In this document: positions 1 to 64,000 of the stretch, one piece after another
Layout: each line of letters opens with the position of its first letter
How positions within the stretch are numbered: position 1 is the first letter of the stretch
Source of the DNA: Cenarchaeum sp.
Lineage (GTDB): Archaea; Thermoproteota; Nitrososphaeria; Nitrososphaerales; Nitrosopumilaceae
DNA: 64,000 nucleotides
Assembly: GCA_965212015.1 (NCBI GenBank)
Contig: OZ243037.1
Span: 960,001 to 1,024,000, forward strand
Reading direction: 5' to 3'
Position numbers and translations under genes: made by a program
Notes under the pieces: generated by a model
The model's database searches: none
What the model was told of the DNA's origin: nothing
The model's input: the letters and a program-made list of their open reading frames with translations, nothing else

Positions 1-258
1 AAGATTCTGGTAATTCCGGACATACTGGCAAACTCTGGCGGCGTGTGCATATCGTACCTGGAATGGGTCCAGAACAACCAGGGATACTATTGGAGCTTCG
101 ACGAGGTCGCAAAAAAGATGGAGGTCAACATTGTAAAGGGGTTCAAGGACTCGTATGCGTTTGCGCAAAAGCACAAGATAGACATGAGAAAGGCAGCAAT
201 GGTGCTTGCGGTAAGCAGGGTAGTCGAGGCCTTTGAGCACAAGGGCATCTGGCCATAG
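1..258 (+). CDS. gdhA: Glutamate dehydrogenase, C-terminal part (runs off window start)
   Basis: Frame open from base 1: KILVIPDILANSGGVCISYLEWVQN...GIWP, typical Glu/Leu/Phe/Val dehydrogenase C-terminus. Confidence 0.93.
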   Translation, partial: KILVIPDILANSGGVCISYLEWVQNNQGYYWSFDEVAKKMEVNIVKGFKDSYAFAQKHKIDMRKAAMVLAVSRVVEAFEHKGIWP

Positions 259-285
259 TCAGCCGATTCCAGGCATGCCTGTAAA

Positions 286-939
286 ATGACTGACGTGCTA
301 GTAATACAGAACAACGGCATCGAGGGGGCCGGCAATCTTGGCCGGCTGCTGGCAGGCGACGGCTTTGATGTCAGGACGGTTCACGCGTGGCGCGAGGACA
401 TTAGACACGAATGCGACATGCTCGTAATACTCGGGGCCCCGGAGAGTGCAAATGATGCGCGCCTGCAAGGCCAGCAGGACATGATACGCGACCACACGGC
501 AAGACAAAAGCCGGTCCTAGGCATATGCCTGGGATCGCAGCTGATCGCACGCGCGCTTGGCGCCAGGGTCTATCGCGGCCCAAAAAAAGAGATCGGCTTT
601 TACCACGACTTGCACCCGGAGGGCCCGCTGCTCGGGGGGCTTGGCAGCCCGTTTAGCGCGTTTCACTGGCACGAGGACACATTTGAGCTTCCCGCAGGCG
701 CAGTCAGGCTGGCCAGCTCGGAGCACTATCCAAACCAGGCGTTCCGGCACGGGACTGCCGTTGGGCTGCAGTTTCACCTAGAGGCAGACCACGACATGAT
801 GCGCCTGTGGCTTGCCAGGTCCGGCCTGGACTGCGCCGCTGCCGGCAGGATTGCATCGGAGATTGACGAGTTTGCCCCCGCAGTCGGCAGGAACCTTGGA
901 ATATTCTACAAAAACTTCAAGTCAGAGTTTGGCCTATAG
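286..939 (+). CDS. Type 1 glutamine amidotransferase
   Basis: GICLGSQ nucleophile elbow and QFHLE His-Glu motif. Confidence 0.92.
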   Translation: MTDVLVIQNNGIEGAGNLGRLLAGDGFDVRTVHAWREDIRHECDMLVILGAPESANDARLQGQQDMIRDHTARQKPVLGICLGSQLIARALGARVYRGPKKEIGFYHDLHPEGPLLGGLGSPFSAFHWHEDTFELPAGAVRLASSEHYPNQAFRHGTAVGLQFHLEADHDMMRLWLARSGLDCAAAGRIASEIDEFAPAVGRNLGIFYKNFKSEFGL

Positions 940-955
940 ACCGGCGCAACAGGGC

Positions 956-1960
956 CTAGCCGCTGAGCCATCCGACCTTTTTAAAGTACGCAAACATTAC
1001 TGCGGCCGGAACGACTGATGCCAGGATTATCGTGGCAAACGTGGTAAATGTCCCGGGCTCTTCTGCACCCCCCGGAAGGTTGACGTTCATGCCGTAGAAC
1101 GTGCCTATTACCGTGGCAGGTATGGCCAGCGCGAATATTATCGTGAGTACCGCAAGCACCTTGCTTGTCTTTTCCGTGCTCAGCATGAAATCCGTGTCCT
1201 TGTATATCTCCATGGTCTCCCTTGACTCCTCAAGCGTGTCGATTACCTTGTCCACGTGATCAATAATGTCATCAAAGTACAGCGTGAGATCCTCCGTTGC
1301 GGAAAACCTCGGAATCTGTTTTGAGGTGGCAAGTATTATCCGCTTGAGCGGGCTCACTATCCTGCGCAGCATTGTAATCTCGCGCCGCAAAACAGAGATC
1401 TTTCTTGCCACGGACTTTTTGTCATCAAAGACGACCTCTTCTAGGTCGTCAAGGTTTGCAATTATCCTGCGCAGTGTGTGCAGCAGGTCGTCTACCAGTA
1501 TGTCTATGATCTCGTGCAGCAGGACGCCGGTGGATTTTGAGAGCAGGCGATCCCTTCTTTGCTGGTCCACGCCGTTCTCGCAGATTCCGACTAGCTCGAC
1601 GAGCGGGGCGAGCTCCCCCTGGTGGACCGTGATCAAAAAGTCCTTGCCCATAAAGACTGAGAGCTGGCTGTACTTTGGCATCGTCTGCTTTGCAAGCGGC
1701 GGAAAGTGCAGTATGAGAAAGACGTGCTCGGCGTACGTGTCAAGCTTTGAAAGCTCGAACTTTGTCAGGCAGTCCTCGACGTTTAGCGCGTTCAGGTTAT
1801 AGTCCCGGGCCAGATCCTCGACGTGCTTTCTGTCCGGATTCTGCAAGTCAGTCCAGGTAAACTTGTCGCCCCGGATCACCGTGGTCTTGCGCTCGCCGGT
1901 GCGGTCATCTGCCGGCTTTTTTGCATGACGCAGCTTGCGGGTGATGAATTCGCGCTTCAT
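956..1960 (-). CDS. corA: CorA-family Mg2+/Co2+ transporter
   Basis: YGMN signature between two C-terminal TM helices. Confidence 0.95.
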   Translation of the reverse strand: MKREFITRKLRHAKKPADDRTGERKTTVIRGDKFTWTDLQNPDRKHVEDLARDYNLNALNVEDCLTKFELSKLDTYAEHVFLILHFPPLAKQTMPKYSQLSVFMGKDFLITVHQGELAPLVELVGICENGVDQQRRDRLLSKSTGVLLHEIIDILVDDLLHTLRRIIANLDDLEEVVFDDKKSVARKISVLRREITMLRRIVSPLKRIILATSKQIPRFSATEDLTLYFDDIIDHVDKVIDTLEESRETMEIYKDTDFMLSTEKTSKVLAVLTIIFALAIPATVIGTFYGMNVNLPGGAEEPGTFTTFATIILASVVPAAVMFAYFKKVGWLSG

Positions 1961-2020
1961 TTCGCAGGGTCTGCGGATGCTACGGATTTAACGATTATCA
2001 TTGTGCGTGGCGCCTGCGGG

Positions 2021-2107
2021 CTATTTGAAGGGCAGCAGGGCATAGGAGCCATAGTATACGACTAGCGCCGATACTGCCATGCCAATCCACCATCCCCTGC
2101 CGGACAT
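2021..2107 (-). CDS. Putative 28-aa hydrophobic microprotein (MSGRGWWIGMAVSALVVYYGSYALLPFK)
   Basis: Manual translation; one TM-like stretch; TTTATTAT box about 30 nt upstream of ATG. Confidence 0.4.
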   Translation of the reverse strand: MSGRGWWIGMAVSALVVYYGSYALLPFK

Positions 2108-2200
2108 GCCTACGGGAGGGAAATTCTCAATAATAAACGTAAAGGGCGTCTGCGCCCCGAATCAAAGATTATTACGGGAAAAGACACACCCGTCTTTTGT

Positions 2201-2273
2201 GGCCTCCGTCGTATAGTGGCTAGTATAGGGGACTGTGGATCCCCGGACGGGAGTTCGATTCCCCCCGGAGGCC
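2201..2273 (+). tRNA. tRNA-His(GTG) with encoded G-1
   Basis: Acceptor GCCTCCG/CGGAGGC, anticodon arm GGGGA-CTGTGGA-TCCCC, GTTCGATT T-loop. Confidence 0.95.
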
Positions 2274-2280
2274 CTCAAAC

Positions 2281-2625
2281 TCAAAAAATCCCAAACTTGC
2301 TTGATTCCATCTCTTCTTTGATTGCGAGCTTGAACCTGCTGCCGCCTGTCTCCAGCCTGGCAGTCAGCAGCGCGAGAAACTTTTTGTCCGTCCCCTTTCC
2401 GGGCAGGCACTCAAAATCGGCGCCCATCTGTCCGGCGAGCTTTAGCACCATCTCGCGGCTCACGCTTAGTACGAAAAAGTGCCATCCAAAGGCAAACTCC
2501 GAGTCCGTCATTACAAAGCAGTCCTGCTCGTGCACGGTCTCCTCGAGGCGCCGGAGGGCGGACCGCAGCGCCCCGCTCGTCTTGTCATAGTCCACCGCAG
2601 AGACGTTGATGTTGATTCGCTCCAT
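2281..2625 (-). CDS. Hypothetical protein (MERININVSAVDYDK...)
   Basis: Protein-like ORF with host codon style; start moved to ATG 2625. Confidence 0.75.
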   Translation of the reverse strand: MERININVSAVDYDKTSGALRSALRRLEETVHEQDCFVMTDSEFAFGWHFFVLSVSREMVLKLAGQMGADFECLPGKGTDKKFLALLTARLETGGSRFKLAIKEEMESSKFGIF

Positions 2626-2668
2626 GCCGTAGCGTGTCGGCCACAAAATAAAAGGTTTGCACGGGGGG

Positions 2669-3427
2669 CTATTTATCGAGCATGTGGTCCAGCTCAATGT
2701 CGTAAAAGTTCCTCAGTATCCCCATGTACGCCCTTATCGGATCCGGCACGCCGTCGCCGCATGCCACCCCCAGGTTTTTTGCGTTAATCCATATCACCAG
2801 CGACTGCACTATGGTGACAAACCTGTTGTTCTCGGCATCTGGCAGCTCTATTGCCCTGGTGTACCTTTCTGCGTGCTCCCACGCCGTTACAAAGTCGACG
2901 CACTTTACCCCAAACACCGCAAGGAGCTGATCCTGCAGGCTTTTTGCCGGCCGCAGCGGGATCTCGCTTACCACATACGGAAACCTCACCCTGTGCGGCA
3001 TGTATCCGGGGAGCGGGCCCCACAGGGTCGCTATCCTGCACCCGCGCTGGAGCCGCCTGAGCTTTGGAACCATCCTTCGTATTACGTCTGCGTCTGCAAA
3101 CCAGAACAGGACCGCCGTGGCGTCATCCATGTCCGCCTCGGCAACATCCCCGCAGGTAAACTCGGCACAGTCCAAATCCCCGCACGCGTCTTTTGCGCGC
3201 GCTATTTTTTGCGCATCAGAGTCAATGCCTGCTGCCTTTTTTACGCCAAACTCCCTTGCCGCCACGGATACCGCCCCGCCATCACCGCATCCCAGGTGGT
3301 AAAACACATCGCCGCCTCCCAGCTCCAGAAACTCAAAGATGTCGCGGATGGATCTGTCCGGCAGCCGCACGTCCTGTCCGGACATTATCTCGGGGGGCAG
3401 TGATTTCAGGTATTCCTCGAGTTTCAA
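2669..3427 (-). CDS. SAM-dependent methyltransferase
   Basis: FYHLGCGDG motif I, GID motif II. Confidence 0.88.
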   Translation of the reverse strand: MKLEEYLKSLPPEIMSGQDVRLPDRSIRDIFEFLELGGGDVFYHLGCGDGGAVSVAAREFGVKKAAGIDSDAQKIARAKDACGDLDCAEFTCGDVAEADMDDATAVLFWFADADVIRRMVPKLRRLQRGCRIATLWGPLPGYMPHRVRFPYVVSEIPLRPAKSLQDQLLAVFGVKCVDFVTAWEHAERYTRAIELPDAENNRFVTIVQSLVIWINAKNLGVACGDGVPDPIRAYMGILRNFYDIELDHMLDK

Positions 3428-3449
3428 TTGGCCAGCTGCACCAGTCGGG

Positions 3450-3719
3450 TCACTCCCTTATTCCCTCCAGCTTGGATACTGCCTGCCACAGGGTGACCCG
3501 GACGTATGACGGCATGTTTGGATCCTGCGTAATGTCATCAAGCATGCTGATTGCGTTTGCGGCCCTTACCGAGAGCGAGGATTCCTGGACCTGAAGCCCG
3601 GCGACCAGGTCGACAATGTTTTTTTTTATGGTCTTGGGCGTGGAGGGGTTTGCCACCATCTGCTCCAGCGTGTCTATTGCCTCCTTCATGGATTCCCTGT
3701 TTTGGTTTTCATCGGCCAT
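3450..3719 (-). CDS. UPF0147 family protein
   Basis: RAANAISMLDDITQDPNMPSYVRVTLWQAVSKLE signature. Confidence 0.9.
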   Translation of the reverse strand: MADENQNRESMKEAIDTLEQMVANPSTPKTIKKNIVDLVAGLQVQESSLSVRAANAISMLDDITQDPNMPSYVRVTLWQAVSKLEGIRE

Positions 3720-3728
3720 GACGCACAC

Positions 3729-4034
3729 CTATACCTCGATGAAGACACTGTCTGCCTCTATTACAACCTTGTATGACTTTAAATCGTTAATCTTTGCCGG
3801 GAACTTTGCCAGCTTGCCGGTCTTGCAGTCAAACTGCGCCCCGTGCCACCCGCAGGTCACGACATGGCCCTCAAGGCTGCCCTCCGAGAGGCTCGCCCCC
3901 GAGTGTGTGCAGGTGTCATCCATTGCGTGGTACGTCCCGTCGATGTTTGCCACGAGAATGTCGCGCCCGTCGACTGTGACCTTGTGCGGCGCTCCCTGGA
4001 CGTCAGATACCTTGCAGGCCTCTATCCTTCCCAT
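3729..4034 (-). CDS. Rieske [2Fe-2S] ferredoxin
   Basis: CTH...CGWH Rieske ligands. Confidence 0.95.
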   Translation of the reverse strand: MGRIEACKVSDVQGAPHKVTVDGRDILVANIDGTYHAMDDTCTHSGASLSEGSLEGHVVTCGWHGAQFDCKTGKLAKFPAKINDLKSYKVVIEADSVFIEV

Positions 4035-4085
4035 GGCACCATCTCAATGGGTTATTCTTAATAGTTTTTCTACCGTTTGGCACGT

Positions 4086-4916
4086 ATGCGGGTTCAAAGG
4101 GCCTCAGATTCGGACAGGGACGCGGTTCTGGGTTTTTGCAGGAACACCTTTTCGTGGGGGGACTATATAGGGAGGGTCTGGGACGACTGGATTCTCAGGG
4201 GCGACTTGCTCATAGTCTGCGACGGCGGCGCCCCGGTGGCCGTGTGCCATGCGCGGCACTTTGCGTGCCAGCAGGGCATGTGGATAGAGGGAATAAGGGT
4301 GCATCCCAGTCACAGGAGGCGCGGCCACGCATCAAGGCTCGTGCGGCACTGCGAGGGGATTGCGCGCGCCAAGGGGTGCACAAACGTGCAGATGTTCATA
4401 GAGACGGACAACCTGCACTCCATCGCACTTGCAAGGACGGCCGGATACAGGATTGTGGAAAAGTGGGGCTTTTACTCCCTAGAGTGCGCGCGCAAAAACG
4501 CAGGTGCGGGACAGGATGCGGGAAAAAACGCGGCAGAATTTCTCGCATCACTCGGTGGCGGCTATGTCGACTCGTGGCACTGGCGCGCGCTGACCAAAGA
4601 TGCAATAGACGCGCTGGTACAGGGAAACAACGTCATAATCTCGCGCGCAGACGACGGCGCAATGGGCGCCGCAGTGTTTGCAGAGTCAGAGAACTTTGGC
4701 CGGACCGTGCTGGTAAGCGTTCTTGCCGGGGACTGTCACAGGATATCTGACATGCTGTCAAGCGTACAGTACATGGCGCAAAAAAGGGGCATGAGGCGGA
4801 TTCAGATAGTCACCAGGATGGAGTCGATGCCGCCCCTTGCGGGGCTGGAAAAAAAGCTGTCGTTTTACCTGGTGGAAAAAAGGCCGCACGCTATGTCATC
4901 CTTACAGAGTTCCTGA
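4086..4916 (+). CDS. GNAT-family N-acetyltransferase
   Basis: IRVHPSHRRRGHAS acetyl-CoA binding motif A; N..SIAL motif B. Confidence 0.9.
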   Translation: MRVQRASDSDRDAVLGFCRNTFSWGDYIGRVWDDWILRGDLLIVCDGGAPVAVCHARHFACQQGMWIEGIRVHPSHRRRGHASRLVRHCEGIARAKGCTNVQMFIETDNLHSIALARTAGYRIVEKWGFYSLECARKNAGAGQDAGKNAAEFLASLGGGYVDSWHWRALTKDAIDALVQGNNVIISRADDGAMGAAVFAESENFGRTVLVSVLAGDCHRISDMLSSVQYMAQKRGMRRIQIVTRMESMPPLAGLEKKLSFYLVEKRPHAMSSLQSS

Positions 4917-5757
4917 GCACCCCAAGCCCGCTTATCTCCATCTCTATTTTGTCGCCGTCCTTGAGGTATTCCAGATCCGGGCGGTTCAGTACGGCGCCGT
5001 ACGGCGTCCCCGTCGATATGATGTCGCCCCTCTCAAGGGTCATCGAGCGGCTGAGCCGGGATATTATCTCCGGCGGCTTTATGTGCATTTTGCGAGTCGA
5101 CGAGTCCTGCCTTGTCGCGCCGTTTATTTTTGTAGTCAGCCTCAGGTCATCGGGATCCGGCACTGCGTCAGACGTGGTAATCCACGGGCCGCACGGCGCA
5201 AACGTGTCAAAGCCCTTTGCGCGGGTAAACTGCCCGTCCCGGAACTGTATGTCCCTTGCCGAGACGTCATTCAGTATGGTGTATCCGAATATGGCTTCTG
5301 CGGCCTCTTGCACCCCGACGTCCTTGCAGTCCCTGCCGATTACGATTGCCAGCTCTATCTCATAGTCCAGCCGCCTGACAAAGCCCGGACAGAGTATCTC
5401 ATCGCCATATCCGCAAAGCGCGGTGCGCGGCTTTATGATTATCACGGGATCCTCAGAGGGGACCACGTCCTGCCTTCTTGCGTGCTCCGGATAGTTAAAC
5501 GCAAGGCAGATGATCTTCGGCGGCCTGTCAACGGGGGCCAGGATGCGAAACTCTGAGAGACTCCGCCCGTACGGCAGGCCGCCTAGCCGGTCCTTGATCT
5601 CCTCGAACCAGCCGTCAAAGAGGAACTCCCTTACGCCCTGCGGCAGGGGCACGCCGGTCTGGTATGTCATCTCTTCTCTTGTGGCCACGCAGCCGTCCCT
5701 TATCAGGCCGAATGTCTCCTTGTTCTCATGCGATAGCCTCGTAATCCTCACAATCAT
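4891..5757 (-). CDS. Fumarylacetoacetate hydrolase family protein
   Basis: KIICLAFNY, DYEIEL, NDVSARD, KGFDTF, GDIISTGTP motifs. Confidence 0.95.
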   Translation of the reverse strand: MIVRITRLSHENKETFGLIRDGCVATREEMTYQTGVPLPQGVREFLFDGWFEEIKDRLGGLPYGRSLSEFRILAPVDRPPKIICLAFNYPEHARRQDVVPSEDPVIIIKPRTALCGYGDEILCPGFVRRLDYEIELAIVIGRDCKDVGVQEAAEAIFGYTILNDVSARDIQFRDGQFTRAKGFDTFAPCGPWITTSDAVPDPDDLRLTTKINGATRQDSSTRKMHIKPPEIISRLSRSMTLERGDIISTGTPYGAVLNRPDLEYLKDGDKIEMEISGLGVLRNSVRMT

Positions 5758-5758
5758 T

Positions 5759-7456
5759 TCACCTGTGCGCATATATCGCCATTCCGCGCGACTCCTTTCG
5801 GCAGTATCCGAACCTGACAAACTGGATCAACCCGCCGTCCGGTATCTGCAGATAGTGCGGTTCTGCCACCGTCAGGAGCTCATCCAGGCTCCCCTCGTTA
5901 AACGAGTCGCCCTCAAAGAGCGGCCCTGGCACCATAATCCGGAGCTCGCAGGCGCCCCTTTGCGGGACCCACTGAATCTTTGGATGGCCGGCCCCAATCT
6001 CGTCGCCTGCGTATGTGCCGGCAAGCCCGGAGCTTGTCTTTTTTACGTCAATGTCGCCGAGTCCCATGAGGCGCACGCGCCCGTCCCCCGCAATGTCGTC
6101 GGCAGACACGTATACTGCACCGTCCAGCTCTATTCTTCTTTTTCCCATGTCCGTTGCCGGATGGTTGGGGATCTCTACCGTATCGGACGGCAGGCCGTCC
6201 AGCGTCATCCTTTGCGGGTTTTTTACAAGAAACAGCCTCGGCGTGTCTGCGTCGATTTTTTTGCGGTTAAAGGCCTCCAGTGCGTCAAAGGGCGCAAGCG
6301 TGTCGGCCTTTGTAAGGCCCAGCGACATTACAAACTGCCTTACGGCCCCCGGCACTATCCCCCTTCTTTGCAGCCCGGCAAGCGTCGGAAGCCGCGGATC
6401 GTCGTACCAGGGAATCTGGCCGCGCTCGATTAGCGGCTTGAGGACGCGCTTGGAGACGGGCATTCCCCGGAACTCTAGGCGCGAAAACGAGATCACCTCG
6501 GGCCTCCTCATATTTAGCGCGTCTAGAATACCTGCGTACAGCTCGTCGCGCAGCTCGTACTCTTTGGATCTAAACGCGTGCGTGACGCCGTCTATGCTGT
6601 CCTCGATGGCCACTGCAAAGTCGTAGCTGGGCCACACCCTGTACCTGTCGCCAAGCAGCGGATGCCTGGCGTCTATAATCCTGAACAGCACGGGATCGCG
6701 CATCACCGTGTTTGCCGAGTCCATCCCGCCGCGAAACCTCACGCAGGCGCCGCCCGGCTTGTATTTTTCCTGCATTTTTTCCCACTCCTCCATGTCCGCC
6801 CCTGCGCCCCCCCTGCTGCACTTGCAGGCAGTCATGCTGCGCCTGTTTTTTCCAATGTCATCACGCTTGCACGTGCAGACGTACGCGGCGCCGGATGCGA
6901 TTATCTCGCGGCCCTTTGCAGTCAGCAGCTCCATGTCATCAGACGTGTTTTTGATCCTGTCATAGGTGATTCCCAGCCAGTCCAGTCCGACTTTGATTGC
7001 CGCATAGTATTCCATGCGCTCGTTTTCCGGATTGGTGTCATCCATCCTGAGGATCTTTTTGCCGCCGTACTTGTCGGCGTACGCCTCGTTGATTATCGCA
7101 GCCTTTGCGTGGCCGATGTGCGGATAGCCGTTTGGCTCAGGCGGAAACCTGGTCACCACGTTACCCTGCACCGCCCCGGACAGCTCCGGCAGTCCGCGCT
7201 GCTCCCTTGGCGCCTTTTTTGCCAGAATCTCCGGAAAGTCCGACTCGATCTCTGAGCTTTGCCGTTCTGCCGACAGGCCGTTTACGCGCGCGACTTCTGC
7301 TGCAATGTATGGCGCCAGCTCCGCTGCCCTGCCCCGAAGATCCGGGTTTGCCCCGAGAATCTTGGAGAGGACCGTATTGTCGCGCGTCTTTGCCCCGTGC
7401 TCAAAGGCGTTTTGCAGGGCAATCCTCCTGATCTCCCTTTTTGTATTGTCATCCAT
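5759..7456 (-). CDS. gltX: Glutamate--tRNA ligase (archaeal type)
   Basis: RFPPEPNGYPHIGH, VSKR (KMSKS equivalent), QFVRFGY. Confidence 0.97.
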   Translation of the reverse strand: MDDNTKREIRRIALQNAFEHGAKTRDNTVLSKILGANPDLRGRAAELAPYIAAEVARVNGLSAERQSSEIESDFPEILAKKAPREQRGLPELSGAVQGNVVTRFPPEPNGYPHIGHAKAAIINEAYADKYGGKKILRMDDTNPENERMEYYAAIKVGLDWLGITYDRIKNTSDDMELLTAKGREIIASGAAYVCTCKRDDIGKNRRSMTACKCSRGGAGADMEEWEKMQEKYKPGGACVRFRGGMDSANTVMRDPVLFRIIDARHPLLGDRYRVWPSYDFAVAIEDSIDGVTHAFRSKEYELRDELYAGILDALNMRRPEVISFSRLEFRGMPVSKRVLKPLIERGQIPWYDDPRLPTLAGLQRRGIVPGAVRQFVMSLGLTKADTLAPFDALEAFNRKKIDADTPRLFLVKNPQRMTLDGLPSDTVEIPNHPATDMGKRRIELDGAVYVSADDIAGDGRVRLMGLGDIDVKKTSSGLAGTYAGDEIGAGHPKIQWVPQRGACELRIMVPGPLFEGDSFNEGSLDELLTVAEPHYLQIPDGGLIQFVRFGYCRKESRGMAIYAHR

Positions 7457-7457
7457 G

Positions 7458-8426
7458 TTATAGCCTCCTGTTTACCACAAAGTCCAAGAGCTCGACTAGC
7501 TCGCCTTTTGCCACGCCGGAATACCCGTCTAGCGAGGCGCGAGCCGCGTCTGCGTACCGCATTGCGCGCCCCCGGATCGCCTCCTCTATTCCCAGGCCCG
7601 CAATTATCCCGACTGCCTCTCGCAGATCCCCTTTTGTGGCGCGCGGATTTCCAAACTGTTTCATGATGGCCCTCCTGTCTGCCCCGCCGGCCTTTTTTAT
7701 TGCCAGCAGTATGGGAAGCGACTTTTTGCCCTCCCGCAAGTCGTTGCCGACTGGTTTTTTTGTGACTGCGGGATCGCCCATCACGCCTATCAGGTCGTCT
7801 GTAATCTGAAACGCCACCCCGAGGTTGTCCCCAAACGACGAAAGGTTTTTCACGTCGCCTTTTTTCGCACAAGAGCACAGCGCGCCCATCGCGCACGAGA
7901 CATCAAACAGCGCGGCGGTCTTTTTTCTGATCATCCTGATGTACTGCGCAGGCGTCGGGGTTTTTTTGTCCTGCGCCATTGCAATGTCGTATATCTGCCC
8001 CTCGCACACGCTCACGCATGCGGCGGCCAGCCGCCTGACAAGCTCGATTGAAATCTCCGGCGAAAGCCTTGGGCCGGATATTATCTGGTACGCCTTTGAG
8101 AACAGTACGTCGCCTGCCAGTATCGCCACCGGCATTCCGAACTTTCTGTGCACCGTCGGCACCCCGTGGCGCACCTCGTCGTTGTCCATTATGTCGTCAT
8201 GGACCAGCGTAAAGTTGTGAATCATTTCTACTGCCGCAGCTGCTGCCATCGCGTCGCGCCTTTTGCCGCCCAATAGCTGGCAGCTCTTAAAGACCATGAA
8301 CGGGCGCAGCCGCTTTCCCCCGTTGACTATTAGGTGTCTTGCCGCCGCATAAAGCTGCGCCGGATCCCCCCTGATGCTCGCAGCAAGGCGCCTGTCTACC
8401 TGCGCGCCGTCCCCCGTCCTAGTCAT
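7458..8426 (-). CDS. Polyprenyl (geranylgeranyl diphosphate) synthase
   Basis: GGKRLRP, HDDIMD and FQITDD aspartate-rich motifs. Confidence 0.95.
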   Translation of the reverse strand: MTRTGDGAQVDRRLAASIRGDPAQLYAAARHLIVNGGKRLRPFMVFKSCQLLGGKRRDAMAAAAAVEMIHNFTLVHDDIMDNDEVRHGVPTVHRKFGMPVAILAGDVLFSKAYQIISGPRLSPEISIELVRRLAAACVSVCEGQIYDIAMAQDKKTPTPAQYIRMIRKKTAALFDVSCAMGALCSCAKKGDVKNLSSFGDNLGVAFQITDDLIGVMGDPAVTKKPVGNDLREGKKSLPILLAIKKAGGADRRAIMKQFGNPRATKGDLREAVGIIAGLGIEEAIRGRAMRYADAARASLDGYSGVAKGELVELLDFVVNRRL

Positions 8427-9060
8427 GCAGCATCCTCCAGTCGTCATCAGAAAGGTGCGCCCTGATTGATTCTGTCAGCGCATCGCAGAGCTGCGGGCCG
8501 GTCCATTCGCCCAGCTCCCGGTGCCGCCTGAGCGCCTCCGGGCCGGATTCCTGCAGGAGGCGCAGCGCGATTAGCATCCACGGGCAGTACGACTCTGGGC
8601 TGTCGCGCACCGCAGAGAGCAGCTCTTGTGCGGTAACCCATCTTACGTCGCTTATCTCGTCCCGGACCAGCTCAAACTCGGAGCTTGCATCAACTGTTCC
8701 GACCAGTGTGGCGCATATCTCGTTTTCGGATCCCACGTCCCTGTACGGCACGTGGTACTCAAACCGGAACAGATAGTCCATCTCGCACGAGACTCCCAGC
8801 TCTTCGGGCAGGCGCCGCATGGCAGAAGCAGTGTACGACTCGCACTCTCTGGGATGGCTTGCTACCGTGCCGTCCCAGTCCCCCGGCCACAGCATCTTGC
8901 CGGGACTCCGCCTTGCAAGCAAGAGCCTCCCGGAGTGATCAAAGATCAGCGCGGTAAACGCCCTGTGCAGCCTGCCGCCTGGCAGGTGGCACTTTGTCTT
9001 TTCCTCGAGGCCTATGGGATTGTCGTCCCCGTCTACTAGCACTACAAACTCTTGCGCCAA
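8419..9060 (-). CDS. idi: Isopentenyl-diphosphate delta-isomerase, type 1 (NUDIX fold)
   Basis: LHRAF, ASHP, RRLPEELG, ENEIC motifs; isoprenoid cluster context. Confidence 0.9.
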   Translation of the reverse strand: MAQEFVVLVDGDDNPIGLEEKTKCHLPGGRLHRAFTALIFDHSGRLLLARRSPGKMLWPGDWDGTVASHPRECESYTASAMRRLPEELGVSCEMDYLFRFEYHVPYRDVGSENEICATLVGTVDASSEFELVRDEISDVRWVTAQELLSAVRDSPESYCPWMLIALRLLQESGPEALRRHRELGEWTGPQLCDALTESIRAHLSDDDWRMLHD

Positions 9061-9806
9061 CTGCGTCCCCCCCGGAATATCGTTCCCGTGAACTTTTTTC
9101 CCCTGCAGGCCTCCAGAATCCTCTCCGGCCTGTTACCGTTTACAAAAAACACGTCAAGCCCAGCCCTTGCAATGCCCCGGGCCTCGTTAATCTTTCTCTG
9201 CATTCCCCCCGTCACGTCCATTGGGACGCCGGCAATCTCGGGCCTGTGCCCTTTTAGCTCCGGAATGAGCCGCTTGGTTTTCGGATCGGAATACACCCCG
9301 TCAATGTCCAGCACAAACATGCAGAGCCTCGGCCGCAGCGCCCTTGCCAGCATGCCCATGATTCTGTCGCCGGACAGTATGTAATACTTGTTTTGCCCGT
9401 ACCATACGGCGTCGCCGTGCGTGACCGGGACCATTCCGGACTTTGCAATCTTTTCCATGTCCGCAATGCCGCGTGCGACGGGCCTGTCTGCGCGGACGAA
9501 TCCCGCAGGCGGCAGCACGTACGGGTACAGGCCGTTTTTTAAAAGCGAGCCTGCAACCATACAGTTGAGCTCGGCCATCGAGTCCCTTACGGTGGCCACG
9601 GCCTTTGCGCCGTGCCTTGCGGGCCTTGTGTGCATGTTGTATTTTACCGACCAATAGTGGCCAAAGGATCCCCCGCCGTGCACTATTATGAACGGCTCGC
9701 TGATTTTTTTGAGCGCCCGGGAAATGTTGTCTGTTGCCTTTCTCCGCGGGGAGAGCGGCCTTTTCTTGTTTGTTATTATGGAGCCGCCAAGCTTGATCAA
9801 TAGCAT
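9042..9806 (-). CDS. ipk: Isopentenyl phosphate kinase
   Basis: IKLGGSIITNK, HGGGSFGH, SGD, DVTGGM. Confidence 0.93.
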   Translation of the reverse strand: MLLIKLGGSIITNKKRPLSPRRKATDNISRALKKISEPFIIVHGGGSFGHYWSVKYNMHTRPARHGAKAVATVRDSMAELNCMVAGSLLKNGLYPYVLPPAGFVRADRPVARGIADMEKIAKSGMVPVTHGDAVWYGQNKYYILSGDRIMGMLARALRPRLCMFVLDIDGVYSDPKTKRLIPELKGHRPEIAGVPMDVTGGMQRKINEARGIARAGLDVFFVNGNRPERILEACRGKKFTGTIFRGGRSWRKSL

Positions 9807-9830
9807 GATCTTACCTGCCGCCTAGGGATT

Positions 9831-10769
9831 TTAAAAGGTATCCAGCCCCCCAAAGTCGATCCGGGCCAAAAAGCACTCCGGGGCGCTTTTGCGCAGGTTG
9901 CAAATGGATTCGTTGATCCTTTGCGGCGCGGCGACTGCAACGATGCAGCCGCCTCCCCCGGCGCCCGTAATCTTTGAGCCGTGGCACGTCCTGTCTGCAA
10001 CATCGATCATTGCCCGCATTTTTTCCCCGGACACGCCGATTGCCTCCAGGTACCGCTGGTTCTCAGACATTGCCGCCCCCAGCGACGCCAGGTCGCCGCC
10101 GGACAGCAGCCCTTTGGCGCGCGCGACAAGGGCCGACTCTTTTTTGCACAGAGACGAGAATGTGCCGGGGTTTTTTCTCCGGAACTCATCCACGCGGGAG
10201 ACCATCTGGCCTGTTGCATGCACCTGTCCAGAGTTGGCGATTATGAGCTCAAGGCCAGAGTCGGCATCGATGGCAGTATGGCCGGCCTTTGTGCCGTACT
10301 CTATTATTCCCCCGTATGTGCACGCCGCGCTGTCGGCGCCTGATGCGCCTCCGAACATTGTACGCTCAGCTTCTGCTGCAATGCGCGATATCTCCCCTCT
10401 AGAGTGCCTTACAAAGAGCCCCATTACGGAGGCTGCCGCCGCAACGCAGCACGCAGAGGACGACCCCAGCCCCACGCCTGCGGGAATCTCCGAGTCGATC
10501 GTAATTTCCAGTCCCCCGGCATGGCCAAACTCCTTGATTGCCCTTTTTGCAAGAAATACAAACGGCCCGAACCGCCCTGCGGATGGCGAGTCCGGATCCA
10601 GCCGGATGCTGCCGATTCCCGAGTTTATCCGTATTTCCCTCTCGTCGGTCTTGACAGTCGTGACTTTCACCCTCTTGTCTATTGCGCACAGGATGGCGTT
10701 TACACCATGCACTACAAAGTGCTCTCCGAACAGTATCGCCTTTGCAGGCGCAGAAGCTATGGATCTCAA
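9831..10769 (-). CDS. mvk: Mevalonate kinase
   Basis: PAKAILFGEHFVV, GLGSSSA, SGAD, KITGAGGGG GHMP motifs. Confidence 0.95.
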   Translation of the reverse strand: MRSIASAPAKAILFGEHFVVHGVNAILCAIDKRVKVTTVKTDEREIRINSGIGSIRLDPDSPSAGRFGPFVFLAKRAIKEFGHAGGLEITIDSEIPAGVGLGSSSACCVAAAASVMGLFVRHSRGEISRIAAEAERTMFGGASGADSAACTYGGIIEYGTKAGHTAIDADSGLELIIANSGQVHATGQMVSRVDEFRRKNPGTFSSLCKKESALVARAKGLLSGGDLASLGAAMSENQRYLEAIGVSGEKMRAMIDVADRTCHGSKITGAGGGGCIVAVAAPQRINESICNLRKSAPECFLARIDFGGLDTF

Positions 10770-11587
10770 TTAAACGCAATCGAGCAGTATCCCACTACCG
10801 AAGTCTTGTCGCCAGAGACGTCGCCGCTTGTGGCGTATTTCAAGAGCTCCCCGCCCGTGGCGCCAAGGCCGCCGCACGCCTCCATGGTGGCCGCAATGGC
10901 CCCATAGCCGCAGGCGCTTACCGCCTTTTGTGCAAGCACCCCGTAAAACTCGCCGGTATCCATCCCCAGTATGGCGTCTATGAGCGCCCCGTCCTGCGTG
11001 CGGGCAAATCCGTCGGGCTCATAGTGCGTGAGATCCGACGATCCTATTATCAACATGTTTTTGTTTTTTCCAAGCCCCGATATTGCCTGTCCCACCATGA
11101 CGGCAGTCCCCATGTCCTGGTCTGCCAGGGCTATCGGCAGTATCTTAAAGTCGTGCGAAAAGAACTGCTGCAGCATGGGAACCTGGACCTCCAGGCTGTG
11201 CTCGCGCGCATGCGAGGACGAGTCCACCTCTATTCCCGAAAGGCGCGATAACTCGTCGGCTGATTCCGAGTCGACTTTGACGCATCCCAGCGGGGTCTGC
11301 CATGTGCAGTCCCGCATGGTCGCAACGCCGCATCCGTCCCCGCTATGGTTTGGCCCCACCATTACGAACAGATCCGGCCGCTGCTCCCTGATTGCGTGAA
11401 ACGAGTGGCATGCGACGGCCCCGGAATACTCGTATGCCGCATGCGGGCATATTATTCCGACTGCGCCGCGGCTCGGGCCTTTTTTCGGCCCGAGCTCGTG
11501 TGCAACGCACCCGCTTATGGCCCGCCGGAGCGGCGCTGCGTCGCCTGGATAAAACGCCCCGGCAACTGCCGGAGTCCTGGTATGCAT
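10766..11587 (-). CDS. MEMO1 family protein (AmmeMemoRadiSam protein B)
   Basis: AGAFYP, PHAAY.YSG, EHSLEVQ, SSDLTHY, CGYG. Confidence 0.93.
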   Translation of the reverse strand: MHTRTPAVAGAFYPGDAAPLRRAISGCVAHELGPKKGPSRGAVGIICPHAAYEYSGAVACHSFHAIREQRPDLFVMVGPNHSGDGCGVATMRDCTWQTPLGCVKVDSESADELSRLSGIEVDSSSHAREHSLEVQVPMLQQFFSHDFKILPIALADQDMGTAVMVGQAISGLGKNKNMLIIGSSDLTHYEPDGFARTQDGALIDAILGMDTGEFYGVLAQKAVSACGYGAIAATMEACGGLGATGGELLKYATSGDVSGDKTSVVGYCSIAFN

Positions 11588-12210
11588 TATTCTGCTGCCT
11601 CTTCTATTATCTTTGTCTCAAAATCGTCAATGTCGAGCTTCATGGACTCGTCTTTTTTTAGCTCGCCCTTTTCAATGAGTATCTGCCGCGCAAGCAGCCA
11701 GTATACCGTCGCCAGCGACTTGCGGCCGCGGTTGTTTGCAGGTATGATGACGTCAAGCTTTGAGGTGATATTGTCCGTGTTTGCAACCCCGATTACGGGA
11801 ATTCCCGCGTTTGTCGCCTCAGTTACCGCCTGGCCGTCCACCTGCGGGTCAGATACCAGCAGCAGCTTCGGCTCGATATAGTACGGCAGTGACGGATTAG
11901 TCAGCGTCCCCGGCATGAACCGTCCGAGCATCGGCACTGCCCCGACTGTCTCGCAGAATTTCTCTATCGGGCTCTGGGCGTACTTGCCGCCGGAGCACAC
12001 AATTACGTTTTCCAGCCCGGCCTTTGTGATGAACTTTGCAGACGTCTCGATTCTTGCCAGCGTCGTGTCCAGGTCTATCATGTAAAGGCCGCCCGGGCTT
12101 GCCTGAGTGATAAAGGACTTCATGAACTTTGTCTTGACCTGTGTTCCCACATCGATTCCCGTGGAGAGTACTTTTTTCTTGATGTCTGGAATCTCAGTCT
12201 CTTGGCTCAT
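11587..12210 (-). CDS. rps2: 30S ribosomal protein S2
   Basis: RFMPGTLTNP, PANNRGRKSL. Confidence 0.97.
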   Translation of the reverse strand: MSQETEIPDIKKKVLSTGIDVGTQVKTKFMKSFITQASPGGLYMIDLDTTLARIETSAKFITKAGLENVIVCSGGKYAQSPIEKFCETVGAVPMLGRFMPGTLTNPSLPYYIEPKLLLVSDPQVDGQAVTEATNAGIPVIGVANTDNITSKLDVIIPANNRGRKSLATVYWLLARQILIEKGELKKDESMKLDIDDFETKIIEEAAE

Positions 12211-12217
12211 CGGATTT

Positions 12218-13456
12218 TTAAAATTCCGCCATACCTCGTATTAAATCATGCTCCGAGAGCCGGATTAGCTCGTTTAGTTTTGCGACCCGCTCGCCGCCCA
12301 CGATTCCCGCCTTGAGCATCCTGGAGCCGGTTGCGATTCCAATGTGGGATATGTGGCCGTCTGAGGACTCGCCGGACCTGTGCGAGGTGACCAGCGCAAC
12401 TCCGCTGGCGTCTGCCTCCCTTGCAAATTCCATGGCATCAAACAGGCTGCCTGCCTGGTTTACCTTGAGAATCGCAGCATTGCACGCCTTTTTTTGGACC
12501 GCCACCTGCAGTATTTTCCTGCTCGTCACGGTGAGATCGTCGCCTGCAATCATTACTGCGGGAAACCTAGAGGTGAGCTCGGCCATGTCGTCGAATGCCT
12601 CCTCGTGTACTGCGTCCTCGGCGTATGCCAGCTTGTACTTTTCAATAATTGAGGCGGCAAAGTCTATCTGCTCGCCTCGGGAGTTTTCAAATCCCGACCT
12701 GTCATAGACGTATTTTTCCCTTTTCTGGTCCCACTGCGTGGAGGAGGCAAAGTCGACTCCGAGTGAGACCTCCCTGCCAAGCGTGAATCCCAGGTTCTCG
12801 CACGCCGTGACGGATGCCTCCAGTGCGCCCTCGTTGTCAAGCCTTGGCGCCCAGCCCCCCTCGTCACCCCGCCCGTTTGTAAAGCCGGGATCCCTTTTTT
12901 GCAGGACGTCGCGCAGCTCGCGGTGGACTGCCATGTTGGTCTCAATTGCGTCGCGGACGTTCTTTGAGCCTGTGGCACTGACTAGTATCTCCTGTATGTC
13001 CGGCGTGCCCGGCCCTGCGTGTGCGCCGCCGCCGAGTATGTTTCCAAGCGGGAAGGGGAACCGATAGTCCGGGCCTCCCGGAAGCGTCCGGAACAGCGGC
13101 AGGCCCGAGGCCTTTGCGGCCGACTCTGCTGATGCTATGCTGATTGCAAACGCAGCCGCCCCGCCGATGCCAGAATAGTCCGGCGTGCCGTCAATGTCGC
13201 GGATTGCGCCGTGCACCGACTCTGGATCGCCTGCCTCCAGCCCGACGAACTTGGTGGCGTTACCGTTTAGAATCTCCAGGCTTTTTTGCGGGCCTCCTGC
13301 GGGAAAGCTTGCCGCCTCGTGGCGCCCCACGCTTGCACCCGACGGGGCGCAGACGCGCCCGGTAAACCGGCCGTCGGACTCGACGTCCACCTCGATTGTC
13401 CTGGCTGCCCGGCTGTTGTAGATAATGCGTCCCTTAATCGAGGTGATCTTTGGCAA
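12218..13456 (-). CDS. eno: Enolase
   Basis: PSGASVG, GDEGG, LKVNQAG, SHRSGES. Confidence 0.96.
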   Translation of the reverse strand: MPKITSIKGRIIYNSRAARTIEVDVESDGRFTGRVCAPSGASVGRHEAASFPAGGPQKSLEILNGNATKFVGLEAGDPESVHGAIRDIDGTPDYSGIGGAAAFAISIASAESAAKASGLPLFRTLPGGPDYRFPFPLGNILGGGAHAGPGTPDIQEILVSATGSKNVRDAIETNMAVHRELRDVLQKRDPGFTNGRGDEGGWAPRLDNEGALEASVTACENLGFTLGREVSLGVDFASSTQWDQKREKYVYDRSGFENSRGEQIDFAASIIEKYKLAYAEDAVHEEAFDDMAELTSRFPAVMIAGDDLTVTSRKILQVAVQKKACNAAILKVNQAGSLFDAMEFAREADASGVALVTSHRSGESSDGHISHIGIATGSRMLKAGIVGGERVAKLNELIRLSEHDLIRGMAEF

Positions 13457-13457
13457 C

Positions 13458-13700
13458 CTATTCTAGCTCAGACTGGACTTCCTGGTGCCTTTTTTGAATT
13501 GCCTCGTAAAACGGAACAATCTGTCTAATCGTTTCAATGGATGTTAAGAGCATTCTCCGGCAGCAGTATCTCTTGACTCCAAGCGAGTCCATCACCTTTG
13601 CGGGCCCCTCGCCCAGCTTTGTCCTTGCCTTATAGTCTTCGTACTTGTCGGCGATCATGTTTCCGCAGGTAAAGCAACGCACCGGAACTAACATGCTCAC
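13458..13700 (-). CDS. rpoN: RNA polymerase subunit N (Rpo10)
   Basis: PVRCFTCG...RYCCRRM zinc motif. Confidence 0.97.
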   Translation of the reverse strand: MSMLVPVRCFTCGNMIADKYEDYKARTKLGEGPAKVMDSLGVKRYCCRRMLLTSIETIRQIVPFYEAIQKRHQEVQSELE

Positions 13701-13745
13701 GGTGAGTAATCAAGGATTATAAAAACCCTGCACGGAGTTTTTGTT

Positions 13746-13830
13746 GCGGGTGTAGCCCAGCCTGGCCAAAGGCGCTAGCTTGAGGGGCTAGTCTCTCAGG
13801 AGTTCGTGGGTTCGAATCCCACCGCCCGCA
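13746..13830 (+). tRNA. tRNA-Leu(GAG)
   Basis: GCGGGTG/CGCCCGC acceptor, CTAGC-TTGAGGG-GCTAG anticodon arm, long variable arm, GTTCGAATCC. Confidence 0.95.
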
Positions 13831-13835
13831 TTTCA

Positions 13836-14453
13836 TTACCTACTAGTCAGCCTTGCAATGGCGTCGATCAGGTCGGATCTGCGCATCTCTTCTGTAATGA
13901 CGGCCCTTACGTCCTCGATTAGCATCCTGTTGACGTCCAGCTTTCTTTTTGCCTCCTTGAGCACCTTGTCATAGGTGGCAAACGGATAGAGCAGCTCGTA
14001 CAGCTCCTCCATCACCTGGAATATCCCCTGCGCCTCTTTTGTGCGGCCTGCGCGTATCCTGTCAAACACCAGCCGCTTTAGCTCCCCGATACAGTCAAGC
14101 AGGCCAAGCACGTACGACGGGCCGGAGACGGCCAGCGCGGCTGCAGAGGGAACAGGCCTCTTGTCTGCAACGGCAATAAGCGAAAAGGCCTCGACTAGCT
14201 CCTGCTCCGGGACGGCTATGTGCCTTCTGAGGTTGTTAGTTGCCCTGGCCCTCTGGGATCTTAGCAGCGAGTCTGCCCTCTTGGCCTTTGTCCGAGCAGA
14301 GTCCATGTCCCCCCTGTGCACGGCGATTATCGACTGGCTGCACAGTATGACTATCTGTCTCGTGTTTTTTATTAAAAATTCGCGCGAGTCCCTGACGGTC
14401 TCTAGTGATTTTGAGATTTTGCCGAGGGACGCCCTGGCGCTTTTGAGCGACAC
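13836..14453 (-). CDS. Translin/TRAX-like RNA-binding protein
   Basis: QELVEA and YVLGLLDCIGELKR motifs; GTG start 28 nt below TTTATCTT box. Confidence 0.88.
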   Translation of the reverse strand: MSLKSARASLGKISKSLETVRDSREFLIKNTRQIVILCSQSIIAVHRGDMDSARTKAKRADSLLRSQRARATNNLRRHIAVPEQELVEAFSLIAVADKRPVPSAAALAVSGPSYVLGLLDCIGELKRLVFDRIRAGRTKEAQGIFQVMEELYELLYPFATYDKVLKEAKRKLDVNRMLIEDVRAVITEEMRRSDLIDAIARLTSR

Positions 14454-14501
14454 AAACGACGGTGGGATGCTCCAAGATAAAGCCGTTTGCAAATGCAGGC
14501 G

Positions 14502-14561
14502 GTAACAGGCTAGGTCCAAGAGGGATATTTGGATCCACAGGCGCCGGACCTAACCGATTAC
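14502..14561 (+). mobile_element. 60-bp MITE-like element, copy 1
   Basis: GTAACAGGCTAGGTCC...GGACCTAACCGATTAC imperfect TIRs; flanks TGCAGGCG / TGTAGGCG (8-bp TSD, 7/8). Confidence 0.8.
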
Positions 14562-14759
14562 TGTAGGCGCGCGACGTGTAACAGTTGGCTACTAGCTTGC
14601 ATGACTGGAATTTGCGTGTGATCGGCCTTTGGAATGGCAGGCGGGTCGCCGTACCGCCGAGTCAATTTCGTGGTTTTTTGATGGAAATCATATCCAAGGT
14701 ACAATTAGATCTATTTTGCATAACTCATTAACCTTTAATATGCGCGATTACAAAATGGC

Positions 14760-15209
14760 ATGATGGAGCATATTGGATATTTTGCATATGGTTCCAATCT
14801 GAATAAATCACAAATGCGGAAAAGGGTTGGAGCATGGCATTCGTCAAAAAGAGCACGTCTGATAGGATACGAGTTTGTGAGTAATGTTAAATCCAAAAGA
14901 TGGGATTGCAATACATCCAACGTGAGGGTGGGAAATGAAAATGATGTGGTATACGGAGTTGTCTATTTTATAACAAGAGAACAGCTTGACCAAATGACAT
15001 CCTTTGAAGGAATTGATCCGAGGTATGTGGATGTCACGGATGAAGATGAAAATGTGATACGCAATGTTGCAGTTTATTATTGGGACTGCGAGCATCCATC
15101 AGAAACACCTTCCAAAGCATACATAGATACCGTGATCGAAGGCATTATAGAGCATCAATATTCTGAGAGTGTAATTACAAAGGTAAAAAAAAGTTTTAAA
15201 AGATTATAG
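14760..15209 (+). CDS. Gamma-glutamylcyclotransferase (AIG2-like) family protein, AT-rich
   Basis: YFAYGSNL, VYGVVY, FEG, PSKAY motifs. Confidence 0.88.
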   Translation: MMEHIGYFAYGSNLNKSQMRKRVGAWHSSKRARLIGYEFVSNVKSKRWDCNTSNVRVGNENDVVYGVVYFITREQLDQMTSFEGIDPRYVDVTDEDENVIRNVAVYYWDCEHPSETPSKAYIDTVIEGIIEHQYSESVITKVKKSFKRL

Positions 15210-15245
15210 TCAAAGGTATGAGTATTTGGAACCAGAGTAACCCTC

Positions 15246-15313
15246 ATGAAATATTTCATCACGTCTAGCGAATATCTTTGTCCTGAAATACTCACGTGGG
15301 GAAATATTTCATC
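15246..15313. repeat. Palindrome ATGAAATATTTCAT with a second GAAATATTTCATC copy
   Basis: Perfect 14-bp palindrome 15246-15259; 13-bp direct repeat 15248-15260 / 15301-15313. Confidence 0.6.
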
Positions 15314-15554
15314 GCATCAAATGTAGTATTCAGATGGCGTTTTGAATGTAGTGGATCAGGTTTTCGTTTTGTCTGATGGGCGCCTGCCGGCATGCCAGTT
15401 TCCAGCTGTGCCAGTCCGGATCCCTGCCCATCACTCACGCAATCCCCCTTATGGGCAAAGCTCCATTTCTGCAATCAGGCAGATCCCGATCTGTTGCATC
15501 TGACACACATTGATGCAGTCTTTATATTAAAAAAAACCCCGCAGGATTGGCAGC

Positions 15555-17234
15555 CTATGGCCGCGTGTATGCCTGCGTATCTGCGCCGCCTAGCGTGTCA
15601 CGGTACGCCTGCGGAATGAGATCCCAGGACCTCTGTATCAGGTGCTGCACCATAGAGTCAAGCACGTACGTCCTGGCCCAGTCGTCCTGGCTGCGGATGG
15701 ATCTTCCAAACCCCTGCAGCAGCTTTGTCAGCGTCTGCGAGGCGTACCAGAGCGGGTATTTTTTCATCTTTAGGGCGACGCGCTTGTCAGAAAAGTTCGG
15801 GTACGGAATCTTTGAGATGATTTGAAACCTGGACATGTCGTCTTTGAGGTCGACTCCCTCCCACAGCGACGAGGAGAGAAGCACGCCGCCAGGGTCGCAA
15901 GAGTGCTCCGCTATTATCTCGTCAGGCGTCATTGCGCCCTCGCCTGCGTGGCATATCCTGATCCTCTTTCTGTTGGATTCTGACAGGTTGTCGCGTATCT
16001 GCCGGCACCTGGCCCTAGACGAGGTCAGCACCAGTCCGCGCTGGCCTGCGTGCGCGCAGAGCAGCTCGTCGATTCTCCCTATCACTGCCAGCTCGTCGGC
16101 CAGCGACGACCTGTATCCCAGGCTCCGGACGTTGAGAAACTCGATCCTGCGGTTCTCCAGCGGAAAGGGCGACACGGGCGCATCGACTATTGCCACATCG
16201 GACGGCGCAATGCCCGTAGTCTCGCAAAAAGAATTCCTGTTAATAGTGGCAGACATGAATACCTGCACCGGCGCATCAAAGAACTTTTGGACGTACTTTG
16301 AGATGTCAAGCGGCCTGACGTCGGCCAGGGAGTACTGCGGGTTTCGCGGCAGGTTTATGACAAAGTTGTCCTTGTTGGAGCTAATCTCGGCGCTTGCCGC
16401 CGCATACCTCGTATATCCCGCATCAAGGCGGTTTAGCAGGTCATAGTCCGGATTCTCCTCAAAGCCCGGACTCTGCTGAATGTCCGATATTTTTTTGGAA
16501 TAGTGCCCTGCCATGTCGTCGAGCAGCGCGGTGATGAGATCAATGTCGGACAGGTCGTACGAGTCCGTGTCGATGCCGCACTCTTCTGCATCCCTCCTGT
16601 TGATGGCGATTCCTATGAACTGGAGTATCTGATCCTCGATCTTGTGCGCCTCGTCGAATATCGCCACCGGCCGGTCCAGGTACTTTGCAAAGGTCTTTTT
16701 GTTGTACTTCATTATCTGGAAATAGGCGTAATAGTTCCACAAAGAGTGCGGGGAGATTAGCGCCGTGTATTTCTGATCATAGTACGGGCAGACTGTCCCC
16801 TCAAAGGAGCCGGATTCAAAGTCCTCTATTGCCGGCTTGTACTTGCAGTTGTACGTCTTGCCGTCCCTTTTTTCCTGGCACTGGCCCTTGTTGCACGTCA
16901 TGCGCAGCTCCATCGCCCTGGCAAGCTCCTTTTTTGCAACGCCGTTTTGCTCCATGATCTTCATGCACGCAAAGTTCGACTTGCCCTTGACCGGCCTGAG
17001 CATTTCAAACTCTTTTGAATACTGGTCCTGCAGCTGCTTTGAGGCGGTGACTATGAACGAGCCGCCATAGTGCAGTGAAAGGTTGACTGCAATCGGGGAT
17101 TTTCCCACCCCGGTGGGCGCAGATACGATGATTTTTTCGTACCCCGACTTTATGCTTTCCTCGATTCGGGCCACCAGATCCACCTGGATTGGCCGCGGCG
17201 TCAGGCCGGCAGGAAAGCTCCCAATCATTGCCAT
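15555..17234 (-). CDS. DinG/Rad3-like SF2 helicase
   Basis: Q motif, APTGVGKS, DEAH, SAT, EGVD, QGFGRSIR; Cys cluster for possible FeS domain. Confidence 0.92.
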   Translation of the reverse strand: MAMIGSFPAGLTPRPIQVDLVARIEESIKSGYEKIIVSAPTGVGKSPIAVNLSLHYGGSFIVTASKQLQDQYSKEFEMLRPVKGKSNFACMKIMEQNGVAKKELARAMELRMTCNKGQCQEKRDGKTYNCKYKPAIEDFESGSFEGTVCPYYDQKYTALISPHSLWNYYAYFQIMKYNKKTFAKYLDRPVAIFDEAHKIEDQILQFIGIAINRRDAEECGIDTDSYDLSDIDLITALLDDMAGHYSKKISDIQQSPGFEENPDYDLLNRLDAGYTRYAAASAEISSNKDNFVINLPRNPQYSLADVRPLDISKYVQKFFDAPVQVFMSATINRNSFCETTGIAPSDVAIVDAPVSPFPLENRRIEFLNVRSLGYRSSLADELAVIGRIDELLCAHAGQRGLVLTSSRARCRQIRDNLSESNRKRIRICHAGEGAMTPDEIIAEHSCDPGGVLLSSSLWEGVDLKDDMSRFQIISKIPYPNFSDKRVALKMKKYPLWYASQTLTKLLQGFGRSIRSQDDWARTYVLDSMVQHLIQRSWDLIPQAYRDTLGGADTQAYTRP

Positions 17235-17301
17235 GCACGCATCACCCCCGCGCGTCCCCCGCCGGTCCGCGCCCGTGGCAGCACAATGCGGCGCATGCCG
17301 T

Positions 17302-17850
17302 CTAGGCCACGGGATAGCCGCGCTCGGCCCTCAGTACAGGCATCTTTTGGTGCAGCCAGACGAGCAGCTTTATGAACTCGTCCGCCTCGTTTTTAATGTA
17401 ATTTTCAATCTCGCCGTGCTGCCCGTTGCGGTACCACTGCGGAATAGTCAGGCCGCTGTGCGGCTTGCCCGTTAGCTTGTCAAGGCCAGAGCCCTTGAAC
17501 TGCCCGTTGTTCATGAGAACCGCAATGCTGTGCAGATCAATGCACGGCCTTGACATTATGTCGATCGGGTGCTTGCTGTATTTTTTGGACTTTGATAGAA
17601 GAAACTTGTGCTCGAATGTCAGGTTGAATCCCACGGGGACAAAGTCAAAGCCGTACGTGTGTATGATCTTGGACTCGGTGATGAACTTTTGGATCATCGC
17701 CTCCTCGCCTTCCTCCCATTCCTTGAGAATGACTAGCTCGCCTGTCGGCCTGCCCGTTCCCTGCTCTAGCTCCTGGTACTGTATCGTTATGATCTTGTCG
17801 CCGAAAACATCCAGCCCCTCTGTCTCGATGTCAAGATAGTAATTTCCCAC
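17302..17850 (-). CDS. RNase H-like / DEDD 3'-5' exonuclease domain protein
   Basis: YLDIETEGLD ExoI, GFNLTFE ExoII-like, DLH, YIKNE ExoIII-like; GTG start. Confidence 0.75.
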   Translation of the reverse strand: MGNYYLDIETEGLDVFGDKIITIQYQELEQGTGRPTGELVILKEWEEGEEAMIQKFITESKIIHTYGFDFVPVGFNLTFEHKFLLSKSKKYSKHPIDIMSRPCIDLHSIAVLMNNGQFKGSGLDKLTGKPHSGLTIPQWYRNGQHGEIENYIKNEADEFIKLLVWLHQKMPVLRAERGYPVA

Positions 17851-18068
17851 AAGCTCGGTGCGGCGCGCCGTATTATAATTATTGCCCAGCGGACTCTTTC
17901 CGGGTCATGCAATCAGGATCGGCTGATCGCCTCCGATCATTGCCAAAAAAGGGAGTCACGCCCGGTGGACGCGGGTCGGTAATTTTGGCAGAAAGCGATC
18001 GGAACGCCTACAATATTCCTGCCATTTTTTTTCTAAACACATTAAAACCCGTTTTTTTATATTATTCC

Positions 18069-18574
18069 ATGAAAAAATCACACACCTTGGCATATTTGGA
18101 TACCAATATTCTGCTGATGATTATAAAATATGATGAATTTCCTGATTACGACTATAAACAATCCATTCACAAATGCTATATGACCACAGGATAAAGATCC
18201 CGCAGATAGTATTAGGGGAGGCGCTAGCAGTGATGTTGAAAAGCGAGTCAGATCCGGGGCGGATCTTGCAATGCACGACAGATATGGGCAACATATCAAA
18301 CAAGTGGAAGCTTGATTCTGACAAGTTTCCTCCCCCTAACAATCTGATCATACAAAGAGCAAAAATACTATCTGATCTTAGCGGCGTGGTAAACAATATG
18401 GATTCCTTGATTTTGGCTCATGCGATAGAGGATGGAGATGCCACGCATTTTTTAACGACTGACAGGCCGTTGAAAAACCCCCTAGTATTAAGCCATATCG
18501 AGGACCTGAAAAAGAATGGAACACGCAACCAGATCCTGAACATACCGGCCGAGTTTACAATAGGCAAAGACTAG
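18069..18574 (+). pseudogene. PIN-domain (VapC-like) nuclease split by a 1-nt frameshift near 18170
   Basis: AYLDTNIL in one frame; IPQIVLGE, DSLILAHA, FLTTD in the next. Confidence 0.75.
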
Positions 18575-19004
18575 TCAATTTCGAATAGACCGAATCAATG
18601 AACTTTGGGTCGTGATCACACTTTAGCATGTAAAAATGCTCCAGTTTTAGGCCCTTGTCAAGATTCGTCTCGTGCAGTATGGTTGCTGCAATCTCCAGCC
18701 AAGCAGTACTCTTGCCCCTCAATACTGACAAAAATTCCTCATGACGCAGCGCAGGCGGTGCCGATGCAGATGCCATGTTTGCAACGTCCAGATTATAGTA
18801 ATCCGACGTCAATCCACGCGAGTATGGTCCGCGCAGGTGTATATTGTACGCATAGCCTAGATCCAGCCCGAAATGTTTGGCCAGATATGTGTATTTTTGA
18901 ACCTTTAGGCGGTTCTCAAAGCCCTCGTCACTGTCATCTTTTAATCTGGCTACATTAACCATGCCCTGTCCCGAAAGATACGATACAAACTCCCCAAGTG
19001 CCAT
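18555..19004 (-). CDS. YwgA/SocA(Panacea)-like winged-helix protein, possible antitoxin
   Basis: LKVQKYTYL...Y.Y..HLRGPYS..L signature; WLEIAATI. Confidence 0.7.
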   Translation of the reverse strand: MALGEFVSYLSGQGMVNVARLKDDSDEGFENRLKVQKYTYLAKHFGLDLGYAYNIHLRGPYSRGLTSDYYNLDVANMASASAPPALRHEEFLSVLRGKSTAWLEIAATILHETNLDKGLKLEHFYMLKCDHDPKFIDSVYSKLTSLCLL

Positions 19005-19052
19005 ACACTTAACTGGCCACTCTACTCATATAAAATTACGCCATTGGTTAGT

Positions 19053-19112
19053 GCAACAGGTTAGGTTCAAGAGGGATATTTGGATCTACAGGCACGGGAC
19101 CTAACCGGATAC
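19053..19112 (+). mobile_element. 60-bp MITE-like element, copy 2
   Basis: GCAACAGGTTAGGTTC...GGACCTAACCGGATAC; flanks TGGTTAGT / TGGCTAGT (7/8). Confidence 0.8.
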
Positions 19113-19116
19113 TGGC

Positions 19117-19400
19117 TAGTCTGTTGCATAACTCACCTGATCATGCCAGATATCCCACTTTGACTCAGATTCCCATTGGATCGTTGCCAGTTCTGCCATC
19201 CTGCTGGACACGCCGGCCTTGATTTTCAGCTCCCGTATCATTCTCCCATTTGCACAAATACACATAATCCCCCAGGCATCTTGAATGTCGAAAAGACAAT
19301 CTCTACGAGCCATCTCTGGCCGTATCGCACGCGTTTTTTCCATCTTGGCTGGTTTTCGAGCCTTTCTGCCTCATCAAGCTGGCTTTGCCCCATAATGTGC
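19117..19400 (-). mobile_element. IS5-family remnant: transposase C-terminus plus one TIR
   Basis: Minus-strand frames give WKKRVRYGQRWLVEIVFSTFK then MIRELKIKAGV..RM, matching the 30391-30726 transposase; end TCTGTTGCATAACTC resembles TCTGTGTCACAACTC of the 30312 TIR. Confidence 0.75.
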
Positions 19401-19441
19401 CGTGTGTAATGTCAGAAAGTGGAATTACCGGACAATGCCGC

Positions 19442-22213
19442 CTATTCCGGACAGCCGTCGGAATCTGCGTCGCCGTCATGGTCCTCGGGGACGGCGGGGC
19501 ACTGGTCGTTGTCGTTGATTATGCCGTCAAGATCGCCGTCATGCACGAACCTGGACTGCTCTGGAATGACGTCGGGGCACCCGTCTGCGTCGCGGTACTT
19601 GTTCCACGTCTCCGGACTCGTCGGGCACTGGTCTATTGCGTCAGTAATATTGTCCCCGTCCGCATCAGGCGGGCTGTTTTCTGTGTCGCCCTGCGGAATG
19701 ACGTCGGGGCATCCGTCCCAGTCAAGATAATTGTTGAAATTCTCGCGCTCATCTAGGCACTGGTCCCACCTGTCGTCTATGCCGTCGGCATCAACGTCGG
19801 GGAACTCGTAGCGGACGGTATCAACCACCACGGTATCTGGGCATCCGTCCGTATCCTCAAAGCCGTTATAGACCTCCTTTGCTGTGGGGCACTCGTCTAT
19901 CGAGTTGTCGATATTGTCCTGGTCGGAGTCAAGATGCAGTTTTTCGCCGTCGGGGCATCCGTCCCAGTCGCTAAAGCCGTCGTGCACTTCTGCCTGGTTG
20001 GGGCACACATCCACATAGTCGTTGATTCCGTCGCCGTCAGAGTCCGGCACGCTCGCCTCGCTGCCCACAAAGTCCGGGCAGCCGTCAGAATCCATGTGCA
20101 GGTTGTAAGTCTCCGATACCGTAGGGCACAGGTCCACGTCGTCGGCCACGCCGTCAGAATCCCTGTCCCTTACCACCGTGTAATCGACATAGTCGGGGCA
20201 GCCGTCCTCGTCCCTGTAATTGTTATAGCGCTCGCCTGCTGCGGGGCACTTGTCCACAGAGTCCAGGATTCCGTCGCTGTCAGAGTCAAGCAGTACGCTT
20301 GATGCCGATCCCGGGACGTCCGGGCAGCCGTCCCAGTCAAGATAGCCGTTAAAGGTCTCGGCGCCCTCTAGGCACTGATCCCACCTGTCATCCACGCCGT
20401 CGGCATCGGTGTCGGGAAACTCGTATAGCATTACAGAGTCCTCGACTGCGTCAGGACACCCGTCGTCGTCCTGGAGCATGTTGTAGGTCTCCCTGTCCAG
20501 CACGCACAAGTCCTCGCTGTTGGGGATTCCGTCCCTGTCCGTGTCGGTAAGATCGGTAAACTCGTCGGGACACCCGTCAGAGTCGGCATAGTCGTTTATT
20601 GTCTCTGGCTGGTTGGGGCACAAATCCAGCGGGTCGCGGATACCGTCTGCATCAGAATCCAAATCAGAGGAATCGGCCGTCACCGAGTCCGGGCATCCGT
20701 CTGCGTCCTGGAACTTGTTATAGACCTCCTTGACCCTCGGGCACATGTCGATGTCGTCGCTGACTCCGTCGCCGTCAGAATCGCCCATGGACTCTGTCAG
20801 CAGCGTGTCGGGGCATCCGTCCTCGTCTAGCAGCCCGTTGTGCCTTTCTGCGATTGCGGGACAGAGATCCTCGCTGTCAGGTATCCCGTCCTCGTCAGCA
20901 TCGGTGAAAAATGACGCCGAGTCCAGCGGGGTGTCCGGGCAGCCGTCGCGATCCGCATAGCCGTTATAGGTCTCCGGTTCAGAGACGCACTGGTCCCACC
21001 TGTCATCCACGCCGTCGGCATCGGCATCGGGAAATTCGTAGAGCACGGAAGAGTCTGCAACCGCATCGGGACATCCGTCCTCGTCAAGATGCTTGTTCCA
21101 GATCTCGCGCGTATCGGGGCACTCGTCAGATATGTTTGGTATTCCGTCCGCATCGGTGTCGGTAAGATCGGTAAACTGGTCGGGGCAGCCGTCGGTGTCG
21201 GCATAATTGTTGTACGACTCGGGCTGGATCGGGCACAGGTCCAGGCGGTCGGAGATTCCGTCGCCGTCAGAATCCGGTATTGGTTTTTCCGTTGCGACAT
21301 AGTCCGGACAGCCGTCCTCGTCGAGAAACTGGTTGAATGTCTCTTTGCTAAATGGGCAGACATCAAAGTTGCTCGGTATGCCGTCAAAATCCACATCGGT
21401 GACTGTGGGCAGGAATATTACGTCGGGACAGCCGTCCTCGTCCTGGTACCCGTTAAAGTTCTCAGGTTCGGATACGCATTCGTCGACCTCGTCTATTATG
21501 GTGTCAAAGTCAGAGTCTTTTTTTGTGTCAGATGAAAACCCCATGGTGTCGGGACAGCCGTCCCAGTCAAGATAGCCGTCAAAGTTTTCGGCCTCGTTTA
21601 TGCATTGATCCCGCCTGTCCTCGATTCCGTCCGCATCGGCGTCCGGAAACTGATAGGCTGACGTGTCCGAGTCCACATCATCCGGGCAGCCGTCCGTATC
21701 CTGGAACATGTTGTAGGATTCCTGCTCGTACTGGCACAGGTCTGCCACGTCGGGAACCCCGTCCTGATCAGAGTCCCTCAGGGACATGTTGTCATCCGGG
21801 CAGCCGTCAAGATCCAGCAGTCCGTTGAACGTCTCGGGCTGGTTGGGGCACAGGTCTGCCGTGTCGATAAAGCCGTCAGAGTCGGTGTCGGCAGCTCCCG
21901 AACCGGTCTCTTGGGGTGCAGTATCAGGGCAGCCGTCCGTGTCCTCAAAGGCGTTGTAATTCTCCCTTACGGTGGGACAGCCGTCCAGGTGATCCTGTAT
22001 TCCGTCATGATCCACGTCGTACCAGGGGACAAAGTTCGACGGGCAGCCGTCAATGTCCCCCTCGCCGTCCTCGCGCACAAACGGGCACAAATCCACGGAA
22101 TCGGCAACGTTGTCACCGTCGATATCGTTGGGTGCGGCAAGGGTATGGACCGGAGCCATGCCCATGGTCACTGCCAAAAGTATAAACAATCCCAAAATGT
22201 GATATTCTCTCAT
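19442..22213 (-). CDS. Secreted thrombospondin type-3 repeat (Ca-binding) protein, about 22 repeats
   Basis: Signal peptide; DxDxDGxxDxxDxCP...DxDGCPD repeats. Confidence 0.92.
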   Translation of the reverse strand: MREYHILGLFILLAVTMGMAPVHTLAAPNDIDGDNVADSVDLCPFVREDGEGDIDGCPSNFVPWYDVDHDGIQDHLDGCPTVRENYNAFEDTDGCPDTAPQETGSGAADTDSDGFIDTADLCPNQPETFNGLLDLDGCPDDNMSLRDSDQDGVPDVADLCQYEQESYNMFQDTDGCPDDVDSDTSAYQFPDADADGIEDRRDQCINEAENFDGYLDWDGCPDTMGFSSDTKKDSDFDTIIDEVDECVSEPENFNGYQDEDGCPDVIFLPTVTDVDFDGIPSNFDVCPFSKETFNQFLDEDGCPDYVATEKPIPDSDGDGISDRLDLCPIQPESYNNYADTDGCPDQFTDLTDTDADGIPNISDECPDTREIWNKHLDEDGCPDAVADSSVLYEFPDADADGVDDRWDQCVSEPETYNGYADRDGCPDTPLDSASFFTDADEDGIPDSEDLCPAIAERHNGLLDEDGCPDTLLTESMGDSDGDGVSDDIDMCPRVKEVYNKFQDADGCPDSVTADSSDLDSDADGIRDPLDLCPNQPETINDYADSDGCPDEFTDLTDTDRDGIPNSEDLCVLDRETYNMLQDDDGCPDAVEDSVMLYEFPDTDADGVDDRWDQCLEGAETFNGYLDWDGCPDVPGSASSVLLDSDSDGILDSVDKCPAAGERYNNYRDEDGCPDYVDYTVVRDRDSDGVADDVDLCPTVSETYNLHMDSDGCPDFVGSEASVPDSDGDGINDYVDVCPNQAEVHDGFSDWDGCPDGEKLHLDSDQDNIDNSIDECPTAKEVYNGFEDTDGCPDTVVVDTVRYEFPDVDADGIDDRWDQCLDERENFNNYLDWDGCPDVIPQGDTENSPPDADGDNITDAIDQCPTSPETWNKYRDADGCPDVIPEQSRFVHDGDLDGIINDNDQCPAVPEDHDGDADSDGCPE

Positions 22214-22308
22214 CTTCTAGACGCATTTGTCAGGGCGTCTTTATTAAACGTCACGGTAAAAATCAGCTATCCGATTGAAACGATAATCTTGTAAAAGTCG
22301 TGCCGGGC

Positions 22309-25300
22309 CTATGGATCGGGACAGCCGTCAGAGTCGGCATTGCCGTCATAGTCCTCAGGTATGTCGGGGCACAAATCCAAGTCGTTGATTATGCCGTCTA
22401 GATCACTGTCGTGCTTGTAGCGTGATTGCTCCGGAATGACGTCTGGGCAGCCGTCGGCGTCCTCGTACTTGTTCCATGTCTCAGGCTCGGCGGGACACCC
22501 GTCATTGCCGTCCCTTATGCCGTCGGCGTCAGAGTCAAGGTGCACGGGTGCGGCCGGCACCGTATCTGGGCAGCCGTCATAGTCCACATAGCGGTTCCAT
22601 GTCTCCTTTACTGTCGGGCACACGTCCATGTCGTCTGGGATTCCGTCGGCGTCGCCGTCAAGGAACGTCACGTCCGGACAGCCGTCCTCATCAGAGACCG
22701 AATTATACGTCTCTGGCCTTGTCGGGCATTCGTCTAGCGTGTTTTCAATTCCGTCGCCGTCAGAGTCAAGCGCCGTCTCTACAGAGTCTGGGCAGCCGTC
22801 CGTATCCTCGAACTGGTTGTGCACCTCGGGCTCTAGCGGGCAGGCGTCCGTCTCGTTTGGTATCCCGTCATTGTCGGTATCTGCCGATGCCGCATAGTCA
22901 TCCGGGCATCCGTCGGAGTCCAGAAATCCGTTGAATGTCTCGGACTGATTTGGACAAAAGTCCTCTAGATCGGATAGCCCGTCGCCGTCAGAGTCGTTCA
23001 GCTCGTCATAGTTTCCCGGAGGCAGAATGTCGGGACAGCCGTCCTCGTCCTGGAACATGTTGTACCTTTCTGGCTGCAAGATGCACTCGTCGACAGAGTC
23101 GGCAATGTTGTCAAAGTCAGAGTCCTTGTCGAGTATATACGGTAAAAAGTCGGGGCAGCCGTCCTCGTCAAGATAATTGTTGTACCTTTCCTGGTCAGTC
23201 ACGCACTGATCCAAGTCGTCGGGTATTCCGTCCCGGTCTGCGTCAGAATCCACAATGCCGTCAGGACACCCGTCGTCGTCAAGAAACCTGTTCCACGTTT
23301 CAGGCTGGGTGGGGCACAGGTCCGCATCATCGGGAACGCCGTCGGAGTCAGAGTCGGACTGCGACACGGCATCCGGGCAGCCGTCAGAGTCGAGATAGCC
23401 GTTGTATACCTCGGCGTTTACTATGCACTCGTCAGACGCGTTTTCAATTCCGTCGCCGTCGGCGTCTGCAAACTCGGTGTCCACCGTGTCGGGGCAGCCG
23501 TCCGTATCCTGATAATTGTTGTACGTCTCGGCATACAGGGGGCACGAGTCGGCCTCGTCTGCTATCGCATCGCCGTCGGCATCAGCGGTGCTCTCGCGGT
23601 CGGGGCAGCCGTCCCTGTCAAGAAGATCATTGAATGTCTCTGGCTGGTTGGGGCAGGAGTCCATATAGTCTGAGATTCCGTCGCCGTCAGAGTCCGGCGT
23701 ATCCTTTGCGTCCACGACGCGGTCAGGGCAGCCGTCCGTATCCTCGAACTGGTTGTAGGATTCATCAAGCAGCGGGCAGGCGTCAAGCGAGTCCATTATG
23801 CCGTCCTGATCAGAATCGATGAGGGTCTCATAGGGTGGAATGTCAGGGCAGCCGTCCGTATCCTCATAGCTGTTAAACCTCTCCGGCACTAGCGGGCAGG
23901 AGTCTTGCGAATCTGCCACGCCGTCGCCGTCTGTGTCTGCAAGCGATACCGTGTCGGGGCATCCGTCCGTATCCTTGTATGCGTTCCATACCTCCCTTTC
24001 GGCAGGGCAGGCGTCCTCAGAGTCCGGCACGCCGTCAGAGTCGCCGTCTGCGTACGGCACCTCGTCTGGGCAGCCGTCAGAATCAAGATGGCCGTTGAAC
24101 GTCTCCGGATCAAGCACGCACCTGTCTGAAATATCCGCAACGCCGTCGCCGTCGGCATCGTACGTTTTTGCCACTATAGAATCGGGGCAGCCGTCTGTAT
24201 CCTCGTAATTATTATACGTCTCAGGCTCTAGCATGCAAGAGTCCGACTCGTCGGAGATTCCGTCCCTGTCTGCGTCATAGGACGTGGTATAGTCCGGACA
24301 GCCGTCTGAGTCAAGAAGATCATTGAATGTCTCTGGCCGGTTGGGGCAAGAGTCCGCATAGTCTGAGATTCCGTCGCCGTCAGAGTCCGGGTTTTGCTCG
24401 CCTAGCGCGACATGGTCGGGGCATCCGTCAGAGTCGTCGAGCTGGTTGTAAACTTCGGCAACATCTGGGCAGACATCCATGCTGTCTAGTATCCCGTCCC
24501 TGTCAGAGTCCACATCAGAGACATAGGGGGGAATGTCCGGGCAGCCGTCTGCGTCCTCGTATCCGTTGTATCTTTCTGGCATCAGCGGGCAAGAGTCGAC
24601 GCTGTTTGGTACGCCGTCCTCGTCTGCATCACCCAGGTTTACCGCCGAAAACGACAGCGAGTCCGGGCAGCCGTCGTGATCCGCAAACTGGTTGTGCGTC
24701 TCTGGCTCGTCGGGGCACACGTCAAACTTGTTTACGATTCCGTCGCCGTCAGAGTCAAAGAGGCGCGCGCCGGACTCTACCGTGTCTGGGCAGCCGTCGC
24801 CGTCAAAATAGCCATTGTATACCTCCGGCTTGTCAATGCAAGAGTCAAACTTGTCCTCGATTCCGTCATTGTCGGTATCATCAAAAACAGAGTCAGATAC
24901 GCTGTCAGGACACCCGTCTGCGTCGTCGAGCTGGTTGTAGATCTCCGCGCTTAGCGGGCACAAGTCGTCTGCGTTGGGAACGCCGTCCCTGTCGGTGTCC
25001 CGGGATGGCGCAAAGTCGTCCGGACAGCCGTCCGTGTCATATACGCCGTTGAACGTCTCAGGCTGGGTGGGGCACAGGTCCGCAAAGTCGGCAAAGCCGT
25101 CAGAGTCGGTGTCGTCCGCACCGGTCTTGCCGGTGATTGGCGGGGTGTCAGGGCAGCCGTCGGCGTCCTCGAATTGGTTGTAATTCTCTTTAATGTCCGG
25201 GCAGGCGTCGTTTTGATCCTCGATGCCGTCAAAGTCCTCGTCGTACCAGGGGACAAAGTTCGACGGGCAGCCGTCCAAAATGCCCTCATTGTCCTCCTGC

Positions 25301-25437
25301 AGGTTGGGGCACTTGTCCGCCGAATCCTCGACTCCGTCATTATCCAGGTCGGATTCTGCAAATGCCGTATATACCGGAATGCTCGAAATGGCAAACATTA
25401 TTAAAAATATGAAACTAGCGGTGTGTTTTGTATTCAA
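22309..25437 (-). CDS. Secreted thrombospondin type-3 repeat protein, about 26 repeats, paralogue of neighbour
   Basis: Signal peptide; same repeats; shared GCPSNFVPWYD and PEQSR..HD.DLDGIIND caps. Confidence 0.92.
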   Translation of the reverse strand: MNTKHTASFIFLIMFAISSIPVYTAFAESDLDNDGVEDSADKCPNLQEDNEGILDGCPSNFVPWYDEDFDGIEDQNDACPDIKENYNQFEDADGCPDTPPITGKTGADDTDSDGFADFADLCPTQPETFNGVYDTDGCPDDFAPSRDTDRDGVPNADDLCPLSAEIYNQLDDADGCPDSVSDSVFDDTDNDGIEDKFDSCIDKPEVYNGYFDGDGCPDTVESGARLFDSDGDGIVNKFDVCPDEPETHNQFADHDGCPDSLSFSAVNLGDADEDGVPNSVDSCPLMPERYNGYEDADGCPDIPPYVSDVDSDRDGILDSMDVCPDVAEVYNQLDDSDGCPDHVALGEQNPDSDGDGISDYADSCPNRPETFNDLLDSDGCPDYTTSYDADRDGISDESDSCMLEPETYNNYEDTDGCPDSIVAKTYDADGDGVADISDRCVLDPETFNGHLDSDGCPDEVPYADGDSDGVPDSEDACPAEREVWNAYKDTDGCPDTVSLADTDGDGVADSQDSCPLVPERFNSYEDTDGCPDIPPYETLIDSDQDGIMDSLDACPLLDESYNQFEDTDGCPDRVVDAKDTPDSDGDGISDYMDSCPNQPETFNDLLDRDGCPDRESTADADGDAIADEADSCPLYAETYNNYQDTDGCPDTVDTEFADADGDGIENASDECIVNAEVYNGYLDSDGCPDAVSQSDSDSDGVPDDADLCPTQPETWNRFLDDDGCPDGIVDSDADRDGIPDDLDQCVTDQERYNNYLDEDGCPDFLPYILDKDSDFDNIADSVDECILQPERYNMFQDEDGCPDILPPGNYDELNDSDGDGLSDLEDFCPNQSETFNGFLDSDGCPDDYAASADTDNDGIPNETDACPLEPEVHNQFEDTDGCPDSVETALDSDGDGIENTLDECPTRPETYNSVSDEDGCPDVTFLDGDADGIPDDMDVCPTVKETWNRYVDYDGCPDTVPAAPVHLDSDADGIRDGNDGCPAEPETWNKYEDADGCPDVIPEQSRYKHDSDLDGIINDLDLCPDIPEDYDGNADSDGCPDP

Positions 25438-25567
25438 TGCCCGAATTTACCTTTACGATCCTGTTATTAAACTTCACTCTAAAAAAATCCAAACCAACGG
25501 CGCCAAAGGGAATAACCCCGCAGGCGGCGATGCGATCACTTAAGTAAATCACTTGGGGAGTACCGCC

Positions 25568-26566
25568 ATGAGCTGTTCAGGCGAAGTAGTCCAGGAGCTA
25601 ATCCAGATAAAGTCCGGGATCGCAGCGCAGCTAAAAAAGGCAAAGTACGGGGTGGCGGATCACTCTACCGTGGAGCTGTGCCACTGGACCAAGAAATCCT
25701 TTAAAAACGAGGGGGACTGCTACAAGCACCGGTTTTACGGCATATCGACCCACAGGTGCATGGAGTTTTCGCCTGCCGGCATGCACTGCGAGAACAGGTG
25801 CGTATACTGCTGGAGGCCCATGGAGTTTTACGACTCGATCAGGATGGAGCCCGAAAGGGTCTCAGATCCCGAAGAGATCGTCAGGCGGCTCTCAGAGGAG
25901 CGAAAAAGGCTGATCATGGGATATTACGGGAACCCGGCCAACGACATGCAAAAGATCGACGAGTCGCTGCTTCCGAGCCACTATGCAATCTCGCTGTCCG
26001 GCGAGCCGACAATGTATCCAAAGCTGCCGGAGCTAATCAGGCACCTAAAGACGCTAAAGGAGACAAAGTCGATCTTTTTGGTTACAAACGGACAAGAGCC
26101 GGAGATGCTGCAAAGGCTGCAAGACGAGGACGCGCTGCCCACGCAGCTTTACCTGTCGACTAATGCCGCCGACCGCGACTCGTTTGCGAGAATCAACAGG
26201 CCGAGGTATGACGACGCATGGAAGAGGTGGAACGCCTCACTTGAGCTGCTAAAAAAGCTGGACACCAGGACTGTTCTCAGGATAACGCTGATTCGCGGAT
26301 ACAACACCAGAAAAGACATGATACCTGCCTTTGCCGCCATGTTTGAAAAGTCCAGCCCGCATTTCATCGAGATAAAGTCGTACATGCACATCGGGCGCTC
26401 GACGAACCGCCTGGAAAGGGATCACATGCTAGAGCACGACGAGGTGCGCAGTTTTTCAGACGGGATAGCCGGGAGGGGCGGCATGTTCTCTATAATAGAC
26501 GAGAGTGTCGTGTCACGGATAGCCCTGCTGCAAAACAACGAGCGACGCATCGACAGGTACATCTAA
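25568..26566 (+). CDS. taw1: 4-demethylwyosine synthase TYW1/Taw1 (radical SAM)
   Basis: CHWTK, CYKH.FYGI.THRC, CENRCVYCWRP, SLSGEPT. Confidence 0.95.
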   Translation: MSCSGEVVQELIQIKSGIAAQLKKAKYGVADHSTVELCHWTKKSFKNEGDCYKHRFYGISTHRCMEFSPAGMHCENRCVYCWRPMEFYDSIRMEPERVSDPEEIVRRLSEERKRLIMGYYGNPANDMQKIDESLLPSHYAISLSGEPTMYPKLPELIRHLKTLKETKSIFLVTNGQEPEMLQRLQDEDALPTQLYLSTNAADRDSFARINRPRYDDAWKRWNASLELLKKLDTRTVLRITLIRGYNTRKDMIPAFAAMFEKSSPHFIEIKSYMHIGRSTNRLERDHMLEHDEVRSFSDGIAGRGGMFSIIDESVVSRIALLQNNERRIDRYI

Positions 26567-27099
26567 AACCACGCGGCGAACTTTTTTAGCGCCTTGTACC
26601 TGTGCGAGATGGTGTTCTTGTCTGCTTGTGCAAACGTCTCTGTCTGTCCGGACGGGACAAATATCGGATCATACCCCCATCCCCGCCCCCTCGCGCGCGC
26701 AGATATTTTTCCGGCGGTTTTTCCCCGGAACAGCTTTTCGTTTCCAGAGTCCCGGTATGCAATCACGGAGTGAAATGATGCGGCCCTCCCTGTCTTTAGC
26801 AGCCTCAGTATGCCGGCGTTGCCGATGCTCCGGAATACAAACGACGAGTACGGGCCGGGAAACCCGCCGAGCGAGTCGACAAACATGCCGTCGTCCTCCA
26901 CCATTACCGGCCGCCCGCACCTGGAAAACGCGTCTCTGACCTTGTGCCTGGCAATCTCGCCCAAAGAGTCGGACTGAATCTCTGCCAGCTCGCACCTGAA
27001 AAACCCAGCCGAGATGCCAAACCCCCGGAGAATCTCCTCGGCCTCGCCGAACTTGTCTGCATTCGATGATGCAAACAGCACGTCATACGACTGTGGCAT
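26563..27099 (-). CDS. rdgB: RdgB/HAM1 non-canonical purine NTP pyrophosphatase
   Basis: SSNADK, EDDG, GFPGPYS, GYDPIF, SHR. Confidence 0.95.
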   Translation of the reverse strand: MPQSYDVLFASSNADKFGEAEEILRGFGISAGFFRCELAEIQSDSLGEIARHKVRDAFSRCGRPVMVEDDGMFVDSLGGFPGPYSSFVFRSIGNAGILRLLKTGRAASFHSVIAYRDSGNEKLFRGKTAGKISARARGRGWGYDPIFVPSGQTETFAQADKNTISHRYKALKKFAAWF

Positions 27100-27703
27100 A
27101 CCTGCCCCTGCCCTCGATTACTGCCACAAGGCCGGTGACCGTATCGTGCCTGTCCTGTCCCACGGCTGACTTGTATCCTGCCAGAAAGTTCCTCCACGCC
27201 CCCCGCATCTCGCCTACGTGCGCGCTGTTGAGAATCTCCTTGAAGAGGCGCAGATCCACTGCGTGATCTTCTGGCTTTGAGGTCCGCATGGCCAGCCCAA
27301 AGTCAATTATGAACGTCCTTTTGGCAGATATGATAAAGTTCGACGTGGTCAGATCGCCGTGCATTATGCCGTTTTCGTGCAGCCTGCCTACTATACCGCC
27401 GAAATCCCTGCAAAGCCCGACTAGCCTTTTGCCAGAGATACAGTTGGCCGGCCGGCCGCGTATGAGCTGCATCATTATACGGCACTGCACGGCGTCTGCA
27501 AGAAATATCACCGGTGCGGCAATCCCGAAGGACTTTACCTGCCGGATGATCTCGGCCTCCCGGATGGTCCTCTGCCTGCGTATTCTGGCATCCAGCTCGG
27601 GATTCCTATAGTCCTTTTTTTTTCTTATCTTGAGGACGGATTTTTTTCCGTTCCAGGTCGTCTCGTATAGATCGCCTTCGGCCCCCCTTTTGATCAGCCT
27701 CAC
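27083..27703 (-). CDS. bud32: KEOPS kinase Bud32
   Basis: GAEG, HGDLTTSN, IDFGL, AVDL. Confidence 0.95.
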   Translation of the reverse strand: MRLIKRGAEGDLYETTWNGKKSVLKIRKKKDYRNPELDARIRRQRTIREAEIIRQVKSFGIAAPVIFLADAVQCRIMMQLIRGRPANCISGKRLVGLCRDFGGIVGRLHENGIMHGDLTTSNFIISAKRTFIIDFGLAMRTSKPEDHAVDLRLFKEILNSAHVGEMRGAWRNFLAGYKSAVGQDRHDTVTGLVAVIEGRGRYATVV

Positions 27704-27800
27704 CGGATGGACTGGTGCGGCGGCATAATTTAGGGTTTATTTTTGCGCCGCAGGGAGGGGCCCCACCACAATTATAACACGAGTGCGGCATGATACGGCC

Positions 27801-28115
27801 ATGGACGAGGGGGAGAAAAAGATCAGGCAGGAGGACTGCAGCGAGGACAAGCTCGGCCCGGGAATACTGACGCTTACAAGCAAGAGGATTGCCTTTGACA
27901 AGACAAAGGGCAGAATCATGGATTTTAAAAAAGAGTTCGGCGAGACCGTAATAGATGTGCGGCTAGACGACGTGTCGCGCGTCTGGAAGGAGGGGCTGCT
28001 CATGAAAAAGGTGTGCTTTACTGGCAAGACGGATGACGGCGAAAAGACCTTCAAGTTCGGCGTGTTTGGCAGCGGCGGCTGGCTAGAGTCAATCCAGGAC
28101 GCAATGAAGGCCTAG
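27801..28115 (+). CDS. Hypothetical protein, PH-like fold suspected
   Basis: GILTLTSKRIAF...W.ESI pattern; TTATAA box upstream. Confidence 0.7.
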   Translation: MDEGEKKIRQEDCSEDKLGPGILTLTSKRIAFDKTKGRIMDFKKEFGETVIDVRLDDVSRVWKEGLLMKKVCFTGKTDDGEKTFKFGVFGSGGWLESIQDAMKA

Positions 28116-29095
28116 TAGGACACGTCCACTGAGTCAAGGCGCCACGACTGCCTGACAAACGTGTCCTCTAGTTTTGCGCCATCCTTTACTGAGGCCTCCA
28201 GGATTCCAGTGCACGCAATCTGCGAACCGCAGTCCCCCGAGTACCTTGGGGGCGCGGCAAAAAATGCGCACCCCTGCCTCCTGCAGACGCTTTGCAGCAT
28301 TTCTGAGAGCCGCATGTTTGCGGCAACGCCCCCGACTATTAGCAGCTCCTTTTTCCCCGTAAAGGACAGCGCCCTCTCCACTGCCTCACTCACCATGGCA
28401 AACGCAGTCTCTTGCAGCGAATAGCACGCGGTGTTTTTTCCCTGCGGTATTATCGCCTTGGATGCGGACAGCAGGCCGGAAAACGAGACGTCGTTGCCCT
28501 TGACGGAATACGGGAGCGCGACATACCTTGTCGTTTTTGATGCAAGCGACTCTATGCGCCTGCCGCACGGCGACGCAAATCCGAGGGAGCGTCCAAACTG
28601 GTCTAGCAACTGCCCCAGTGTGATGTCAAGGGTCTCGCCAAAGACGCGCCACCTCCCCTGCACGAACGCAAGAAGCATGGTGTGCCCCCCCGACACTAGC
28701 AGCACGAGCGGGTTTTTTGCACCCGTCAGCATCTTGCCAAGCTCGATGTGCCCTATGGCGTGGTTTACCGGGTATATCGGTATTCCATAGTACGAGGCAA
28801 GCGAGCGGGCCACCACTGCGCCCACCCTCAGGCACGGCCCAAGTCCGGGTCCTGCGGCATACGAGATGATGTCAAGATCAGCCACCGTTATTCCCGCCTC
28901 CCCCACACACTGCGACAATACGGATGAGCTGTTTGCCGTGTGGTGCCGGGACGCCTCCCTGGGATGTATGCCCTCGCCGTCCGGGGGCCGGTAGATCATC
29001 CTGACGTCGGATCTGATGGCGGTTTTTTTGCGGCTTTTTTCCAGTATGGCGCACGAAAACGTGTGCGCCGTGCTCTCTATTCCAAGACAGAGCAT
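28112..29095 (-). CDS. kae1: KEOPS t6A synthase Kae1
   Basis: LGIESTAH, GIHPRE, GPGLGPCL, HAIGHIE, VSGGHT; true start ATG 29095. Confidence 0.96.
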   Translation of the reverse strand: MLCLGIESTAHTFSCAILEKSRKKTAIRSDVRMIYRPPDGEGIHPREASRHHTANSSSVLSQCVGEAGITVADLDIISYAAGPGLGPCLRVGAVVARSLASYYGIPIYPVNHAIGHIELGKMLTGAKNPLVLLVSGGHTMLLAFVQGRWRVFGETLDITLGQLLDQFGRSLGFASPCGRRIESLASKTTRYVALPYSVKGNDVSFSGLLSASKAIIPQGKNTACYSLQETAFAMVSEAVERALSFTGKKELLIVGGVAANMRLSEMLQSVCRRQGCAFFAAPPRYSGDCGSQIACTGILEASVKDGAKLEDTFVRQSWRLDSVDVSY

Positions 29096-29097
29096 CG

Positions 29098-30282
29098 CTA
29101 TCCCCTGCTGAGAGTCGAGACGATTTTGACCACGTCGCCGTTTTTCAGCCGGTGATCCGCCCCGATTCTCTGCTTTGTTTTGCAGTCTATGGCGTGCAAA
29201 AACCCGCCTGCAATGTCGGCGTGAATGGTCCCTGCCAGATCCAGTGCGGTGGCATCGCCCCTCAAAAGCCTGGCATCGGGGAGAACTATGCCGTCCTTGC
29301 TGCACAGCTTGCCCTCGTCCTCCACCGGATACACCGCAATGAGGCCCAGCACGTCAAAGACTATGGAATCCAGCGCCGCCTGGATTCCCGTCGTCTTTAT
29401 CCTCGAGAATACGGCCTCGACTAGCTTTAGCGCCTCTTTTTGCTGCGGCGACATGTCAGTATCTGTGATTGTAAAGCCCTCGGATCCCGGAACGTACCTT
29501 ACAAGTCCGGACTTTGTGGCCTTTTTCAAGAGCAGCTCAGTCTCTGCACTGCACGGAACCACCGTGCCGGGAATCCTTGAGACTATCCCCAGATCGCCGC
29601 ACAAGTCCGCCTTGTTTGCCGCAATCAGCATTGGCTTTGTGCGCGCCCGCAGCTCCCTTACAAACAGGAGAATGTCGCCGCCGTTCCACTCCCCGTGCTG
29701 CTTGGAGAGCAGGCCCGTCTTTTGCATGGCAGCCCGGACATCGTGCTCCTTTACCCCGAGGCCGCTAAAGCGCCTGGCCACCCCGTCTGCCAGCTTTGCC
29801 TTTTTTTGCTCGATCTCCTTTGAGAGCTTGGGCCACTCCCTCTCTAGTATCTGCGCAAACCACTGATCAAACTCTTCCTGGACGAACTTTACGTCCTCAA
29901 GCGGATCATGCGCGCCTACGGGAACCGGCCGGCCCTGTATGTCAGTCGCACCCGCAATGTCGACTATGTGAATCAGGGCCTCTGCCTGCCTTGCGTCGTC
30001 TAGAAACTGGTTTCCAAGCCCCTTGCCCTCGTGGGCGCCGGGTACCAGCCCGGCAATGTCGATTAGCTTTACGGGGATAAAGCGCGTCCCGTCTGCGCAC
30101 AGGCTGTTTTCGTGATCCACTCCGAAATGCCTGCATGCGCAGTCAGTCCTCACGTATGCGACGCCGACGTTTGGCTTTATGGTGGTAAAGGGAAAGTTTC
30201 CCACCGGCACCGGCGTCTCTGTGGCCGCAGAAAAGAATGTCGATTTTCCCACGTTTGCCTTGCCCAACAGGCCTATCTGCAT
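29098..30282 (-). CDS. ychF: YchF/Obg-like ATPase/GTPase with TGS domain
   Basis: [24 protein letters not shown]. Confidence 0.93.
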
Positions 30283-30311
30283 GCCGATTCACAGTATGGT
30301 TTGACATATTA

Positions 30312-31346
30312 GTGCTCTGTGTCACAACTCCCTTACCTCATAACGTGATCCTCCAACCCGTGCCATAGTCCGATCCATACCGGCATGACGTCATGCGGCC
30401 AGCACCATCCTGTTGTATATGGCCATCTTTAGCGCCATCTCATGCATCATGTTCTCTTTTTTGTGCGCCATGACTGATTCTCCGAACATTCTCTTTATTG
30501 CAGAGAATAATGATTCAACAATCCATCGTTTTCCATATCCGGAGGATTTTTCCCATTCCGAATAGTCATGTTTTTGAATCCTGACTGCCATCCGGTGCGG
30601 ATATGACGGTGTGTCAGACCTGGAATTTTTTCTGACGGGTACTTCCAGTTTAATATTATTGTAATACATGTCATCATGTATCACGCCGGAATCATACGCG
30701 CCGTCTGCCAGCACACATTTCCGCATTGCTGTGACTGCTCTACCAGTCCTGCAAAATGATTTGAATCATGCGAGCTTTCATCCGTAGTTATAAATCCCGT
30801 TGTCTTTCCGGAATCTACGTTAATGGCGGCGTGTATTTTTATAAACCCCTTTCTTGTCACGCCATGTTTTTCTCGCATCCAGTCGCCTCTGTTTGTCACC
30901 TTTATTCCCGTACTGTCTATTGAGATTGTACCGTGCGCCTTTCTGCCTGCGGTAATATCCAAATCCAGGTTGTTGATCCGTTTGCAGATGGTAGAATATG
31001 ATGGCACTGTTGTATGCATTCCAAACAACGATTCTGCAAGGCCCTGTGTCTGTCTGTATGGCAGTCCAGAGATGAATGTATGCCAGAACGGTAATCATTT
31101 CGTCAGAATATAGGAATCTGCATCTTTCCCTTGTTCATCCTATTCCGATCTCTCTCGAATGATTTCAGGACACGTTTGTCGATGTGGATGATTCCGCGGT
31201 CCCTTAACCTACAGTCATAATCTGAATTTTTACCCACAGTGTGGTCGTGTAGTCATGATCTAAAGCTTTTTGGGTCGGATTATGTGGACAGGCAGCCTAG
31301 ATTAATTTATGCTGGGAAAAATTAGGCAGCTTGTGACACAGAGCAC
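30312..31346 (-). mobile_element. IS5-family insertion sequence (about 1035 bp)
   Basis: Perfect 16-bp TIRs GTGCTCTGTGTCACAA (30312-30327 / 31331-31346); lower GC; no clean TSD seen. Confidence 0.92.
30391..31237 (-). pseudogene. IS5 DDE transposase, multiply frameshifted
   Basis: PSYSTICKR, IDSTGIK, KIHAAI, ADGAYD, YGKRWIVESLFSAIKR spread over several frames. Confidence 0.9.
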
Positions 31347-31382
31347 CAAATAGTGATCATAATCTATAAAAAATAATGCCGG

Positions 31383-31487
31383 CTAAATGTCTATCTCTTC
31401 GCCCTGAGTGTTGTTTTTGAACATTTTGTCCACCTTTTCTGCCATTTTATAGTGGCGATCTTCCCATTTGCGCTTGATTTCGGCCAT
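31383..31487 (-). CDS. Putative 34-aa microprotein (MAEIKRKWEDRHYKMAEKVDKMFKNNTQGEEIDI)
   Basis: Manual translation; AT-rich box (TTCTAAATAA) about 22-30 nt upstream; fills otherwise empty spacer. Confidence 0.5.
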   Translation of the reverse strand: MAEIKRKWEDRHYKMAEKVDKMFKNNTQGEEIDI

Positions 31488-31671
31488 ATTATACGGTGTA
31501 TACGCGGTTATTTAGAATTATCCCTTTTTACCAGTCGTAAAAACCGTTCCCGCGTGGTATTTTTTGCTGGTTTTGAGAGATTCGGACTCGCGCACGAAAC
31601 CTTGCCAGGAACTAGCCAGTCCCGCGGCGCCTGGATTCGAAATCATTTAATCCGGTCTGCTGCCATCCGAG

Positions 31672-32223
31672 GTGTTGTCACTGGTAATAACTGGCAGTCC
31701 CGGAGTCGGCAAGCACACCGCGGCAAGAAGCATAGCCGGGATGCTCGATCTGGAGGTGCTTGATCTCAGCGAGATTGCAGAGGGTGTGTTTGAGCAGGCA
31801 TCCGGGACAAGGGACGTGGATACGGACGCGCTAAAAAAAAGGCTGGGCCCGATGCTTGGCGAGAGGTCTCTGGTTGTAGGCCACCTGGCGCCGTACGTGC
31901 TTGCAAAATCACAGGTCAAGAGACTGGCGGTGCTTAGAAAAAATCCCTACAAGCTTGCCGCCGTATACAAAAAGAGGGGGTACGCAAGGCGCAAGGCAAT
32001 GGAGAACGCAGGCGCCGAGATTCTGGGAATAATCGCGCATGATGCCGCAAAAAAAATCGGGGCGGCCAAGACCGTACAGATAGACACCACGGCAAAGTCG
32101 GCCCGCGCCGTGGCATTGCAGACTGCCGAGGCGCTTGCAGGCAAAAAGGGCGGCGACGCAGTGGACTGGCTGTCGCTGGTCTCGCAGAAAAACGACCTGG
32201 CGGAATTTTTTTCCTACGATTAA
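31672..32223 (+). CDS. AK6/Fap7-type adenylate kinase
   Basis: ITGSPGVGKHT P-loop, VVGH, RGY...K..EN..AEI. Confidence 0.85.
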   Translation: MLSLVITGSPGVGKHTAARSIAGMLDLEVLDLSEIAEGVFEQASGTRDVDTDALKKRLGPMLGERSLVVGHLAPYVLAKSQVKRLAVLRKNPYKLAAVYKKRGYARRKAMENAGAEILGIIAHDAAKKIGAAKTVQIDTTAKSARAVALQTAEALAGKKGGDAVDWLSLVSQKNDLAEFFSYD

Positions 32224-32249
32224 ATAATGCGGGGGGGTGGTGTCTGGTA

Positions 32250-33758
32250 GTGTTTGAGATACTAAAAAGCGATCTGGCAGGCAGGATAGGCGCGCTTTAC
32301 ACAAACCACGGCAGGGTAGAGACGCCGGCATACGTCCCGGTAATCCACCCCGTAAGGCAGGCGATTCCGGCCGCCGTGATTGGCGACATGGGATTTGACA
32401 TGGTAATCACAAACGCGTACATTGCAAGAAAAAACTATGGCAGTGACGCAGGCCGTAAAAAAATCCACGACATTATCGGCTTTGACGGGGCGGTAATGAC
32501 TGATTCGGGCGGGTACCAGGTGCTCGAGTACGGCGACGTGGACGTCACGCCAGAAGAGATGGCGGCCTTTGAGACTCGAATCGGCTCGGATGTTGCAATT
32601 CCGCTTGACAAGCCCACCGGATACGGCCTCTCAAAAAAACAGGCAGGCCAGTTCGTGGACCACACGCTACAGGTCTCAAAAAACACCCTGGCAGACAGCG
32701 GCGATGACGGGCAGATCTGGGCAGGACCCATCCAGGGCGGCGAGCACCTGGAGCTGGTAAGAAAATCCACAAAGGCCCTGGTGGGATACGGCTTTGAAAT
32801 GCTGGCACTTGGCAGCCCGGTGGAGTTTATGGAATCCTACCAGTTCAGGCTTTTGGCAGATATGATAGTGGCAGCAAGGGGGCACATGCCGGCGTCCGTA
32901 CCGCTGCACCTGTTCGGCGCCGGCCACCCGCTGACAATCCCCTTTGCGGTGGCCCTGGGATGCGACACCTTTGACTCTGCATCATACATGCTATACGCAA
33001 AACAGGACAGGTACATCACCGATGACAGGACAAGGCACGTATCGGAGATGGGCTATTTCTCATGCAACTGCAAGGTGTGCTCGGCCTTTACCCCCAAGGA
33101 GCTAATGCAGCTGGAGGGGCGGCAGAGGACAAACGAGATTGCGCTCCACAACCTGTACTCCATAAAGTCCGAAGTCGACAGGGTAAAGGAGTCAATCTGC
33201 GAGGGCCGCCTGTGGGAGTATGTGATGAAAAAGATGAGGTCGCATCCCAGGCTCTTTGAGGTAATAGACGTGTTTGTGCAAAACGGCGGGGGCTTTGCCG
33301 CCACCACCCCGAGGTTCAAGGAAAAGGCGGTGTTTCTCTTTTCCAAGGAGGACCAGTTCAGGCCCGAGGTCCTGGAATACCACAGGACGGTGCGGAGATT
33401 TTCCACGAAAAAAAGAATCCTGTGCGTCACCAGGGTCACACAGCTAAAGCCGGCATACCTGTCGCCCCAGTATACAGCCCTGAGAAAGAAATTCAGGGAT
33501 GCAGACGCAGTACAGTTCTGCCAGTACAACCCGTTTCTGGGAATAATACCAGTAGAGATTTCAGACGTATATCCGGCCGCCCACCACCTCACAAGCAGGA
33601 CTGTCCTTGATCCCGCCGACTTTGCAGAGTTTGAAAAGACGTGGAGGATTTTCCTTGAGAAAAACGACTTTGCAGAGATGTACTTTGACAAGAAGGATCA
33701 TTTCCTGGGATATTTTGCAAGGCTTGCCCCAAAGACGATACGCAAAAAGTCGCTCTAA
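32250..33758 (+). CDS. tgtA: tRNA-guanine(15) transglycosylase
   Basis: MTDSGGYQ, PIQGG, HLFGAGHP, GCDTFDSASY, CNCKVC zinc site. Confidence 0.95.
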   Translation: MFEILKSDLAGRIGALYTNHGRVETPAYVPVIHPVRQAIPAAVIGDMGFDMVITNAYIARKNYGSDAGRKKIHDIIGFDGAVMTDSGGYQVLEYGDVDVTPEEMAAFETRIGSDVAIPLDKPTGYGLSKKQAGQFVDHTLQVSKNTLADSGDDGQIWAGPIQGGEHLELVRKSTKALVGYGFEMLALGSPVEFMESYQFRLLADMIVAARGHMPASVPLHLFGAGHPLTIPFAVALGCDTFDSASYMLYAKQDRYITDDRTRHVSEMGYFSCNCKVCSAFTPKELMQLEGRQRTNEIALHNLYSIKSEVDRVKESICEGRLWEYVMKKMRSHPRLFEVIDVFVQNGGGFAATTPRFKEKAVFLFSKEDQFRPEVLEYHRTVRRFSTKKRILCVTRVTQLKPAYLSPQYTALRKKFRDADAVQFCQYNPFLGIIPVEISDVYPAAHHLTSRTVLDPADFAEFEKTWRIFLEKNDFAEMYFDKKDHFLGYFARLAPKTIRKKSL

Positions 33759-33780
33759 AAAATAAAAAAGAAAAAAAAGA
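33757..33780 (-). terminator. Oligo-T terminator downstream of ferredoxin gene
   Basis: A-rich run on + strand (T-tracts on - strand) just after the ferredoxin stop. Confidence 0.5.
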
Positions 33781-33794
33781 TCTGGGTGCCGTCT

Positions 33795-34097
33795 CTATAG
33801 GGCGGCGTCTTCTGCCCAGCCTTTGACGAATACCCCGTTCTTGTGCAGAGGCACAGGTTGTCCTGCGGTGTAATTCATCGGTCTCATCCAAAAGATGGAT
33901 TTTGTTGGACAAACTCCAATACATGCACCGTCTGAGATGCATCTTTCTGGATAAAAGACGAATGCTTTACCCCTCTTCCAGCCCTCAACGGGCTTTACAC
34001 GAAGTACGTCCGGACCCAGAGTTGTACAGATTTCAACGCATAGTGCGCATCCGATACATCTCTGCTCGTCAATATCTGGAAGTATTGCTATAGGCAT
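33795..34097 (-). CDS. 4Fe-4S dicluster ferredoxin
   Basis: CIGCALCVEIC and CISDGACIGVCP. Confidence 0.95.
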   Translation of the reverse strand: MPIAILPDIDEQRCIGCALCVEICTTLGPDVLRVKPVEGWKRGKAFVFYPERCISDGACIGVCPTKSIFWMRPMNYTAGQPVPLHKNGVFVKGWAEDAAL

Positions 34098-34256
34098 TAC
34101 AGCATGTATAGCGTCGGGTTGCTATTTAAACCATAATCAAAAACCATAACAGGGTTATTTTTAGATCGCACCCCGCCGAAACTCTGGCAAATTCTACAGG
34201 TCCCCCTCACAGCCGATTAAAAAATGAAAAAACAGGGAAAAACGTGGATCTCACGT

Positions 34257-34469
34257 TTATTTTCTCATAGCGTCGATCTGACCGGATGTGACCCAGTCGA
34301 GAAGCTCAGCCGAAGTAGGATTAAGGTCTGCCTTTTTTGCCATTAGATTGGCAACCCATATCCAATTAATTTGGTTTAAGAGTGGTTTGTTGCTTTCATC
34401 GCCCGCACGTACCTTAGATACTAGTGCCGGGTCTTGTGACTTTAGCCAATCTTGGTAACTTCTGCCCAT
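34257..34469 (-). CDS. 70-aa hypothetical protein
   Basis: Clean ORF, TTTAATTA box upstream, T-rich terminator, AT-shifted codons like the neighbouring ferredoxin. Confidence 0.8.
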   Translation of the reverse strand: MGRSYQDWLKSQDPALVSKVRAGDESNKPLLNQINWIWVANLMAKKADLNPTSAELLDWVTSGQIDAMRK

Positions 34470-34580
34470 AGGGGTGGATTCTTAGCTAACACTAATTAAA
34501 GCTTTTGAAGATTTCACCGATCAGGGAACGATCCACGTAAATAGTGAAGGTTTTAAGGCCAACAAAATCCATCTCAAGCC

Positions 34581-35846
34581 TTGAATGTAAAAGTGCTGGG
34601 GGCAGCCGGCGAGGTAGGCCGATCGGGCTTTCTGGTGGACTGCGACGGCACCAGGCTCCTGCTGGACTATGGCGTGCTGTTTGGGAGAAGGGACAAGCCT
34701 CCCCAGTACCCGCTGCACGTAAAGCCAAGGGACGTGGATTCCATAATCATAACGCACGCGCACCTGGATCACTCCGGATACGTGCCTGCCATGTACATCA
34801 GCGGAAACACCAACGTGTATGCCACCTCGCCTACCATGGAGCTCAGCCAGATGCTAATAGAGGACATGCTAAAGATCGAGAAATACGCGCACCCGTTTGG
34901 CGTCCCCGAGGTAAACAACATGGTGCGCAACTTCAAGGAGGTGCGGTACAAGGAAAAGATCAGGCGCGGAAACGCGACTTTTGAGCTAAGAGAGTCGGGC
35001 CACGTCATAGGCGGCGGCTCGGTTCTTGTGGAATCGAACAACAGGAGGCTGTTTTACACCGGCGACATACACGTAAGGGGGTCAAGGATGCTGCGCAATG
35101 CGGATCTGGACGTGGGCGAGATTGACATGCTGATTACCGAGAGCACGTACTCGCAGACAAAACAGAGCCCGCGGCAAGAGTCGGAGAAAAAGCTGGTGGA
35201 CTTTGCAAACGAGGTGCTCGACAGGAAGGGGACGCTGTTTGTCCCGTCGTTTTCAGTCGAGCGCTCACAGGAGGTGGCGTGCGTGCTAAAGAACGCCGGA
35301 TTCAAGCACAAGATAATCATGGACGGCATGGCGCTAAAGGTGAACAAGATCATGATGCGCCATCCAGAGTATCTGAGGGATCCCAAGGTGTTCTCAGATG
35401 CGATAAACCGCGTAGTCTCGATAAAGGATCAAAGGCACCGGAAAAAGGCGCTAAGCGAGCCGTGCGTGGTAATCTCGCCTGCCGGAATGCTAGTCGGGGG
35501 AAACGCCGTGTACTATCTGCAAGAGCTTGCGTTTGATCCCAAAAATGCAATCGCCCTGGTGTCGTACCAGGGAGAGGGGACCCCGGGCAAAAAGCTGCTA
35601 GACACCGGAAAGGTCACGACGCGCAACCGCGAGCTAAAGGTGACAGCCGAGGTGAAAAGGTTCGAGTTCTCCGGGCACTCTGACAGAACAGAGCTGTTTG
35701 AGATGATAAAGGGCATAAGGGGGAACCCAAAGGTGCTCACGGTGCACGGCGACAGCGAGTCGTGCGAGGTTTTTGCCCGCGAGATAAAAGAAAAATTCGG
35801 CCTTGATGCGCATGCGGCACAGATAGATGAAGTTGCCACAGTCTAG
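34581..35846 (+). CDS. Beta-CASP metallo-beta-lactamase ribonuclease (aCPSF2-like)
   Basis: THAHLDHSG, SGHVIG, YTGD, ESTY, FSGH, VHGD. Confidence 0.92.
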   Translation: MNVKVLGAAGEVGRSGFLVDCDGTRLLLDYGVLFGRRDKPPQYPLHVKPRDVDSIIITHAHLDHSGYVPAMYISGNTNVYATSPTMELSQMLIEDMLKIEKYAHPFGVPEVNNMVRNFKEVRYKEKIRRGNATFELRESGHVIGGGSVLVESNNRRLFYTGDIHVRGSRMLRNADLDVGEIDMLITESTYSQTKQSPRQESEKKLVDFANEVLDRKGTLFVPSFSVERSQEVACVLKNAGFKHKIIMDGMALKVNKIMMRHPEYLRDPKVFSDAINRVVSIKDQRHRKKALSEPCVVISPAGMLVGGNAVYYLQELAFDPKNAIALVSYQGEGTPGKKLLDTGKVTTRNRELKVTAEVKRFEFSGHSDRTELFEMIKGIRGNPKVLTVHGDSESCEVFAREIKEKFGLDAHAAQIDEVATV

Positions 35847-36672
35847 CATCGACATTGACGACACCGTAAACAGCGGCCAGGTGTTCCTGTGGGAGCGCCG
35901 GGACGGCTCGTGGTTTGGAATAGACGGGAACAACGTCATCAGGGCATCGGGGGATCCGCCGGAGATAGAGTCCATAAACCATACAGAAGGCGAGTTCTTC
36001 CGCCTCGGCGACGATATCGGGGGGATTCTCTCGAGCATATCTGCCGACAGGACGGTAAGGGACGCAGTAAGGGGAGCCCCGGGGCTGAGGCTGCTAAGGC
36101 AGGATCCATTCCAGTGCTATATCTCCTTTATAGTGTCGGCAAACTCGAATATCCGGAACATCAGGGGCAGCCTGCAAAAGCTCTGCGGGAGGTACGGCAG
36201 GAGAGTCGAGTATTGCAAAAAAGAGTTCCGTCTCTTTCCGACTGCCCAGAGGCTGTCCGGCGCAGGCATGGCCGGCCTGCTAGAGTGCGGCCTCGGGTAC
36301 CGGGCAAAGTTCGTCAGGCAGGCCTCAAGGGACGTCGCATCAGGCAGGATTGACCTCGGGGCGCTAAGGGGCGCGGACTATTACTGCGCAAGAGAAGGCC
36401 TGACTGGCGTGCCGGGGATAGGCGGCAAGGTTGCAGACTGCATCATGCTGTTTGCCCTAGACAAGCTAGAGGCGTTTCCGCTTGACAGGTGGATGTACAG
36501 GATTCTGGCAAAATACTATCCGGGGCTCGCCCCCGACGGACCTCTTGGCCCGAAAAGATACCACAGTATGCACGAGAGGATTGCCGGCCATTTCGGCCCG
36601 TACGCAGGATACGCGCAGCAGTTTCTCTTCAAGATGGAAAGAGACGCGCAGCAAAAAAAATGGCTCCAATAA
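35827..36672 (+). CDS. 8-oxoguanine DNA glycosylase (OGG1-type, HhH-GPD)
   Basis: SGQVF.W, GLGYRAK, PGIGGKVADC, FPLD, YAGYAQQFLF. Confidence 0.92.
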   Translation: MKLPQSSIDIDDTVNSGQVFLWERRDGSWFGIDGNNVIRASGDPPEIESINHTEGEFFRLGDDIGGILSSISADRTVRDAVRGAPGLRLLRQDPFQCYISFIVSANSNIRNIRGSLQKLCGRYGRRVEYCKKEFRLFPTAQRLSGAGMAGLLECGLGYRAKFVRQASRDVASGRIDLGALRGADYYCAREGLTGVPGIGGKVADCIMLFALDKLEAFPLDRWMYRILAKYYPGLAPDGPLGPKRYHSMHERIAGHFGPYAGYAQQFLFKMERDAQQKKWLQ

Positions 36673-36720
36673 AGCCTGAAAGTGAAATGACTTAAATTAT
36701 TGGATTACAGATTTCAGGCC

Positions 36721-37701
36721 ATGATGACAGATGCCTCCGGCGCCACGCTGCTAGAGAGAAAGGATACGCCAAAGACGCCGGACAAAAAGACAAGCTTCGA
36801 CGTCATAATCATCGGCGCCGGGCCGGCGGGATACACCGCCGGAATCTATTGCTCGAGGGCGCGCAGGGACACGCTTGTTCTTTCGGGGATTCTGCCGGGG
36901 GGGCAGCTGGTAAACACCACGGACGTGGAGAACTATCCGGGGTTTGAAAACGGCGTAATGGGCCCCGACCTGATGATAATAATGAGAAAGCAGACAGAGA
37001 GGATGGGCACCACGATAATCGACGACGAGGTCGTAAATGTCGATTTCAGGCGCAGGCCGTTTAAGGTCCTGACGGCGCAGGAGGAATACGAGGCAAAGGC
37101 CGTAATCATCGGGACCGGCGCCAATCCAAGAAAGCTCGGGGTGCAAGGCGAGCAGTCCCTGGCAGGAAAGGGCGTCTCGTACTGTGCCACGTGCGACGGG
37201 CCGTTTTTCAAAAACCAGGAGCTAATAGTGGTCGGAGGCGGGGATTCGGCCATGGAGGAGGCCACGTTTCTGACAAAGTTTGCATCCAGGGTGCACCTGG
37301 TGCACAGAAGGGACGAGCTGAGGGCAAGCAAGGTGATGCAAGAGCGCCTGCTAGACGACGAAAAGGTGGTGCTGCATTTGAGCTCCAAAGTCAAGGAGAT
37401 ACAGGGAGACGGCAAGGTCAGCAGGGTAGTCCTAAAGTCAAAGTCAGGCGAGACCACGCTGGATGTGGGCGGCGTGTTTGTGGCAATAGGCCACGAGCCC
37501 AATACAAAGCTCTTCGGGGGCCAGATAGATACCGACGAGCTGGGATACATCAGGGTGAATGGCAGCAGGACCAGCGTCGAGGGGGTCTTTGCCGCAGGCG
37601 ACGTGCACGACAGCAGGTACAGGCAGGCAGTTACCGCGGCCGGATACGGCTGCATGGCGGCAATCGACGCAGACAAGTATCTTTCAGAACACTCTGGCTG
37701 A
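36721..37701 (+). CDS. trxB: Thioredoxin-disulfide reductase
   Basis: GAGPAG, CATCDG, GGGDSA, FAAGD. Confidence 0.96.
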   Translation: MMTDASGATLLERKDTPKTPDKKTSFDVIIIGAGPAGYTAGIYCSRARRDTLVLSGILPGGQLVNTTDVENYPGFENGVMGPDLMIIMRKQTERMGTTIIDDEVVNVDFRRRPFKVLTAQEEYEAKAVIIGTGANPRKLGVQGEQSLAGKGVSYCATCDGPFFKNQELIVVGGGDSAMEEATFLTKFASRVHLVHRRDELRASKVMQERLLDDEKVVLHLSSKVKEIQGDGKVSRVVLKSKSGETTLDVGGVFVAIGHEPNTKLFGGQIDTDELGYIRVNGSRTSVEGVFAAGDVHDSRYRQAVTAAGYGCMAAIDADKYLSEHSG

Positions 37702-38673
37702 TCACATGTACGCAGAATCAGATAGGTGTCTTGCGTTTTGCAGCGCGCCTTCAAACTCGGCCGAGTCCATTATGTTTTGCTGCGCATAGATGCTCTTGAA
37801 CTTGCGGCCGTCGTCGGCAAAGATTCCAACGGTGCACGAGCCGCCGTCAATGCCGTATTTTTTCATGCACGCATACACTGCGGCAGACGACGGGCTGATC
37901 AGGAGGCGGTCCTTTTCGTACACCTCCCTGACGGCCCCGAATGCCTGCGCGTTTGTCACGGACACCCAGTCATCCACTATGCCCTCGCGCCTCAAAAACA
38001 GATCCGGCTTTGCGGATTCCTCAAAGTTTCTCCAGCCCTGTATGAGGTGGTTTTGCTGCGGCTGGCAGCCGATTATCCTTACGTCGGGGTTTTTTTCCTT
38101 GAGGTACGTGCCCACCCCCGTGATCGTCCCCCCCGTTCCGACGCCCGTAAAAAAATGCGTTATTTTGCCTCCGGTCTGCCTCCAGATTTCGGGCCCCGTT
38201 CCGGCATAGTGGCCCATAAAGTTCGCCTCGTTTGCATACTGGTTTGGGGAATAGTACGTGTCAGGCCTGGAGGAGGCAATCGACGTGGCAAGCGCTATGC
38301 TTTGATCGGTGCCTGCACCTACCTTGGGGCAGAGATCATCGCTTGTCTCATAGACCTTGGCGCCCAGATTCCTTATAATGTCCTTAGTCTCGCTGCTGGC
38401 CTTTTCGGGGATTACAATCTCCACCTTGTAGCCCAGAAGATTTGCAATGCCGGTCAGCGCGATTCCGGTGTTGCCCGAGGTAGGCTCGATTATTATGCTG
38501 TGATTCCTCCTTAGGATCTTTTTGTCCTCGCCGTCTTTGATCATCCAGAATGCCGCCCTGTCCTTGACGGAGCCAAACGGGTTGTGGCCCTCCAGCTTTG
38601 CGTGATACGTCCTTGTGCCGTCAGAAAGGGAGTCAAGCATTACAAGCGGGGTGTTGCCCACCTTTTCTAGCAC
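37702..38673 (-). CDS. PLP-dependent cysteine synthase family protein
   Basis: GNTPLV, NPFGSVKDR, TSGNTG, GTGGT. Confidence 0.93.
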   Translation of the reverse strand: MLEKVGNTPLVMLDSLSDGTRTYHAKLEGHNPFGSVKDRAAFWMIKDGEDKKILRRNHSIIIEPTSGNTGIALTGIANLLGYKVEIVIPEKASSETKDIIRNLGAKVYETSDDLCPKVGAGTDQSIALATSIASSRPDTYYSPNQYANEANFMGHYAGTGPEIWRQTGGKITHFFTGVGTGGTITGVGTYLKEKNPDVRIIGCQPQQNHLIQGWRNFEESAKPDLFLRREGIVDDWVSVTNAQAFGAVREVYEKDRLLISPSSAAVYACMKKYGIDGGSCTVGIFADDGRKFKSIYAQQNIMDSAEFEGALQNARHLSDSAYM

Positions 38674-38697
38674 GTCAGTTGCAGCCTTTGTAGCCAG

Positions 38698-38934
38698 CTA
38701 TCTCACCTTTTTGATTGAAAATTCCAGTACGGTGCCGTTTTTCTTCATTTCCAGCAGTTCGTGGCCGTTTCTAGTCGTCCACCTCGAAATGTCCTCCTCT
38801 GCTGCGGGATCGTCGGCTAGCACCAAAAGCACGTCGCCTACCTGCATCCGCTCAATCTCCATCTTTGTCCTAAACACGGGCTCCGGGCAGAACAGTCCCG
38901 TGGCATCGAGTTTTTTTGGCGCGGCTTGTGACAT
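38698..38934 (-). CDS. tusA: TusA-family sulfur carrier
   Basis: LDATGLFCPEP, DDPAAEEDI..W. Confidence 0.9.
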   Translation of the reverse strand: MSQAAPKKLDATGLFCPEPVFRTKMEIERMQVGDVLLVLADDPAAEEDISRWTTRNGHELLEMKKNGTVLEFSIKKVR

Positions 38935-38985
38935 TTCTAGCATGTTTGGGCACGGTCTATATTAAAAGCTATTCGGGTTTTCCGG

Positions 38986-39045
38986 GCCGCAGGCCGAGTT
39001 CAGGAGGGATGTTTGGATCCGCAGGCACGAAACCTAACTGCCGGC
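38986..39045 (+). mobile_element. 60-bp MITE-like element, copy 3 (most degenerate)
   Basis: Gap-free alignment to other copies; flanks TTTTCCGG / TTTTCCCG (7/8). Confidence 0.72.
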
Positions 39046-39128
39046 TTTTCCCGAGTTGTTTCTCAAGTTCACTGCCATTCTGCGAGATGTCCGGTACGTG
39101 CCTGCAAAAACCATCATGTTCGTGCCAG

Positions 39129-42100
39129 TCACTGCCGTCCGTCATGCGAAGTGACGTACGCCCTGCCATACACGGAATCACGCAGCTCCTCCATCTGAAT
39201 AATGTGCGCGTCGCGCTTTTGGGCAAAGGCGTCGCACGCACGATTGTCCTCGTCGGTACACGCACTCGACATGTCGACTGGCGGCGCATCCACGTACGAC
39301 CACGTGCCAAACGCGTTCTTTGTCCACTGGTGTCCCAGCTGGTCGGTCCACACGTCTGCAAGCTTGTCGGTCCGAGTCAGGTGCAGCTTTACTGCGTCGC
39401 CCTGGTTTGAGTGCCTCTCGCTGAGCTCGTGCGTGGGGGGCACGTTTAGCGAGTCGCCAAACACCAGCAGCCCCTCGTTCATATAGTGGGTGGTGCCGCG
39501 CCTCTTTGAGTCCAGCGCGTTTATTGCAAACGGCTCGTCGTACAGCGTCTCGCGGAACAGTACGCCATCTATGTTCAGCCGCACGCACAGGTTGTTTTCG
39601 TCTGTAGGCAGGCATTTTACGCGCGATATCTCAAATGTGGCGTCCTCGCCTATCACGCGATTCTCGTTTGAATATTCCACAGAGTCTATCATGTACGTGG
39701 AGTTTATGGAATAGTCGCGTATCAGGTTTACGTTAATCTGCGCCTCTGCAGCATTCAGGGGCGAGCCTATTCCGGGCATGCCAAAGCCGATGTTAAACGA
39801 GCGCAGGCCGTTTTGTGCGTACGCCGTTAGCGCAAAGTCGTGAAGCGAGTCGGTCTCTATGGTATTGCGTTTGTAATCGACGTGATAGTCAGTTACGTCG
39901 CGGCAGACATTGTCCATGGAATAGCCGCAGTCCACTATTTTTTGGCCAGTCGTGTACGACTTGCCAAACGTCGGCTTTGTCCTCCACTGCGTGTCGTCAT
40001 CGCCTCCTCCCGAGCACGGTTCAAAGACAATGGTGGTAACCGTGACGGGCATGCTGCCGTCCTCGCCGGTGGTAGTGGTAGTTATGGTAAGCATCTGATC
40101 TGCCAGATCACTGCAGGCATAGTCCTCATCGGCAGTCGAGACAAGCATCGCCGTTCGTACGCCCTCCACATCAACAAACATCAAATCGAATAGGGCGTTA
40201 CCGTCACCGTCATCACCGGCGCCGGTAAGTTCCGGCTCGTACGTCACTGCGGTAAAGGTGGCATTATCCGGGGCACCCAGACTGCTTGCCGGGATGCTAA
40301 AGCCATCAGCTGTAGTCGCATCCAGCGTGATTACATCAGAGACCCGGATGTAGAGCGTGCCCAGAAATTCAGTGGTGGATACGCCGGGGCGCAGAAGAGC
40401 AGTATATTCAATGGTATAGTCTTCAGTCGCACCGGTGGGCGGCACCAGGTCAAGCGGTATGGTGCCGGACAGCCTCAGGTCGGAAGGATTCCGGTTTATG
40501 ATATTTCCGTGGCTCAGCCCGAGGGTCGCTAGCATCTCTTCGGCCACTTCGTCCAATACGAGGTCATAATTGACATTATCGGGCGTTATTGGAAACTGTA
40601 TGTCCACAGTGTCGCCGGGCGAATATACTGCTGAAAAGTTGCCGACAGTCGGGGCAAACGTCGTAAGGGTATAGAGGTTTGTGGCCCTTGCAACTACATC
40701 GCCTGCCTGTGCTGCCATTCCGTCCCTGGGACCGCCTATGGCAAGATCGCCCGGATTCATCGTGACGGAGCCTGACGTGGCGCGCAGCTCTGCTATAAAG
40801 TTCCATGTTTGGTTGCCTACAAAGTTCCTAGAGGGAATCGCCTCATCAGTGCCAGTTAAATCACCTTCAACACGGTAAAGGCCCATCAGATCGTTCTCAC
40901 GGTTGCCGCTACCGGGATTATGATGGGGGAATCCGGGCGGTGAGGGCAGCTGGTCACCCGGGAAAAAGAACTCTTCCCCGTTTGGAGCATCAATGGTTAT
41001 ACTGTCAAAAAACTCTTGTGCCGAGATCACCGAATTATGGCCTATCAGCACCCTCTTTGTAATGTCGGCAAACGATATGGAGGGCTGGGTGGAAGATGCA
41101 GTCGTCACTTGCAAACTCGAGAGGTGCGAGCCGTCACACACCAGATAATCGATGGTGGCCGTACCGCTGTTGCCAGTCGACGTAAAGGTCGCAAGGCCCG
41201 TATCGGAATCAATCGCAAGGGAGTCCGGAGTGATGGCGTTGCCTGCCAGGCCCGCAAAGGAGTACGTCAGGGTGTCCTCGGCATCGGTATCGCTGGTATA
41301 CAGGGAGAGATCCAGCTGTGTGGCAGTTCTGGCAAGCGGAATGTCCATGTTGTTCACGTTTGAGGGAAGGTCGTTGGGCGATCTTGCATTGTTGAATACA
41401 CTAACGGTATAGTCGCGCGAGACATCATCGGTATTATCGCTATCAAAGCCGTCATCAGATACCGTCACGGTAAACTCCACGCTGCCCTGCTCGAAGCACC
41501 TTGCGGGGGTATCCATGCTATCAAAAAGGGGCGAGTTGTCCTGCGGGACAATACCGGAGAGCTGTCCCGTGGCGGAATCTATGCTCAGCCAGCCCGGATG
41601 GTTCGAGAGGCTGTATTCCAGTACTGCGCCCGGGTCGTCATCGGATCCCGGAACCGGGGCCAATTCAGAGACGTCACTGTCCTCCGTAAAGCCAAAGTTC
41701 AGGTCCCCAAGCTCGGGAAGCGCCGTGTTTGTCGCAAACGCCAGAATGCCATTGCTGCTGCGTTCTGTAACGTATAGGATCCTAGAGTCCGAACCGAACT
41801 CCATCCCCGTTACCTGTGCGCTGGTTAGCGGCTGCCGCGCCCCCAAAAGGGTCAGATCACTCACGTCATGGGCGGTGCCGAGCGAATATGCATAGATATT
41901 GCGAAAGCTGTTGACTGCCTGCCCGCCCAGGACGTACAGTATGGAGCCGTCATCGGTGATTTCAGATCCGGTCGGGCGGCCATCGGGCAGAGGGGAACTT
42001 ACGGGAGGTGCAGAGATGCTTGTCAGGAAAAAGGGACCGCCTAGCGTGTACCCGTATATGCGGTCGTTTTCGGCGCCTACCACGTACATGTGCAGGCCGT

Positions 42101-45100
42101 CGCTTGAAAAGTCCAGTCCCTCCGGGACATTATCCGGAAGGGAGCCGGTGGCGGGAAAACTGCGGTCGGGGTCGGTGGGGGAGGACGGCATTGCATAGGG
42201 GGCATCGAGGATATACTCGTGTACGCGGTCGTTTTGGGTTCCAATTATAAACATGCGCTGGCCGTTATTTGAGAATTCCACCGCGGTGGGCGCAGTATCC
42301 GCAGAACCCACAAAGAACTCTGCGGTGAAATCATCAGACCTGCTCGATACGTCAAAGGCCGTACCGAGGTCATACTGGAGTATGCGATCATTTGCGCCGG
42401 ACTCTAGTACAAACAAGAGCGTGCCGTTACTGGAGAATGCCAGATCGGTGGGTATGGTATAGGTGCCGGAATGCGAGGTTGTGGGCGCATAGTCGATCAG
42501 TGGCGGAGTAAGTATCAGGTTGACAGAATAGTCGTTCGATGCCGTATTGCCGATGTTTATTGCGCTCTGGGCCGCACCTGCCGGAATTGATACGGTAATG
42601 ATGGCGTCGGTGGCCCCGCGAAGCACGTCAAAGTCAAACACGGTATTATCATCGGTTCTAAAGTTTGATACCACGTGAACGCCGGCGCTGCTCGATATTA
42701 TAATATCGGATGCCTCCAGTCCCGACACCGACTCGCTGAATGTGGCGTTAAACGCTGCAATGCCGTCGACTGTGGCATCCTCCTGGGTGGTGCTGCCGAT
42801 GATTACCGTGGGCGCGATGAGCTCGGGAAGGGAGAACCCAAAGACGTTATCAACAACTGTTCCGGAATTGCTAGAGCCGAGTGTAAACATGCGCTGGTTA
42901 TCAGCTGTTATGTGCAGGCCAACGAGGTTTCCGGTCTGGGGGTGAAAGGCAACAGAGTTTTCCATATACTCTACACCGGAGAGGATTGAGAACGGGGCGC
43001 CCAGCGCATACTCGTGGAATCTGGCGGCGAATCCTCCAATGACAAACATGGATGTGCCATCGGAGCGAAATGCCAGATCGTTTGGAAAAGTCAGGTTACG
43101 CGGCTCTGCATCGATCAGAACGACGGCGGCGCCGCTGGAGGATACATCAGAAAGGGAAAAGGGGACGCCCAGCGCAAACTCGTAGACGCTAATATCGGAA
43201 GTAGCGCCGCCAAGGACGAACAGCTTTGTGCCGTCAGATGAAAGGGCAAACCCGACTGTGGCCCCATCTATGCCGGTCAGCCTGTGCGAGTTTACCAGCG
43301 AGAGGGATTCCACATCATAGGGCGAATCCATGCTGTATTCATGGAGGTTGGGGGCTTCCAGCACAAACATGGTGCGTCCGTCGTTTGAGAATTCCGTATC
43401 CGACGGCACTGTAGTCCCCGGCAGTACGGCCACGGGGCCGCGCACAATGTCGCTGTTGGGGTTGCCCGTCGTGTTTGCAAAGACAAACGGCGTTCCGCTG
43501 GTGGAGTATGTGGTGATATCGCGATCATTGGCCTCTATTATGAACATGAGCGTGCCGTTCCTTGAAAAGTCCACGTTGCGCGGAACGTCACCTGCCGTCG
43601 ACCTCTCAAATGTCTGGTCAAATACGAGCGTGTTGTTCAGGGTAAGTGTCCTGACGTCATCCACTATGCGGAGTGTTACGGGTTCGACGTCCGCATTACT
43701 TGGACCGGTGGCAACGACGTTAAATTCAACGTTCCCGACGGCATCTGGCGTCCATGTGAACGCGCCGCCGGCCGTTATCGCGGCGGATGCCGGCGCGCCG
43801 TCGAGTGCAAAGCTTGCCGGCCGGCCCGATACCAGGCCGAACTGCAGCGAGATCGGCCCATCCACCACGTATTGGTGCGATATTACCGGCAGTATGATTA
43901 CGGGCGGCAGTCCGGCGGTAAATGTGGCCGTACGAATTTCGGATGCCGTATTGCTCTGTGGAGAGTCGTCCACATCCATGGCGATGCCCTCCGGAATGCT
44001 CACATTTATTGTGCCGTCCGTGCCGTTGCGCTGCACATCAAAGGCGAATGTGGCTGCCTGGCCGGTGGCGGGCGAAAAATTCGACGCCCTGTGGGTGCCG
44101 GCAGGCGCGGTGCTATCCACGGTAATCTCGTCTATGAAAAATTGCGACACGGGCTCGCTGAACTCGGCCATAAACCGTATGGTCTCCAGGTTGGTGGTCC
44201 CCTCGTGTTCCACATCGGTACTAGTTACGTTCACGGTGGGCCGGATGCCAAATGAAATCAGGTACGGGATGGCTGGCGCCACATTGGCGGTGCCTTGCAG
44301 ATCCATAAACGTACCGGCGGCAATGAATATGCTCAGGGTCTCCTCGGTGTCCCGGATGCCTATCTGAAAGCTGTATATGAGATCGGTTCTCCGGGTAAGG
44401 TTCTCCGGCACATAGCCCTCGCTGGAGCCGCCAAGGAAGGTAATGTCATCTAGTGTAAACGTGCTCTCCATTATGGGCTCGCTGAATGTGGCGTTAAAAT
44501 TGGCCACATCCAAGAGCGTTTCGCCGAGATCCGGCACGTCGGTGCTGGTGATTGTGACTGTGGGCGGGCCATCCGGCGCGGTAAAAGTGGCGGTATAAAC
44601 TTCGGATGCCGCATTGCCGTGTGGAAGGTGATCCACATCAATGGCGGCGCCCTCCGGAATGCTCACATTTATTGTGCCGCCCGCGTCGTTGCGCTGCACA
44701 TCAAAGGTGAATATGGTTGCCGGGCCGGTGGCGGGCAAAAGATTCGACGCCCTGTGGGTGCCGGCAGACGCGGTGCTATCCACGATAATCTCGCTTGCAA
44801 GAAACTGCGACACGGGCTCGCTGAACTCGGCCATAAACCGTATGGTCTCCAGGTTGGCGGTCCCCTCGTGTTCCACATCATCACTGGTTACGTTCACGGT
44901 GGGTATGCTGACAAATGTAAAGGAGTACGGGGCAGTTGACGCATCATTGGCGTTGCCTTGCAGATCCGTGAACGTATCGGCGAGAATGCGTATGGCCAAG
45001 GTAGCTTCGGTGTCTTCGCTGTCTATCTGAAAGCTGTATACGAAGTCGTTTACCCGGGCAACGTTCGTTGCCATATGGACTCCGGGGGGGCCGACGAAGG

Positions 45101-46358
45101 TAATGTCATCTTCTGTAAACGTGCTTTCGTCTATGCGCTCGTTGAATGTGGCGTTAAAATTGGCCACATCCGAGGTCGCATCGCCGAGATCCGGCACGAC
45201 GGTGCTGGAGATTGTGACTGTGGGCGGGGTGTTATCCACTTGGGAAAAAGCGGTGGTAAATGGAATTGCCGCAGAGTTGAAGTTATTCTGACCCACACTA
45301 CGCGCCCTGTCTACGGGAATCGACACGGTCAGATCACCGATGGAGGATCCAATACCGACGACAAACGTGTACCGGGAGGGGTTGACTTGCATAAAGCTCG
45401 ATACTTGGGGATCGCCGCCGTTTACGGTACCTGACAGTTCGATCCCCGTTGCGTTAAATCCCGTTACAGGCTCGTTGAATCGGACGTCAAATGTTATGGA
45501 TGATGCGGGCGTGAATGTGCCGTTTGCCAGAGGCGAACCGTCATTGGCCGTGATTGTCGGGATGGTGGGCAGCGTAAAGGCGGCGCGGAGCGGATACTGG
45601 AGGACGGTGTCGGTAGTCGAGGAGACGATATACATGGTCCTGCCGTCAACTGAAAAGTCTATTCCGCGGTAATTAGTAGATGGTGGGGTAAAAGTGTCAA
45701 CGGCTGCACCGAGACCGTCCAGGTTAAAGGGCGGATTCAGGTTGAACTGCTCAATCGCCCTCGCACCCATCACAAACAGCCTTGTGCCGTCAGTGGAGAT
45801 TGCCACGCCGAGAGCACCACCAAACGTGCCTGGATTAAAACTGCTGTCGGCTGCACCGGCGGAGGAAACATCAAAGGGCGTTGAGAGCCGGTATCCAGAA
45901 ATACTACCCCCTCCAATAAACACCCAATCGCCGTTAGCAGAGAATGTAGCACCTAGTCCGCCGCTGATGCAGCAGCCGACGTTTTCGAGTGGAGTGTATG
46001 AATTACTACCATCAATGCTGTACGGGGCAAGACTGTTTCGCCCGTTATTTAGAACATACAAGGTACTCCCGTCATTGGAGACTAGTACGTCCTGAAACTC
46101 GAATGCGTGAGAAGGGGGAAAGTTTCCGCCAGTCGTGCCGGGTACGGTGGCGCTAGCTATGTCAAAGGGGGTACTGAGCGAGAATGTAATGATACTATTG
46201 GTTCCTGAAACATACAATGTCATGCCGTCGTTGGACATGGTCAGCCCCGTGGGTATGCTTTCAGGAGGATTGACGCTGATGGATGTCTGGGCATAAGCCG
46301 AGACTGGGATCAAAACCAACAGTGGCAACAGAAAGGCTACCATCATGCTCTTTTGCAT
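39129..46358 (-). CDS. Giant secreted surface protein A (about 2409 aa): signal peptide, beta-propeller-like repeats, Ig-like and cadherin-like domains, shared C-terminal domain
   Basis: Start MQKSMMV matches paralogue; repeats like PTDLAFSSNGTLLFV...YDLGTAFDVSS and FSEPV.QF...TINVSIPEG. Confidence 0.9.
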   Translation of the reverse strand: MQKSMMVAFLLPLLVLIPVSAYAQTSISVNPPESIPTGLTMSNDGMTLYVSGTNSIITFSLSTPFDIASATVPGTTGGNFPPSHAFEFQDVLVSNDGSTLYVLNNGRNSLAPYSIDGSNSYTPLENVGCCISGGLGATFSANGDWVFIGGGSISGYRLSTPFDVSSAGAADSSFNPGTFGGALGVAISTDGTRLFVMGARAIEQFNLNPPFNLDGLGAAVDTFTPPSTNYRGIDFSVDGRTMYIVSSTTDTVLQYPLRAAFTLPTIPTITANDGSPLANGTFTPASSITFDVRFNEPVTGFNATGIELSGTVNGGDPQVSSFMQVNPSRYTFVVGIGSSIGDLTVSIPVDRARSVGQNNFNSAAIPFTTAFSQVDNTPPTVTISSTVVPDLGDATSDVANFNATFNERIDESTFTEDDITFVGPPGVHMATNVARVNDFVYSFQIDSEDTEATLAIRILADTFTDLQGNANDASTAPYSFTFVSIPTVNVTSDDVEHEGTANLETIRFMAEFSEPVSQFLASEIIVDSTASAGTHRASNLLPATGPATIFTFDVQRNDAGGTINVSIPEGAAIDVDHLPHGNAASEVYTATFTAPDGPPTVTITSTDVPDLGETLLDVANFNATFSEPIMESTFTLDDITFLGGSSEGYVPENLTRRTDLIYSFQIGIRDTEETLSIFIAAGTFMDLQGTANVAPAIPYLISFGIRPTVNVTSTDVEHEGTTNLETIRFMAEFSEPVSQFFIDEITVDSTAPAGTHRASNFSPATGQAATFAFDVQRNGTDGTINVSIPEGIAMDVDDSPQSNTASEIRTATFTAGLPPVIILPVISHQYVVDGPISLQFGLVSGRPASFALDGAPASAAITAGGAFTWTPDAVGNVEFNVVATGPSNADVEPVTLRIVDDVRTLTLNNTLVFDQTFERSTAGDVPRNVDFSRNGTLMFIIEANDRDITTYSTSGTPFVFANTTGNPNSDIVRGPVAVLPGTTVPSDTEFSNDGRTMFVLEAPNLHEYSMDSPYDVESLSLVNSHRLTGIDGATVGFALSSDGTKLFVLGGATSDISVYEFALGVPFSLSDVSSSGAAVVLIDAEPRNLTFPNDLAFRSDGTSMFVIGGFAARFHEYALGAPFSILSGVEYMENSVAFHPQTGNLVGLHITADNQRMFTLGSSNSGTVVDNVFGFSLPELIAPTVIIGSTTQEDATVDGIAAFNATFSESVSGLEASDIIISSSAGVHVVSNFRTDDNTVFDFDVLRGATDAIITVSIPAGAAQSAINIGNTASNDYSVNLILTPPLIDYAPTTSHSGTYTIPTDLAFSSNGTLLFVLESGANDRILQYDLGTAFDVSSRSDDFTAEFFVGSADTAPTAVEFSNNGQRMFIIGTQNDRVHEYILDAPYAMPSSPTDPDRSFPATGSLPDNVPEGLDFSSDGLHMYVVGAENDRIYGYTLGGPFFLTSISAPPVSSPLPDGRPTGSEITDDGSILYVLGGQAVNSFRNIYAYSLGTAHDVSDLTLLGARQPLTSAQVTGMEFGSDSRILYVTERSSNGILAFATNTALPELGDLNFGFTEDSDVSELAPVPGSDDDPGAVLEYSLSNHPGWLSIDSATGQLSGIVPQDNSPLFDSMDTPARCFEQGSVEFTVTVSDDGFDSDNTDDVSRDYTVSVFNNARSPNDLPSNVNNMDIPLARTATQLDLSLYTSDTDAEDTLTYSFAGLAGNAITPDSLAIDSDTGLATFTSTGNSGTATIDYLVCDGSHLSSLQVTTASSTQPSISFADITKRVLIGHNSVISAQEFFDSITIDAPNGEEFFFPGDQLPSPPGFPHHNPGSGNRENDLMGLYRVEGDLTGTDEAIPSRNFVGNQTWNFIAELRATSGSVTMNPGDLAIGGPRDGMAAQAGDVVARATNLYTLTTFAPTVGNFSAVYSPGDTVDIQFPITPDNVNYDLVLDEVAEEMLATLGLSHGNIINRNPSDLRLSGTIPLDLVPPTGATEDYTIEYTALLRPGVSTTEFLGTLYIRVSDVITLDATTADGFSIPASSLGAPDNATFTAVTYEPELTGAGDDGDGNALFDLMFVDVEGVRTAMLVSTADEDYACSDLADQMLTITTTTTGEDGSMPVTVTTIVFEPCSGGGDDDTQWRTKPTFGKSYTTGQKIVDCGYSMDNVCRDVTDYHVDYKRNTIETDSLHDFALTAYAQNGLRSFNIGFGMPGIGSPLNAAEAQINVNLIRDYSINSTYMIDSVEYSNENRVIGEDATFEISRVKCLPTDENNLCVRLNIDGVLFRETLYDEPFAINALDSKRRGTTHYMNEGLLVFGDSLNVPPTHELSERHSNQGDAVKLHLTRTDKLADVWTDQLGHQWTKNAFGTWSYVDAPPVDMSSACTDEDNRACDAFAQKRDAHIIQMEELRDSVYGRAYVTSHDGRQ
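39178..45230. repeat. Long direct repeat shared with 49220-54600 (offset about 10.04 kb), including an internal tandem duplication of an Ig-like pair (about 43920-45230)
   Basis: Near-identical blocks; shadow ORFs duplicate at offsets 10036-10042. Confidence 0.9.
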
Positions 46359-46392
46359 ATACAACCCCCCCCCCCAACTGCTTATAAAAGTA
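46359..46392 (-). promoter_or_regulatory. Leaderless-type promoter with G11 tract between TATA box and ATG
   Basis: Minus strand TTTTATAA-GCAGTT-G11-TTGTAT-ATG; C-run 46365-46375. Confidence 0.8.
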
Positions 46393-46408
46393 TAATCATC
46401 GGTTTTTT

Positions 46409-46468
46409 GTAACCGGTTAGGTTCAAGCGGGATATTTGGATCCGCAGGCACCGGACCTAACCGGTTAC
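46409..46468 (+). mobile_element. 60-bp MITE-like element, copy 4 (perfect TIRs)
   Basis: GTAACCGGTTAGGT...ACCTAACCGGTTAC perfect 14-bp inverted repeat; no clean TSD. Confidence 0.8.
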
Positions 46469-46521
46469 GAACCGGTTCTTGACTGCGATCATGCGGGATC
46501 AGGGTGAACATGGCGTCAGGA

Positions 46522-46788
46522 CTAGAACTTCCATTCTTCACACAGTCCGTTCCACAGGGGACGGAACACGTCCGGATCCTTTCCAATCTCCTGCGTGATG
46601 CGGTTTTTGAGCACGAATGAAAAGTTCTCCAGCGCATCAATGCCGCCGTCATTATACAGCTCTTCTCCAATCTCGGAGATCCGGGCCTTTTTTGCCTCGG
46701 CTTCCCCGGATTCCGGGTTTTGGAGGCAGAACGTCATCAGGTCGATTAGCTCCTCCTCCAGCATAAAGTCCATAAGGAATTGCGGCAT
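46522..46788 (-). CDS. Hypothetical protein
   Basis: Protein-like helical ORF, host codon usage; start may be 46773. Confidence 0.75.
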   Translation of the reverse strand: MPQFLMDFMLEEELIDLMTFCLQNPESGEAEAKKARISEIGEELYNDGGIDALENFSFVLKNRITQEIGKDPDVFRPLWNGLCEEWKF

Positions 46789-46945
46789 TTTCCGATATTT
46801 ACCGGTATCGAAGGACGCCTGTCCGGGAGTTTACACAGCAGGCCGAATACTAGCCGGACTGGCAGATAAACTAGCAGGTTCCCCGCTTTTGGATGCGCGC
46901 TTTAAGACGGGTTGGCCGGGCTTGTTAGCTTGTCTATTCGATCCA

Positions 46946-47260
46946 GGCCAGAACGTCCGGGATGCGTTCTCAGGGGCAGATGTCTTTCTCAACATGAACT
47001 TGGAGCTGCGCGAATCAATCTACAAGTTTGTCGAGCTGTTGTTTGAAAATACGCTCAAGACGCCCCACATAAGAGTCCGGAATGATGCATGCCTTTACAG
47101 TCTCGATGGCATCCTCCCCGTTATCAAGACAAGCGGGAGTCTCGATTCTCACAAAAACTGGTGATTTGATATCCGCTGGAATCAATGAGGTCCCAAAGGC
47201 TGGCAGTGGCCATTATCTGGCCGGGGACAAAAATGATGCGGCTTGTTCCATATTACATGC
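46946..47260 (+). pseudogene. Fragment of anti-phage dCTP/dCMP deaminase (AvcD-like)
   Basis: GQNVRDAF..ADVFL...FVELLF....TP, frameshift, then MMHAF.....SPLSRQAG..I....GDLIS.G.NEVPKAG; HAE/PCxxC part missing. Confidence 0.7.
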
Positions 47261-47265
47261 CGCAT

Positions 47266-47526
47266 CTACAGCCCGATGAGGTCGTCATCAGACGCCCTTG
47301 TGCAGTCTGTCCCCACCGGCCTGAGCTCAGTAAAGGTGATCTTTCCCTCCGGAATCCTTGCCATGCCCTGCAGTGCGCCGAGTTTTTCACGCACGGCCCT
47401 TTTATGCCTGCCGCAAGTCACCCCCACCATGTACTCTCCGTCGCCGGAGGCCACAGAGATGACAAACTCCGGCGGGTTGACGCACAGCTTGCCGCCTTTT
47501 TTTACGGAACACCTGTCGGGAAGCAT
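47266..47526 (-). CDS. Small Cys-containing hypothetical protein, possible Zn binding
   Basis: MLPDRC...CVNPP...VTCGRH...GTDC. Confidence 0.7.
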   Translation of the reverse strand: MLPDRCSVKKGGKLCVNPPEFVISVASGDGEYMVGVTCGRHKRAVREKLGALQGMARIPEGKITFTELRPVGTDCTRASDDDLIGL

Positions 47527-47557
47527 GAGTGACACCGGAATGATGGCGATATTAATC

Positions 47558-48853
47558 TTAGTCGAACACGCCGGCATGGCGCCAAATGGATTCGCGCGAG
47601 CAATCCCCGTAATCCAAAAAACCCCCCTCCTGCAGCTTTTTTACTACAAACGCAGAATATGCAGGCGCGCCGGTGGCGCCAGGCGAGTTGTAGTTTATTA
47701 TGCTAAGGGAACCCTCGCCTTTTAGCTCCAGCACGTCTGAGAGAAACCCGCCCTCCGGCGTGATTATCTGCGAACGTATTCCCGCAGTGCCCCTGCCGCT
47801 AAAAAATTCCGGCCTCACCCGGGGGATGAATTTTTTGAGGCGCCCGACCATCGCCGTCTTTGAGACCGAGCTGAGCCATTCCTTGCACACCATGGACAAA
47901 AATTCCGGATCAAGGAGCAGTTTTTTTGCATTTCCCGTCACCAGGCCCCCTAGCTTGCATAGCGACTCGCCAATGTCACCCACGTAACCCTCGTATATCT
48001 CCGAGCCCAGAACGGGAACGGCGTTTGGGCCGATCTCGACTGTGCCGTCGGCCTTTTTTATCCAGTGCGGATCCAAAAAAGGATACCCCTCAAACTCTGC
48101 GACGGTGTATGCCGTGGTCCCGACCAGTCCGGCATGCTGCGCGTCTGCGACCCAGTACTCGCCCCGGAAATGAAGATCAGAGTACTGTGTGGCCGTCCCC
48201 AAAAGATGCGCAACATCCAAAGAGTTCCCCCCCGCGCAGTTGATCACAAAGTCGGCCGATATTTCTGGGCCGCCTTCAAGTAGCATGGTGTGGCCGTCCG
48301 GGTTTTTTTGTATGTCCGTTACGTTTTTTTGCATCAAAAAGTCGGTCCCGTTTTTTTGCGACTCGTTTTTTGTCGCGCGGCACAGCGCCCCGAAATCCGT
48401 CGACGCCTCTCGCGTGCAGTGTATGGCCGAGTGGCACCGGATGTTTGGCTCCATTTTTGAGACCTGGGCCCCGTCTAGCAGGCGCATGTCGTCTGGCGGA
48501 ATCCCGTTTTCATCCCCCCATTTCATGTACCGCTCGAGGCTCTTGTGTTGCCCCTCGTCTAGTGCCAGCTCCAAGACCCCGGTCCTCGCCCACGGTATTT
48601 TTTCCCTTTTTGCAAGATCCTCCCACATTCCGCGGGATAACAGGGCCGATCTTGCCAGCATTCCCCTTGTCTTTGGATTCAGATAAAACGGAGAGTGCAC
48701 CACGCCGGTATTGCGCCCGCTGGCATGCATTGCGACGCCGGATTCCTTTTCTATTACAGCCGTCCTTGCACCACAAAGCGACGAGATCCAGTACGATATG
48801 CTGGTGCCAAGGATTCCTCCCCCGATGATTGCAATGTCGTATCGCTCCAACAC
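47558..48853 (-). CDS. FAD-dependent oxidoreductase, L-2-hydroxyglutarate oxidase-like
   Basis: IIGGGILG, HASGRNTGVVH, FRGEYW, GPNA, GIRSQ, SPGAT. Confidence 0.9.
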   Translation of the reverse strand: MLERYDIAIIGGGILGTSISYWISSLCGARTAVIEKESGVAMHASGRNTGVVHSPFYLNPKTRGMLARSALLSRGMWEDLAKREKIPWARTGVLELALDEGQHKSLERYMKWGDENGIPPDDMRLLDGAQVSKMEPNIRCHSAIHCTREASTDFGALCRATKNESQKNGTDFLMQKNVTDIQKNPDGHTMLLEGGPEISADFVINCAGGNSLDVAHLLGTATQYSDLHFRGEYWVADAQHAGLVGTTAYTVAEFEGYPFLDPHWIKKADGTVEIGPNAVPVLGSEIYEGYVGDIGESLCKLGGLVTGNAKKLLLDPEFLSMVCKEWLSSVSKTAMVGRLKKFIPRVRPEFFSGRGTAGIRSQIITPEGGFLSDVLELKGEGSLSIINYNSPGATGAPAYSAFVVKKLQEGGFLDYGDCSRESIWRHAGVFD

Positions 48854-49092
48854 ACGTGGATCGTCGTGTTCACATTAATTGATTTTGAATCACGGCACGC
48901 AGGCGGCGCCGGGAGGCAGACTGGCATTCCCGGGGGCCGTCCCCGTCACGGCCGGGATCCATCCCGGCTGCTCAAAAGGCCTTCATTTTGGGGCCGGTCT
49001 TGTTACAGATGGGTCCGTACCAGCTATATCATAATCAGGGCATCGTTGCCTGCATTTCACGCAAGACGCGGATTTGTTCGGCGTATGTTCAA

Positions 49093-52000
49093 CTAGGGAT
49101 CCTGCATGCCGTGAAGAACCAAAAAGGCCTCGCGTGAGTCGCCGTCGGCATTATGGATGCTGACTGTCGTTTCCAGGTCGTCAAAGGCCGGAACGGTATA
49201 GATGCCGCCGTAATAGAAATCACGCAGCTCCTCCATCTGAATAATGTGCGCGTCGCGCTTTTGGGCAAAGGCGTCGCACGCACGATTGTCCTCGTCGGTA
49301 CACGCACTCGACATGTCGACTGGCGGCGCATCCACGTACGACCACGTGCCAAACGCGTTCTTTGTCCACTGGTGTCCCAGCTGGTCGGTCCACACGTCTG
49401 CAAGCTTGTCGGTCCGAGTCAGGTGCAGCTTTACTGCGTCGCCCTGGTTTGAGTGCCTCTCGCTGAGCTCGTGCGTGGGGGGCACGTTTAGCGAGTCGCC
49501 ATACACCAGCAGTCCCTCGTTCATATAGTGGGTGGTGCCGCGCCTCTTTGAGTCCAGCGCGTTTATTGCAAACGGCTCGTCGTACAGCGTCTCGCGGAAC
49601 AGTACGCCATCTATGTTCAGCCGCACGCACAGGTTATTTTCGTCTGTAGGCAGGCATTTTACGCGCGATATCTCAAATGTGGCGTCCTCGCCTATCACGC
49701 GATTCTCGTTTGAATATTCCACGGAATCTATCATGTACGTGGAGTTTATGGAATAGTCGCGTATCAGGTTTACGTTAATCTGCGCCTCTGCAGCATTCAG
49801 GGGCGAGCCTATTCCGGGCATGCCAAAGCCGATGTTAAACGAGCGCAGGCCGTTTTGTGCGTACGCCGTTAGCGCAAAGTCGTGAAGCGAGTCAGTCTCT
49901 ATGGTATTGCGTTTGTAATCGACGTGATAGTCAGTTACGTCGCGGCAGACATTGTCCATGGAATAGCCGCAGTCCACTATTTTTTGGCCAGTCGTGTACG
50001 ACTTGCCAAACGTCGGCTTTGTCCTCCACTGCGTGTCGTCATCGCCGCCTCCCGAGCACGGTTCAAAGACAATGGTGGTAACCGTGACGGCCGTGCTGCC
50101 GTCCTCGCCGGTGGTAGTGGTAGTTATGGTAAGCATCTGATCTGCCAGATCACTGCAGACATAGTCCTCATCGGCAGTCGAGGCAAGCGACACCGTTTGT
50201 ACACCCTCCACATCAACAACCATCAATTCGAATAGATCGTTACCTTCACCGTCATCACCGGCGCCGGTAAGTTCCGGCGCGTACGTCGCTCCAGTAAAGG
50301 TGGCATTATCCGGGGCACCCAGACTGCTTGCCGGGATGCTAAATGTCTCAAGTGCGGCCACATCCAGCGTGATTACATCAGAGACCCGGATGTTGAGCGT
50401 GCCCGGAAATGTAATGGTGGATACGCCGGGGCGCAGAAGAGCAGTATATTCAATGGTATAGTCTACAGTCGCACCGGTGGACGGCACCAGGTCAAGCGGG
50501 ATGGTGCCGGACAGCCTCAGGTCGGCAGGATTCCGGTTTATGATATTTCCGTGGCTCAGCCCGAGGGTCGCCAACATCTCTTCGGCCTCTGCGTCCAATA
50601 CGAGGTCATAATTGACATTATCGGGCGTTATTGGAAACGATATGTCCACAGTGTCGCCGGGCGAATATACTGCTGAAAAGTTGCCGACAGTCGGGGCAAA
50701 CGTCGTAAGGGTATAGAGGTTCGTGGCCCTTTCAACTACATCGTCTACCACTGCGTCACCGGTCTCCACACCGTTGGCATCTATTGCCTGGTCGTTCGGA
50801 TTATTCGTGACGGATTCTGCCGTGGCGCGCAACTCTACTATAAAGTTCCATGTTTGGTTGCCTATAAAGTTCCTAGAGGCAAGTGTCTCATCACCATCTA
50901 GTGTACCTTGAACAGGGTAAAAGCCCCTCTGAGCGCTTTCACGGGCGCCGTTACCGGGATTATGATGGGGGAATCCGGGCGGTGAGGGCAGTTGGAACTC
51001 TGGGAAAAAGAGCGCTTCCCCGTTTGGATTATCAAAAGTTACACTTTCAAGAAACTCTTGTGCCGAGATAAACGAATTATGACCTACCAGCACCCTCTGT
51101 GTAATGTCGGCAAACAATATGGAGGGCTGGGTGGCCGATGCAGTCGTCACTTGCAAACTCGAGAGGTGCGAGCCGTCACACACCAGATAATCGATGGTTG
51201 CCGTACCGGTGTTGCCAGTCGACGTAAAGGTCGCAATGCCCGTATCGGAATCAATCGCAAGGGAGTCCGGAGTGATGGCGTTGCCTGCCAGGCCCGCAAA
51301 GGAGTACGTCAGGGTGTCCTCGGCATCGGTATCGCTGGTATACAGGGAGAGATCCAGCTGTGTGGCAGTTCTGGCAAGCGGAATGTCCATGTTGTTCACG
51401 TTTGAGGGAAGGTCGTTGGGCGATCTTGCATTGTTAAATACACTAACGGTATAGTCGCGCGAGACATCATCGGTATTATCGGCATCAAAGCCGTCATCAG
51501 ATACCGTCACGGTAAACTCTACGCTGCCCTGTGTGAAGCACCTTGCGGGGGTATCCATGCTATCAAAAAGGGGCGAGTTGTCCTGCGGGACAATACCGGA
51601 GAGCTGTCCCGTGGCGGAATCTATGCTCAGCCAGCCCGGATGGTTCGAGAGGCTGTATTCCAGTACTGCGCCCGGGTCGTCATCGGATCCCGGAACCGGG
51701 GCCAATTCAGAGACGTCACTGTCCTCCGTAAAGCCAAAGTTCAGGTCCCCAAGCTCGGGAAGCGCCGTGTTTACCGCAAACGCCAGGATGCCATTGCCTG
51801 TGCGTTCTGTAACGTATAGGATCCTAGAGTCCGAACCGAACTCCATCTCTGTTAACTGTACGCCGGCTAGCGGCCGCGTCTCTAAAAGGGTCAGATCACT
51901 CACGTCATGGGCGGTGCCAAGCGAATATACAAAGAGATTGCGAAAGCCGTTCCTGCCCTGCTCGTCCAAAACGTACAGTATGGAGCCGTCATCGGTGATT

Positions 52001-55000
52001 TCAGATCCGGTCGGGCGGCCAACGGTCAGGTCAGAGAATACCGGGGGTTTCGTGATGCTTCCCAGGAGAAACGGACTGCCTAGCTCGTACCCGAATATGC
52101 GGTCGTTTTGGGCGCCTGTCATGTACATGTACCGGCCGTCACTTGAAAAGTCCAGTCCTTCCGGGAAACTATCCGGAAGCCTGCCGGTGGCGGGAAAACT
52201 GCGGTCGGGGTCGGTGGGGGAGGACGGCATTGCATAGGGGGCATCGAGGATATACTCGTGTATGCGGTCGTTTTGGGTTCCAATTATAAACATGCGCTGG
52301 CCGTTATTTGAGAATTCCACCCCGTTGGGCGAATTATCTGCAGAACCCACAAAGAACTCTGCGGTGAAATCATCGGACCTGCTCGATACGTCAAAGGCCG
52401 TACCGAGGTCATACTGGAGTATGCGATCATTCGTACCGGTCTCGACTACAAACAAGAGCGTGCCGTTACTGGAAAATGCCAGATCGGTGGGCAGGGAGTA
52501 GGTGCCGGAATGCGAGGTTGTGGGCGCATAGTCAATCGATGGCGGAGTAAGTATCAGGTTGACAGAATAGTCGTTCGATGCCGTATTGCCGACGTTTATT
52601 GCGTTCTGGGCCGCACCTGCCGGAATCGATACGGTAATGATGGCGTCGGTGGCCCCGCGAAGCACGTCAAAGTCAAACACGGTATTATCATCGGTTCTAA
52701 AGTTTGATACCACGTGAACGCCCGTGCTGCTCGATATTATAATATCGGATGCCTCCAGTCCCGACACCGACTCGCTGAATGTGGCGTTAAACGCTGCAAT
52801 GCCGTCGACTGTGGCATCCTCCGGGGTGGCGCTGTTGATTGTTACCGTGGGTGTGATGATCTCGGGAAGGGAGAACCCAAAGACGTTATCAACAGCTCCG
52901 GTAGCGCTAGAGCCGAGTGTAAACATGTGCTGGTTGTCAGCTGTTATACGCAGGCCATTGACGTTTCCGGTCTGGGGGTGAAAGGAAACAGAGTTGTCCA
53001 CATACGTTACACCGGAGAGGATTGAGAACGGGGCGCCCAGCGCATACTCGTGGAATCTGCCGGCGAATCCTCCAATGACAAACATGGATGTGCCATCGGA
53101 GCGAAATGCCAGATCGTTCGGAAAAGTCAGGTTACGCGGCTCTGCATCGATCAGATCGACGGCGGCGCCGCTGGAGGATACGTCAGAAAGGGAAAAGGGG
53201 ACGCCCAGCGCAAACTCATAGACGCTAATATCGGAAGTAGCGCCGCCAAGGACGAACAGCTTTGTGCCGTCAGATGAAAGGGTAAACCCGACTATGCCCC
53301 CATCTATGCCGGTCAGCCTGTGCGAGTTTACCAGCGAGAGGGATTCCACATCATAGGGCGAATCCATGCTGTATTCATGGAGGGATCTGGGGGTTCCCAG
53401 CACAAACATGGTGCGTCCGTCGTTTGAGAATTCCGCATCCGACGGCTCTGTAGTCCCCGGCAGTACGGCCACGGGGCCGCGCACAATGTCGCTGTTGGGG
53501 TTGCCCGTCGTGTTTGCAAAGACAAACGGCGTTCCGCTGGTAGAGTATGTGGTGATATCGCGATCATTGGCCTCCATTATGAACATGAGCGTGCCGTTCC
53601 TTGAAAAGTCCACGTTGCGCGGAGTGTCACCTGCCGTCGACCTCTCAAAGGTCTGGTCAAATACGAGCGTGTTGTTCAGGGTAAGTGTCCTGACGTCATC
53701 CACTATGCGGAGTGTTACGGGTTCGACGTCCGTATTACTTGGACCTGTGGCAACGACGTTAAATTCAACGTTCCCGACGGTATCTGGCGTCCATGTGAAC
53801 GCGCCGCCGGGCGTTATCGCGGCGGATGCCGGCGCGCCGTCGAGTGCAAGGGTTGCCGACCGGCCCGATACCAGGCCGAACTGCAGCGAGATCGGCCCAT
53901 CCACCACGTATTGGTGCGATATTACCGGCAGTATGATTACGGGCGGCAGTCCGGCGGCAAATGTGGCCGTACGAACTTCGGATGCCGCATTGCCGTGTGG
54001 AGTGCGATCCACATCAACGGCGGCGCCCTCCGGAATGCTCACATTTATTGTGCCGTCCGTGCCGTTGCGCTGCACATCAAAGGTGAATGTGTCTGCCTGG
54101 CCGGTGGCGGGCAAAAGATTCGACGCCTTGTGGGTGCCGGCAGGTGCGGTGCTAACCACGGTAATCTCGTCTACTGAAAATTGCGTCACGGGCTCGCTGA
54201 ACTCGGCCATAAACCGTATGGTCTCCAGGTTGGCGGTCCCCTCGTGTTCCACATCATCACTGGTTATGGTCACGGTGGGCGTGGTGACAAATGTAAAGGA
54301 GTACGGGGCAGTTGACTCCTCATTGAGGTTGCCTTGCAGATCCGTGAACGCACCGGCGTCAATGCGTATGATCAAGTTAGCTTCGATGTCTTCGCTGTCT
54401 ATCTGAAAGCTGTATACGAGGTTGTTTACCCGGGCAACGTTCGTTGCCATGTGGACTCCGGGGGGGCCGACGAAGGTAATGTCATCTTCTGTAAACGTGC
54501 TTGCGACTATGCGCTCGCTGAACTCGGCCCTAAAAGTGGCCACATCCAAGGTCGTCTCGCCGCGATCCTCCACGTCGGTGCTGGTGATTGTGACTGTGGG
54601 CGGGGTCTCATCAAGGACCAGCTGGACAACAGGCGCATCGTCAAACTCGAGCCTGTATGACGTAAACACCGTCACATCAACAGGGTCGTCTGCAAACCTT
54701 ACATCAAACGTTATTACTTCAAATCCGATAACGTCATTCGTGCCGGGGGCTATTTGGTAATGGGTGGCATTGAGCCTGGTTGCAGTGATGTGAGAGTTAT
54801 CCCGGGCGCCACTACCGTCCTCGGGCAGCTGAACGTTACTGATCGTAACATGCTCCACAAAGGCGGCATCCCCCCTGGCGACCAGATCTGGAAGATTTAG
54901 GAGGAACGGCTCAAATCCGGGTGTCAAAAAGAGCCGGCCTACCGGGGATTGTGGAAATCCCAGCGGTACGGTTCCGGCAGGATCCGACTCGAATCGGAAT

Positions 55001-57609
55001 AACAGTTGTTCGCTTTGGGGCAGATTTACCCCGTCATCCAGGGCAAAGGTAAACCTGGTCTGGCAGTTACACCCGGGACCGGGGGGCGTTACGATGAGAC
55101 GATCGCCCACTATATTGGCGGATAACGCCTGGTTGCTCTGGCCCGTTATGGTAACATCAAGGCGGGGCCTGCTGTTGTCATTATCCACAAACAGGTCATT
55201 CAGTGGGATGGCAAACCGGTCATTGACGGCGTTGCGCGGTCCAAACTTCAGGCCACTATGCAGTTCCCCGGGTGCCGCGTCGGTGTTACGGGTGACAATT
55301 GTGTAATTGACTATCAGGCTGTCGTGGACCAGCGGAATGATATCTCCCACAACGACCCCCGTGGACGGGATTATTGTCGGACCGTGCAGGACGGCAGTGA
55401 ACGTTACAGAATCCGTGGGGGTTGTAAAGTCGGATGTCGGATTATACGATATGGACCCAGAGCCGTTGGATGGGAATACTCTAATCTGGACTGTGGTCCC
55501 GTTCGAGGTCAGCTCGGGAACAAGGGTGGCGGGATCGGTCTGGTTGATTCGAATCTCCCCCGTTGCATCCGCATTGTCGGCAGTTATTATAATGTGGTTA
55601 AACGCCACCCTCGGGTCTATGGCAAAGTCGTCCCAGTTCAGGACGACATCCTCAGCCAAAAGGCCATGGTTTACATTAATTGAGGAGTCCAGGAATATGC
55701 CGGACTCGGTCGTCTCTATGTCCCGCACTGTAACCGTTATAGTCTCACAGGTGATAGCGTTTGGCACGCCCGTGGCCTGGCTTTCGGCGCACAGCTTGGC
55801 GGCCACTATGCCTGATGATACCGGGTCTATGGACAGTATATCTCCTGTAATGCTCAAATCTACGATTCCGGGATCCAGGTTGGTCACAGTGTATATGATG
55901 TCATCGCCCTCCGGATCCATAAAAAATTCGTTCAACATTACCGTCATGTCCGCATCCGAGGAATCAACTATGTATCCTGCCGTCAGGTTGGATATGGGGG
56001 CCGCATCGGTCTTGTTTACAGTTATATCAAATATGCCAGAGAACATGCTTCCGTCCTGTAAGGCAAACGTATAGGTTATCGGGATGGGATCCGACTGTAT
56101 GCCGGTGGTCACAAATGTGTCGGATATCGTGTGTCTTGTTCTTTCGTCCGTTTCTTCGTCTATCGTCTGGCTGACTATCTGAAATCCATTTATGAATATT
56201 ACACCTGTGGTGTCGTTAAACTGCAGAGGGTCGGCACCACTCGCTACAAGTTCTTGTATCGACTGTAGATCCAGGTTTTCTAGGTCTACCACCCTAGAAA
56301 AATTAATTACACTTAGCGGTATTCCCAGCTCGCCGGTTACCACCGGAATAGTGCCCCTGTCGATGGGGGATTCGGTATGGGAGAGGATATACAATAGCAG
56401 GGAATTCAGCGTCTGCCCCTCGTTTATCGTCTGATCCGGGATGCTCCTGATCACAACGGGCGGGAGGGTAACTGCCTGGGTAAAAGTGGCGGTAAACGGA
56501 ACGGACGCCGAACTGCGGTGACTATTCGCACCCATTGCCGCGCCTTCGGGAATCGATACGGTCACAGTGCCAGCGATGGATCCAACACCGACGACAAACG
56601 TGTACTTGGAGGGGTCGGTAGGGTTTGCCGTAAATTCCGATATTATTAGATTGCCGTCGGTTGCGGTACCCGTCAACACAATATCCTCTTCAACAAATCC
56701 CGTCACATCCTCGCTGAATTGGACGTTAAATGTTATGGCTGGCTCGGCCGTGGATGCGCCGTTTGCCAGATTGCCCCCGGCATCGGCGGTAATTCTCATC
56801 GCGGTGGGCAGGGTAAAGGGCTCGGGAAGCGCATACTGGAGCATGCGATCACCGCCGGAGGTATCCAAAAGATACATGGTCCTACCGTCGGTTGAAAAGT
56901 CCATGCCGCGTGCATTAACAAATGGTATGAGGGAGGTAAAAGTATCAACGGGTGTTGAGCTGGTACCGTTCAGGTGAAATGGCGTACTTAGGGCATACTG
57001 GCTAACCGTAGTACCAAAAAAAGTAAACAGCCTTGTGCCGTCATTGGAGATTGACACGCCCTGCCCCATATGGCCCGTGTCAAACGTGCCGTGAAAGCTA
57101 ACGTCGTCAGTTATATCAAAGGGGTTTTCGAGCCGGTATGAAACGACACCATTATCGCGTCCAAGAAATATCCAGTTACCGCCCCTAGAGATTCCACCAT
57201 CAAAATTCCCGCCATCACAGCAGTCTGGGGGATCAATTAAGAGGGTAAGCTCACCAGTCATAGGATCTGCCGGTAACGTGATAACGCGGGATTGAGATCC
57301 GCTGCTGACTAGAAATACTGTGGCACCGTTATTGTGAACCATTACGCCCTGTGCATTATTCGTAGGAGGGTCAAAACGCTGCATTATGCCCGCATCGACG
57401 ATGCTGGTTATATCAAAGGGGGTAGTGAGCGTGAATCTGGTAAGCTCGCTAGGTTCTGCGACATACACTCTCAGTCCGTCGTTGGATATTGTCATTCCCA
57501 CGGGAAGTCCTGCGGGCGCTATACTGACGGGAAACTGTGCGTGAGCCGAAATGGGGATTAAAACCAACAATGGCAATAGGAAGGCTGCTACCAGCATGCT
57601 CTTTTGCAT
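49093..57609 (-). CDS. Giant secreted surface protein B (2838 aa), paralogue of A with a unique insert of about 600 aa
   Basis: Signal peptide, propeller-like, Ig-like and cadherin-like repeats, shared C-terminus. Confidence 0.92.
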   Translation of the reverse strand: MQKSMLVAAFLLPLLVLIPISAHAQFPVSIAPAGLPVGMTISNDGLRVYVAEPSELTRFTLTTPFDITSIVDAGIMQRFDPPTNNAQGVMVHNNGATVFLVSSGSQSRVITLPADPMTGELTLLIDPPDCCDGGNFDGGISRGGNWIFLGRDNGVVSYRLENPFDITDDVSFHGTFDTGHMGQGVSISNDGTRLFTFFGTTVSQYALSTPFHLNGTSSTPVDTFTSLIPFVNARGMDFSTDGRTMYLLDTSGGDRMLQYALPEPFTLPTAMRITADAGGNLANGASTAEPAITFNVQFSEDVTGFVEEDIVLTGTATDGNLIISEFTANPTDPSKYTFVVGVGSIAGTVTVSIPEGAAMGANSHRSSASVPFTATFTQAVTLPPVVIRSIPDQTINEGQTLNSLLLYILSHTESPIDRGTIPVVTGELGIPLSVINFSRVVDLENLDLQSIQELVASGADPLQFNDTTGVIFINGFQIVSQTIDEETDERTRHTISDTFVTTGIQSDPIPITYTFALQDGSMFSGIFDITVNKTDAAPISNLTAGYIVDSSDADMTVMLNEFFMDPEGDDIIYTVTNLDPGIVDLSITGDILSIDPVSSGIVAAKLCAESQATGVPNAITCETITVTVRDIETTESGIFLDSSINVNHGLLAEDVVLNWDDFAIDPRVAFNHIIITADNADATGEIRINQTDPATLVPELTSNGTTVQIRVFPSNGSGSISYNPTSDFTTPTDSVTFTAVLHGPTIIPSTGVVVGDIIPLVHDSLIVNYTIVTRNTDAAPGELHSGLKFGPRNAVNDRFAIPLNDLFVDNDNSRPRLDVTITGQSNQALSANIVGDRLIVTPPGPGCNCQTRFTFALDDGVNLPQSEQLLFRFESDPAGTVPLGFPQSPVGRLFLTPGFEPFLLNLPDLVARGDAAFVEHVTISNVQLPEDGSGARDNSHITATRLNATHYQIAPGTNDVIGFEVITFDVRFADDPVDVTVFTSYRLEFDDAPVVQLVLDETPPTVTITSTDVEDRGETTLDVATFRAEFSERIVASTFTEDDITFVGPPGVHMATNVARVNNLVYSFQIDSEDIEANLIIRIDAGAFTDLQGNLNEESTAPYSFTFVTTPTVTITSDDVEHEGTANLETIRFMAEFSEPVTQFSVDEITVVSTAPAGTHKASNLLPATGQADTFTFDVQRNGTDGTINVSIPEGAAVDVDRTPHGNAASEVRTATFAAGLPPVIILPVISHQYVVDGPISLQFGLVSGRSATLALDGAPASAAITPGGAFTWTPDTVGNVEFNVVATGPSNTDVEPVTLRIVDDVRTLTLNNTLVFDQTFERSTAGDTPRNVDFSRNGTLMFIMEANDRDITTYSTSGTPFVFANTTGNPNSDIVRGPVAVLPGTTEPSDAEFSNDGRTMFVLGTPRSLHEYSMDSPYDVESLSLVNSHRLTGIDGGIVGFTLSSDGTKLFVLGGATSDISVYEFALGVPFSLSDVSSSGAAVDLIDAEPRNLTFPNDLAFRSDGTSMFVIGGFAGRFHEYALGAPFSILSGVTYVDNSVSFHPQTGNVNGLRITADNQHMFTLGSSATGAVDNVFGFSLPEIITPTVTINSATPEDATVDGIAAFNATFSESVSGLEASDIIISSSTGVHVVSNFRTDDNTVFDFDVLRGATDAIITVSIPAGAAQNAINVGNTASNDYSVNLILTPPSIDYAPTTSHSGTYSLPTDLAFSSNGTLLFVVETGTNDRILQYDLGTAFDVSSRSDDFTAEFFVGSADNSPNGVEFSNNGQRMFIIGTQNDRIHEYILDAPYAMPSSPTDPDRSFPATGRLPDSFPEGLDFSSDGRYMYMTGAQNDRIFGYELGSPFLLGSITKPPVFSDLTVGRPTGSEITDDGSILYVLDEQGRNGFRNLFVYSLGTAHDVSDLTLLETRPLAGVQLTEMEFGSDSRILYVTERTGNGILAFAVNTALPELGDLNFGFTEDSDVSELAPVPGSDDDPGAVLEYSLSNHPGWLSIDSATGQLSGIVPQDNSPLFDSMDTPARCFTQGSVEFTVTVSDDGFDADNTDDVSRDYTVSVFNNARSPNDLPSNVNNMDIPLARTATQLDLSLYTSDTDAEDTLTYSFAGLAGNAITPDSLAIDSDTGIATFTSTGNTGTATIDYLVCDGSHLSSLQVTTASATQPSILFADITQRVLVGHNSFISAQEFLESVTFDNPNGEALFFPEFQLPSPPGFPHHNPGNGARESAQRGFYPVQGTLDGDETLASRNFIGNQTWNFIVELRATAESVTNNPNDQAIDANGVETGDAVVDDVVERATNLYTLTTFAPTVGNFSAVYSPGDTVDISFPITPDNVNYDLVLDAEAEEMLATLGLSHGNIINRNPADLRLSGTIPLDLVPSTGATVDYTIEYTALLRPGVSTITFPGTLNIRVSDVITLDVAALETFSIPASSLGAPDNATFTGATYAPELTGAGDDGEGNDLFELMVVDVEGVQTVSLASTADEDYVCSDLADQMLTITTTTTGEDGSTAVTVTTIVFEPCSGGGDDDTQWRTKPTFGKSYTTGQKIVDCGYSMDNVCRDVTDYHVDYKRNTIETDSLHDFALTAYAQNGLRSFNIGFGMPGIGSPLNAAEAQINVNLIRDYSINSTYMIDSVEYSNENRVIGEDATFEISRVKCLPTDENNLCVRLNIDGVLFRETLYDEPFAINALDSKRRGTTHYMNEGLLVYGDSLNVPPTHELSERHSNQGDAVKLHLTRTDKLADVWTDQLGHQWTKNAFGTWSYVDAPPVDMSSACTDEDNRACDAFAQKRDAHIIQMEELRDFYYGGIYTVPAFDDLETTVSIHNADGDSREAFLVLHGMQDP

Positions 57610-57644
57610 ATACCACCCCCCCCCCCCAATTGCTTATAAAAGTA
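57610..57644 (-). promoter_or_regulatory. Leaderless-type promoter with G12 tract between TATA box and ATG
   Basis: Minus strand TTTTATAA-GCAATT-G12-TGGTAT-ATG; C-run 57616-57627. Confidence 0.8.
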
Positions 57645-57702
57645 TGCTGTCAAAAAAATGATCGGTTTGGACATTAAAGCCAATTCATGATCCGGGGTTC
57701 AT

Positions 57703-58436
57703 GGATTCCGGGCCGCCGCCCTCCCACATTATGATCCAGTCCGATCCGCACCATATCGTGCCTGTACATAATACCTTGGCGCCGCCATGGCATTTTACGG
57801 GCATTATCGCGGAAAACGGCGATCCGCCGCCTGAGAGTCGCGTTTCGGATCTGCCATTGGGCGCGGATGCGACGGAATATCAGATCCAGAATCCGATGGA
57901 TGCTGCCTGTTTAATCCCGTACAAATATCACGCCGGAATCGTGCTCCCCGCCTGCCAGTCCGCGCATTGCCGTGGTCATGCCATCCCCGCAAAAGGATTC
58001 AAATCGCACAATTTCACCCGTAACTGCCAGTCCCGTCGCCATTCCGGAATCCGCATCCACTGCGGCGTGCAATTTCCTGTTTTATCGCGCTTTGCATCCG
58101 GCAACTGCCTGTCACCATTCCGGTACTGTCGCGATTGTACCGTGAATTTTCCCCCGGCAGGGGCCAAATCCGGCGCGATGCCGCCTGCGGAATGCGACGG
58201 CACTGCAGGACGGCGGTTCTGCACGCTTGTGCCTGCCGATATGCACCGGGACGATCTAGTCGGAATACGAGTCCGTCTTTTCCGTTCATGCCGCGATCCC
58301 CATCTGGTTATTCCAGGGCACGTTTGTCGATGCGGATCGGCGGCATTGTCATGATCCAAAGCTCCCGGTCTTGCTGTGCGGACAAACGGCCCAGATTTGT
58401 CCATGTGGAAAAATCAGGCAGCCTGTGACAGGGCAT
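57703..58436 (-). mobile_element. Heavily decayed copy of the 30312-31346 IS5 element
   Basis: Collinear matches such as TATCACGCCGGAATC, GATTGTACCGTG, CACGTTTGTCGATG, and end GGAAAAATCAGGCAGCCTGTGACAGGGCA vs GGAAAAATTAGGCAGCTTGTGACACAGAGCA. Confidence 0.82.
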
Positions 58437-58584
58437 TCCTTCTTTGATCATTAAAGGCACACTCGTGATCCAAATGTATGGCCGGATCCGCAGTTCGGAT
58501 GGGATTAGGCGACGGCCGGGTTTTTCATTCGTGTCGGCCCGGTACTGTACGATCAGGGGCAGGCGGTGCCGGCTTTGCAAAAAG

Positions 58585-58659
58585 TGGGCCTGAAGAGCTT
58601 CGATCTCTTGACCATTGGATTAGAAGTCCAACACTCTATCCATGCTGAGCTACAGGCCC
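58585..58659 (-). tRNA. tRNA-Arg(TCT)
   Basis: GGGCCTG/CAGGCCC acceptor; TTGGA-CTTCTAA-TCCAA anticodon arm. Confidence 0.93.
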
Positions 58660-58753
58660 ACAAAAATTTTGATGGCCGCTTCCATTTTAAGGGTTTAGAA
58701 GCATCCGGCATGATACCACAAAAGCATTAAGGGGCCATACGCGGGGTTTTGTC

Positions 58754-59632
58754 ATGCGTCCGGATCAAATAATCTGCGGGGACAATGCGGAGGTATTGTC
58801 CGGGATGGACGGCGATACGGTGGATCTCACCATAACGTCGCCCCCGTACAGAAACGCCATAGACTACAACCTGCACGCACAGCACGGCCACGATCCGGAA
58901 AAGAACTATCGCGGCAAGCTCACCATTACGGTTCCCCAATACATCGCAGACATGGGCCGCATCTTCGGCCAGGTGCACAGGGTGACCAAGCCGGGGGGCT
59001 ATTGCTGTATAGTGATAGGAAACGAGATAAACCACGGGACGCTCGAGCCCCTGCCCGCGCTGCTCGCAGCAGAGCTGTACAAGCAGGGGTGGTTCCTGCA
59101 CGAGGAGATAGTCTGGCACAAGGTGACCGGCGGGGCAAACAGGGCCGGAAGCTTTGTCCAGCGGCCGTATCCCACATATTTCAGGGCAAACATAATGCAC
59201 GAGACAATCCTGGTGATGAGAAAGGGTGAAAACCGCCTGAGAAAGACGCAGTGCGCGTTTGCAGAGATCAACCAGGATGTGACGTGGAAGGAGATTGTAA
59301 ACTCTGTATGGCATATCGCCCCGGTGCCCCCCAGATTCCTGAACCATCCGTGCCCGTATCCAGAAGAGATACCGTACAGGCTGATAAACCTCTACTCAAA
59401 CGAGGGCGACCTGGTGCTAGACCCGTTCAACGGGGCCGGCCAGACCACAAAGGCCGCCAGATACCTGCAAAGGAGGTTTTTGGGAATCGACATACAGGAG
59501 AGCTATGTGAGATACGCAAGGGAGCGCCTCGGCGAGGAGCCGCACATCAGGGACGAGTCGCTCACGCTAGAGTTTGAGCGGCAGGGCGGATCCATTCCAA
59601 AGTGGAAGAAAATCCCCACAAAAAGGGTCTAG
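58754..59632 (+). CDS. Beta-class N4-cytosine/N6-adenine DNA methyltransferase
   Basis: TSPPY motif IV before HPCPYP and VLDPFNGAGQT motif I. Confidence 0.92.
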   Translation: MRPDQIICGDNAEVLSGMDGDTVDLTITSPPYRNAIDYNLHAQHGHDPEKNYRGKLTITVPQYIADMGRIFGQVHRVTKPGGYCCIVIGNEINHGTLEPLPALLAAELYKQGWFLHEEIVWHKVTGGANRAGSFVQRPYPTYFRANIMHETILVMRKGENRLRKTQCAFAEINQDVTWKEIVNSVWHIAPVPPRFLNHPCPYPEEIPYRLINLYSNEGDLVLDPFNGAGQTTKAARYLQRRFLGIDIQESYVRYARERLGEEPHIRDESLTLEFERQGGSIPKWKKIPTKRV

Positions 59633-59713
59633 CGGTGTGAGGCGGCATCAAGACTCGGGTTAGCTTATAGCTACCCAATCTTTTTAATTCGGACTAGCTG
59701 AATCAAGGCCGGA

Positions 59714-61594
59714 TTGCGACTAGTAATATCCGTGTTGATTGCTGCTGCGCTTGCGGCAGGCCTGGGCCACGCCGGCGCAGTGATGTACCAGAGCGAGTAT
59801 GCGGTACTGGACATCAGGGAGCCGTTTGAGACTGCACACTGGAGCGACGGCACGGTCATGTCGACTAGCACCACGGTGGACGGGTTTGTGACCATAGGCG
59901 GCAACGACTACCGGGTGAAAAACGTAAAGGCCCAGGTTTTGGGCGATTCAATCGTGTTTAGCACCGAGAGCATTACCGCATACATGACAAAGCACCGGGG
60001 CGGATGGGACATTAGCGCCCACACGTATGATCCGGGGCAAAACAAGCTGGTTTCGTCGTCCACAAAGACCGCAGCAGACAAGCCTGTCGTCAAAACGACG
60101 GAGGAAACGCCGGAGGAGATAAAGACGGTACAGGGCGGCGAGGCAAAGCTGGACGGAAAGAACCTAAAGGTGCTCATAGACAACCCGGTAAGGACCAGAC
60201 TATACCAGACCTTTACCGTGGAGGTGACCATATACGATACGGACATAAACTCCCAGCCGGAGCTGTTCCCGCATAATGGCGGGCTGGTAAACGACATTCC
60301 GGTAAAGGTGTCCCTTACCGGCAAGATTGACGGCAAAAAGCTGGTCGAAAAGGGCGGCGTTACCAAAAAGGGGGTGTATGACTTTGAATATTACTGGAAG
60401 TTCAGCGACGTCAGGCAAGAGTACGCCGTGCTAGTAGACGTCGATGATGGCGGATTTACCAAGACCGTAAAGACGTACTATTACGGGTTTATAGACGATT
60501 TGGTCTCAGACGTGACGCCGCCGATGTTCATGCCGCCGCCGATGAATCGTACTATAGTGCAAGGCGAGTCGATAAAAATCGAGGGCAATATGATGAGCGG
60601 TTATATAATAAACAGCAGTAGAATAGAGGCCAACGGCACGAAAACCCCCGTGGACATTTGGGAGGTAGAGCATAGTAATGGCACCGTGACCAGAGTAAAT
60701 GCAATAGACTTTGTGGATCCGAATCCGATAATATTGAATAGTTTGGGAATCGATGATGAGGGTGATGATGGAATTGGCATGTTTAAGCTAGGCAATCATA
60801 CAATAATGTGGAATGCCATGGACTTTAAAGAGAATACGTCATACGCAACACAGATGATTATCGTAGAGGACACTACGCCGCCGGAGCTTACGATACCAAT
60901 GGATAGTACGAGAGAGGCGAAAAATCAGACCAACACTCTTACAATATTGAACATTACCAATGCCATTGAAGGCGAGATGCCAGATTTAGTCTCCGCAGTG
61001 GATATAGTGGATGGAGAGGTAATGCATATAGGCAGTATGAATAAAACGGTGTCAGAAAATGGAAAAATGACATTAATGCACAATTTCACGACGGGAAATT
61101 ATAAATTGAACAATGCTAATCCATCAATCACAATACCGATACTGTGGAATGCCACAGATGCTAGTGGAAATTCAGCGTTTGGAATACAAAATGTCACATT
61201 AAACGACACGGCTCCTCCTATGTTTGTTGAAAATGGTACGGTGATATATGTAGAAGATATGATGGTGATGAATTCAACAGGTACGAAGGATAATCCAGTG
61301 TTATTGATGGATATCGTTAGGATGACCCCAGTCATGCTGGAGGAGATTATGATTATGATGGGAACAGTCATGCTGAATAACACCGTAATATTCAATGCGA
61401 CGGATCTCGTGGATCCGAATCCCACTATAACTCCGACTTATGAGCCAGAAATTCCAGAGGATGCATCCTCAATAAGCAACACCACCATAACATGGAAGGC
61501 CACAGATTTCAACGGAAATTCGAATTTCGCAATGCAAACAATCACAATAACAAATTCAAGTACAAGTTCAGAGTCAGATACAGAAGATCCATAA
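59714..61594 (+). CDS. Secreted protein with three HYR/Ig-like repeats in an AT-rich C-terminal half
   Basis: Signal peptide; D[VT][TA]PP...[IL].W.A.D..[GE]N...Q.[IV] repeats. Confidence 0.8.
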   Translation: MRLVISVLIAAALAAGLGHAGAVMYQSEYAVLDIREPFETAHWSDGTVMSTSTTVDGFVTIGGNDYRVKNVKAQVLGDSIVFSTESITAYMTKHRGGWDISAHTYDPGQNKLVSSSTKTAADKPVVKTTEETPEEIKTVQGGEAKLDGKNLKVLIDNPVRTRLYQTFTVEVTIYDTDINSQPELFPHNGGLVNDIPVKVSLTGKIDGKKLVEKGGVTKKGVYDFEYYWKFSDVRQEYAVLVDVDDGGFTKTVKTYYYGFIDDLVSDVTPPMFMPPPMNRTIVQGESIKIEGNMMSGYIINSSRIEANGTKTPVDIWEVEHSNGTVTRVNAIDFVDPNPIILNSLGIDDEGDDGIGMFKLGNHTIMWNAMDFKENTSYATQMIIVEDTTPPELTIPMDSTREAKNQTNTLTILNITNAIEGEMPDLVSAVDIVDGEVMHIGSMNKTVSENGKMTLMHNFTTGNYKLNNANPSITIPILWNATDASGNSAFGIQNVTLNDTAPPMFVENGTVIYVEDMMVMNSTGTKDNPVLLMDIVRMTPVMLEEIMIMMGTVMLNNTVIFNATDLVDPNPTITPTYEPEIPEDASSISNTTITWKATDFNGNSNFAMQTITITNSSTSSESDTEDP

Positions 61595-61613
61595 TACGCC
61601 GGTTAGCCGGGAG

Positions 61614-63056
61614 TCACTCTGTCAGTTCCTTGACCCTGCGCGACAGCTCATCCAGAGAATTTGATATCTCATTATCCCGCCTCGTAATCTCGGTGCGCCG
61701 CGCGTTTATCGTCTTTTTCCTGGCCCGTATCATGCGCCTCTGCTCTGCAAACCCCGACGAGCCCTGCGATGTCCTGTCACGAAGCGACGAGGAGACCGTA
61801 ACTGAGTGCAGAATTTCTGCAATCACGCCAGAGTCCACGCCCTCAATCTCGCCGGGCGTGATCTTATTCAGCGGCTTTTTTGACTCGTGGGCCTGCTGCA
61901 CCAGGCGGCCAGTTATCTTGTGCGCGGTCCGAAACGGGACCCCCCGCTGCACTAGCTTTTCTGCAATGTCAAGGGCCACAAGATATCCGCCACGGGCGGC
62001 CTTTGCCATCGCCTTTTCATTTACGTAAAGCGTCAGCAGTACTGACTTTACCATTACGAGTGCGCCTATCGCATCGCGGGACGCGCCCCAGACCGGCGAC
62101 TTTATCTCCTGCAAATCCCGGCCGTATCCGCTGGCCAATCCCTTGAGCGAGGAGAGCACGCCGACAAGGCCGCCTGTCGCGCGCGCAGTCTTGCCGCGCA
62201 CCAGCTCCATTACGTCGGGGTTTTTCTTTTGCGGCATTACGCTGGAGGGCGAGGCAAACTCGTCGGCAAGCTCGATAAACGAGAACTCCGTGCTGGACCA
62301 TATCACAAAGTCCTCGGCAAGCCTGCTCATGTTGGTCATCATTATGCATATGGCAGACATGTATTCGGCCACAAAGTCCCTCGCACTTGTGGCGTCAAGC
62401 GAGTTCTCCACCAGGCCGCAGAATCCCAGCAGCTTTGCAGTCGTGTTGCGGTCAATTGGCAGGCTTGTTCCCCCCACGGGGCCCGCCCCAAGCGGGCTCT
62501 GGTTTACTCGCGCAAACACCTCGGATAACCTCTCCAAATCGCGCAGCAGCGCGTCGGCGTGCGCCAAAAGATAGTGCGAAAACGTGCCGGCCTGCGCCTG
62601 CTGCAGGTGCGTGTAAAGCGGCATTACGGTTTTTTTGTGCCTGTCGGCAAGCGAGACTAGCGCCTCTATCGCATCCAAAAGGCAGCCGCACGCAATGTTA
62701 ATGTCATCACGCATCTTCATCCTCATGTCAAGGGCGACCTGGTCGTTTCTGGAGCGGGCAGTGTGCATCCTTCCGCCGTGCTCGGGGCCCGCCCTTTTTA
62801 TCACGGCGGCCTCTATCTGCTCGTGAATGTCCTCAGAACCGTCCACGACTGGTCCTGCGTCTTTTATCTCCAAAAGGGCGCCTAGTATCCTTTTTGCGCT
62901 CTCGGCAGTTATCAGATCATTTTCGTACAGCATTATAACGTGGGCCTGGCTGCCCAGAATGTCGTATATGGCAATCTCAGAGTCGTCTGATACGGATGAG
63001 ACAAAATCAAGCGTAATCCCGCCTAGATCGTTTCCAAGTCTGGATCGGTACAACAC
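61614..63056 (-). CDS. argH: Argininosuccinate lyase
   Basis: HTARSRNDQVA, YTHLQQAQ, SSVMPQKKNPD. Confidence 0.97.
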   Translation of the reverse strand: MLYRSRLGNDLGGITLDFVSSVSDDSEIAIYDILGSQAHVIMLYENDLITAESAKRILGALLEIKDAGPVVDGSEDIHEQIEAAVIKRAGPEHGGRMHTARSRNDQVALDMRMKMRDDINIACGCLLDAIEALVSLADRHKKTVMPLYTHLQQAQAGTFSHYLLAHADALLRDLERLSEVFARVNQSPLGAGPVGGTSLPIDRNTTAKLLGFCGLVENSLDATSARDFVAEYMSAICIMMTNMSRLAEDFVIWSSTEFSFIELADEFASPSSVMPQKKNPDVMELVRGKTARATGGLVGVLSSLKGLASGYGRDLQEIKSPVWGASRDAIGALVMVKSVLLTLYVNEKAMAKAARGGYLVALDIAEKLVQRGVPFRTAHKITGRLVQQAHESKKPLNKITPGEIEGVDSGVIAEILHSVTVSSSLRDRTSQGSSGFAEQRRMIRARKKTINARRTEITRRDNEISNSLDELSRRVKELTE

Positions 63057-63101
63057 TGGGATTCTTGAATGGTTATATATAGCATAAACGCTTTGCCATT
63101 C

Positions 63102-63416
63102 ATGACACAGGACATAAAGCAGCTGCGCGTAAAGATCTTCGATGAGCTCTCAAAGATTGTCGATCCAGAGATAAACACGACAATAACTGAGCTGGAGCTG
63201 ATCGACGAGGTGGACATTGCCGACTCTACAGTCAAAGTCGACTTGCACCTGACCAGCCCGTTCTGCCCGGCAGTCTTTGGCTTTAAGATCTGCCAGGACA
63301 TACACGACAACCTCCTAAAGGTGGACGGAATAGACGACGTAAAGGTGAACGTCTCGAATCACTTTATGGCAGAGCAGATAAACAACCAGGTAAACAACAG
63401 TCCAAAGCCGCAATAG
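63102..63416 (+). CDS. DUF59/MIP18 Fe-S cluster assembly protein
   Basis: IVDPEI..TITELELI, LTSPFCP. Confidence 0.9.
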   Translation: MTQDIKQLRVKIFDELSKIVDPEINTTITELELIDEVDIADSTVKVDLHLTSPFCPAVFGFKICQDIHDNLLKVDGIDDVKVNVSNHFMAEQINNQVNNSPKPQ

Positions 63417-63500
63417 GGTTCTGCTATACCCGGCAATCCGGGGGGTGCAGAGGCCCATATCGACACAGTCAGAGTTTTTCCATATCATTTATGGACAAAA

Positions 63501-64000
63501 TCAGCTGTGCGGTGCAATGTTTGGTATCGCTATACTCATAGTCAGGGAAACAGTTTCGGATTCATATAGTTTGGCAGTCACAGGCCCCCCTGTTTTTTAA
63601 AAACAATGACGATCTAAGGTATAATTCCCAAATCCAGTACCATAACTCACTATCGGGATTAATCGGCTCGACATTGAGTTTCAAAACGTTTTTTGCCTCT
63701 GTATAATCTATAACTTTGCCGTGGGATTTGTACGTCTTGCCGTCAGATAGCCAAGTGGCCACTTGCTTTGCTTGTTTTTCATCGTCTTTTAACATGTACC
63801 GTGAAAGCCAAGTGGATGCAAAGCATTTTGCGTCATCTATGGCGGATTGACATATGGAAATCAATTCAGGTCTTACTTGTTGTAGCATGGACAGATACAT
63901 GTTAGGAGGATCACCTTCTCTGACGTTTTTTCTTACAAATTCCAAACCATCGATGAAAGAACGTGCTGGAATGGGAGGTTCTGATCGATTGAGTGAAATC
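63501..64000 (-). CDS. SDH-family ClpP-like serine protease, C-terminal part (runs off window), AT-rich, probable frameshift near 63585
   Basis: WLSDGKTYKSHGKVIDYTEAK...L.VE...IWELY motif; alternative frame continues AKLYESETVSL to a stop at 63501. Confidence 0.65.

Follow-up and report, generated by a model that had tools for sequence, protein, structure and literature searches.

A 60-bp repeat in the genome of Cenarchaeum sp., an ammonia-oxidising archaeon, belongs as a non-autonomous MITE to an IS66-family insertion sequence with a single ORF, and its promoter-proximal spacing is real and goes with the transposase lineage. Members of that lineage integrate by a staggered cut of 8 bp. The promoter-side edge of the cut falls upstream of the TATA box, 11-12 bp from its first T and just upstream of the BRE position, so that the end of the element comes to stand 19-21 nt from that T. 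The element may have either of its ends towards the promoter, which reads away from it and remains intact. That the transposon aims at promoters is very probable. The full reading, an IS66-type MITE with promoter-targeted integration that reads a promoter occupied by TBP and TFB, has in our estimate an even chance of being right.

The 60-bp repeat and its IS66-family parent

The window, meaning the whole stretch of DNA that was analysed, comprises 64,000 nt of Cenarchaeum sp. contig OZ243037.1 (GCA_965212015.1; 960,001-1,024,000, forward strand). An earlier note on this DNA had described four gap-free 60-bp copies of the repeat, and all four were recovered, on the plus strand and in one shared orientation. 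Copy 1 (14502..14561; 60 bp with ends GTAACAGG...CCGATTAC; nhmmer 68.3 bits) is flanked by TGCAGGCG on the left (14494..14501) and TGTAGGCG on the right (14562-14569). The first T of the TATA-like box CTTTATC (14476..14482, minus strand), which scores weakly against the promoter matrix, lies 21 nt from the copy, and the GTG start of the translin-family gene behind it (13836..14453, minus strand; PF01997, E 1.1e-8) lies 49 nt from it. Copy 2 (19053..19112; 69.2 bits) stands between TGGTTAGT (19045..19052) and TGGCTAGT (19113-19120), 19 nt from the first T of a TTTATA box (19029..19034, minus strand) and 49 nt from the ATG at 19004 of a 149-aa gene (18555..19004, minus strand). Copy 3 (38986..39045; 58.8 bits) has diverged ends and a conserved core, with TTTTCCGG on its left (38978..38985) and TTTTCCCG on its right (39046-39053); the first T of its TATA box TTTTAATATA (38958..38967, minus strand) is 19-20 nt away and precedes the tusA gene (38698..38943, minus strand; PF01206, E 1.3e-24), whose ATG is at 38943 or 38934. 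Copy 4 (46409..46468) is again a gap-free 60 bp. In its TATA box TTTTATA (46383..46389, minus strand) the TTTATA begins 21 nt from the copy, and the ATG of a giant-protein gene of about 2409 codons (39129..46358, minus strand) is at 46358, 51 nt away. On the strand of this gene a run of G lies between the TATA box and the ATG.

Measured from the left end, the first T of TTTAWA stands at 21, 19, 19-20 and 21 nt, in agreement with the spacings reported earlier, and the sequences of the 8-bp flanking duplications at copies 1 to 3 agree as well. Copy 4 has no such duplication; both its flanks are shared with a copy at genome position 391551, and it is therefore part of a segmental duplicate. The start codons, placed earlier at 49-52 nt from the element, were measured at 43-52 nt, and of the gene names those of translin and TusA were supported by Pfam while the 149-aa protein called YwgA-like had no Pfam match. 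With up to three mismatches allowed, the consensus of the earlier note matched the copy at 46409 alone, since copies 1 and 2 each differ from it at four positions and the differences in copy 3, most of them in its ends, are far more numerous. No consensus match was found in shuffled window sequences, and a profile built from the four window copies gave 33 sites at E<1e-3 in the 1.76-Mb genome, which together exclude chance.

The genome-wide copies bear out the proposal of a MITE with 8-bp duplications. The repeat is short, non-coding and multi-copy, it has terminal inverted repeats with GTAACCGGTTAGGTYC ends and a target-site duplication, and an autonomous element with matching termini exists. 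The duplication is perfect in 7 and carries at most one mismatch in 14 of the 33 copies, the other 19 being degenerate or rearranged. Complementarity between the ends ranges from 0.28 to 0.84 per position over terminal positions 1-16 (25 copies of exactly 60 nt) and reaches 15 of 16 positions in copy 4. A second type of element end, GTGATYGATCAGGTCG, was set aside, as its only three copies all belong to one paralogous promoter family and are not independent events. It is extremely unlikely that the repeat is instead retained because it serves the downstream genes, whether by activating or repressing them from upstream or as a structured RNA. In favour of such a role, conservation is slightly higher over the central 28 bp than in the ends (0.87 vs 0.78-0.81 in the 25/33 copies of exactly 60 nt), and some old copies retain the core alone. 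However, the target duplications are clear, both orientations occur, the downstream genes are unrelated to one another, and the same offset is found in full-length IS elements of 1.4-1.7 kb with a different sequence. The repeat is also absent from the 40 relatives searched, four of them same-genus genomes, and Rfam at gathering thresholds returned only tRNAs in the window and at eight MITE loci, so that a structured RNA was rejected.

The autonomous element is represented at genome positions 541586-542992 by a decayed IS of 1407 bp which has the same termini as the MITE and a frameshifted transposase. Elsewhere in this genome there are only fragments, and no intact copy of the parent IS was found in it. 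A 394-aa transposase at locus L003 belongs to a different element. Pieces of the parent IS match PF03050 (DDE_Tnp_IS66) just over the cut-off (E 1.1e-5 and 2.6e-7), and the same domain was found in 6/6 tested transposases of intact relatives (E 1e-21 to 1e-29). The transposase alignment retains the CxxC...CxxC motif and the acidic residues, and in the intact relatives one ORF of 447-506 aa fills an element of 1438-1717 bp. The IS66 family is defined by an 8-bp duplication and GTAA-type termini, and its ISBst12-like group by a single ORF and the lack of tnpA/tnpB accessory genes. The MITE and its IS relatives have 8-bp duplications (9 bp in one related family of genome G266) and GTA(A) termini, and judged on the single ORF the intact relatives are ISBst12-like. 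Since the decayed IS66-family element has the same ends, the repeat is a genuine IS66-type MITE, and the membership suggested earlier is confirmed.

Spacing to the TATA box and the nature of the targets

The fixed distance to TATA boxes, first noticed at the four window copies, holds genome-wide and in intact relatives elsewhere. The best TATA core within 60 nt lies at offset 19-22 in 23/33 MITE copies, against a background of 6.5-6.7% of positions outside called genes (binomial p = 2.3e-20), and 43 of the 53 conforming flanks stand 19-21 nt from the first T. Among the IS-end fragments of this genome the core was found at 18-22 in 4/4. About one third of the copies do not conform; one at genome position 1458931 has a perfect duplication and its nearest promoter 87 nt off, another at 68823 has a TATA offset of 25-26 nt, and in the full-length decayed IS a TATA box directly adjoins one end (offset 2-3) with none at the other. 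The gene calls were crude (1597 genes, 81% of the genome), so that any distance given to a neighbouring gene is a maximum. For the first sets the windows that define conformity were chosen with the data in view, preset criteria being confined to some of the tests, among them those of the IS-end fragments and of a hold-out.

Intact single-ORF IS66-family copies from seven related genomes have a TATA core at 18-23 in 25/40, compared with 2-7/40 in other 6-nt windows, and in a strict spacing test 19/40 conform against nulls of 0.9-8.6%. In the hold-out 8/18 IS copies conform, against 0-2 in other windows (P = 5.9e-5). Over the first set and the hold-out, 25 of 58 IS copies have no TATA core at 18-23. 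Ten other IS families, drawn from four of the related genomes (G144, G176, G266 and G300), served as a control and have the core at this position in 7/79 copies (Fisher p = 1.2e-9). A sharp peak at a different distance, about 17 nt (17/31), was seen in an IS5-like family that is unrelated and makes 9-bp duplications.

Every insertion counted is a surviving one and not a fresh one, and the peak could also be explained by random insertion followed by the loss of all copies except those in a short stretch ahead of promoters where they do no harm. The genomes are compact, loss is expected of insertions in genes or between TATA box and start codon, and three conforming MITE copies have a called gene less than 100 nt (83, 31 and 8 nt) beyond their far end. 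However, the ten control families persist without a peak, which contradicts the survivor bias that the earlier note had raised as the case against targeting. By the crude gene calls, at least 100 nt separate the element from its neighbour on the far side in 18 of the 21 MITE copies that conform on one side only. The peak is only 3 nt wide, the windows 10-15 and 26-31 nt holding 4-7/40 and 4-5/33, and it is already present in IS copies 98-100% identical to one another. Survivor bias is accordingly a very unlikely explanation.

A fixed orientation, which had also been proposed from the window, did not hold up. Overall, 32 conforming flanks have their promoter past the left end and 21 past the right; the figures are 16 and 10 for the MITE and 16 and 11 for the IS copies. 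Paralogous promoters carry independent insertions in opposite orientations. As the MITE is absent from all 40 relatives, there is no orthologous empty site for comparison. Contigs assembled from four public runs over window positions 12500-21500 showed no joint that skips one copy together with one duplication; they break at the MITE, where many loose ends are other copies, and runs X3 and X4 are without 17893-19442 entirely. The paralogous giant-protein promoters occur in filled and empty versions with extra rearrangements, and are thus not clean empty sites.

Are the targets promoters? The TATA peak of this genome lies 27-30 nt ahead of start codons, and in 32/53 conforming flanks an ORF of at least 45 aa starts 23-42 nt past the TATA box. 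In the other 21 no ORF begins at the expected distance, and one of these targets is a tRNA-Asp gene. PMC3379541 places thaumarchaeal TATA/BRE motifs 23-24 nt ahead of the starts of amo genes and also deals with leaderless starts. Insertion between the TATA box and the start codon was considered and rejected, ORF starts beyond the far end numbering 11/53 compared with 12 and 11/53 in shifted windows.

How the promoter may be recognised

A serious rival is the direct reading of TATA DNA, in which the IS66-type transposase would recognise A/T-rich TATA-like DNA, or its bendability, at a fixed distance and without TBP/TFB, promoters being hit merely as non-coding sites of such sequences. When the 53 flanks were aligned on the junction, a near-pure W tract appeared at offsets 21-24 (0 G/C at 22-24) with nothing else strongly conserved, which favours this explanation, but the tract is partly circular because the flanks were preselected for a TATA core. 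The duplicated 8 bp show no sequence preference. The box is faced by either element end, as expected of a symmetric DNA-reading complex, and the 21 flanks lacking an ORF start mean that some of the TATA boxes are perhaps not promoters, which would favour plain DNA recognition. In contrast, offsets 15-18 on the element side are A-rich (A = 0.58 at 16) and resemble the BRE part of the promoter matrix, which argues that the boxes are oriented promoters. Furthermore, a second, unrelated transposase family behaves alike at a different offset, and no TATA-like binding motif is common to the transposase ends. Direct recognition is on the whole a doubtful explanation.

The reading we prefer is that the site would be chosen at integration and not through later loss of other insertions. 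The transposase complex would read the promoter as one occupied by TBP and TFB, possibly via protein contact or via the deformation of DNA at the edge of the TBP/TFB complex, and in a genome packed with genes the element would thereby gain a site where it does no harm. That the choice depends on TBP/TFB, and not on the bare TATA DNA, is a candidate explanation drawn from genomic sequence, and we would believe it about as readily as doubt it. Given the IS5-like family with its own offset of about 17 nt, a shared host structure is easier to envisage than two separate TATA-reading domains. The predicted complex of the G300 transposase with a TFB core and a TBP of the same genome scored 0.01, a value that weighs neither for nor against a contact, one TFB and one TBP having been tried from a genome that has at least six TFB and two to three TBP paralogues. 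A wider proposal is put forward tentatively and has somewhat less than an even chance. It holds that archaeal DNA transposons of at least two unrelated families, the IS66 type and an IS5-like type, dock on promoters that TBP and TFB occupy, and that each family keeps to a fixed distance of its own from the TATA box. Prokaryotes would then have a safe-haven targeting comparable to that of Ty3 and TFIIIB, with an origin separate from that of the eukaryotic retroelements. If this is true, the places where such elements sit naturally record which promoters were occupied, and the transposases could perhaps serve in archaea to direct insertions next to promoters.

Significance and comparison with known systems

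The choice of target through host transcription factors is a textbook trait of eukaryotic retroelements in compact genomes, and archaeal promoters use the same TBP/TFIIB-type machinery; we found no archaeal equivalent described. Landing beside TATA boxes explains how dozens of IS copies are accommodated in genomes of 1.7-3 Mb without wrecked genes. Each insertion swaps out everything upstream of the BRE and may rewire regulation. In uncultured ammonia-oxidising archaea the insertion sites offer cheap promoter annotation, and the landing site, precise to the nucleotide and specific to the family, can be tested with a transposase, a mini-element, a promoter, TBP and TFB.

We know of no target preference of the IS66 family beyond the 8-bp duplication, and a literature search on the subject listed none. 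Nor did a search that covered journals other than subscription ones turn up a paper on archaeal IS elements or MITEs that target promoters, so that an earlier description is possible. The main text of an archaeal IS survey (PMC13343696) does not contain 'promoter', 'TATA' or 'target site'. With the ISBst12-like group of IS66 the present elements share the DDE_Tnp_IS66 domain, 8-bp duplications, GTA(A) termini and one ORF in 1.4-1.7 kb, and they differ from described IS66 elements in an insertion site that is fixed relative to the TATA box. Bacterial IS1397, which inserts into REP sequences, is another prokaryotic IS that spares genes by choosing a target outside them, but there a repeated palindrome is itself hit, whereas here the target 8-mer is arbitrary and only the distance to the promoter is fixed. 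The eukaryotic retroelements TRE5-A and DGLT-A of Dictyostelium and Tf1 of S. pombe, with their safe-haven or promoter targeting, also live in compact genomes and insert at set distances upstream of genes or promoters, but these distances are about 50 bp or are defined by nucleosomes or Sap1, and the peaks are wider than here. In yeast, the LTR retrotransposon Ty3 inserts with its integrase at the Pol III start site, positioned by TFIIIB, that is, TBP and the TFIIB-like Brf1, through a demonstrated protein contact. The likeness to Ty3 is a position fixed on the scale of nucleotides beside an initiation complex of the TBP/TFIIB type, with the gene left intact (here 43/53 flanks at 19-21 nt). 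Unlike Ty3, the element described here is a DDE DNA transposon that lands upstream of the BRE at mRNA and tRNA promoters, and its contact with TBP or TFB is hypothetical.

Origin of the repeat

The four 60-bp copies of the repeat (copies 1-4: 14502-14561, 19053-19112, 38986-39045 and 46409-46468) lie exactly where an earlier note on this DNA had placed them, and three of them carry 8-bp duplications with one mismatch each, as claimed, the fourth having none. The consensus proposed there, at up to 3 mismatches, matched only the fourth copy, the other three being more diverged. An Rfam search at the four copies gave no match. A profile built from them returned 33 sites genome-wide at E<1e-3, of which 7 had perfect 8-bp duplications and 14 had duplications with at most 1 mismatch; in many copies the perfect duplications directly adjoin the GTAA...TTAC ends. 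A scan with the terminal 16-mer located matching ends 1407 bp apart at genome positions 541586-542992, and frameshifted DDE_Tnp_IS66 transposase pieces (E 1.1e-5 and 2.6e-7) were present between them, bearing out the proposed IS66-family assignment. Only the terminal 15-16 bp are common to the repeat and the 1407-bp insertion sequence (IS), of which nothing but fragments was found elsewhere in the genome. The repeat did not turn up in any of 40 related genomes searched, four of which belong to the same genus. We class it as a MITE of a single-ORF IS66-family element; every defining feature tested here was found.

At copy 2, contigs from a related population (public sequencing runs X3 and X4), which were compared with window 12500-21500, join 17892 to 19443 via 7 other letters; window 17893-19442, and thus the 149-aa gene and the MITE copy, is absent there.

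Spacing to TATA boxes

The window belongs to a single contig of 1,764,220 bp with 51% G+C, and the archaeal amoA found in this genome (E 9e-119) identifies the host as an ammonia-oxidising archaeon. TATA-like hexamers peak genome-wide at 27-30 nt before start codons, and expectation-maximisation on 854 upstream regions gave the promoter motif AA-n2-TTTWAAW, starting 33-36 nt before the start codon. Since both lie so close to the start codons, most transcripts appear to be leaderless, in agreement with what PMC3379541 reports for the amo genes of this archaeal group.

Spacing was scored as the offset, in nt, between an element end and the first strong T of the best 8-nt TATA core (score at least 4.5) in the 60 nt flanking the element on either side. 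In 23 of the 33 MITE copies this offset was 19-22 from one end, compared with a null outside called genes of 6.5% (20,000 sampled positions) or 6.7% (exhaustive; binomial p = 2.3e-20). The fixed distance to the TATA box claimed from four copies therefore holds across the genome. With any core scoring at least 5, 23/33 copies had one at 18-23 nt and six other 6-nt windows held 1-5/33. Exceptions were the copy at genome 1458931, which has a perfect duplication and its nearest promoter 87 nt away, and that at genome 68823, with an offset of 25-26 nt; several degenerate copies were too decayed for a spacing call. All four IS-end fragments in this genome had a core at 18-22, and the full-length decayed IS has a TATA box abutting one end and none at the other.

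A search with a piece of the broken transposase recovered relatives in 20 of the 180 genomes sampled from its taxonomic family and in no genome among 120 from other families of the class. One of the 20, the unpublished G249, was left out, and 40 intact copies from seven genomes were analysed. Each is 1438-1717 bp long with one ORF of 447-506 aa, GTA-type ends and 8-bp duplications that are mostly perfect; the six transposases tested were all DDE_Tnp_IS66 (E 1e-21 to 1e-29). A TATA core stood at 18-23 in 25/40 copies and in other windows in 2-7/40, and under a strict test 19/40 conformed, the nulls for the individual genomes being 0.9-8.6% (p = 1.2e-10 if the highest of these is used). In relatives of the G300 or G176 type the IS66-type copies are 100% identical. 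Because the spacing windows for these first sets had been chosen after inspection of the data, 20 further copies were taken as a hold-out with the criterion unchanged. Two incomplete ones were dropped, which left 18 copies, several from new sub-families; 8 of these had a core at 18-23, with 0-2/18 in other windows (P = 5.9e-5). The fixed spacing thus belongs to the transposase lineage as a whole. One IS66-type copy in the related genome G300 (locus L069, G300:C1:1067771-1068286) lies about 1.5 kb from a TBP gene, probably by coincidence.

Survivor bias, which the earlier note had named as a possible source of the spacing, would leave the same peak in other elements. Ten other IS families from four of those genomes (five DDE_Tnp_1, five DDE_3; 79 full-length copies) had a core at 18-23 in 7/79 copies and at 14-19 in 4/79 (IS66 set against control families, Fisher p = 1.2e-9). 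Since these IS elements survive in other settings, selection by itself does not drive insertions to this position, and survivor bias is an improbable explanation. In 18/21 single-sided conforming MITE copies at least 100 nt separated the element from the nearest called gene on its far side, these distances being upper bounds because the gene calls are crude. Copy 1 is in a divergent spacer that would measure about 240 nt if the element were removed, and even so it lies 21 nt from one TATA box. In two tandem paralogous promoters (genome 604116 and 604596) the MITE occupies one and the same site, pointing in opposite directions, and a ten-member promoter family of giant-protein genes received several separate MITE insertions. 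The tandem paralogues (604116-604655) are two 51-aa ORFs; one MITE has a perfect duplication, the other none. The related genomes G176, G266, G144 and G300 are highly IS-rich, with 50-135 DDE_Tnp_1 and 22-94 DDE_3 matches per genome, in contrast to the window's genome with its few, decayed copies.

An IS5-like element of about 1.25 kb (DDE_Tnp_1 domain, 319-323 aa, 9-bp duplications) in G176 and G144 (loci L098-L104, L116-L125 and L227-L242), taken at first as a control, departed from the rest. Its TATA core lay at 14-19 in 7/15 copies of a first set and in 10/16 of a hold-out (mode 17 nt; other windows 0-4). Two unrelated transposases, IS66-type and IS5-like, hence each have a sharp offset of their own, and ten other families have none. 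The fixed orientation that had also been claimed did not stand. In the IS copies, the end facing the promoter was the one upstream of the transposase gene in 16 conforming flanks (those with a TATA-like core at the expected offset) and the opposite one in 11; in the MITE, 16 such flanks had the promoter on the corresponding left side and 10 on the right. The four-of-four agreement in the window reflects the small sample.

Promoters beside the elements

Among the 53 conforming flanks of all sets pooled, 43 had an offset of 19-21, and in 32 an ORF of 45 aa or more began 23-42 nt after the box; 16-nt windows placed for comparison on the far side had ORF starts in about 11/53. These flanks are A-rich on the element side at offsets 15-18, resembling the BRE part of the promoter motif, and showed no sequence preference within the duplicated 8 bp. 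The genes downstream of the window copies encode translin, a family-less 149-aa protein, TusA and a giant protein, and a tRNA-Asp, its 5' end 51 nt from the element, is also among the targets. The boxes beside the elements are thus probably promoters for the most part; 21 of the conforming flanks, that of the tRNA gene among them, have no ORF start at the expected distance, and some of their boxes may not be promoters.

Near another MITE copy, a 41-nt stretch found next to tRNA-Asp is repeated every 71 nt (genome 477343-477525 and 480424-480464). The ten giant-protein genes have a common promoter in which 5-13 G in a row, interrupted in some cases, stand between TATA box and ATG (window 46359-46382; genome 92294, 391536, 398084, 404840, 414679, 422544, 541588, 820359 and 1017645). 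Run length varies among the paralogues, a comparable run of C stands after a TATA box in genome G245 (L088), and the G run may serve slippage-based switching of surface proteins. In giant-protein promoters at genome 414693, 422557 and 820443, the end of a second type of element, related to the first (GTGATYGATCAGGTCG...), stands 18-20 nt before the TATA box; at 820443 a MITE was inserted afterwards, 8 nt beyond it.

Choice of the target site

The elements, of particular families only, stand with their duplications at this position beside an intact, outward-reading promoter, and the site would be chosen at integration. If the TATA box begins about 30 nt ahead of the start codon, the 8-bp duplication would fall at about -42 to -49, directly upstream of the published TBP/TFB-BRE footprint. 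The cue may be the occupied promoter, sensed by protein contact or through distortion of the DNA at the complex's edge. The transposase could instead read the TATA DNA directly, with no occupied promoter as cue, a reading that suits the 21 conforming flanks in which no ORF start was found. The occupied promoter is the favoured cue, because the IS5-like family has its own offset and because the element ends share no TATA-like motif.

No description of promoter-targeted archaeal IS elements was found in a full-text search of the literature, for the most part in journals outside subscription. Ty3 with TFIIIB and the tRNA-gene-targeting elements of Dictyostelium behave similarly to this IS66-family element; unlike these, it is a DDE DNA transposon, lands upstream of the BRE and uses every promoter type.

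Follow-up and report, generated by a model that had tools for sequence, protein, structure and literature searches.

G/C homopolymer tracts at the starts of genes for large secreted proteins as candidate contingency loci in a Nitrosopumilaceae-type archaeon

Slippery-repeat phase variation is a textbook strategy of host-adapted bacteria. In Neisseria meningitidis, porA and opc reportedly vary through poly-G or poly-C tracts located between the -35 and -10 boxes; the hif locus of Haemophilus influenzae is said to vary through a (TA)n repeat in the promoter spacer, and nspA is reportedly a case of a poly-A promoter tract. The literature searched contained no account of an archaeal promoter switched by a homopolymer. 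According to passages of a 2025 review, the distribution of phase variation in archaea is an open question, genomes with multi-locus phase variation appear restricted to pathogens, and archaeal phylogenies are named as future work (PMC11868660).

Here, we describe poly-G promoters in a 64-kb stretch of DNA (the window) from a Nitrosopumilaceae-type archaeon, which resemble porA, opc and hif in that an uninterrupted homopolymer separates two elements of the core promoter of a surface-protein gene belonging to a multi-locus repertoire, and in that unit changes would alter the spacing, with graded expression expected. In contrast to these systems, the tract is flanked not by sigma-70 hexamers but by an archaeal TATA/BRE on one side and the initiator/AUG of a leaderless mRNA on the other, the case is known from sequence, and the spacing would affect both start-site choice and the 5'-terminal start codon. 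As the host is archaeal and the tract is flanked by a TATA box and a leaderless ATG, the mechanism would be analogous to sigma-70 spacer variation, and the locus is not a member of that class. A variable poly-G system paired with an sRNA is similar in having poly-G next to the start of a gene with a surface or sensory function and in the gradual tuning of expression, which is expected here; however, the tract is transcribed and paired by the sRNA in that system, whereas here it lies upstream of the predicted transcription start.

Poly-G promoters of genes A and B

Both window genes lie on the minus strand and encode secreted giants. Gene A (39129..46358) encodes 2409 aa with the signal peptide MQKSMMVAFLLPLLVLIPVSAYA and lactonase/SGL-type beta-propeller repeats, and gene B (49093..57609) encodes 2838 aa with the signal peptide MQKSMLVAAFLLPLLVLIPISAHA, SGL/lactonase repeats and Big_12; the N-termini of both frames are typical signal peptides of the form MQKSM..LLPLLVLIP.SA.A/Q. 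The promoter of gene A reads TTTTATAA-GCAGTT-G11-TTGTAT-ATG on the minus strand, with the ATG at 46358, and that of gene B reads TTTTATAA-GCAATT-G12-TGGTAT-ATG, with the ATG at 57609. A run-length scan located the G11 of gene A at 46365..46375, in agreement with a contig of run X1, and the G12 of gene B at 57616..57627 (both on the minus, coding strand). The TATA boxes occupy 46382..46389 and 57634..57641 on the same strand, and the A of the ATG follows the first T of TTTATA by 30 nt in gene A and by 31 nt in gene B.

The initial annotation had described this TATA-N6-G11/G12-N6-ATG arrangement in front of two giant surface-type genes, with the same two distances and with the tracts as the longest G/C runs of the window, and we found it so: both frames are huge and carry signal peptides, and the two tracts are the sole G/C runs of at least 9 in the window. 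The window scan gave seven overlapping matches, corresponding to the two tracts, against 0.78 expected, and none of 100 shuffles reached seven. Its contention that the tracts are real despite possible sequencing error was also borne out. Tract A is matched without gaps by an Illumina-type contig of run X1, so it is not a long-read artefact, and with recurrence at 12 loci in addition to this independent contig, a sequencing origin was ruled out. A coding role of tract A through an upstream in-frame TTG (ORF 39129..46670) was likewise rejected, as the extension is missing from gene B and the ATG is where the signal peptide starts.

The host is archaeal by its 16S and archaeal AmoA, and the ATGs stand at the leaderless TATA distance of this genome, both as previously proposed. 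Genome-wide, the distance from a TATA-like hexamer to the first ATG showed a sharp peak at 28-31 nt, where the mode reached 78 over a background of about 5, and leaderless transcription is, by this geometry, the rule in this genome. In 200 other promoters of this kind, an A-rich BRE was present at -35 to -33, as was the TATA box at -30 to -24, and 64% had a pyrimidine at -1; no spacer among them held a G run above 6, a length reached in 2 of the 200. The conserved module that carries seven of the promoter tracts (below) has the same layout, with TTTATA starting 30-32 nt before the ATG, ATAC upstream and a T at -1, and this geometry places the predicted transcription start downstream of the tract. 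The tract thus occupies the TATA-to-start spacer, as the distance of the TATA box from the ATG is the canonical leaderless one. Published work agrees, placing 11 of 11 Thaumarchaeota in a leaderless group D, with a promoter box about 26 nt from the starts (PMC6028130).

Long G/C runs across the genome

The genome scanned is a single contig of 1.76 Mb (99.7% complete). We found that its G/C run lengths are bimodally distributed, with 451 runs of 6, 84 of 7, five of 8, none of 9 and ten of 10-13, and that A/T runs decay smoothly; long G/C runs far exceed chance. Each of the ten G/C runs of at least 10 is located at the 5' end of a gene for a large secreted protein: seven belong to promoters of one module, one occupies the spacer in the promoter of a 5168-aa gene, and two lie within ORFs. 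Together with two C8 runs in FG-GAP/HYR paralogs, these constitute a set of twelve tracts, eight of which lie between TATA and ATG and four in codons 8-12. Every tract of at least 8 at a gene 5' end (12/12) precedes a signal-peptide protein with SGL/Big_12, FG-GAP/HYR or subtilase/Ig-like domains, and the tract-bearing genes make up 12 of the 57 signal-peptide frames in the genome that reach 900 codons. As seven of the ten long tracts belong to paralogs, the independent origins within the genome number about four, not ten. A genome scan for TATA-G(n)-ATG had been suggested in the initial annotation; the architecture recurred at eight promoters, all of large secreted-protein genes. As in phase-variable loci, the repeats are uninterrupted and far longer than composition predicts, as judged by the window shuffles and the genomic run lengths; they occupy places where a unit change would be relevant to expression (core promoter spacer or 5' ORF), and they form a multi-locus repertoire biased towards surface and secreted functions.

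With moderate confidence, we interpret the twelve tracts as slipped-strand contingency loci that would vary large secreted, adhesin-like proteins in a Nitrosopumilaceae-type ammonia oxidiser. To the extent that sequence can tell, the recurrence at eight promoters, combined with four frameshift-type tracts of which three are out of frame, is the footprint of contingency loci, and we infer that the tracts are hypermutable and reversible and affect expression. The tracts could instead be mutational or recombinational by-products at the junctions of a mosaic surface-gene family, with little or no adaptive effect, in a genome devoid of MutS. Consistent with such an origin, the breakpoints of identity between paralogs fall right at the module (the upstream part is shared up to +9 or -47, and the coding part from about +26), and no MutS_V domain was found in the 99.7%-complete single-contig genome, a result that also favours contingency loci. 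In the absence of selection, however, long G/C runs would also be expected inside gene bodies, at 3' ends and in the remaining intergenic DNA, but all of them (10/10) are at the 5' ends of secreted-protein genes, and the runs within ORFs are confined to the first 12 codons. We therefore consider a by-product origin improbable.

Spacing and length of the promoter tracts

The seven tracts upstream of giant paralogs, genes A and B included, share one module, TTTTATAAGCA(A/G)T(C/T)-G10..13-(ACGGTAT/TGGTAT/TTGTAT)-ATG, in which TATA, N6, G10-13, N6-7 and ATG follow one another. A 5' alignment revealed a nearly invariant promoter and signal-peptide module of about -35 to +75 common to ten paralogs; together with the mosaic identity profiles, it delimits the module at 46284..46393 in gene A and at 57535..57644 in gene B (minus strand). 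The eighth tract lies in a different promoter, that of the 5168-aa gene. In three further paralogs the tract is interrupted (GGGGGGTTGGGG, GGGGGGATGGGA and GGGGTGGG); these look like locked versions, and they show that a pure tract is not required by the promoter.

If Gs are gained or lost during replication, the TATA-to-ATG distance would be altered, which would shift the start of RNA polymerase relative to the AUG: contraction would remove the 5'-terminal AUG, and expansion would add a short leader. A change in length would also alter the G/C-rich block that precedes the melted region. The initial annotation had taken this to be candidate phase variation by a ruler-type switch, in which contraction would turn the gene OFF. 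The first part of this reading was strengthened by the footprint at eight promoters and four in-ORF tracts (three out of frame), but a strict one-unit ruler is doubtful. In the ten paralogs, the TATA-to-ATG spacing is 28 nt (one), 30 nt (four), 31 nt (four) or 32 nt (one), and all of these fall within the 27-34 nt spanned by the other TTTATA promoters of the genome; a change of a single G thus probably modulates expression without switching it off, and may be tolerated. In Haloferax, 1-5 extra nucleotides were reported on 317 leaderless transcripts (PMC4983044). Accordingly worded, the promoter tracts probably tune the TATA-to-start spacing as a rheostat, not as a strict one-base ruler, and a graded, volume-control effect across several units would be expected. 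Among the promoter tracts of the genome, whose spacings were read from the sequence, no copy was demonstrably OFF.

The data on tract length are fragmentary, being Logan assembled contigs from two runs of one study, in which minority alleles are invisible. Among the assembled contigs aligned to the window, no indel was listed at tract A. One X1 contig lacked one C at 57616 (depth 555 of 7736), which we rejected as length variation because a paralog (genome position 92312) carries G11 between flanks that are identical. In addition, the paralog p92329 and gene B were 94-99% identical from -590 to +9, yet their tracts differ (G11 versus G12).

These observations bear on the possibility that the G-run is a fixed cis-regulatory element, such as a conserved binding site or a structural feature (for example, a G/C clamp that melts poorly until an activator is present), which spread as part of the promoter module through duplication and gene conversion and differs neutrally in length. 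The near invariance of the module in ten paralogs, the permissive spacing of every paralog and the lack of demonstrated length heterogeneity in the assembled contigs of one study agree with a fixed element. On the other hand, it leaves unexplained the unrelated in-ORF tracts with broken frames (FG-GAP/HYR and subtilase), the tract in the different promoter of the 5168-aa gene and the non-homologous tracts before signal-peptide genes in two related genomes (G001 and G019); moreover, interruptions are tolerated in three paralogs, and the gap at length 9 in the run distribution points to a length-dependent process. A fixed element is thus rather unlikely in our view, and contingency loci remain the preferred reading.

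In-ORF tracts and related genomes

In-ORF tracts were found at four loci in codons 8-12, in three FG-GAP/HYR paralogs and one subtilase, and would act as classical frameshift switches. Direct reading of the sequence showed one of them in frame and three out of frame: C10 keeps one FG-GAP/HYR copy in frame, the two paralogs with C8 have a stop directly after the tract, and the ATG of the subtilase is out of frame with C11, MPKTAFRSLPPPSNIHIVLLIG.. being regained with C10 or C13. Public gene calls give shortened forms of 910, 892 and 1761 aa, and these three genes with shortened starts are probably OFF-phase alleles, a point of relevance to annotation. The in-frame FG-GAP/HYR form of 1021 aa is the same in a second assembly (P0016); this locus was therefore not seen to differ between assemblies. 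The subtilase orthologue P0008 (1774 aa) of a related assembly, on a 1.79-Mb contig, has a different N-terminus, which makes the tract state unreadable there.

The location of poly-C within the first dozen codons, with in-frame and out-of-frame copies, is as in the frameshift contingency loci and phasomes of bacteria (the Moxon/Bayliss concept). For these in-ORF tracts, slippage of transcription or translation on the C-run (programmed recoding) would leave the OFF copies constitutively expressed at a low level and not genetically switched. Slippage is known to occur at runs of 8-11 identical bases. For A7-A11 runs, one study describes 10-63% frameshifting, also with archaeal genes assayed in E. 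coli (PMC3711429). Nevertheless, of the three paralogs with this tract, one is in frame and two are out of frame, as switching at the DNA level predicts, and slippage is inapplicable to the promoter tracts; we regard it as very improbable.

As a tentative proposal, possible but short of probable, the contingency loci described here would form the first archaeal phasome, in which a dozen hypermutable G/C tracts would stochastically vary giant adhesin-like surface proteins, eight of them through the TATA-to-AUG distance on leaderless mRNAs in a manner without bacterial counterpart, and the strategy would have arisen independently in G001 and G019. Surface and host-interaction functions are enriched as in bacterial phasomes, as described in part of the 2025 review (PMC11868660), although the carrier is an ammonia-oxidising archaeon and not a pathogen. 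If so, one slippage event would change both the choice of transcription start and translatability. If the tracts switch, contingency loci would have evolved convergently in archaea, whose transcription machinery is eukaryote-like, and natural length variants would be available for studying the TATA-to-start ruler of archaeal initiation. Thaumarchaeal populations should then show phenotypic heterogeneity in their giant surface proteins, with consequences for interactions with hosts, phages or particles.

Searches for relatives gave no genome contig with the same module when queried with the N-terminal protein sequence, and the pattern CTTTTATAAGCARTYGGGG had eight matches in genome contigs and seven in metagenome contigs, all rejected as chance matches in unrelated bacteria. 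A protein match was present in only 4 of 61 related genomes, the own genome included, and all but the own were at most 37% identical. Tracts that recur independently in two related genomes nevertheless favour contingency loci. In G001, a genome of the same genus with 17 tracts of at least 10, we observed gattataagcaggctcac-G11-c-ATG (d=28) upstream of a signal-peptide gene and TTTAATATA-C13-N13-ATG upstream of a homologous giant, and three further signal-peptide giants are preceded by G11 or G12. In G019, from another genus, TTTTTATCCCCAAC-G11-TT-ATG lies upstream of a signal-peptide gene. A G10 match was found in 22 of the 61 related genomes; the very high counts in G002-G004 and G035 were set aside as support, as these sequences are very GC-rich.

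Poly-G tracts at the 5' ends of giant secreted-protein genes

The two giant genes of the window, gene A (39129..46358, minus strand) and gene B (49093..57609, minus strand), encode proteins of 2409 and 2838 aa, respectively. A Sec-type signal peptide is clear at the N-terminus of each, and each showed weak SGL/lactonase beta-propeller and Big_12 matches. The promoter of gene A reads TTTTATAA-GCAGTT-G11-TTGTAT-ATG (tract 46375-46365, ATG at 46358), and that of gene B reads TTTTATAA-GCAATT-G12-TGGTAT-ATG (tract 57627-57616, ATG at 57609). The initial annotation had described both sequences correctly in every detail, and these tracts were indeed the longest G/C runs in the window and the sole runs of at least 9 there. 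Seven overlapping matches to such runs were counted against 0.78 expected, a number reached in 0 of 100 shuffles.

Two other large ORFs are present in the window at 19442-22213 (-) and 22309-25437 (-), listed as 923 aa and 1042 aa (the latter 1029 aa counted from the first ATG). Both contain Asp-rich N-terminal motifs (DIDGDN; DLDNDGVEDSADKCPN), and the N-terminus of the former is signal-peptide-like. A G/C tract was absent from the start of both; therefore, the tract does not accompany every large secreted-type gene. An N6/N4 DNA methylase gene (PF01555; 58754-59632, +) followed by a 626-aa ORF with no Pfam match (59714-61594, +) is located just upstream of the gene B promoter region, and the two may form a restriction-modification pair.

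The genome containing the window is one contig of 1,764,220 bp with 51% G+C. Its 16S rRNA and AmoA are both archaeal, and the best named relatives of a housekeeping protein (62-65% identity) were found in Thaumarchaeota/Nitrosopumilaceae MAGs, which together identify a Nitrosopumilaceae-type ammonia-oxidising archaeon. G/C runs in this genome numbered 451, 84, 5 and 0 at lengths 6, 7, 8 and 9, respectively, and 10 at lengths 10-13; poly-A/T run lengths in the same genome showed no second mode. Seven of the ten long runs lie in the module TTTTATAAGCA(A/G)T(C/T)-G(10,11,11,11,11,12,13)-(ACGGTAT / TGGTAT / TTGTAT)-ATG, which precedes giant paralogs of 1971-3861 aa with near-identical signal peptides, and in three more paralogs the module is the same but the tract is interrupted (GGGGGGTTGGGG, GGGGGGATGGGA or GGGGTGGG). 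Alignment of the paralog 5' ends revealed a near-invariant block from about -35 to +75, comprising the core promoter and signal peptide, upstream of which the paralogs were unrelated except in pairs. The other three long runs likewise occur at the 5' ends of secreted-protein genes, including a G12 that separates TCTAAAATA from the ATG in the gene for a 5168-aa Big_12/SWM/SGL protein. Of the 57 open frames with 900 or more codons, 12 carried a 5'-end run, and none was found in the remaining large signal-peptide genes of the genome. The observation made in the initial annotation is confirmed and widens from the two window tracts to a coherent twelve-locus set, all at the 5' ends of secreted-protein genes.

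Leaderless promoter geometry and a proposed spacing mechanism

The first ATGs in 1173 long ORFs served to calibrate the promoter within the genome. TATA-like hexamers peaked 28-31 nt upstream of the ATG (43, 78, 63 and 44 versus a background of about 5), and TTTATA alone was found at 27-34 nt. In the profile of 200 such promoters, poly-G ones excluded, the BRE was A-rich (-35..-33), TATA occupied -30..-24, and 64% had a pyrimidine at -1, as would be predicted if transcription started on the A of the ATG; G runs in these 200 spacers reached 6 at most. The TTTATA-to-ATG distances were 30, 30, 30, 31, 31, 31 and 32 nt in the pure-tract modules and 31, 30 and 28 nt in the interrupted ones, so the tract extends from -7 to approximately -18 within a canonical leaderless promoter. 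This geometry agrees with the published patterns for Thaumarchaeota, of which 11 of 11 analysed fall in leaderless group D and have the promoter box some 26 nt from the start (PMC6028130), and for Haloferax, in which about 80% of leaderless mRNAs begin at the start codon itself, 317 have 1-5 additional nt, and 78% of TATA boxes are at most one position from the modal distance (PMC4983044).

On balance, we favor the reading of these tracts as a repertoire of slipped-strand contingency loci, which would be hypermutable and reversible and would affect expression. The sequence shows the architecture, the run statistics, the promoter geometry and the frame states, whereas hypermutability, reversibility and an effect on expression are inferred. 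Slippage in the promoter tract would alter the distance from TBP/TFB to the initiator, which in these genes doubles as the start codon. The initial annotation had proposed a one-unit ruler switch; the architecture does suit a spacing switch, but a strict one-base ruler is unlikely because the genome tolerates 27-34 nt, which favors a rheostat. A one-unit change would, on the same grounds, probably shift the expression level without abolishing expression. If the tract contracted by about four or more units, the start site would pass beyond the A of the AUG; a signal peptide lacking its Lys-containing N-region would then be made from the following AUG (codon 5 or 6). Expansion would add a short leader. 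The system would be one of SSR contingency loci acting through an archaeal TATA/leaderless-AUG promoter.

Full-text literature searches returned no account of phase variation by promoter homopolymers in archaea, nor any of poly-G tracts in thaumarchaeal genomes. Orsi et al. (2010) analysed homopolymers in 18 archaea, coding ones only (PMC2831843), and a term search of a comparative paper on sponge Thaumarchaeota returned neither homopolymer nor phase variation (PMC7848895). For the distribution of PV, archaeal phylogenies are listed as future work in a 2025 review (PMC11868660). According to a 2025 preprint, archaeal contingency loci have already been studied, references 13 and 14 (of 13-15) being general reviews.

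Tract lengths among paralogs, mosaicism and frame states

Several features are indirect signs that the tracts may be mutable. Between -590 and +9, gene B was 94-99% identical to the paralog at position 92329 of the genome, yet the two carried G12 and G11, respectively. Modules with a 7-nt 3' flank carried G10-11 and those with a 6-nt flank G11-13, which keeps the total spacer length within 3 nt. Tract A was again C11 among the contigs of two sequencing runs from one study, a comparison of assembled contigs that is blind to minority lengths. One contig was 1 nt shorter at tract B; it was rejected as a length variant, as it is explained by a G11 paralog with identical flanks.

The giant-gene family was mosaic, and its identity breakpoints fell at the conserved promoter/signal-peptide module (46284-46393, 57535-57644 and the 5' ends of eight other paralogs), a pattern also seen in variable surface-gene families. 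In some pairs of paralogs the shared part was the upstream region (94-99%, up to about +9 or -47), and in others it was the coding region (95-99%, starting near +26). This suggests that recombination or gene conversion has acted through the module. No MutS_V domain was found in the single, 99.7%-complete contig, and the single NucS_C match (1566235-1566435) was weak and partial. NucS-type repair acts on base mismatches and is not known to act on slippage loops.

Poly-C tracts were also found within ORFs, where ordinary frameshifting would be the mechanism, and both phases were represented. Three secreted FG-GAP/HYR paralogs (G000:C1:228402-231467, 222450-225300 and 104266-107100; L184, L187 and L188 of the window's own genome) carry the tract in codons 9-12. 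The C10 of the 1021-aa protein is in frame; the two C8 paralogs are out of frame with a stop directly after the tract, and their public gene calls (910 and 892 aa) use downstream starts. In a subtilase with Peptidase_S8 and Ig-like surface domains (G000:C1:1137421-1142800, L185), C11 in codons 9-12 puts the leaderless ATG (promoter CCATAAATAGG) out of frame. The public gene call is the shortened 1761-aa form, the complete signal peptide would return with C10 or C13, and the N-terminus of the orthologue in a related assembly (P0008) differs.

When the minimum copy number was set to 6 for units of 2-3 nt, 5 for 4-nt units and 4 for units of 5-8 nt, the sole SSR with a 2-8 nt unit was (GTCT)10 at G000:C1:1692653-1692692. 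It lies in AT-rich intergenic DNA, some 160 nt upstream of a minus-strand ORF of 604 aa, and is possibly another contingency locus.

Recurrence in related genomes

The exact module was found in no searched sequence besides this genome, and G10 was absent from 39 of the 61 related genomes searched; G002-G004 and G035, whose very high G10 counts sit in very GC-rich DNA, were left out. The principle of 5'-end tracts does recur. A genome of the same genus (G001) contained 17 G/C runs of at least 10. In particular, GATTATAAGCAGGCTCAC-G11-C-ATG, with a TATA-to-ATG distance of 28 nt, precedes a signal-peptide protein, and TTTAATATA-C13-N13-ATG precedes a giant homologue of the window's gene family. 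Additionally, G11 or G12 lies 3-28 nt ahead of three further signal-peptide giants, and G12 lies 12 nt ahead of an epimerase-like gene. In a genome of another genus (G019), TTTTTATCCCCAAC-G11-TT-ATG precedes a signal-peptide gene. We also observed C17 and G13 at 81 nt and 147 nt upstream of large signal-peptide ORFs in G001 (L070 and L066, respectively); these tracts are longer and more distal than those of the window's genome.
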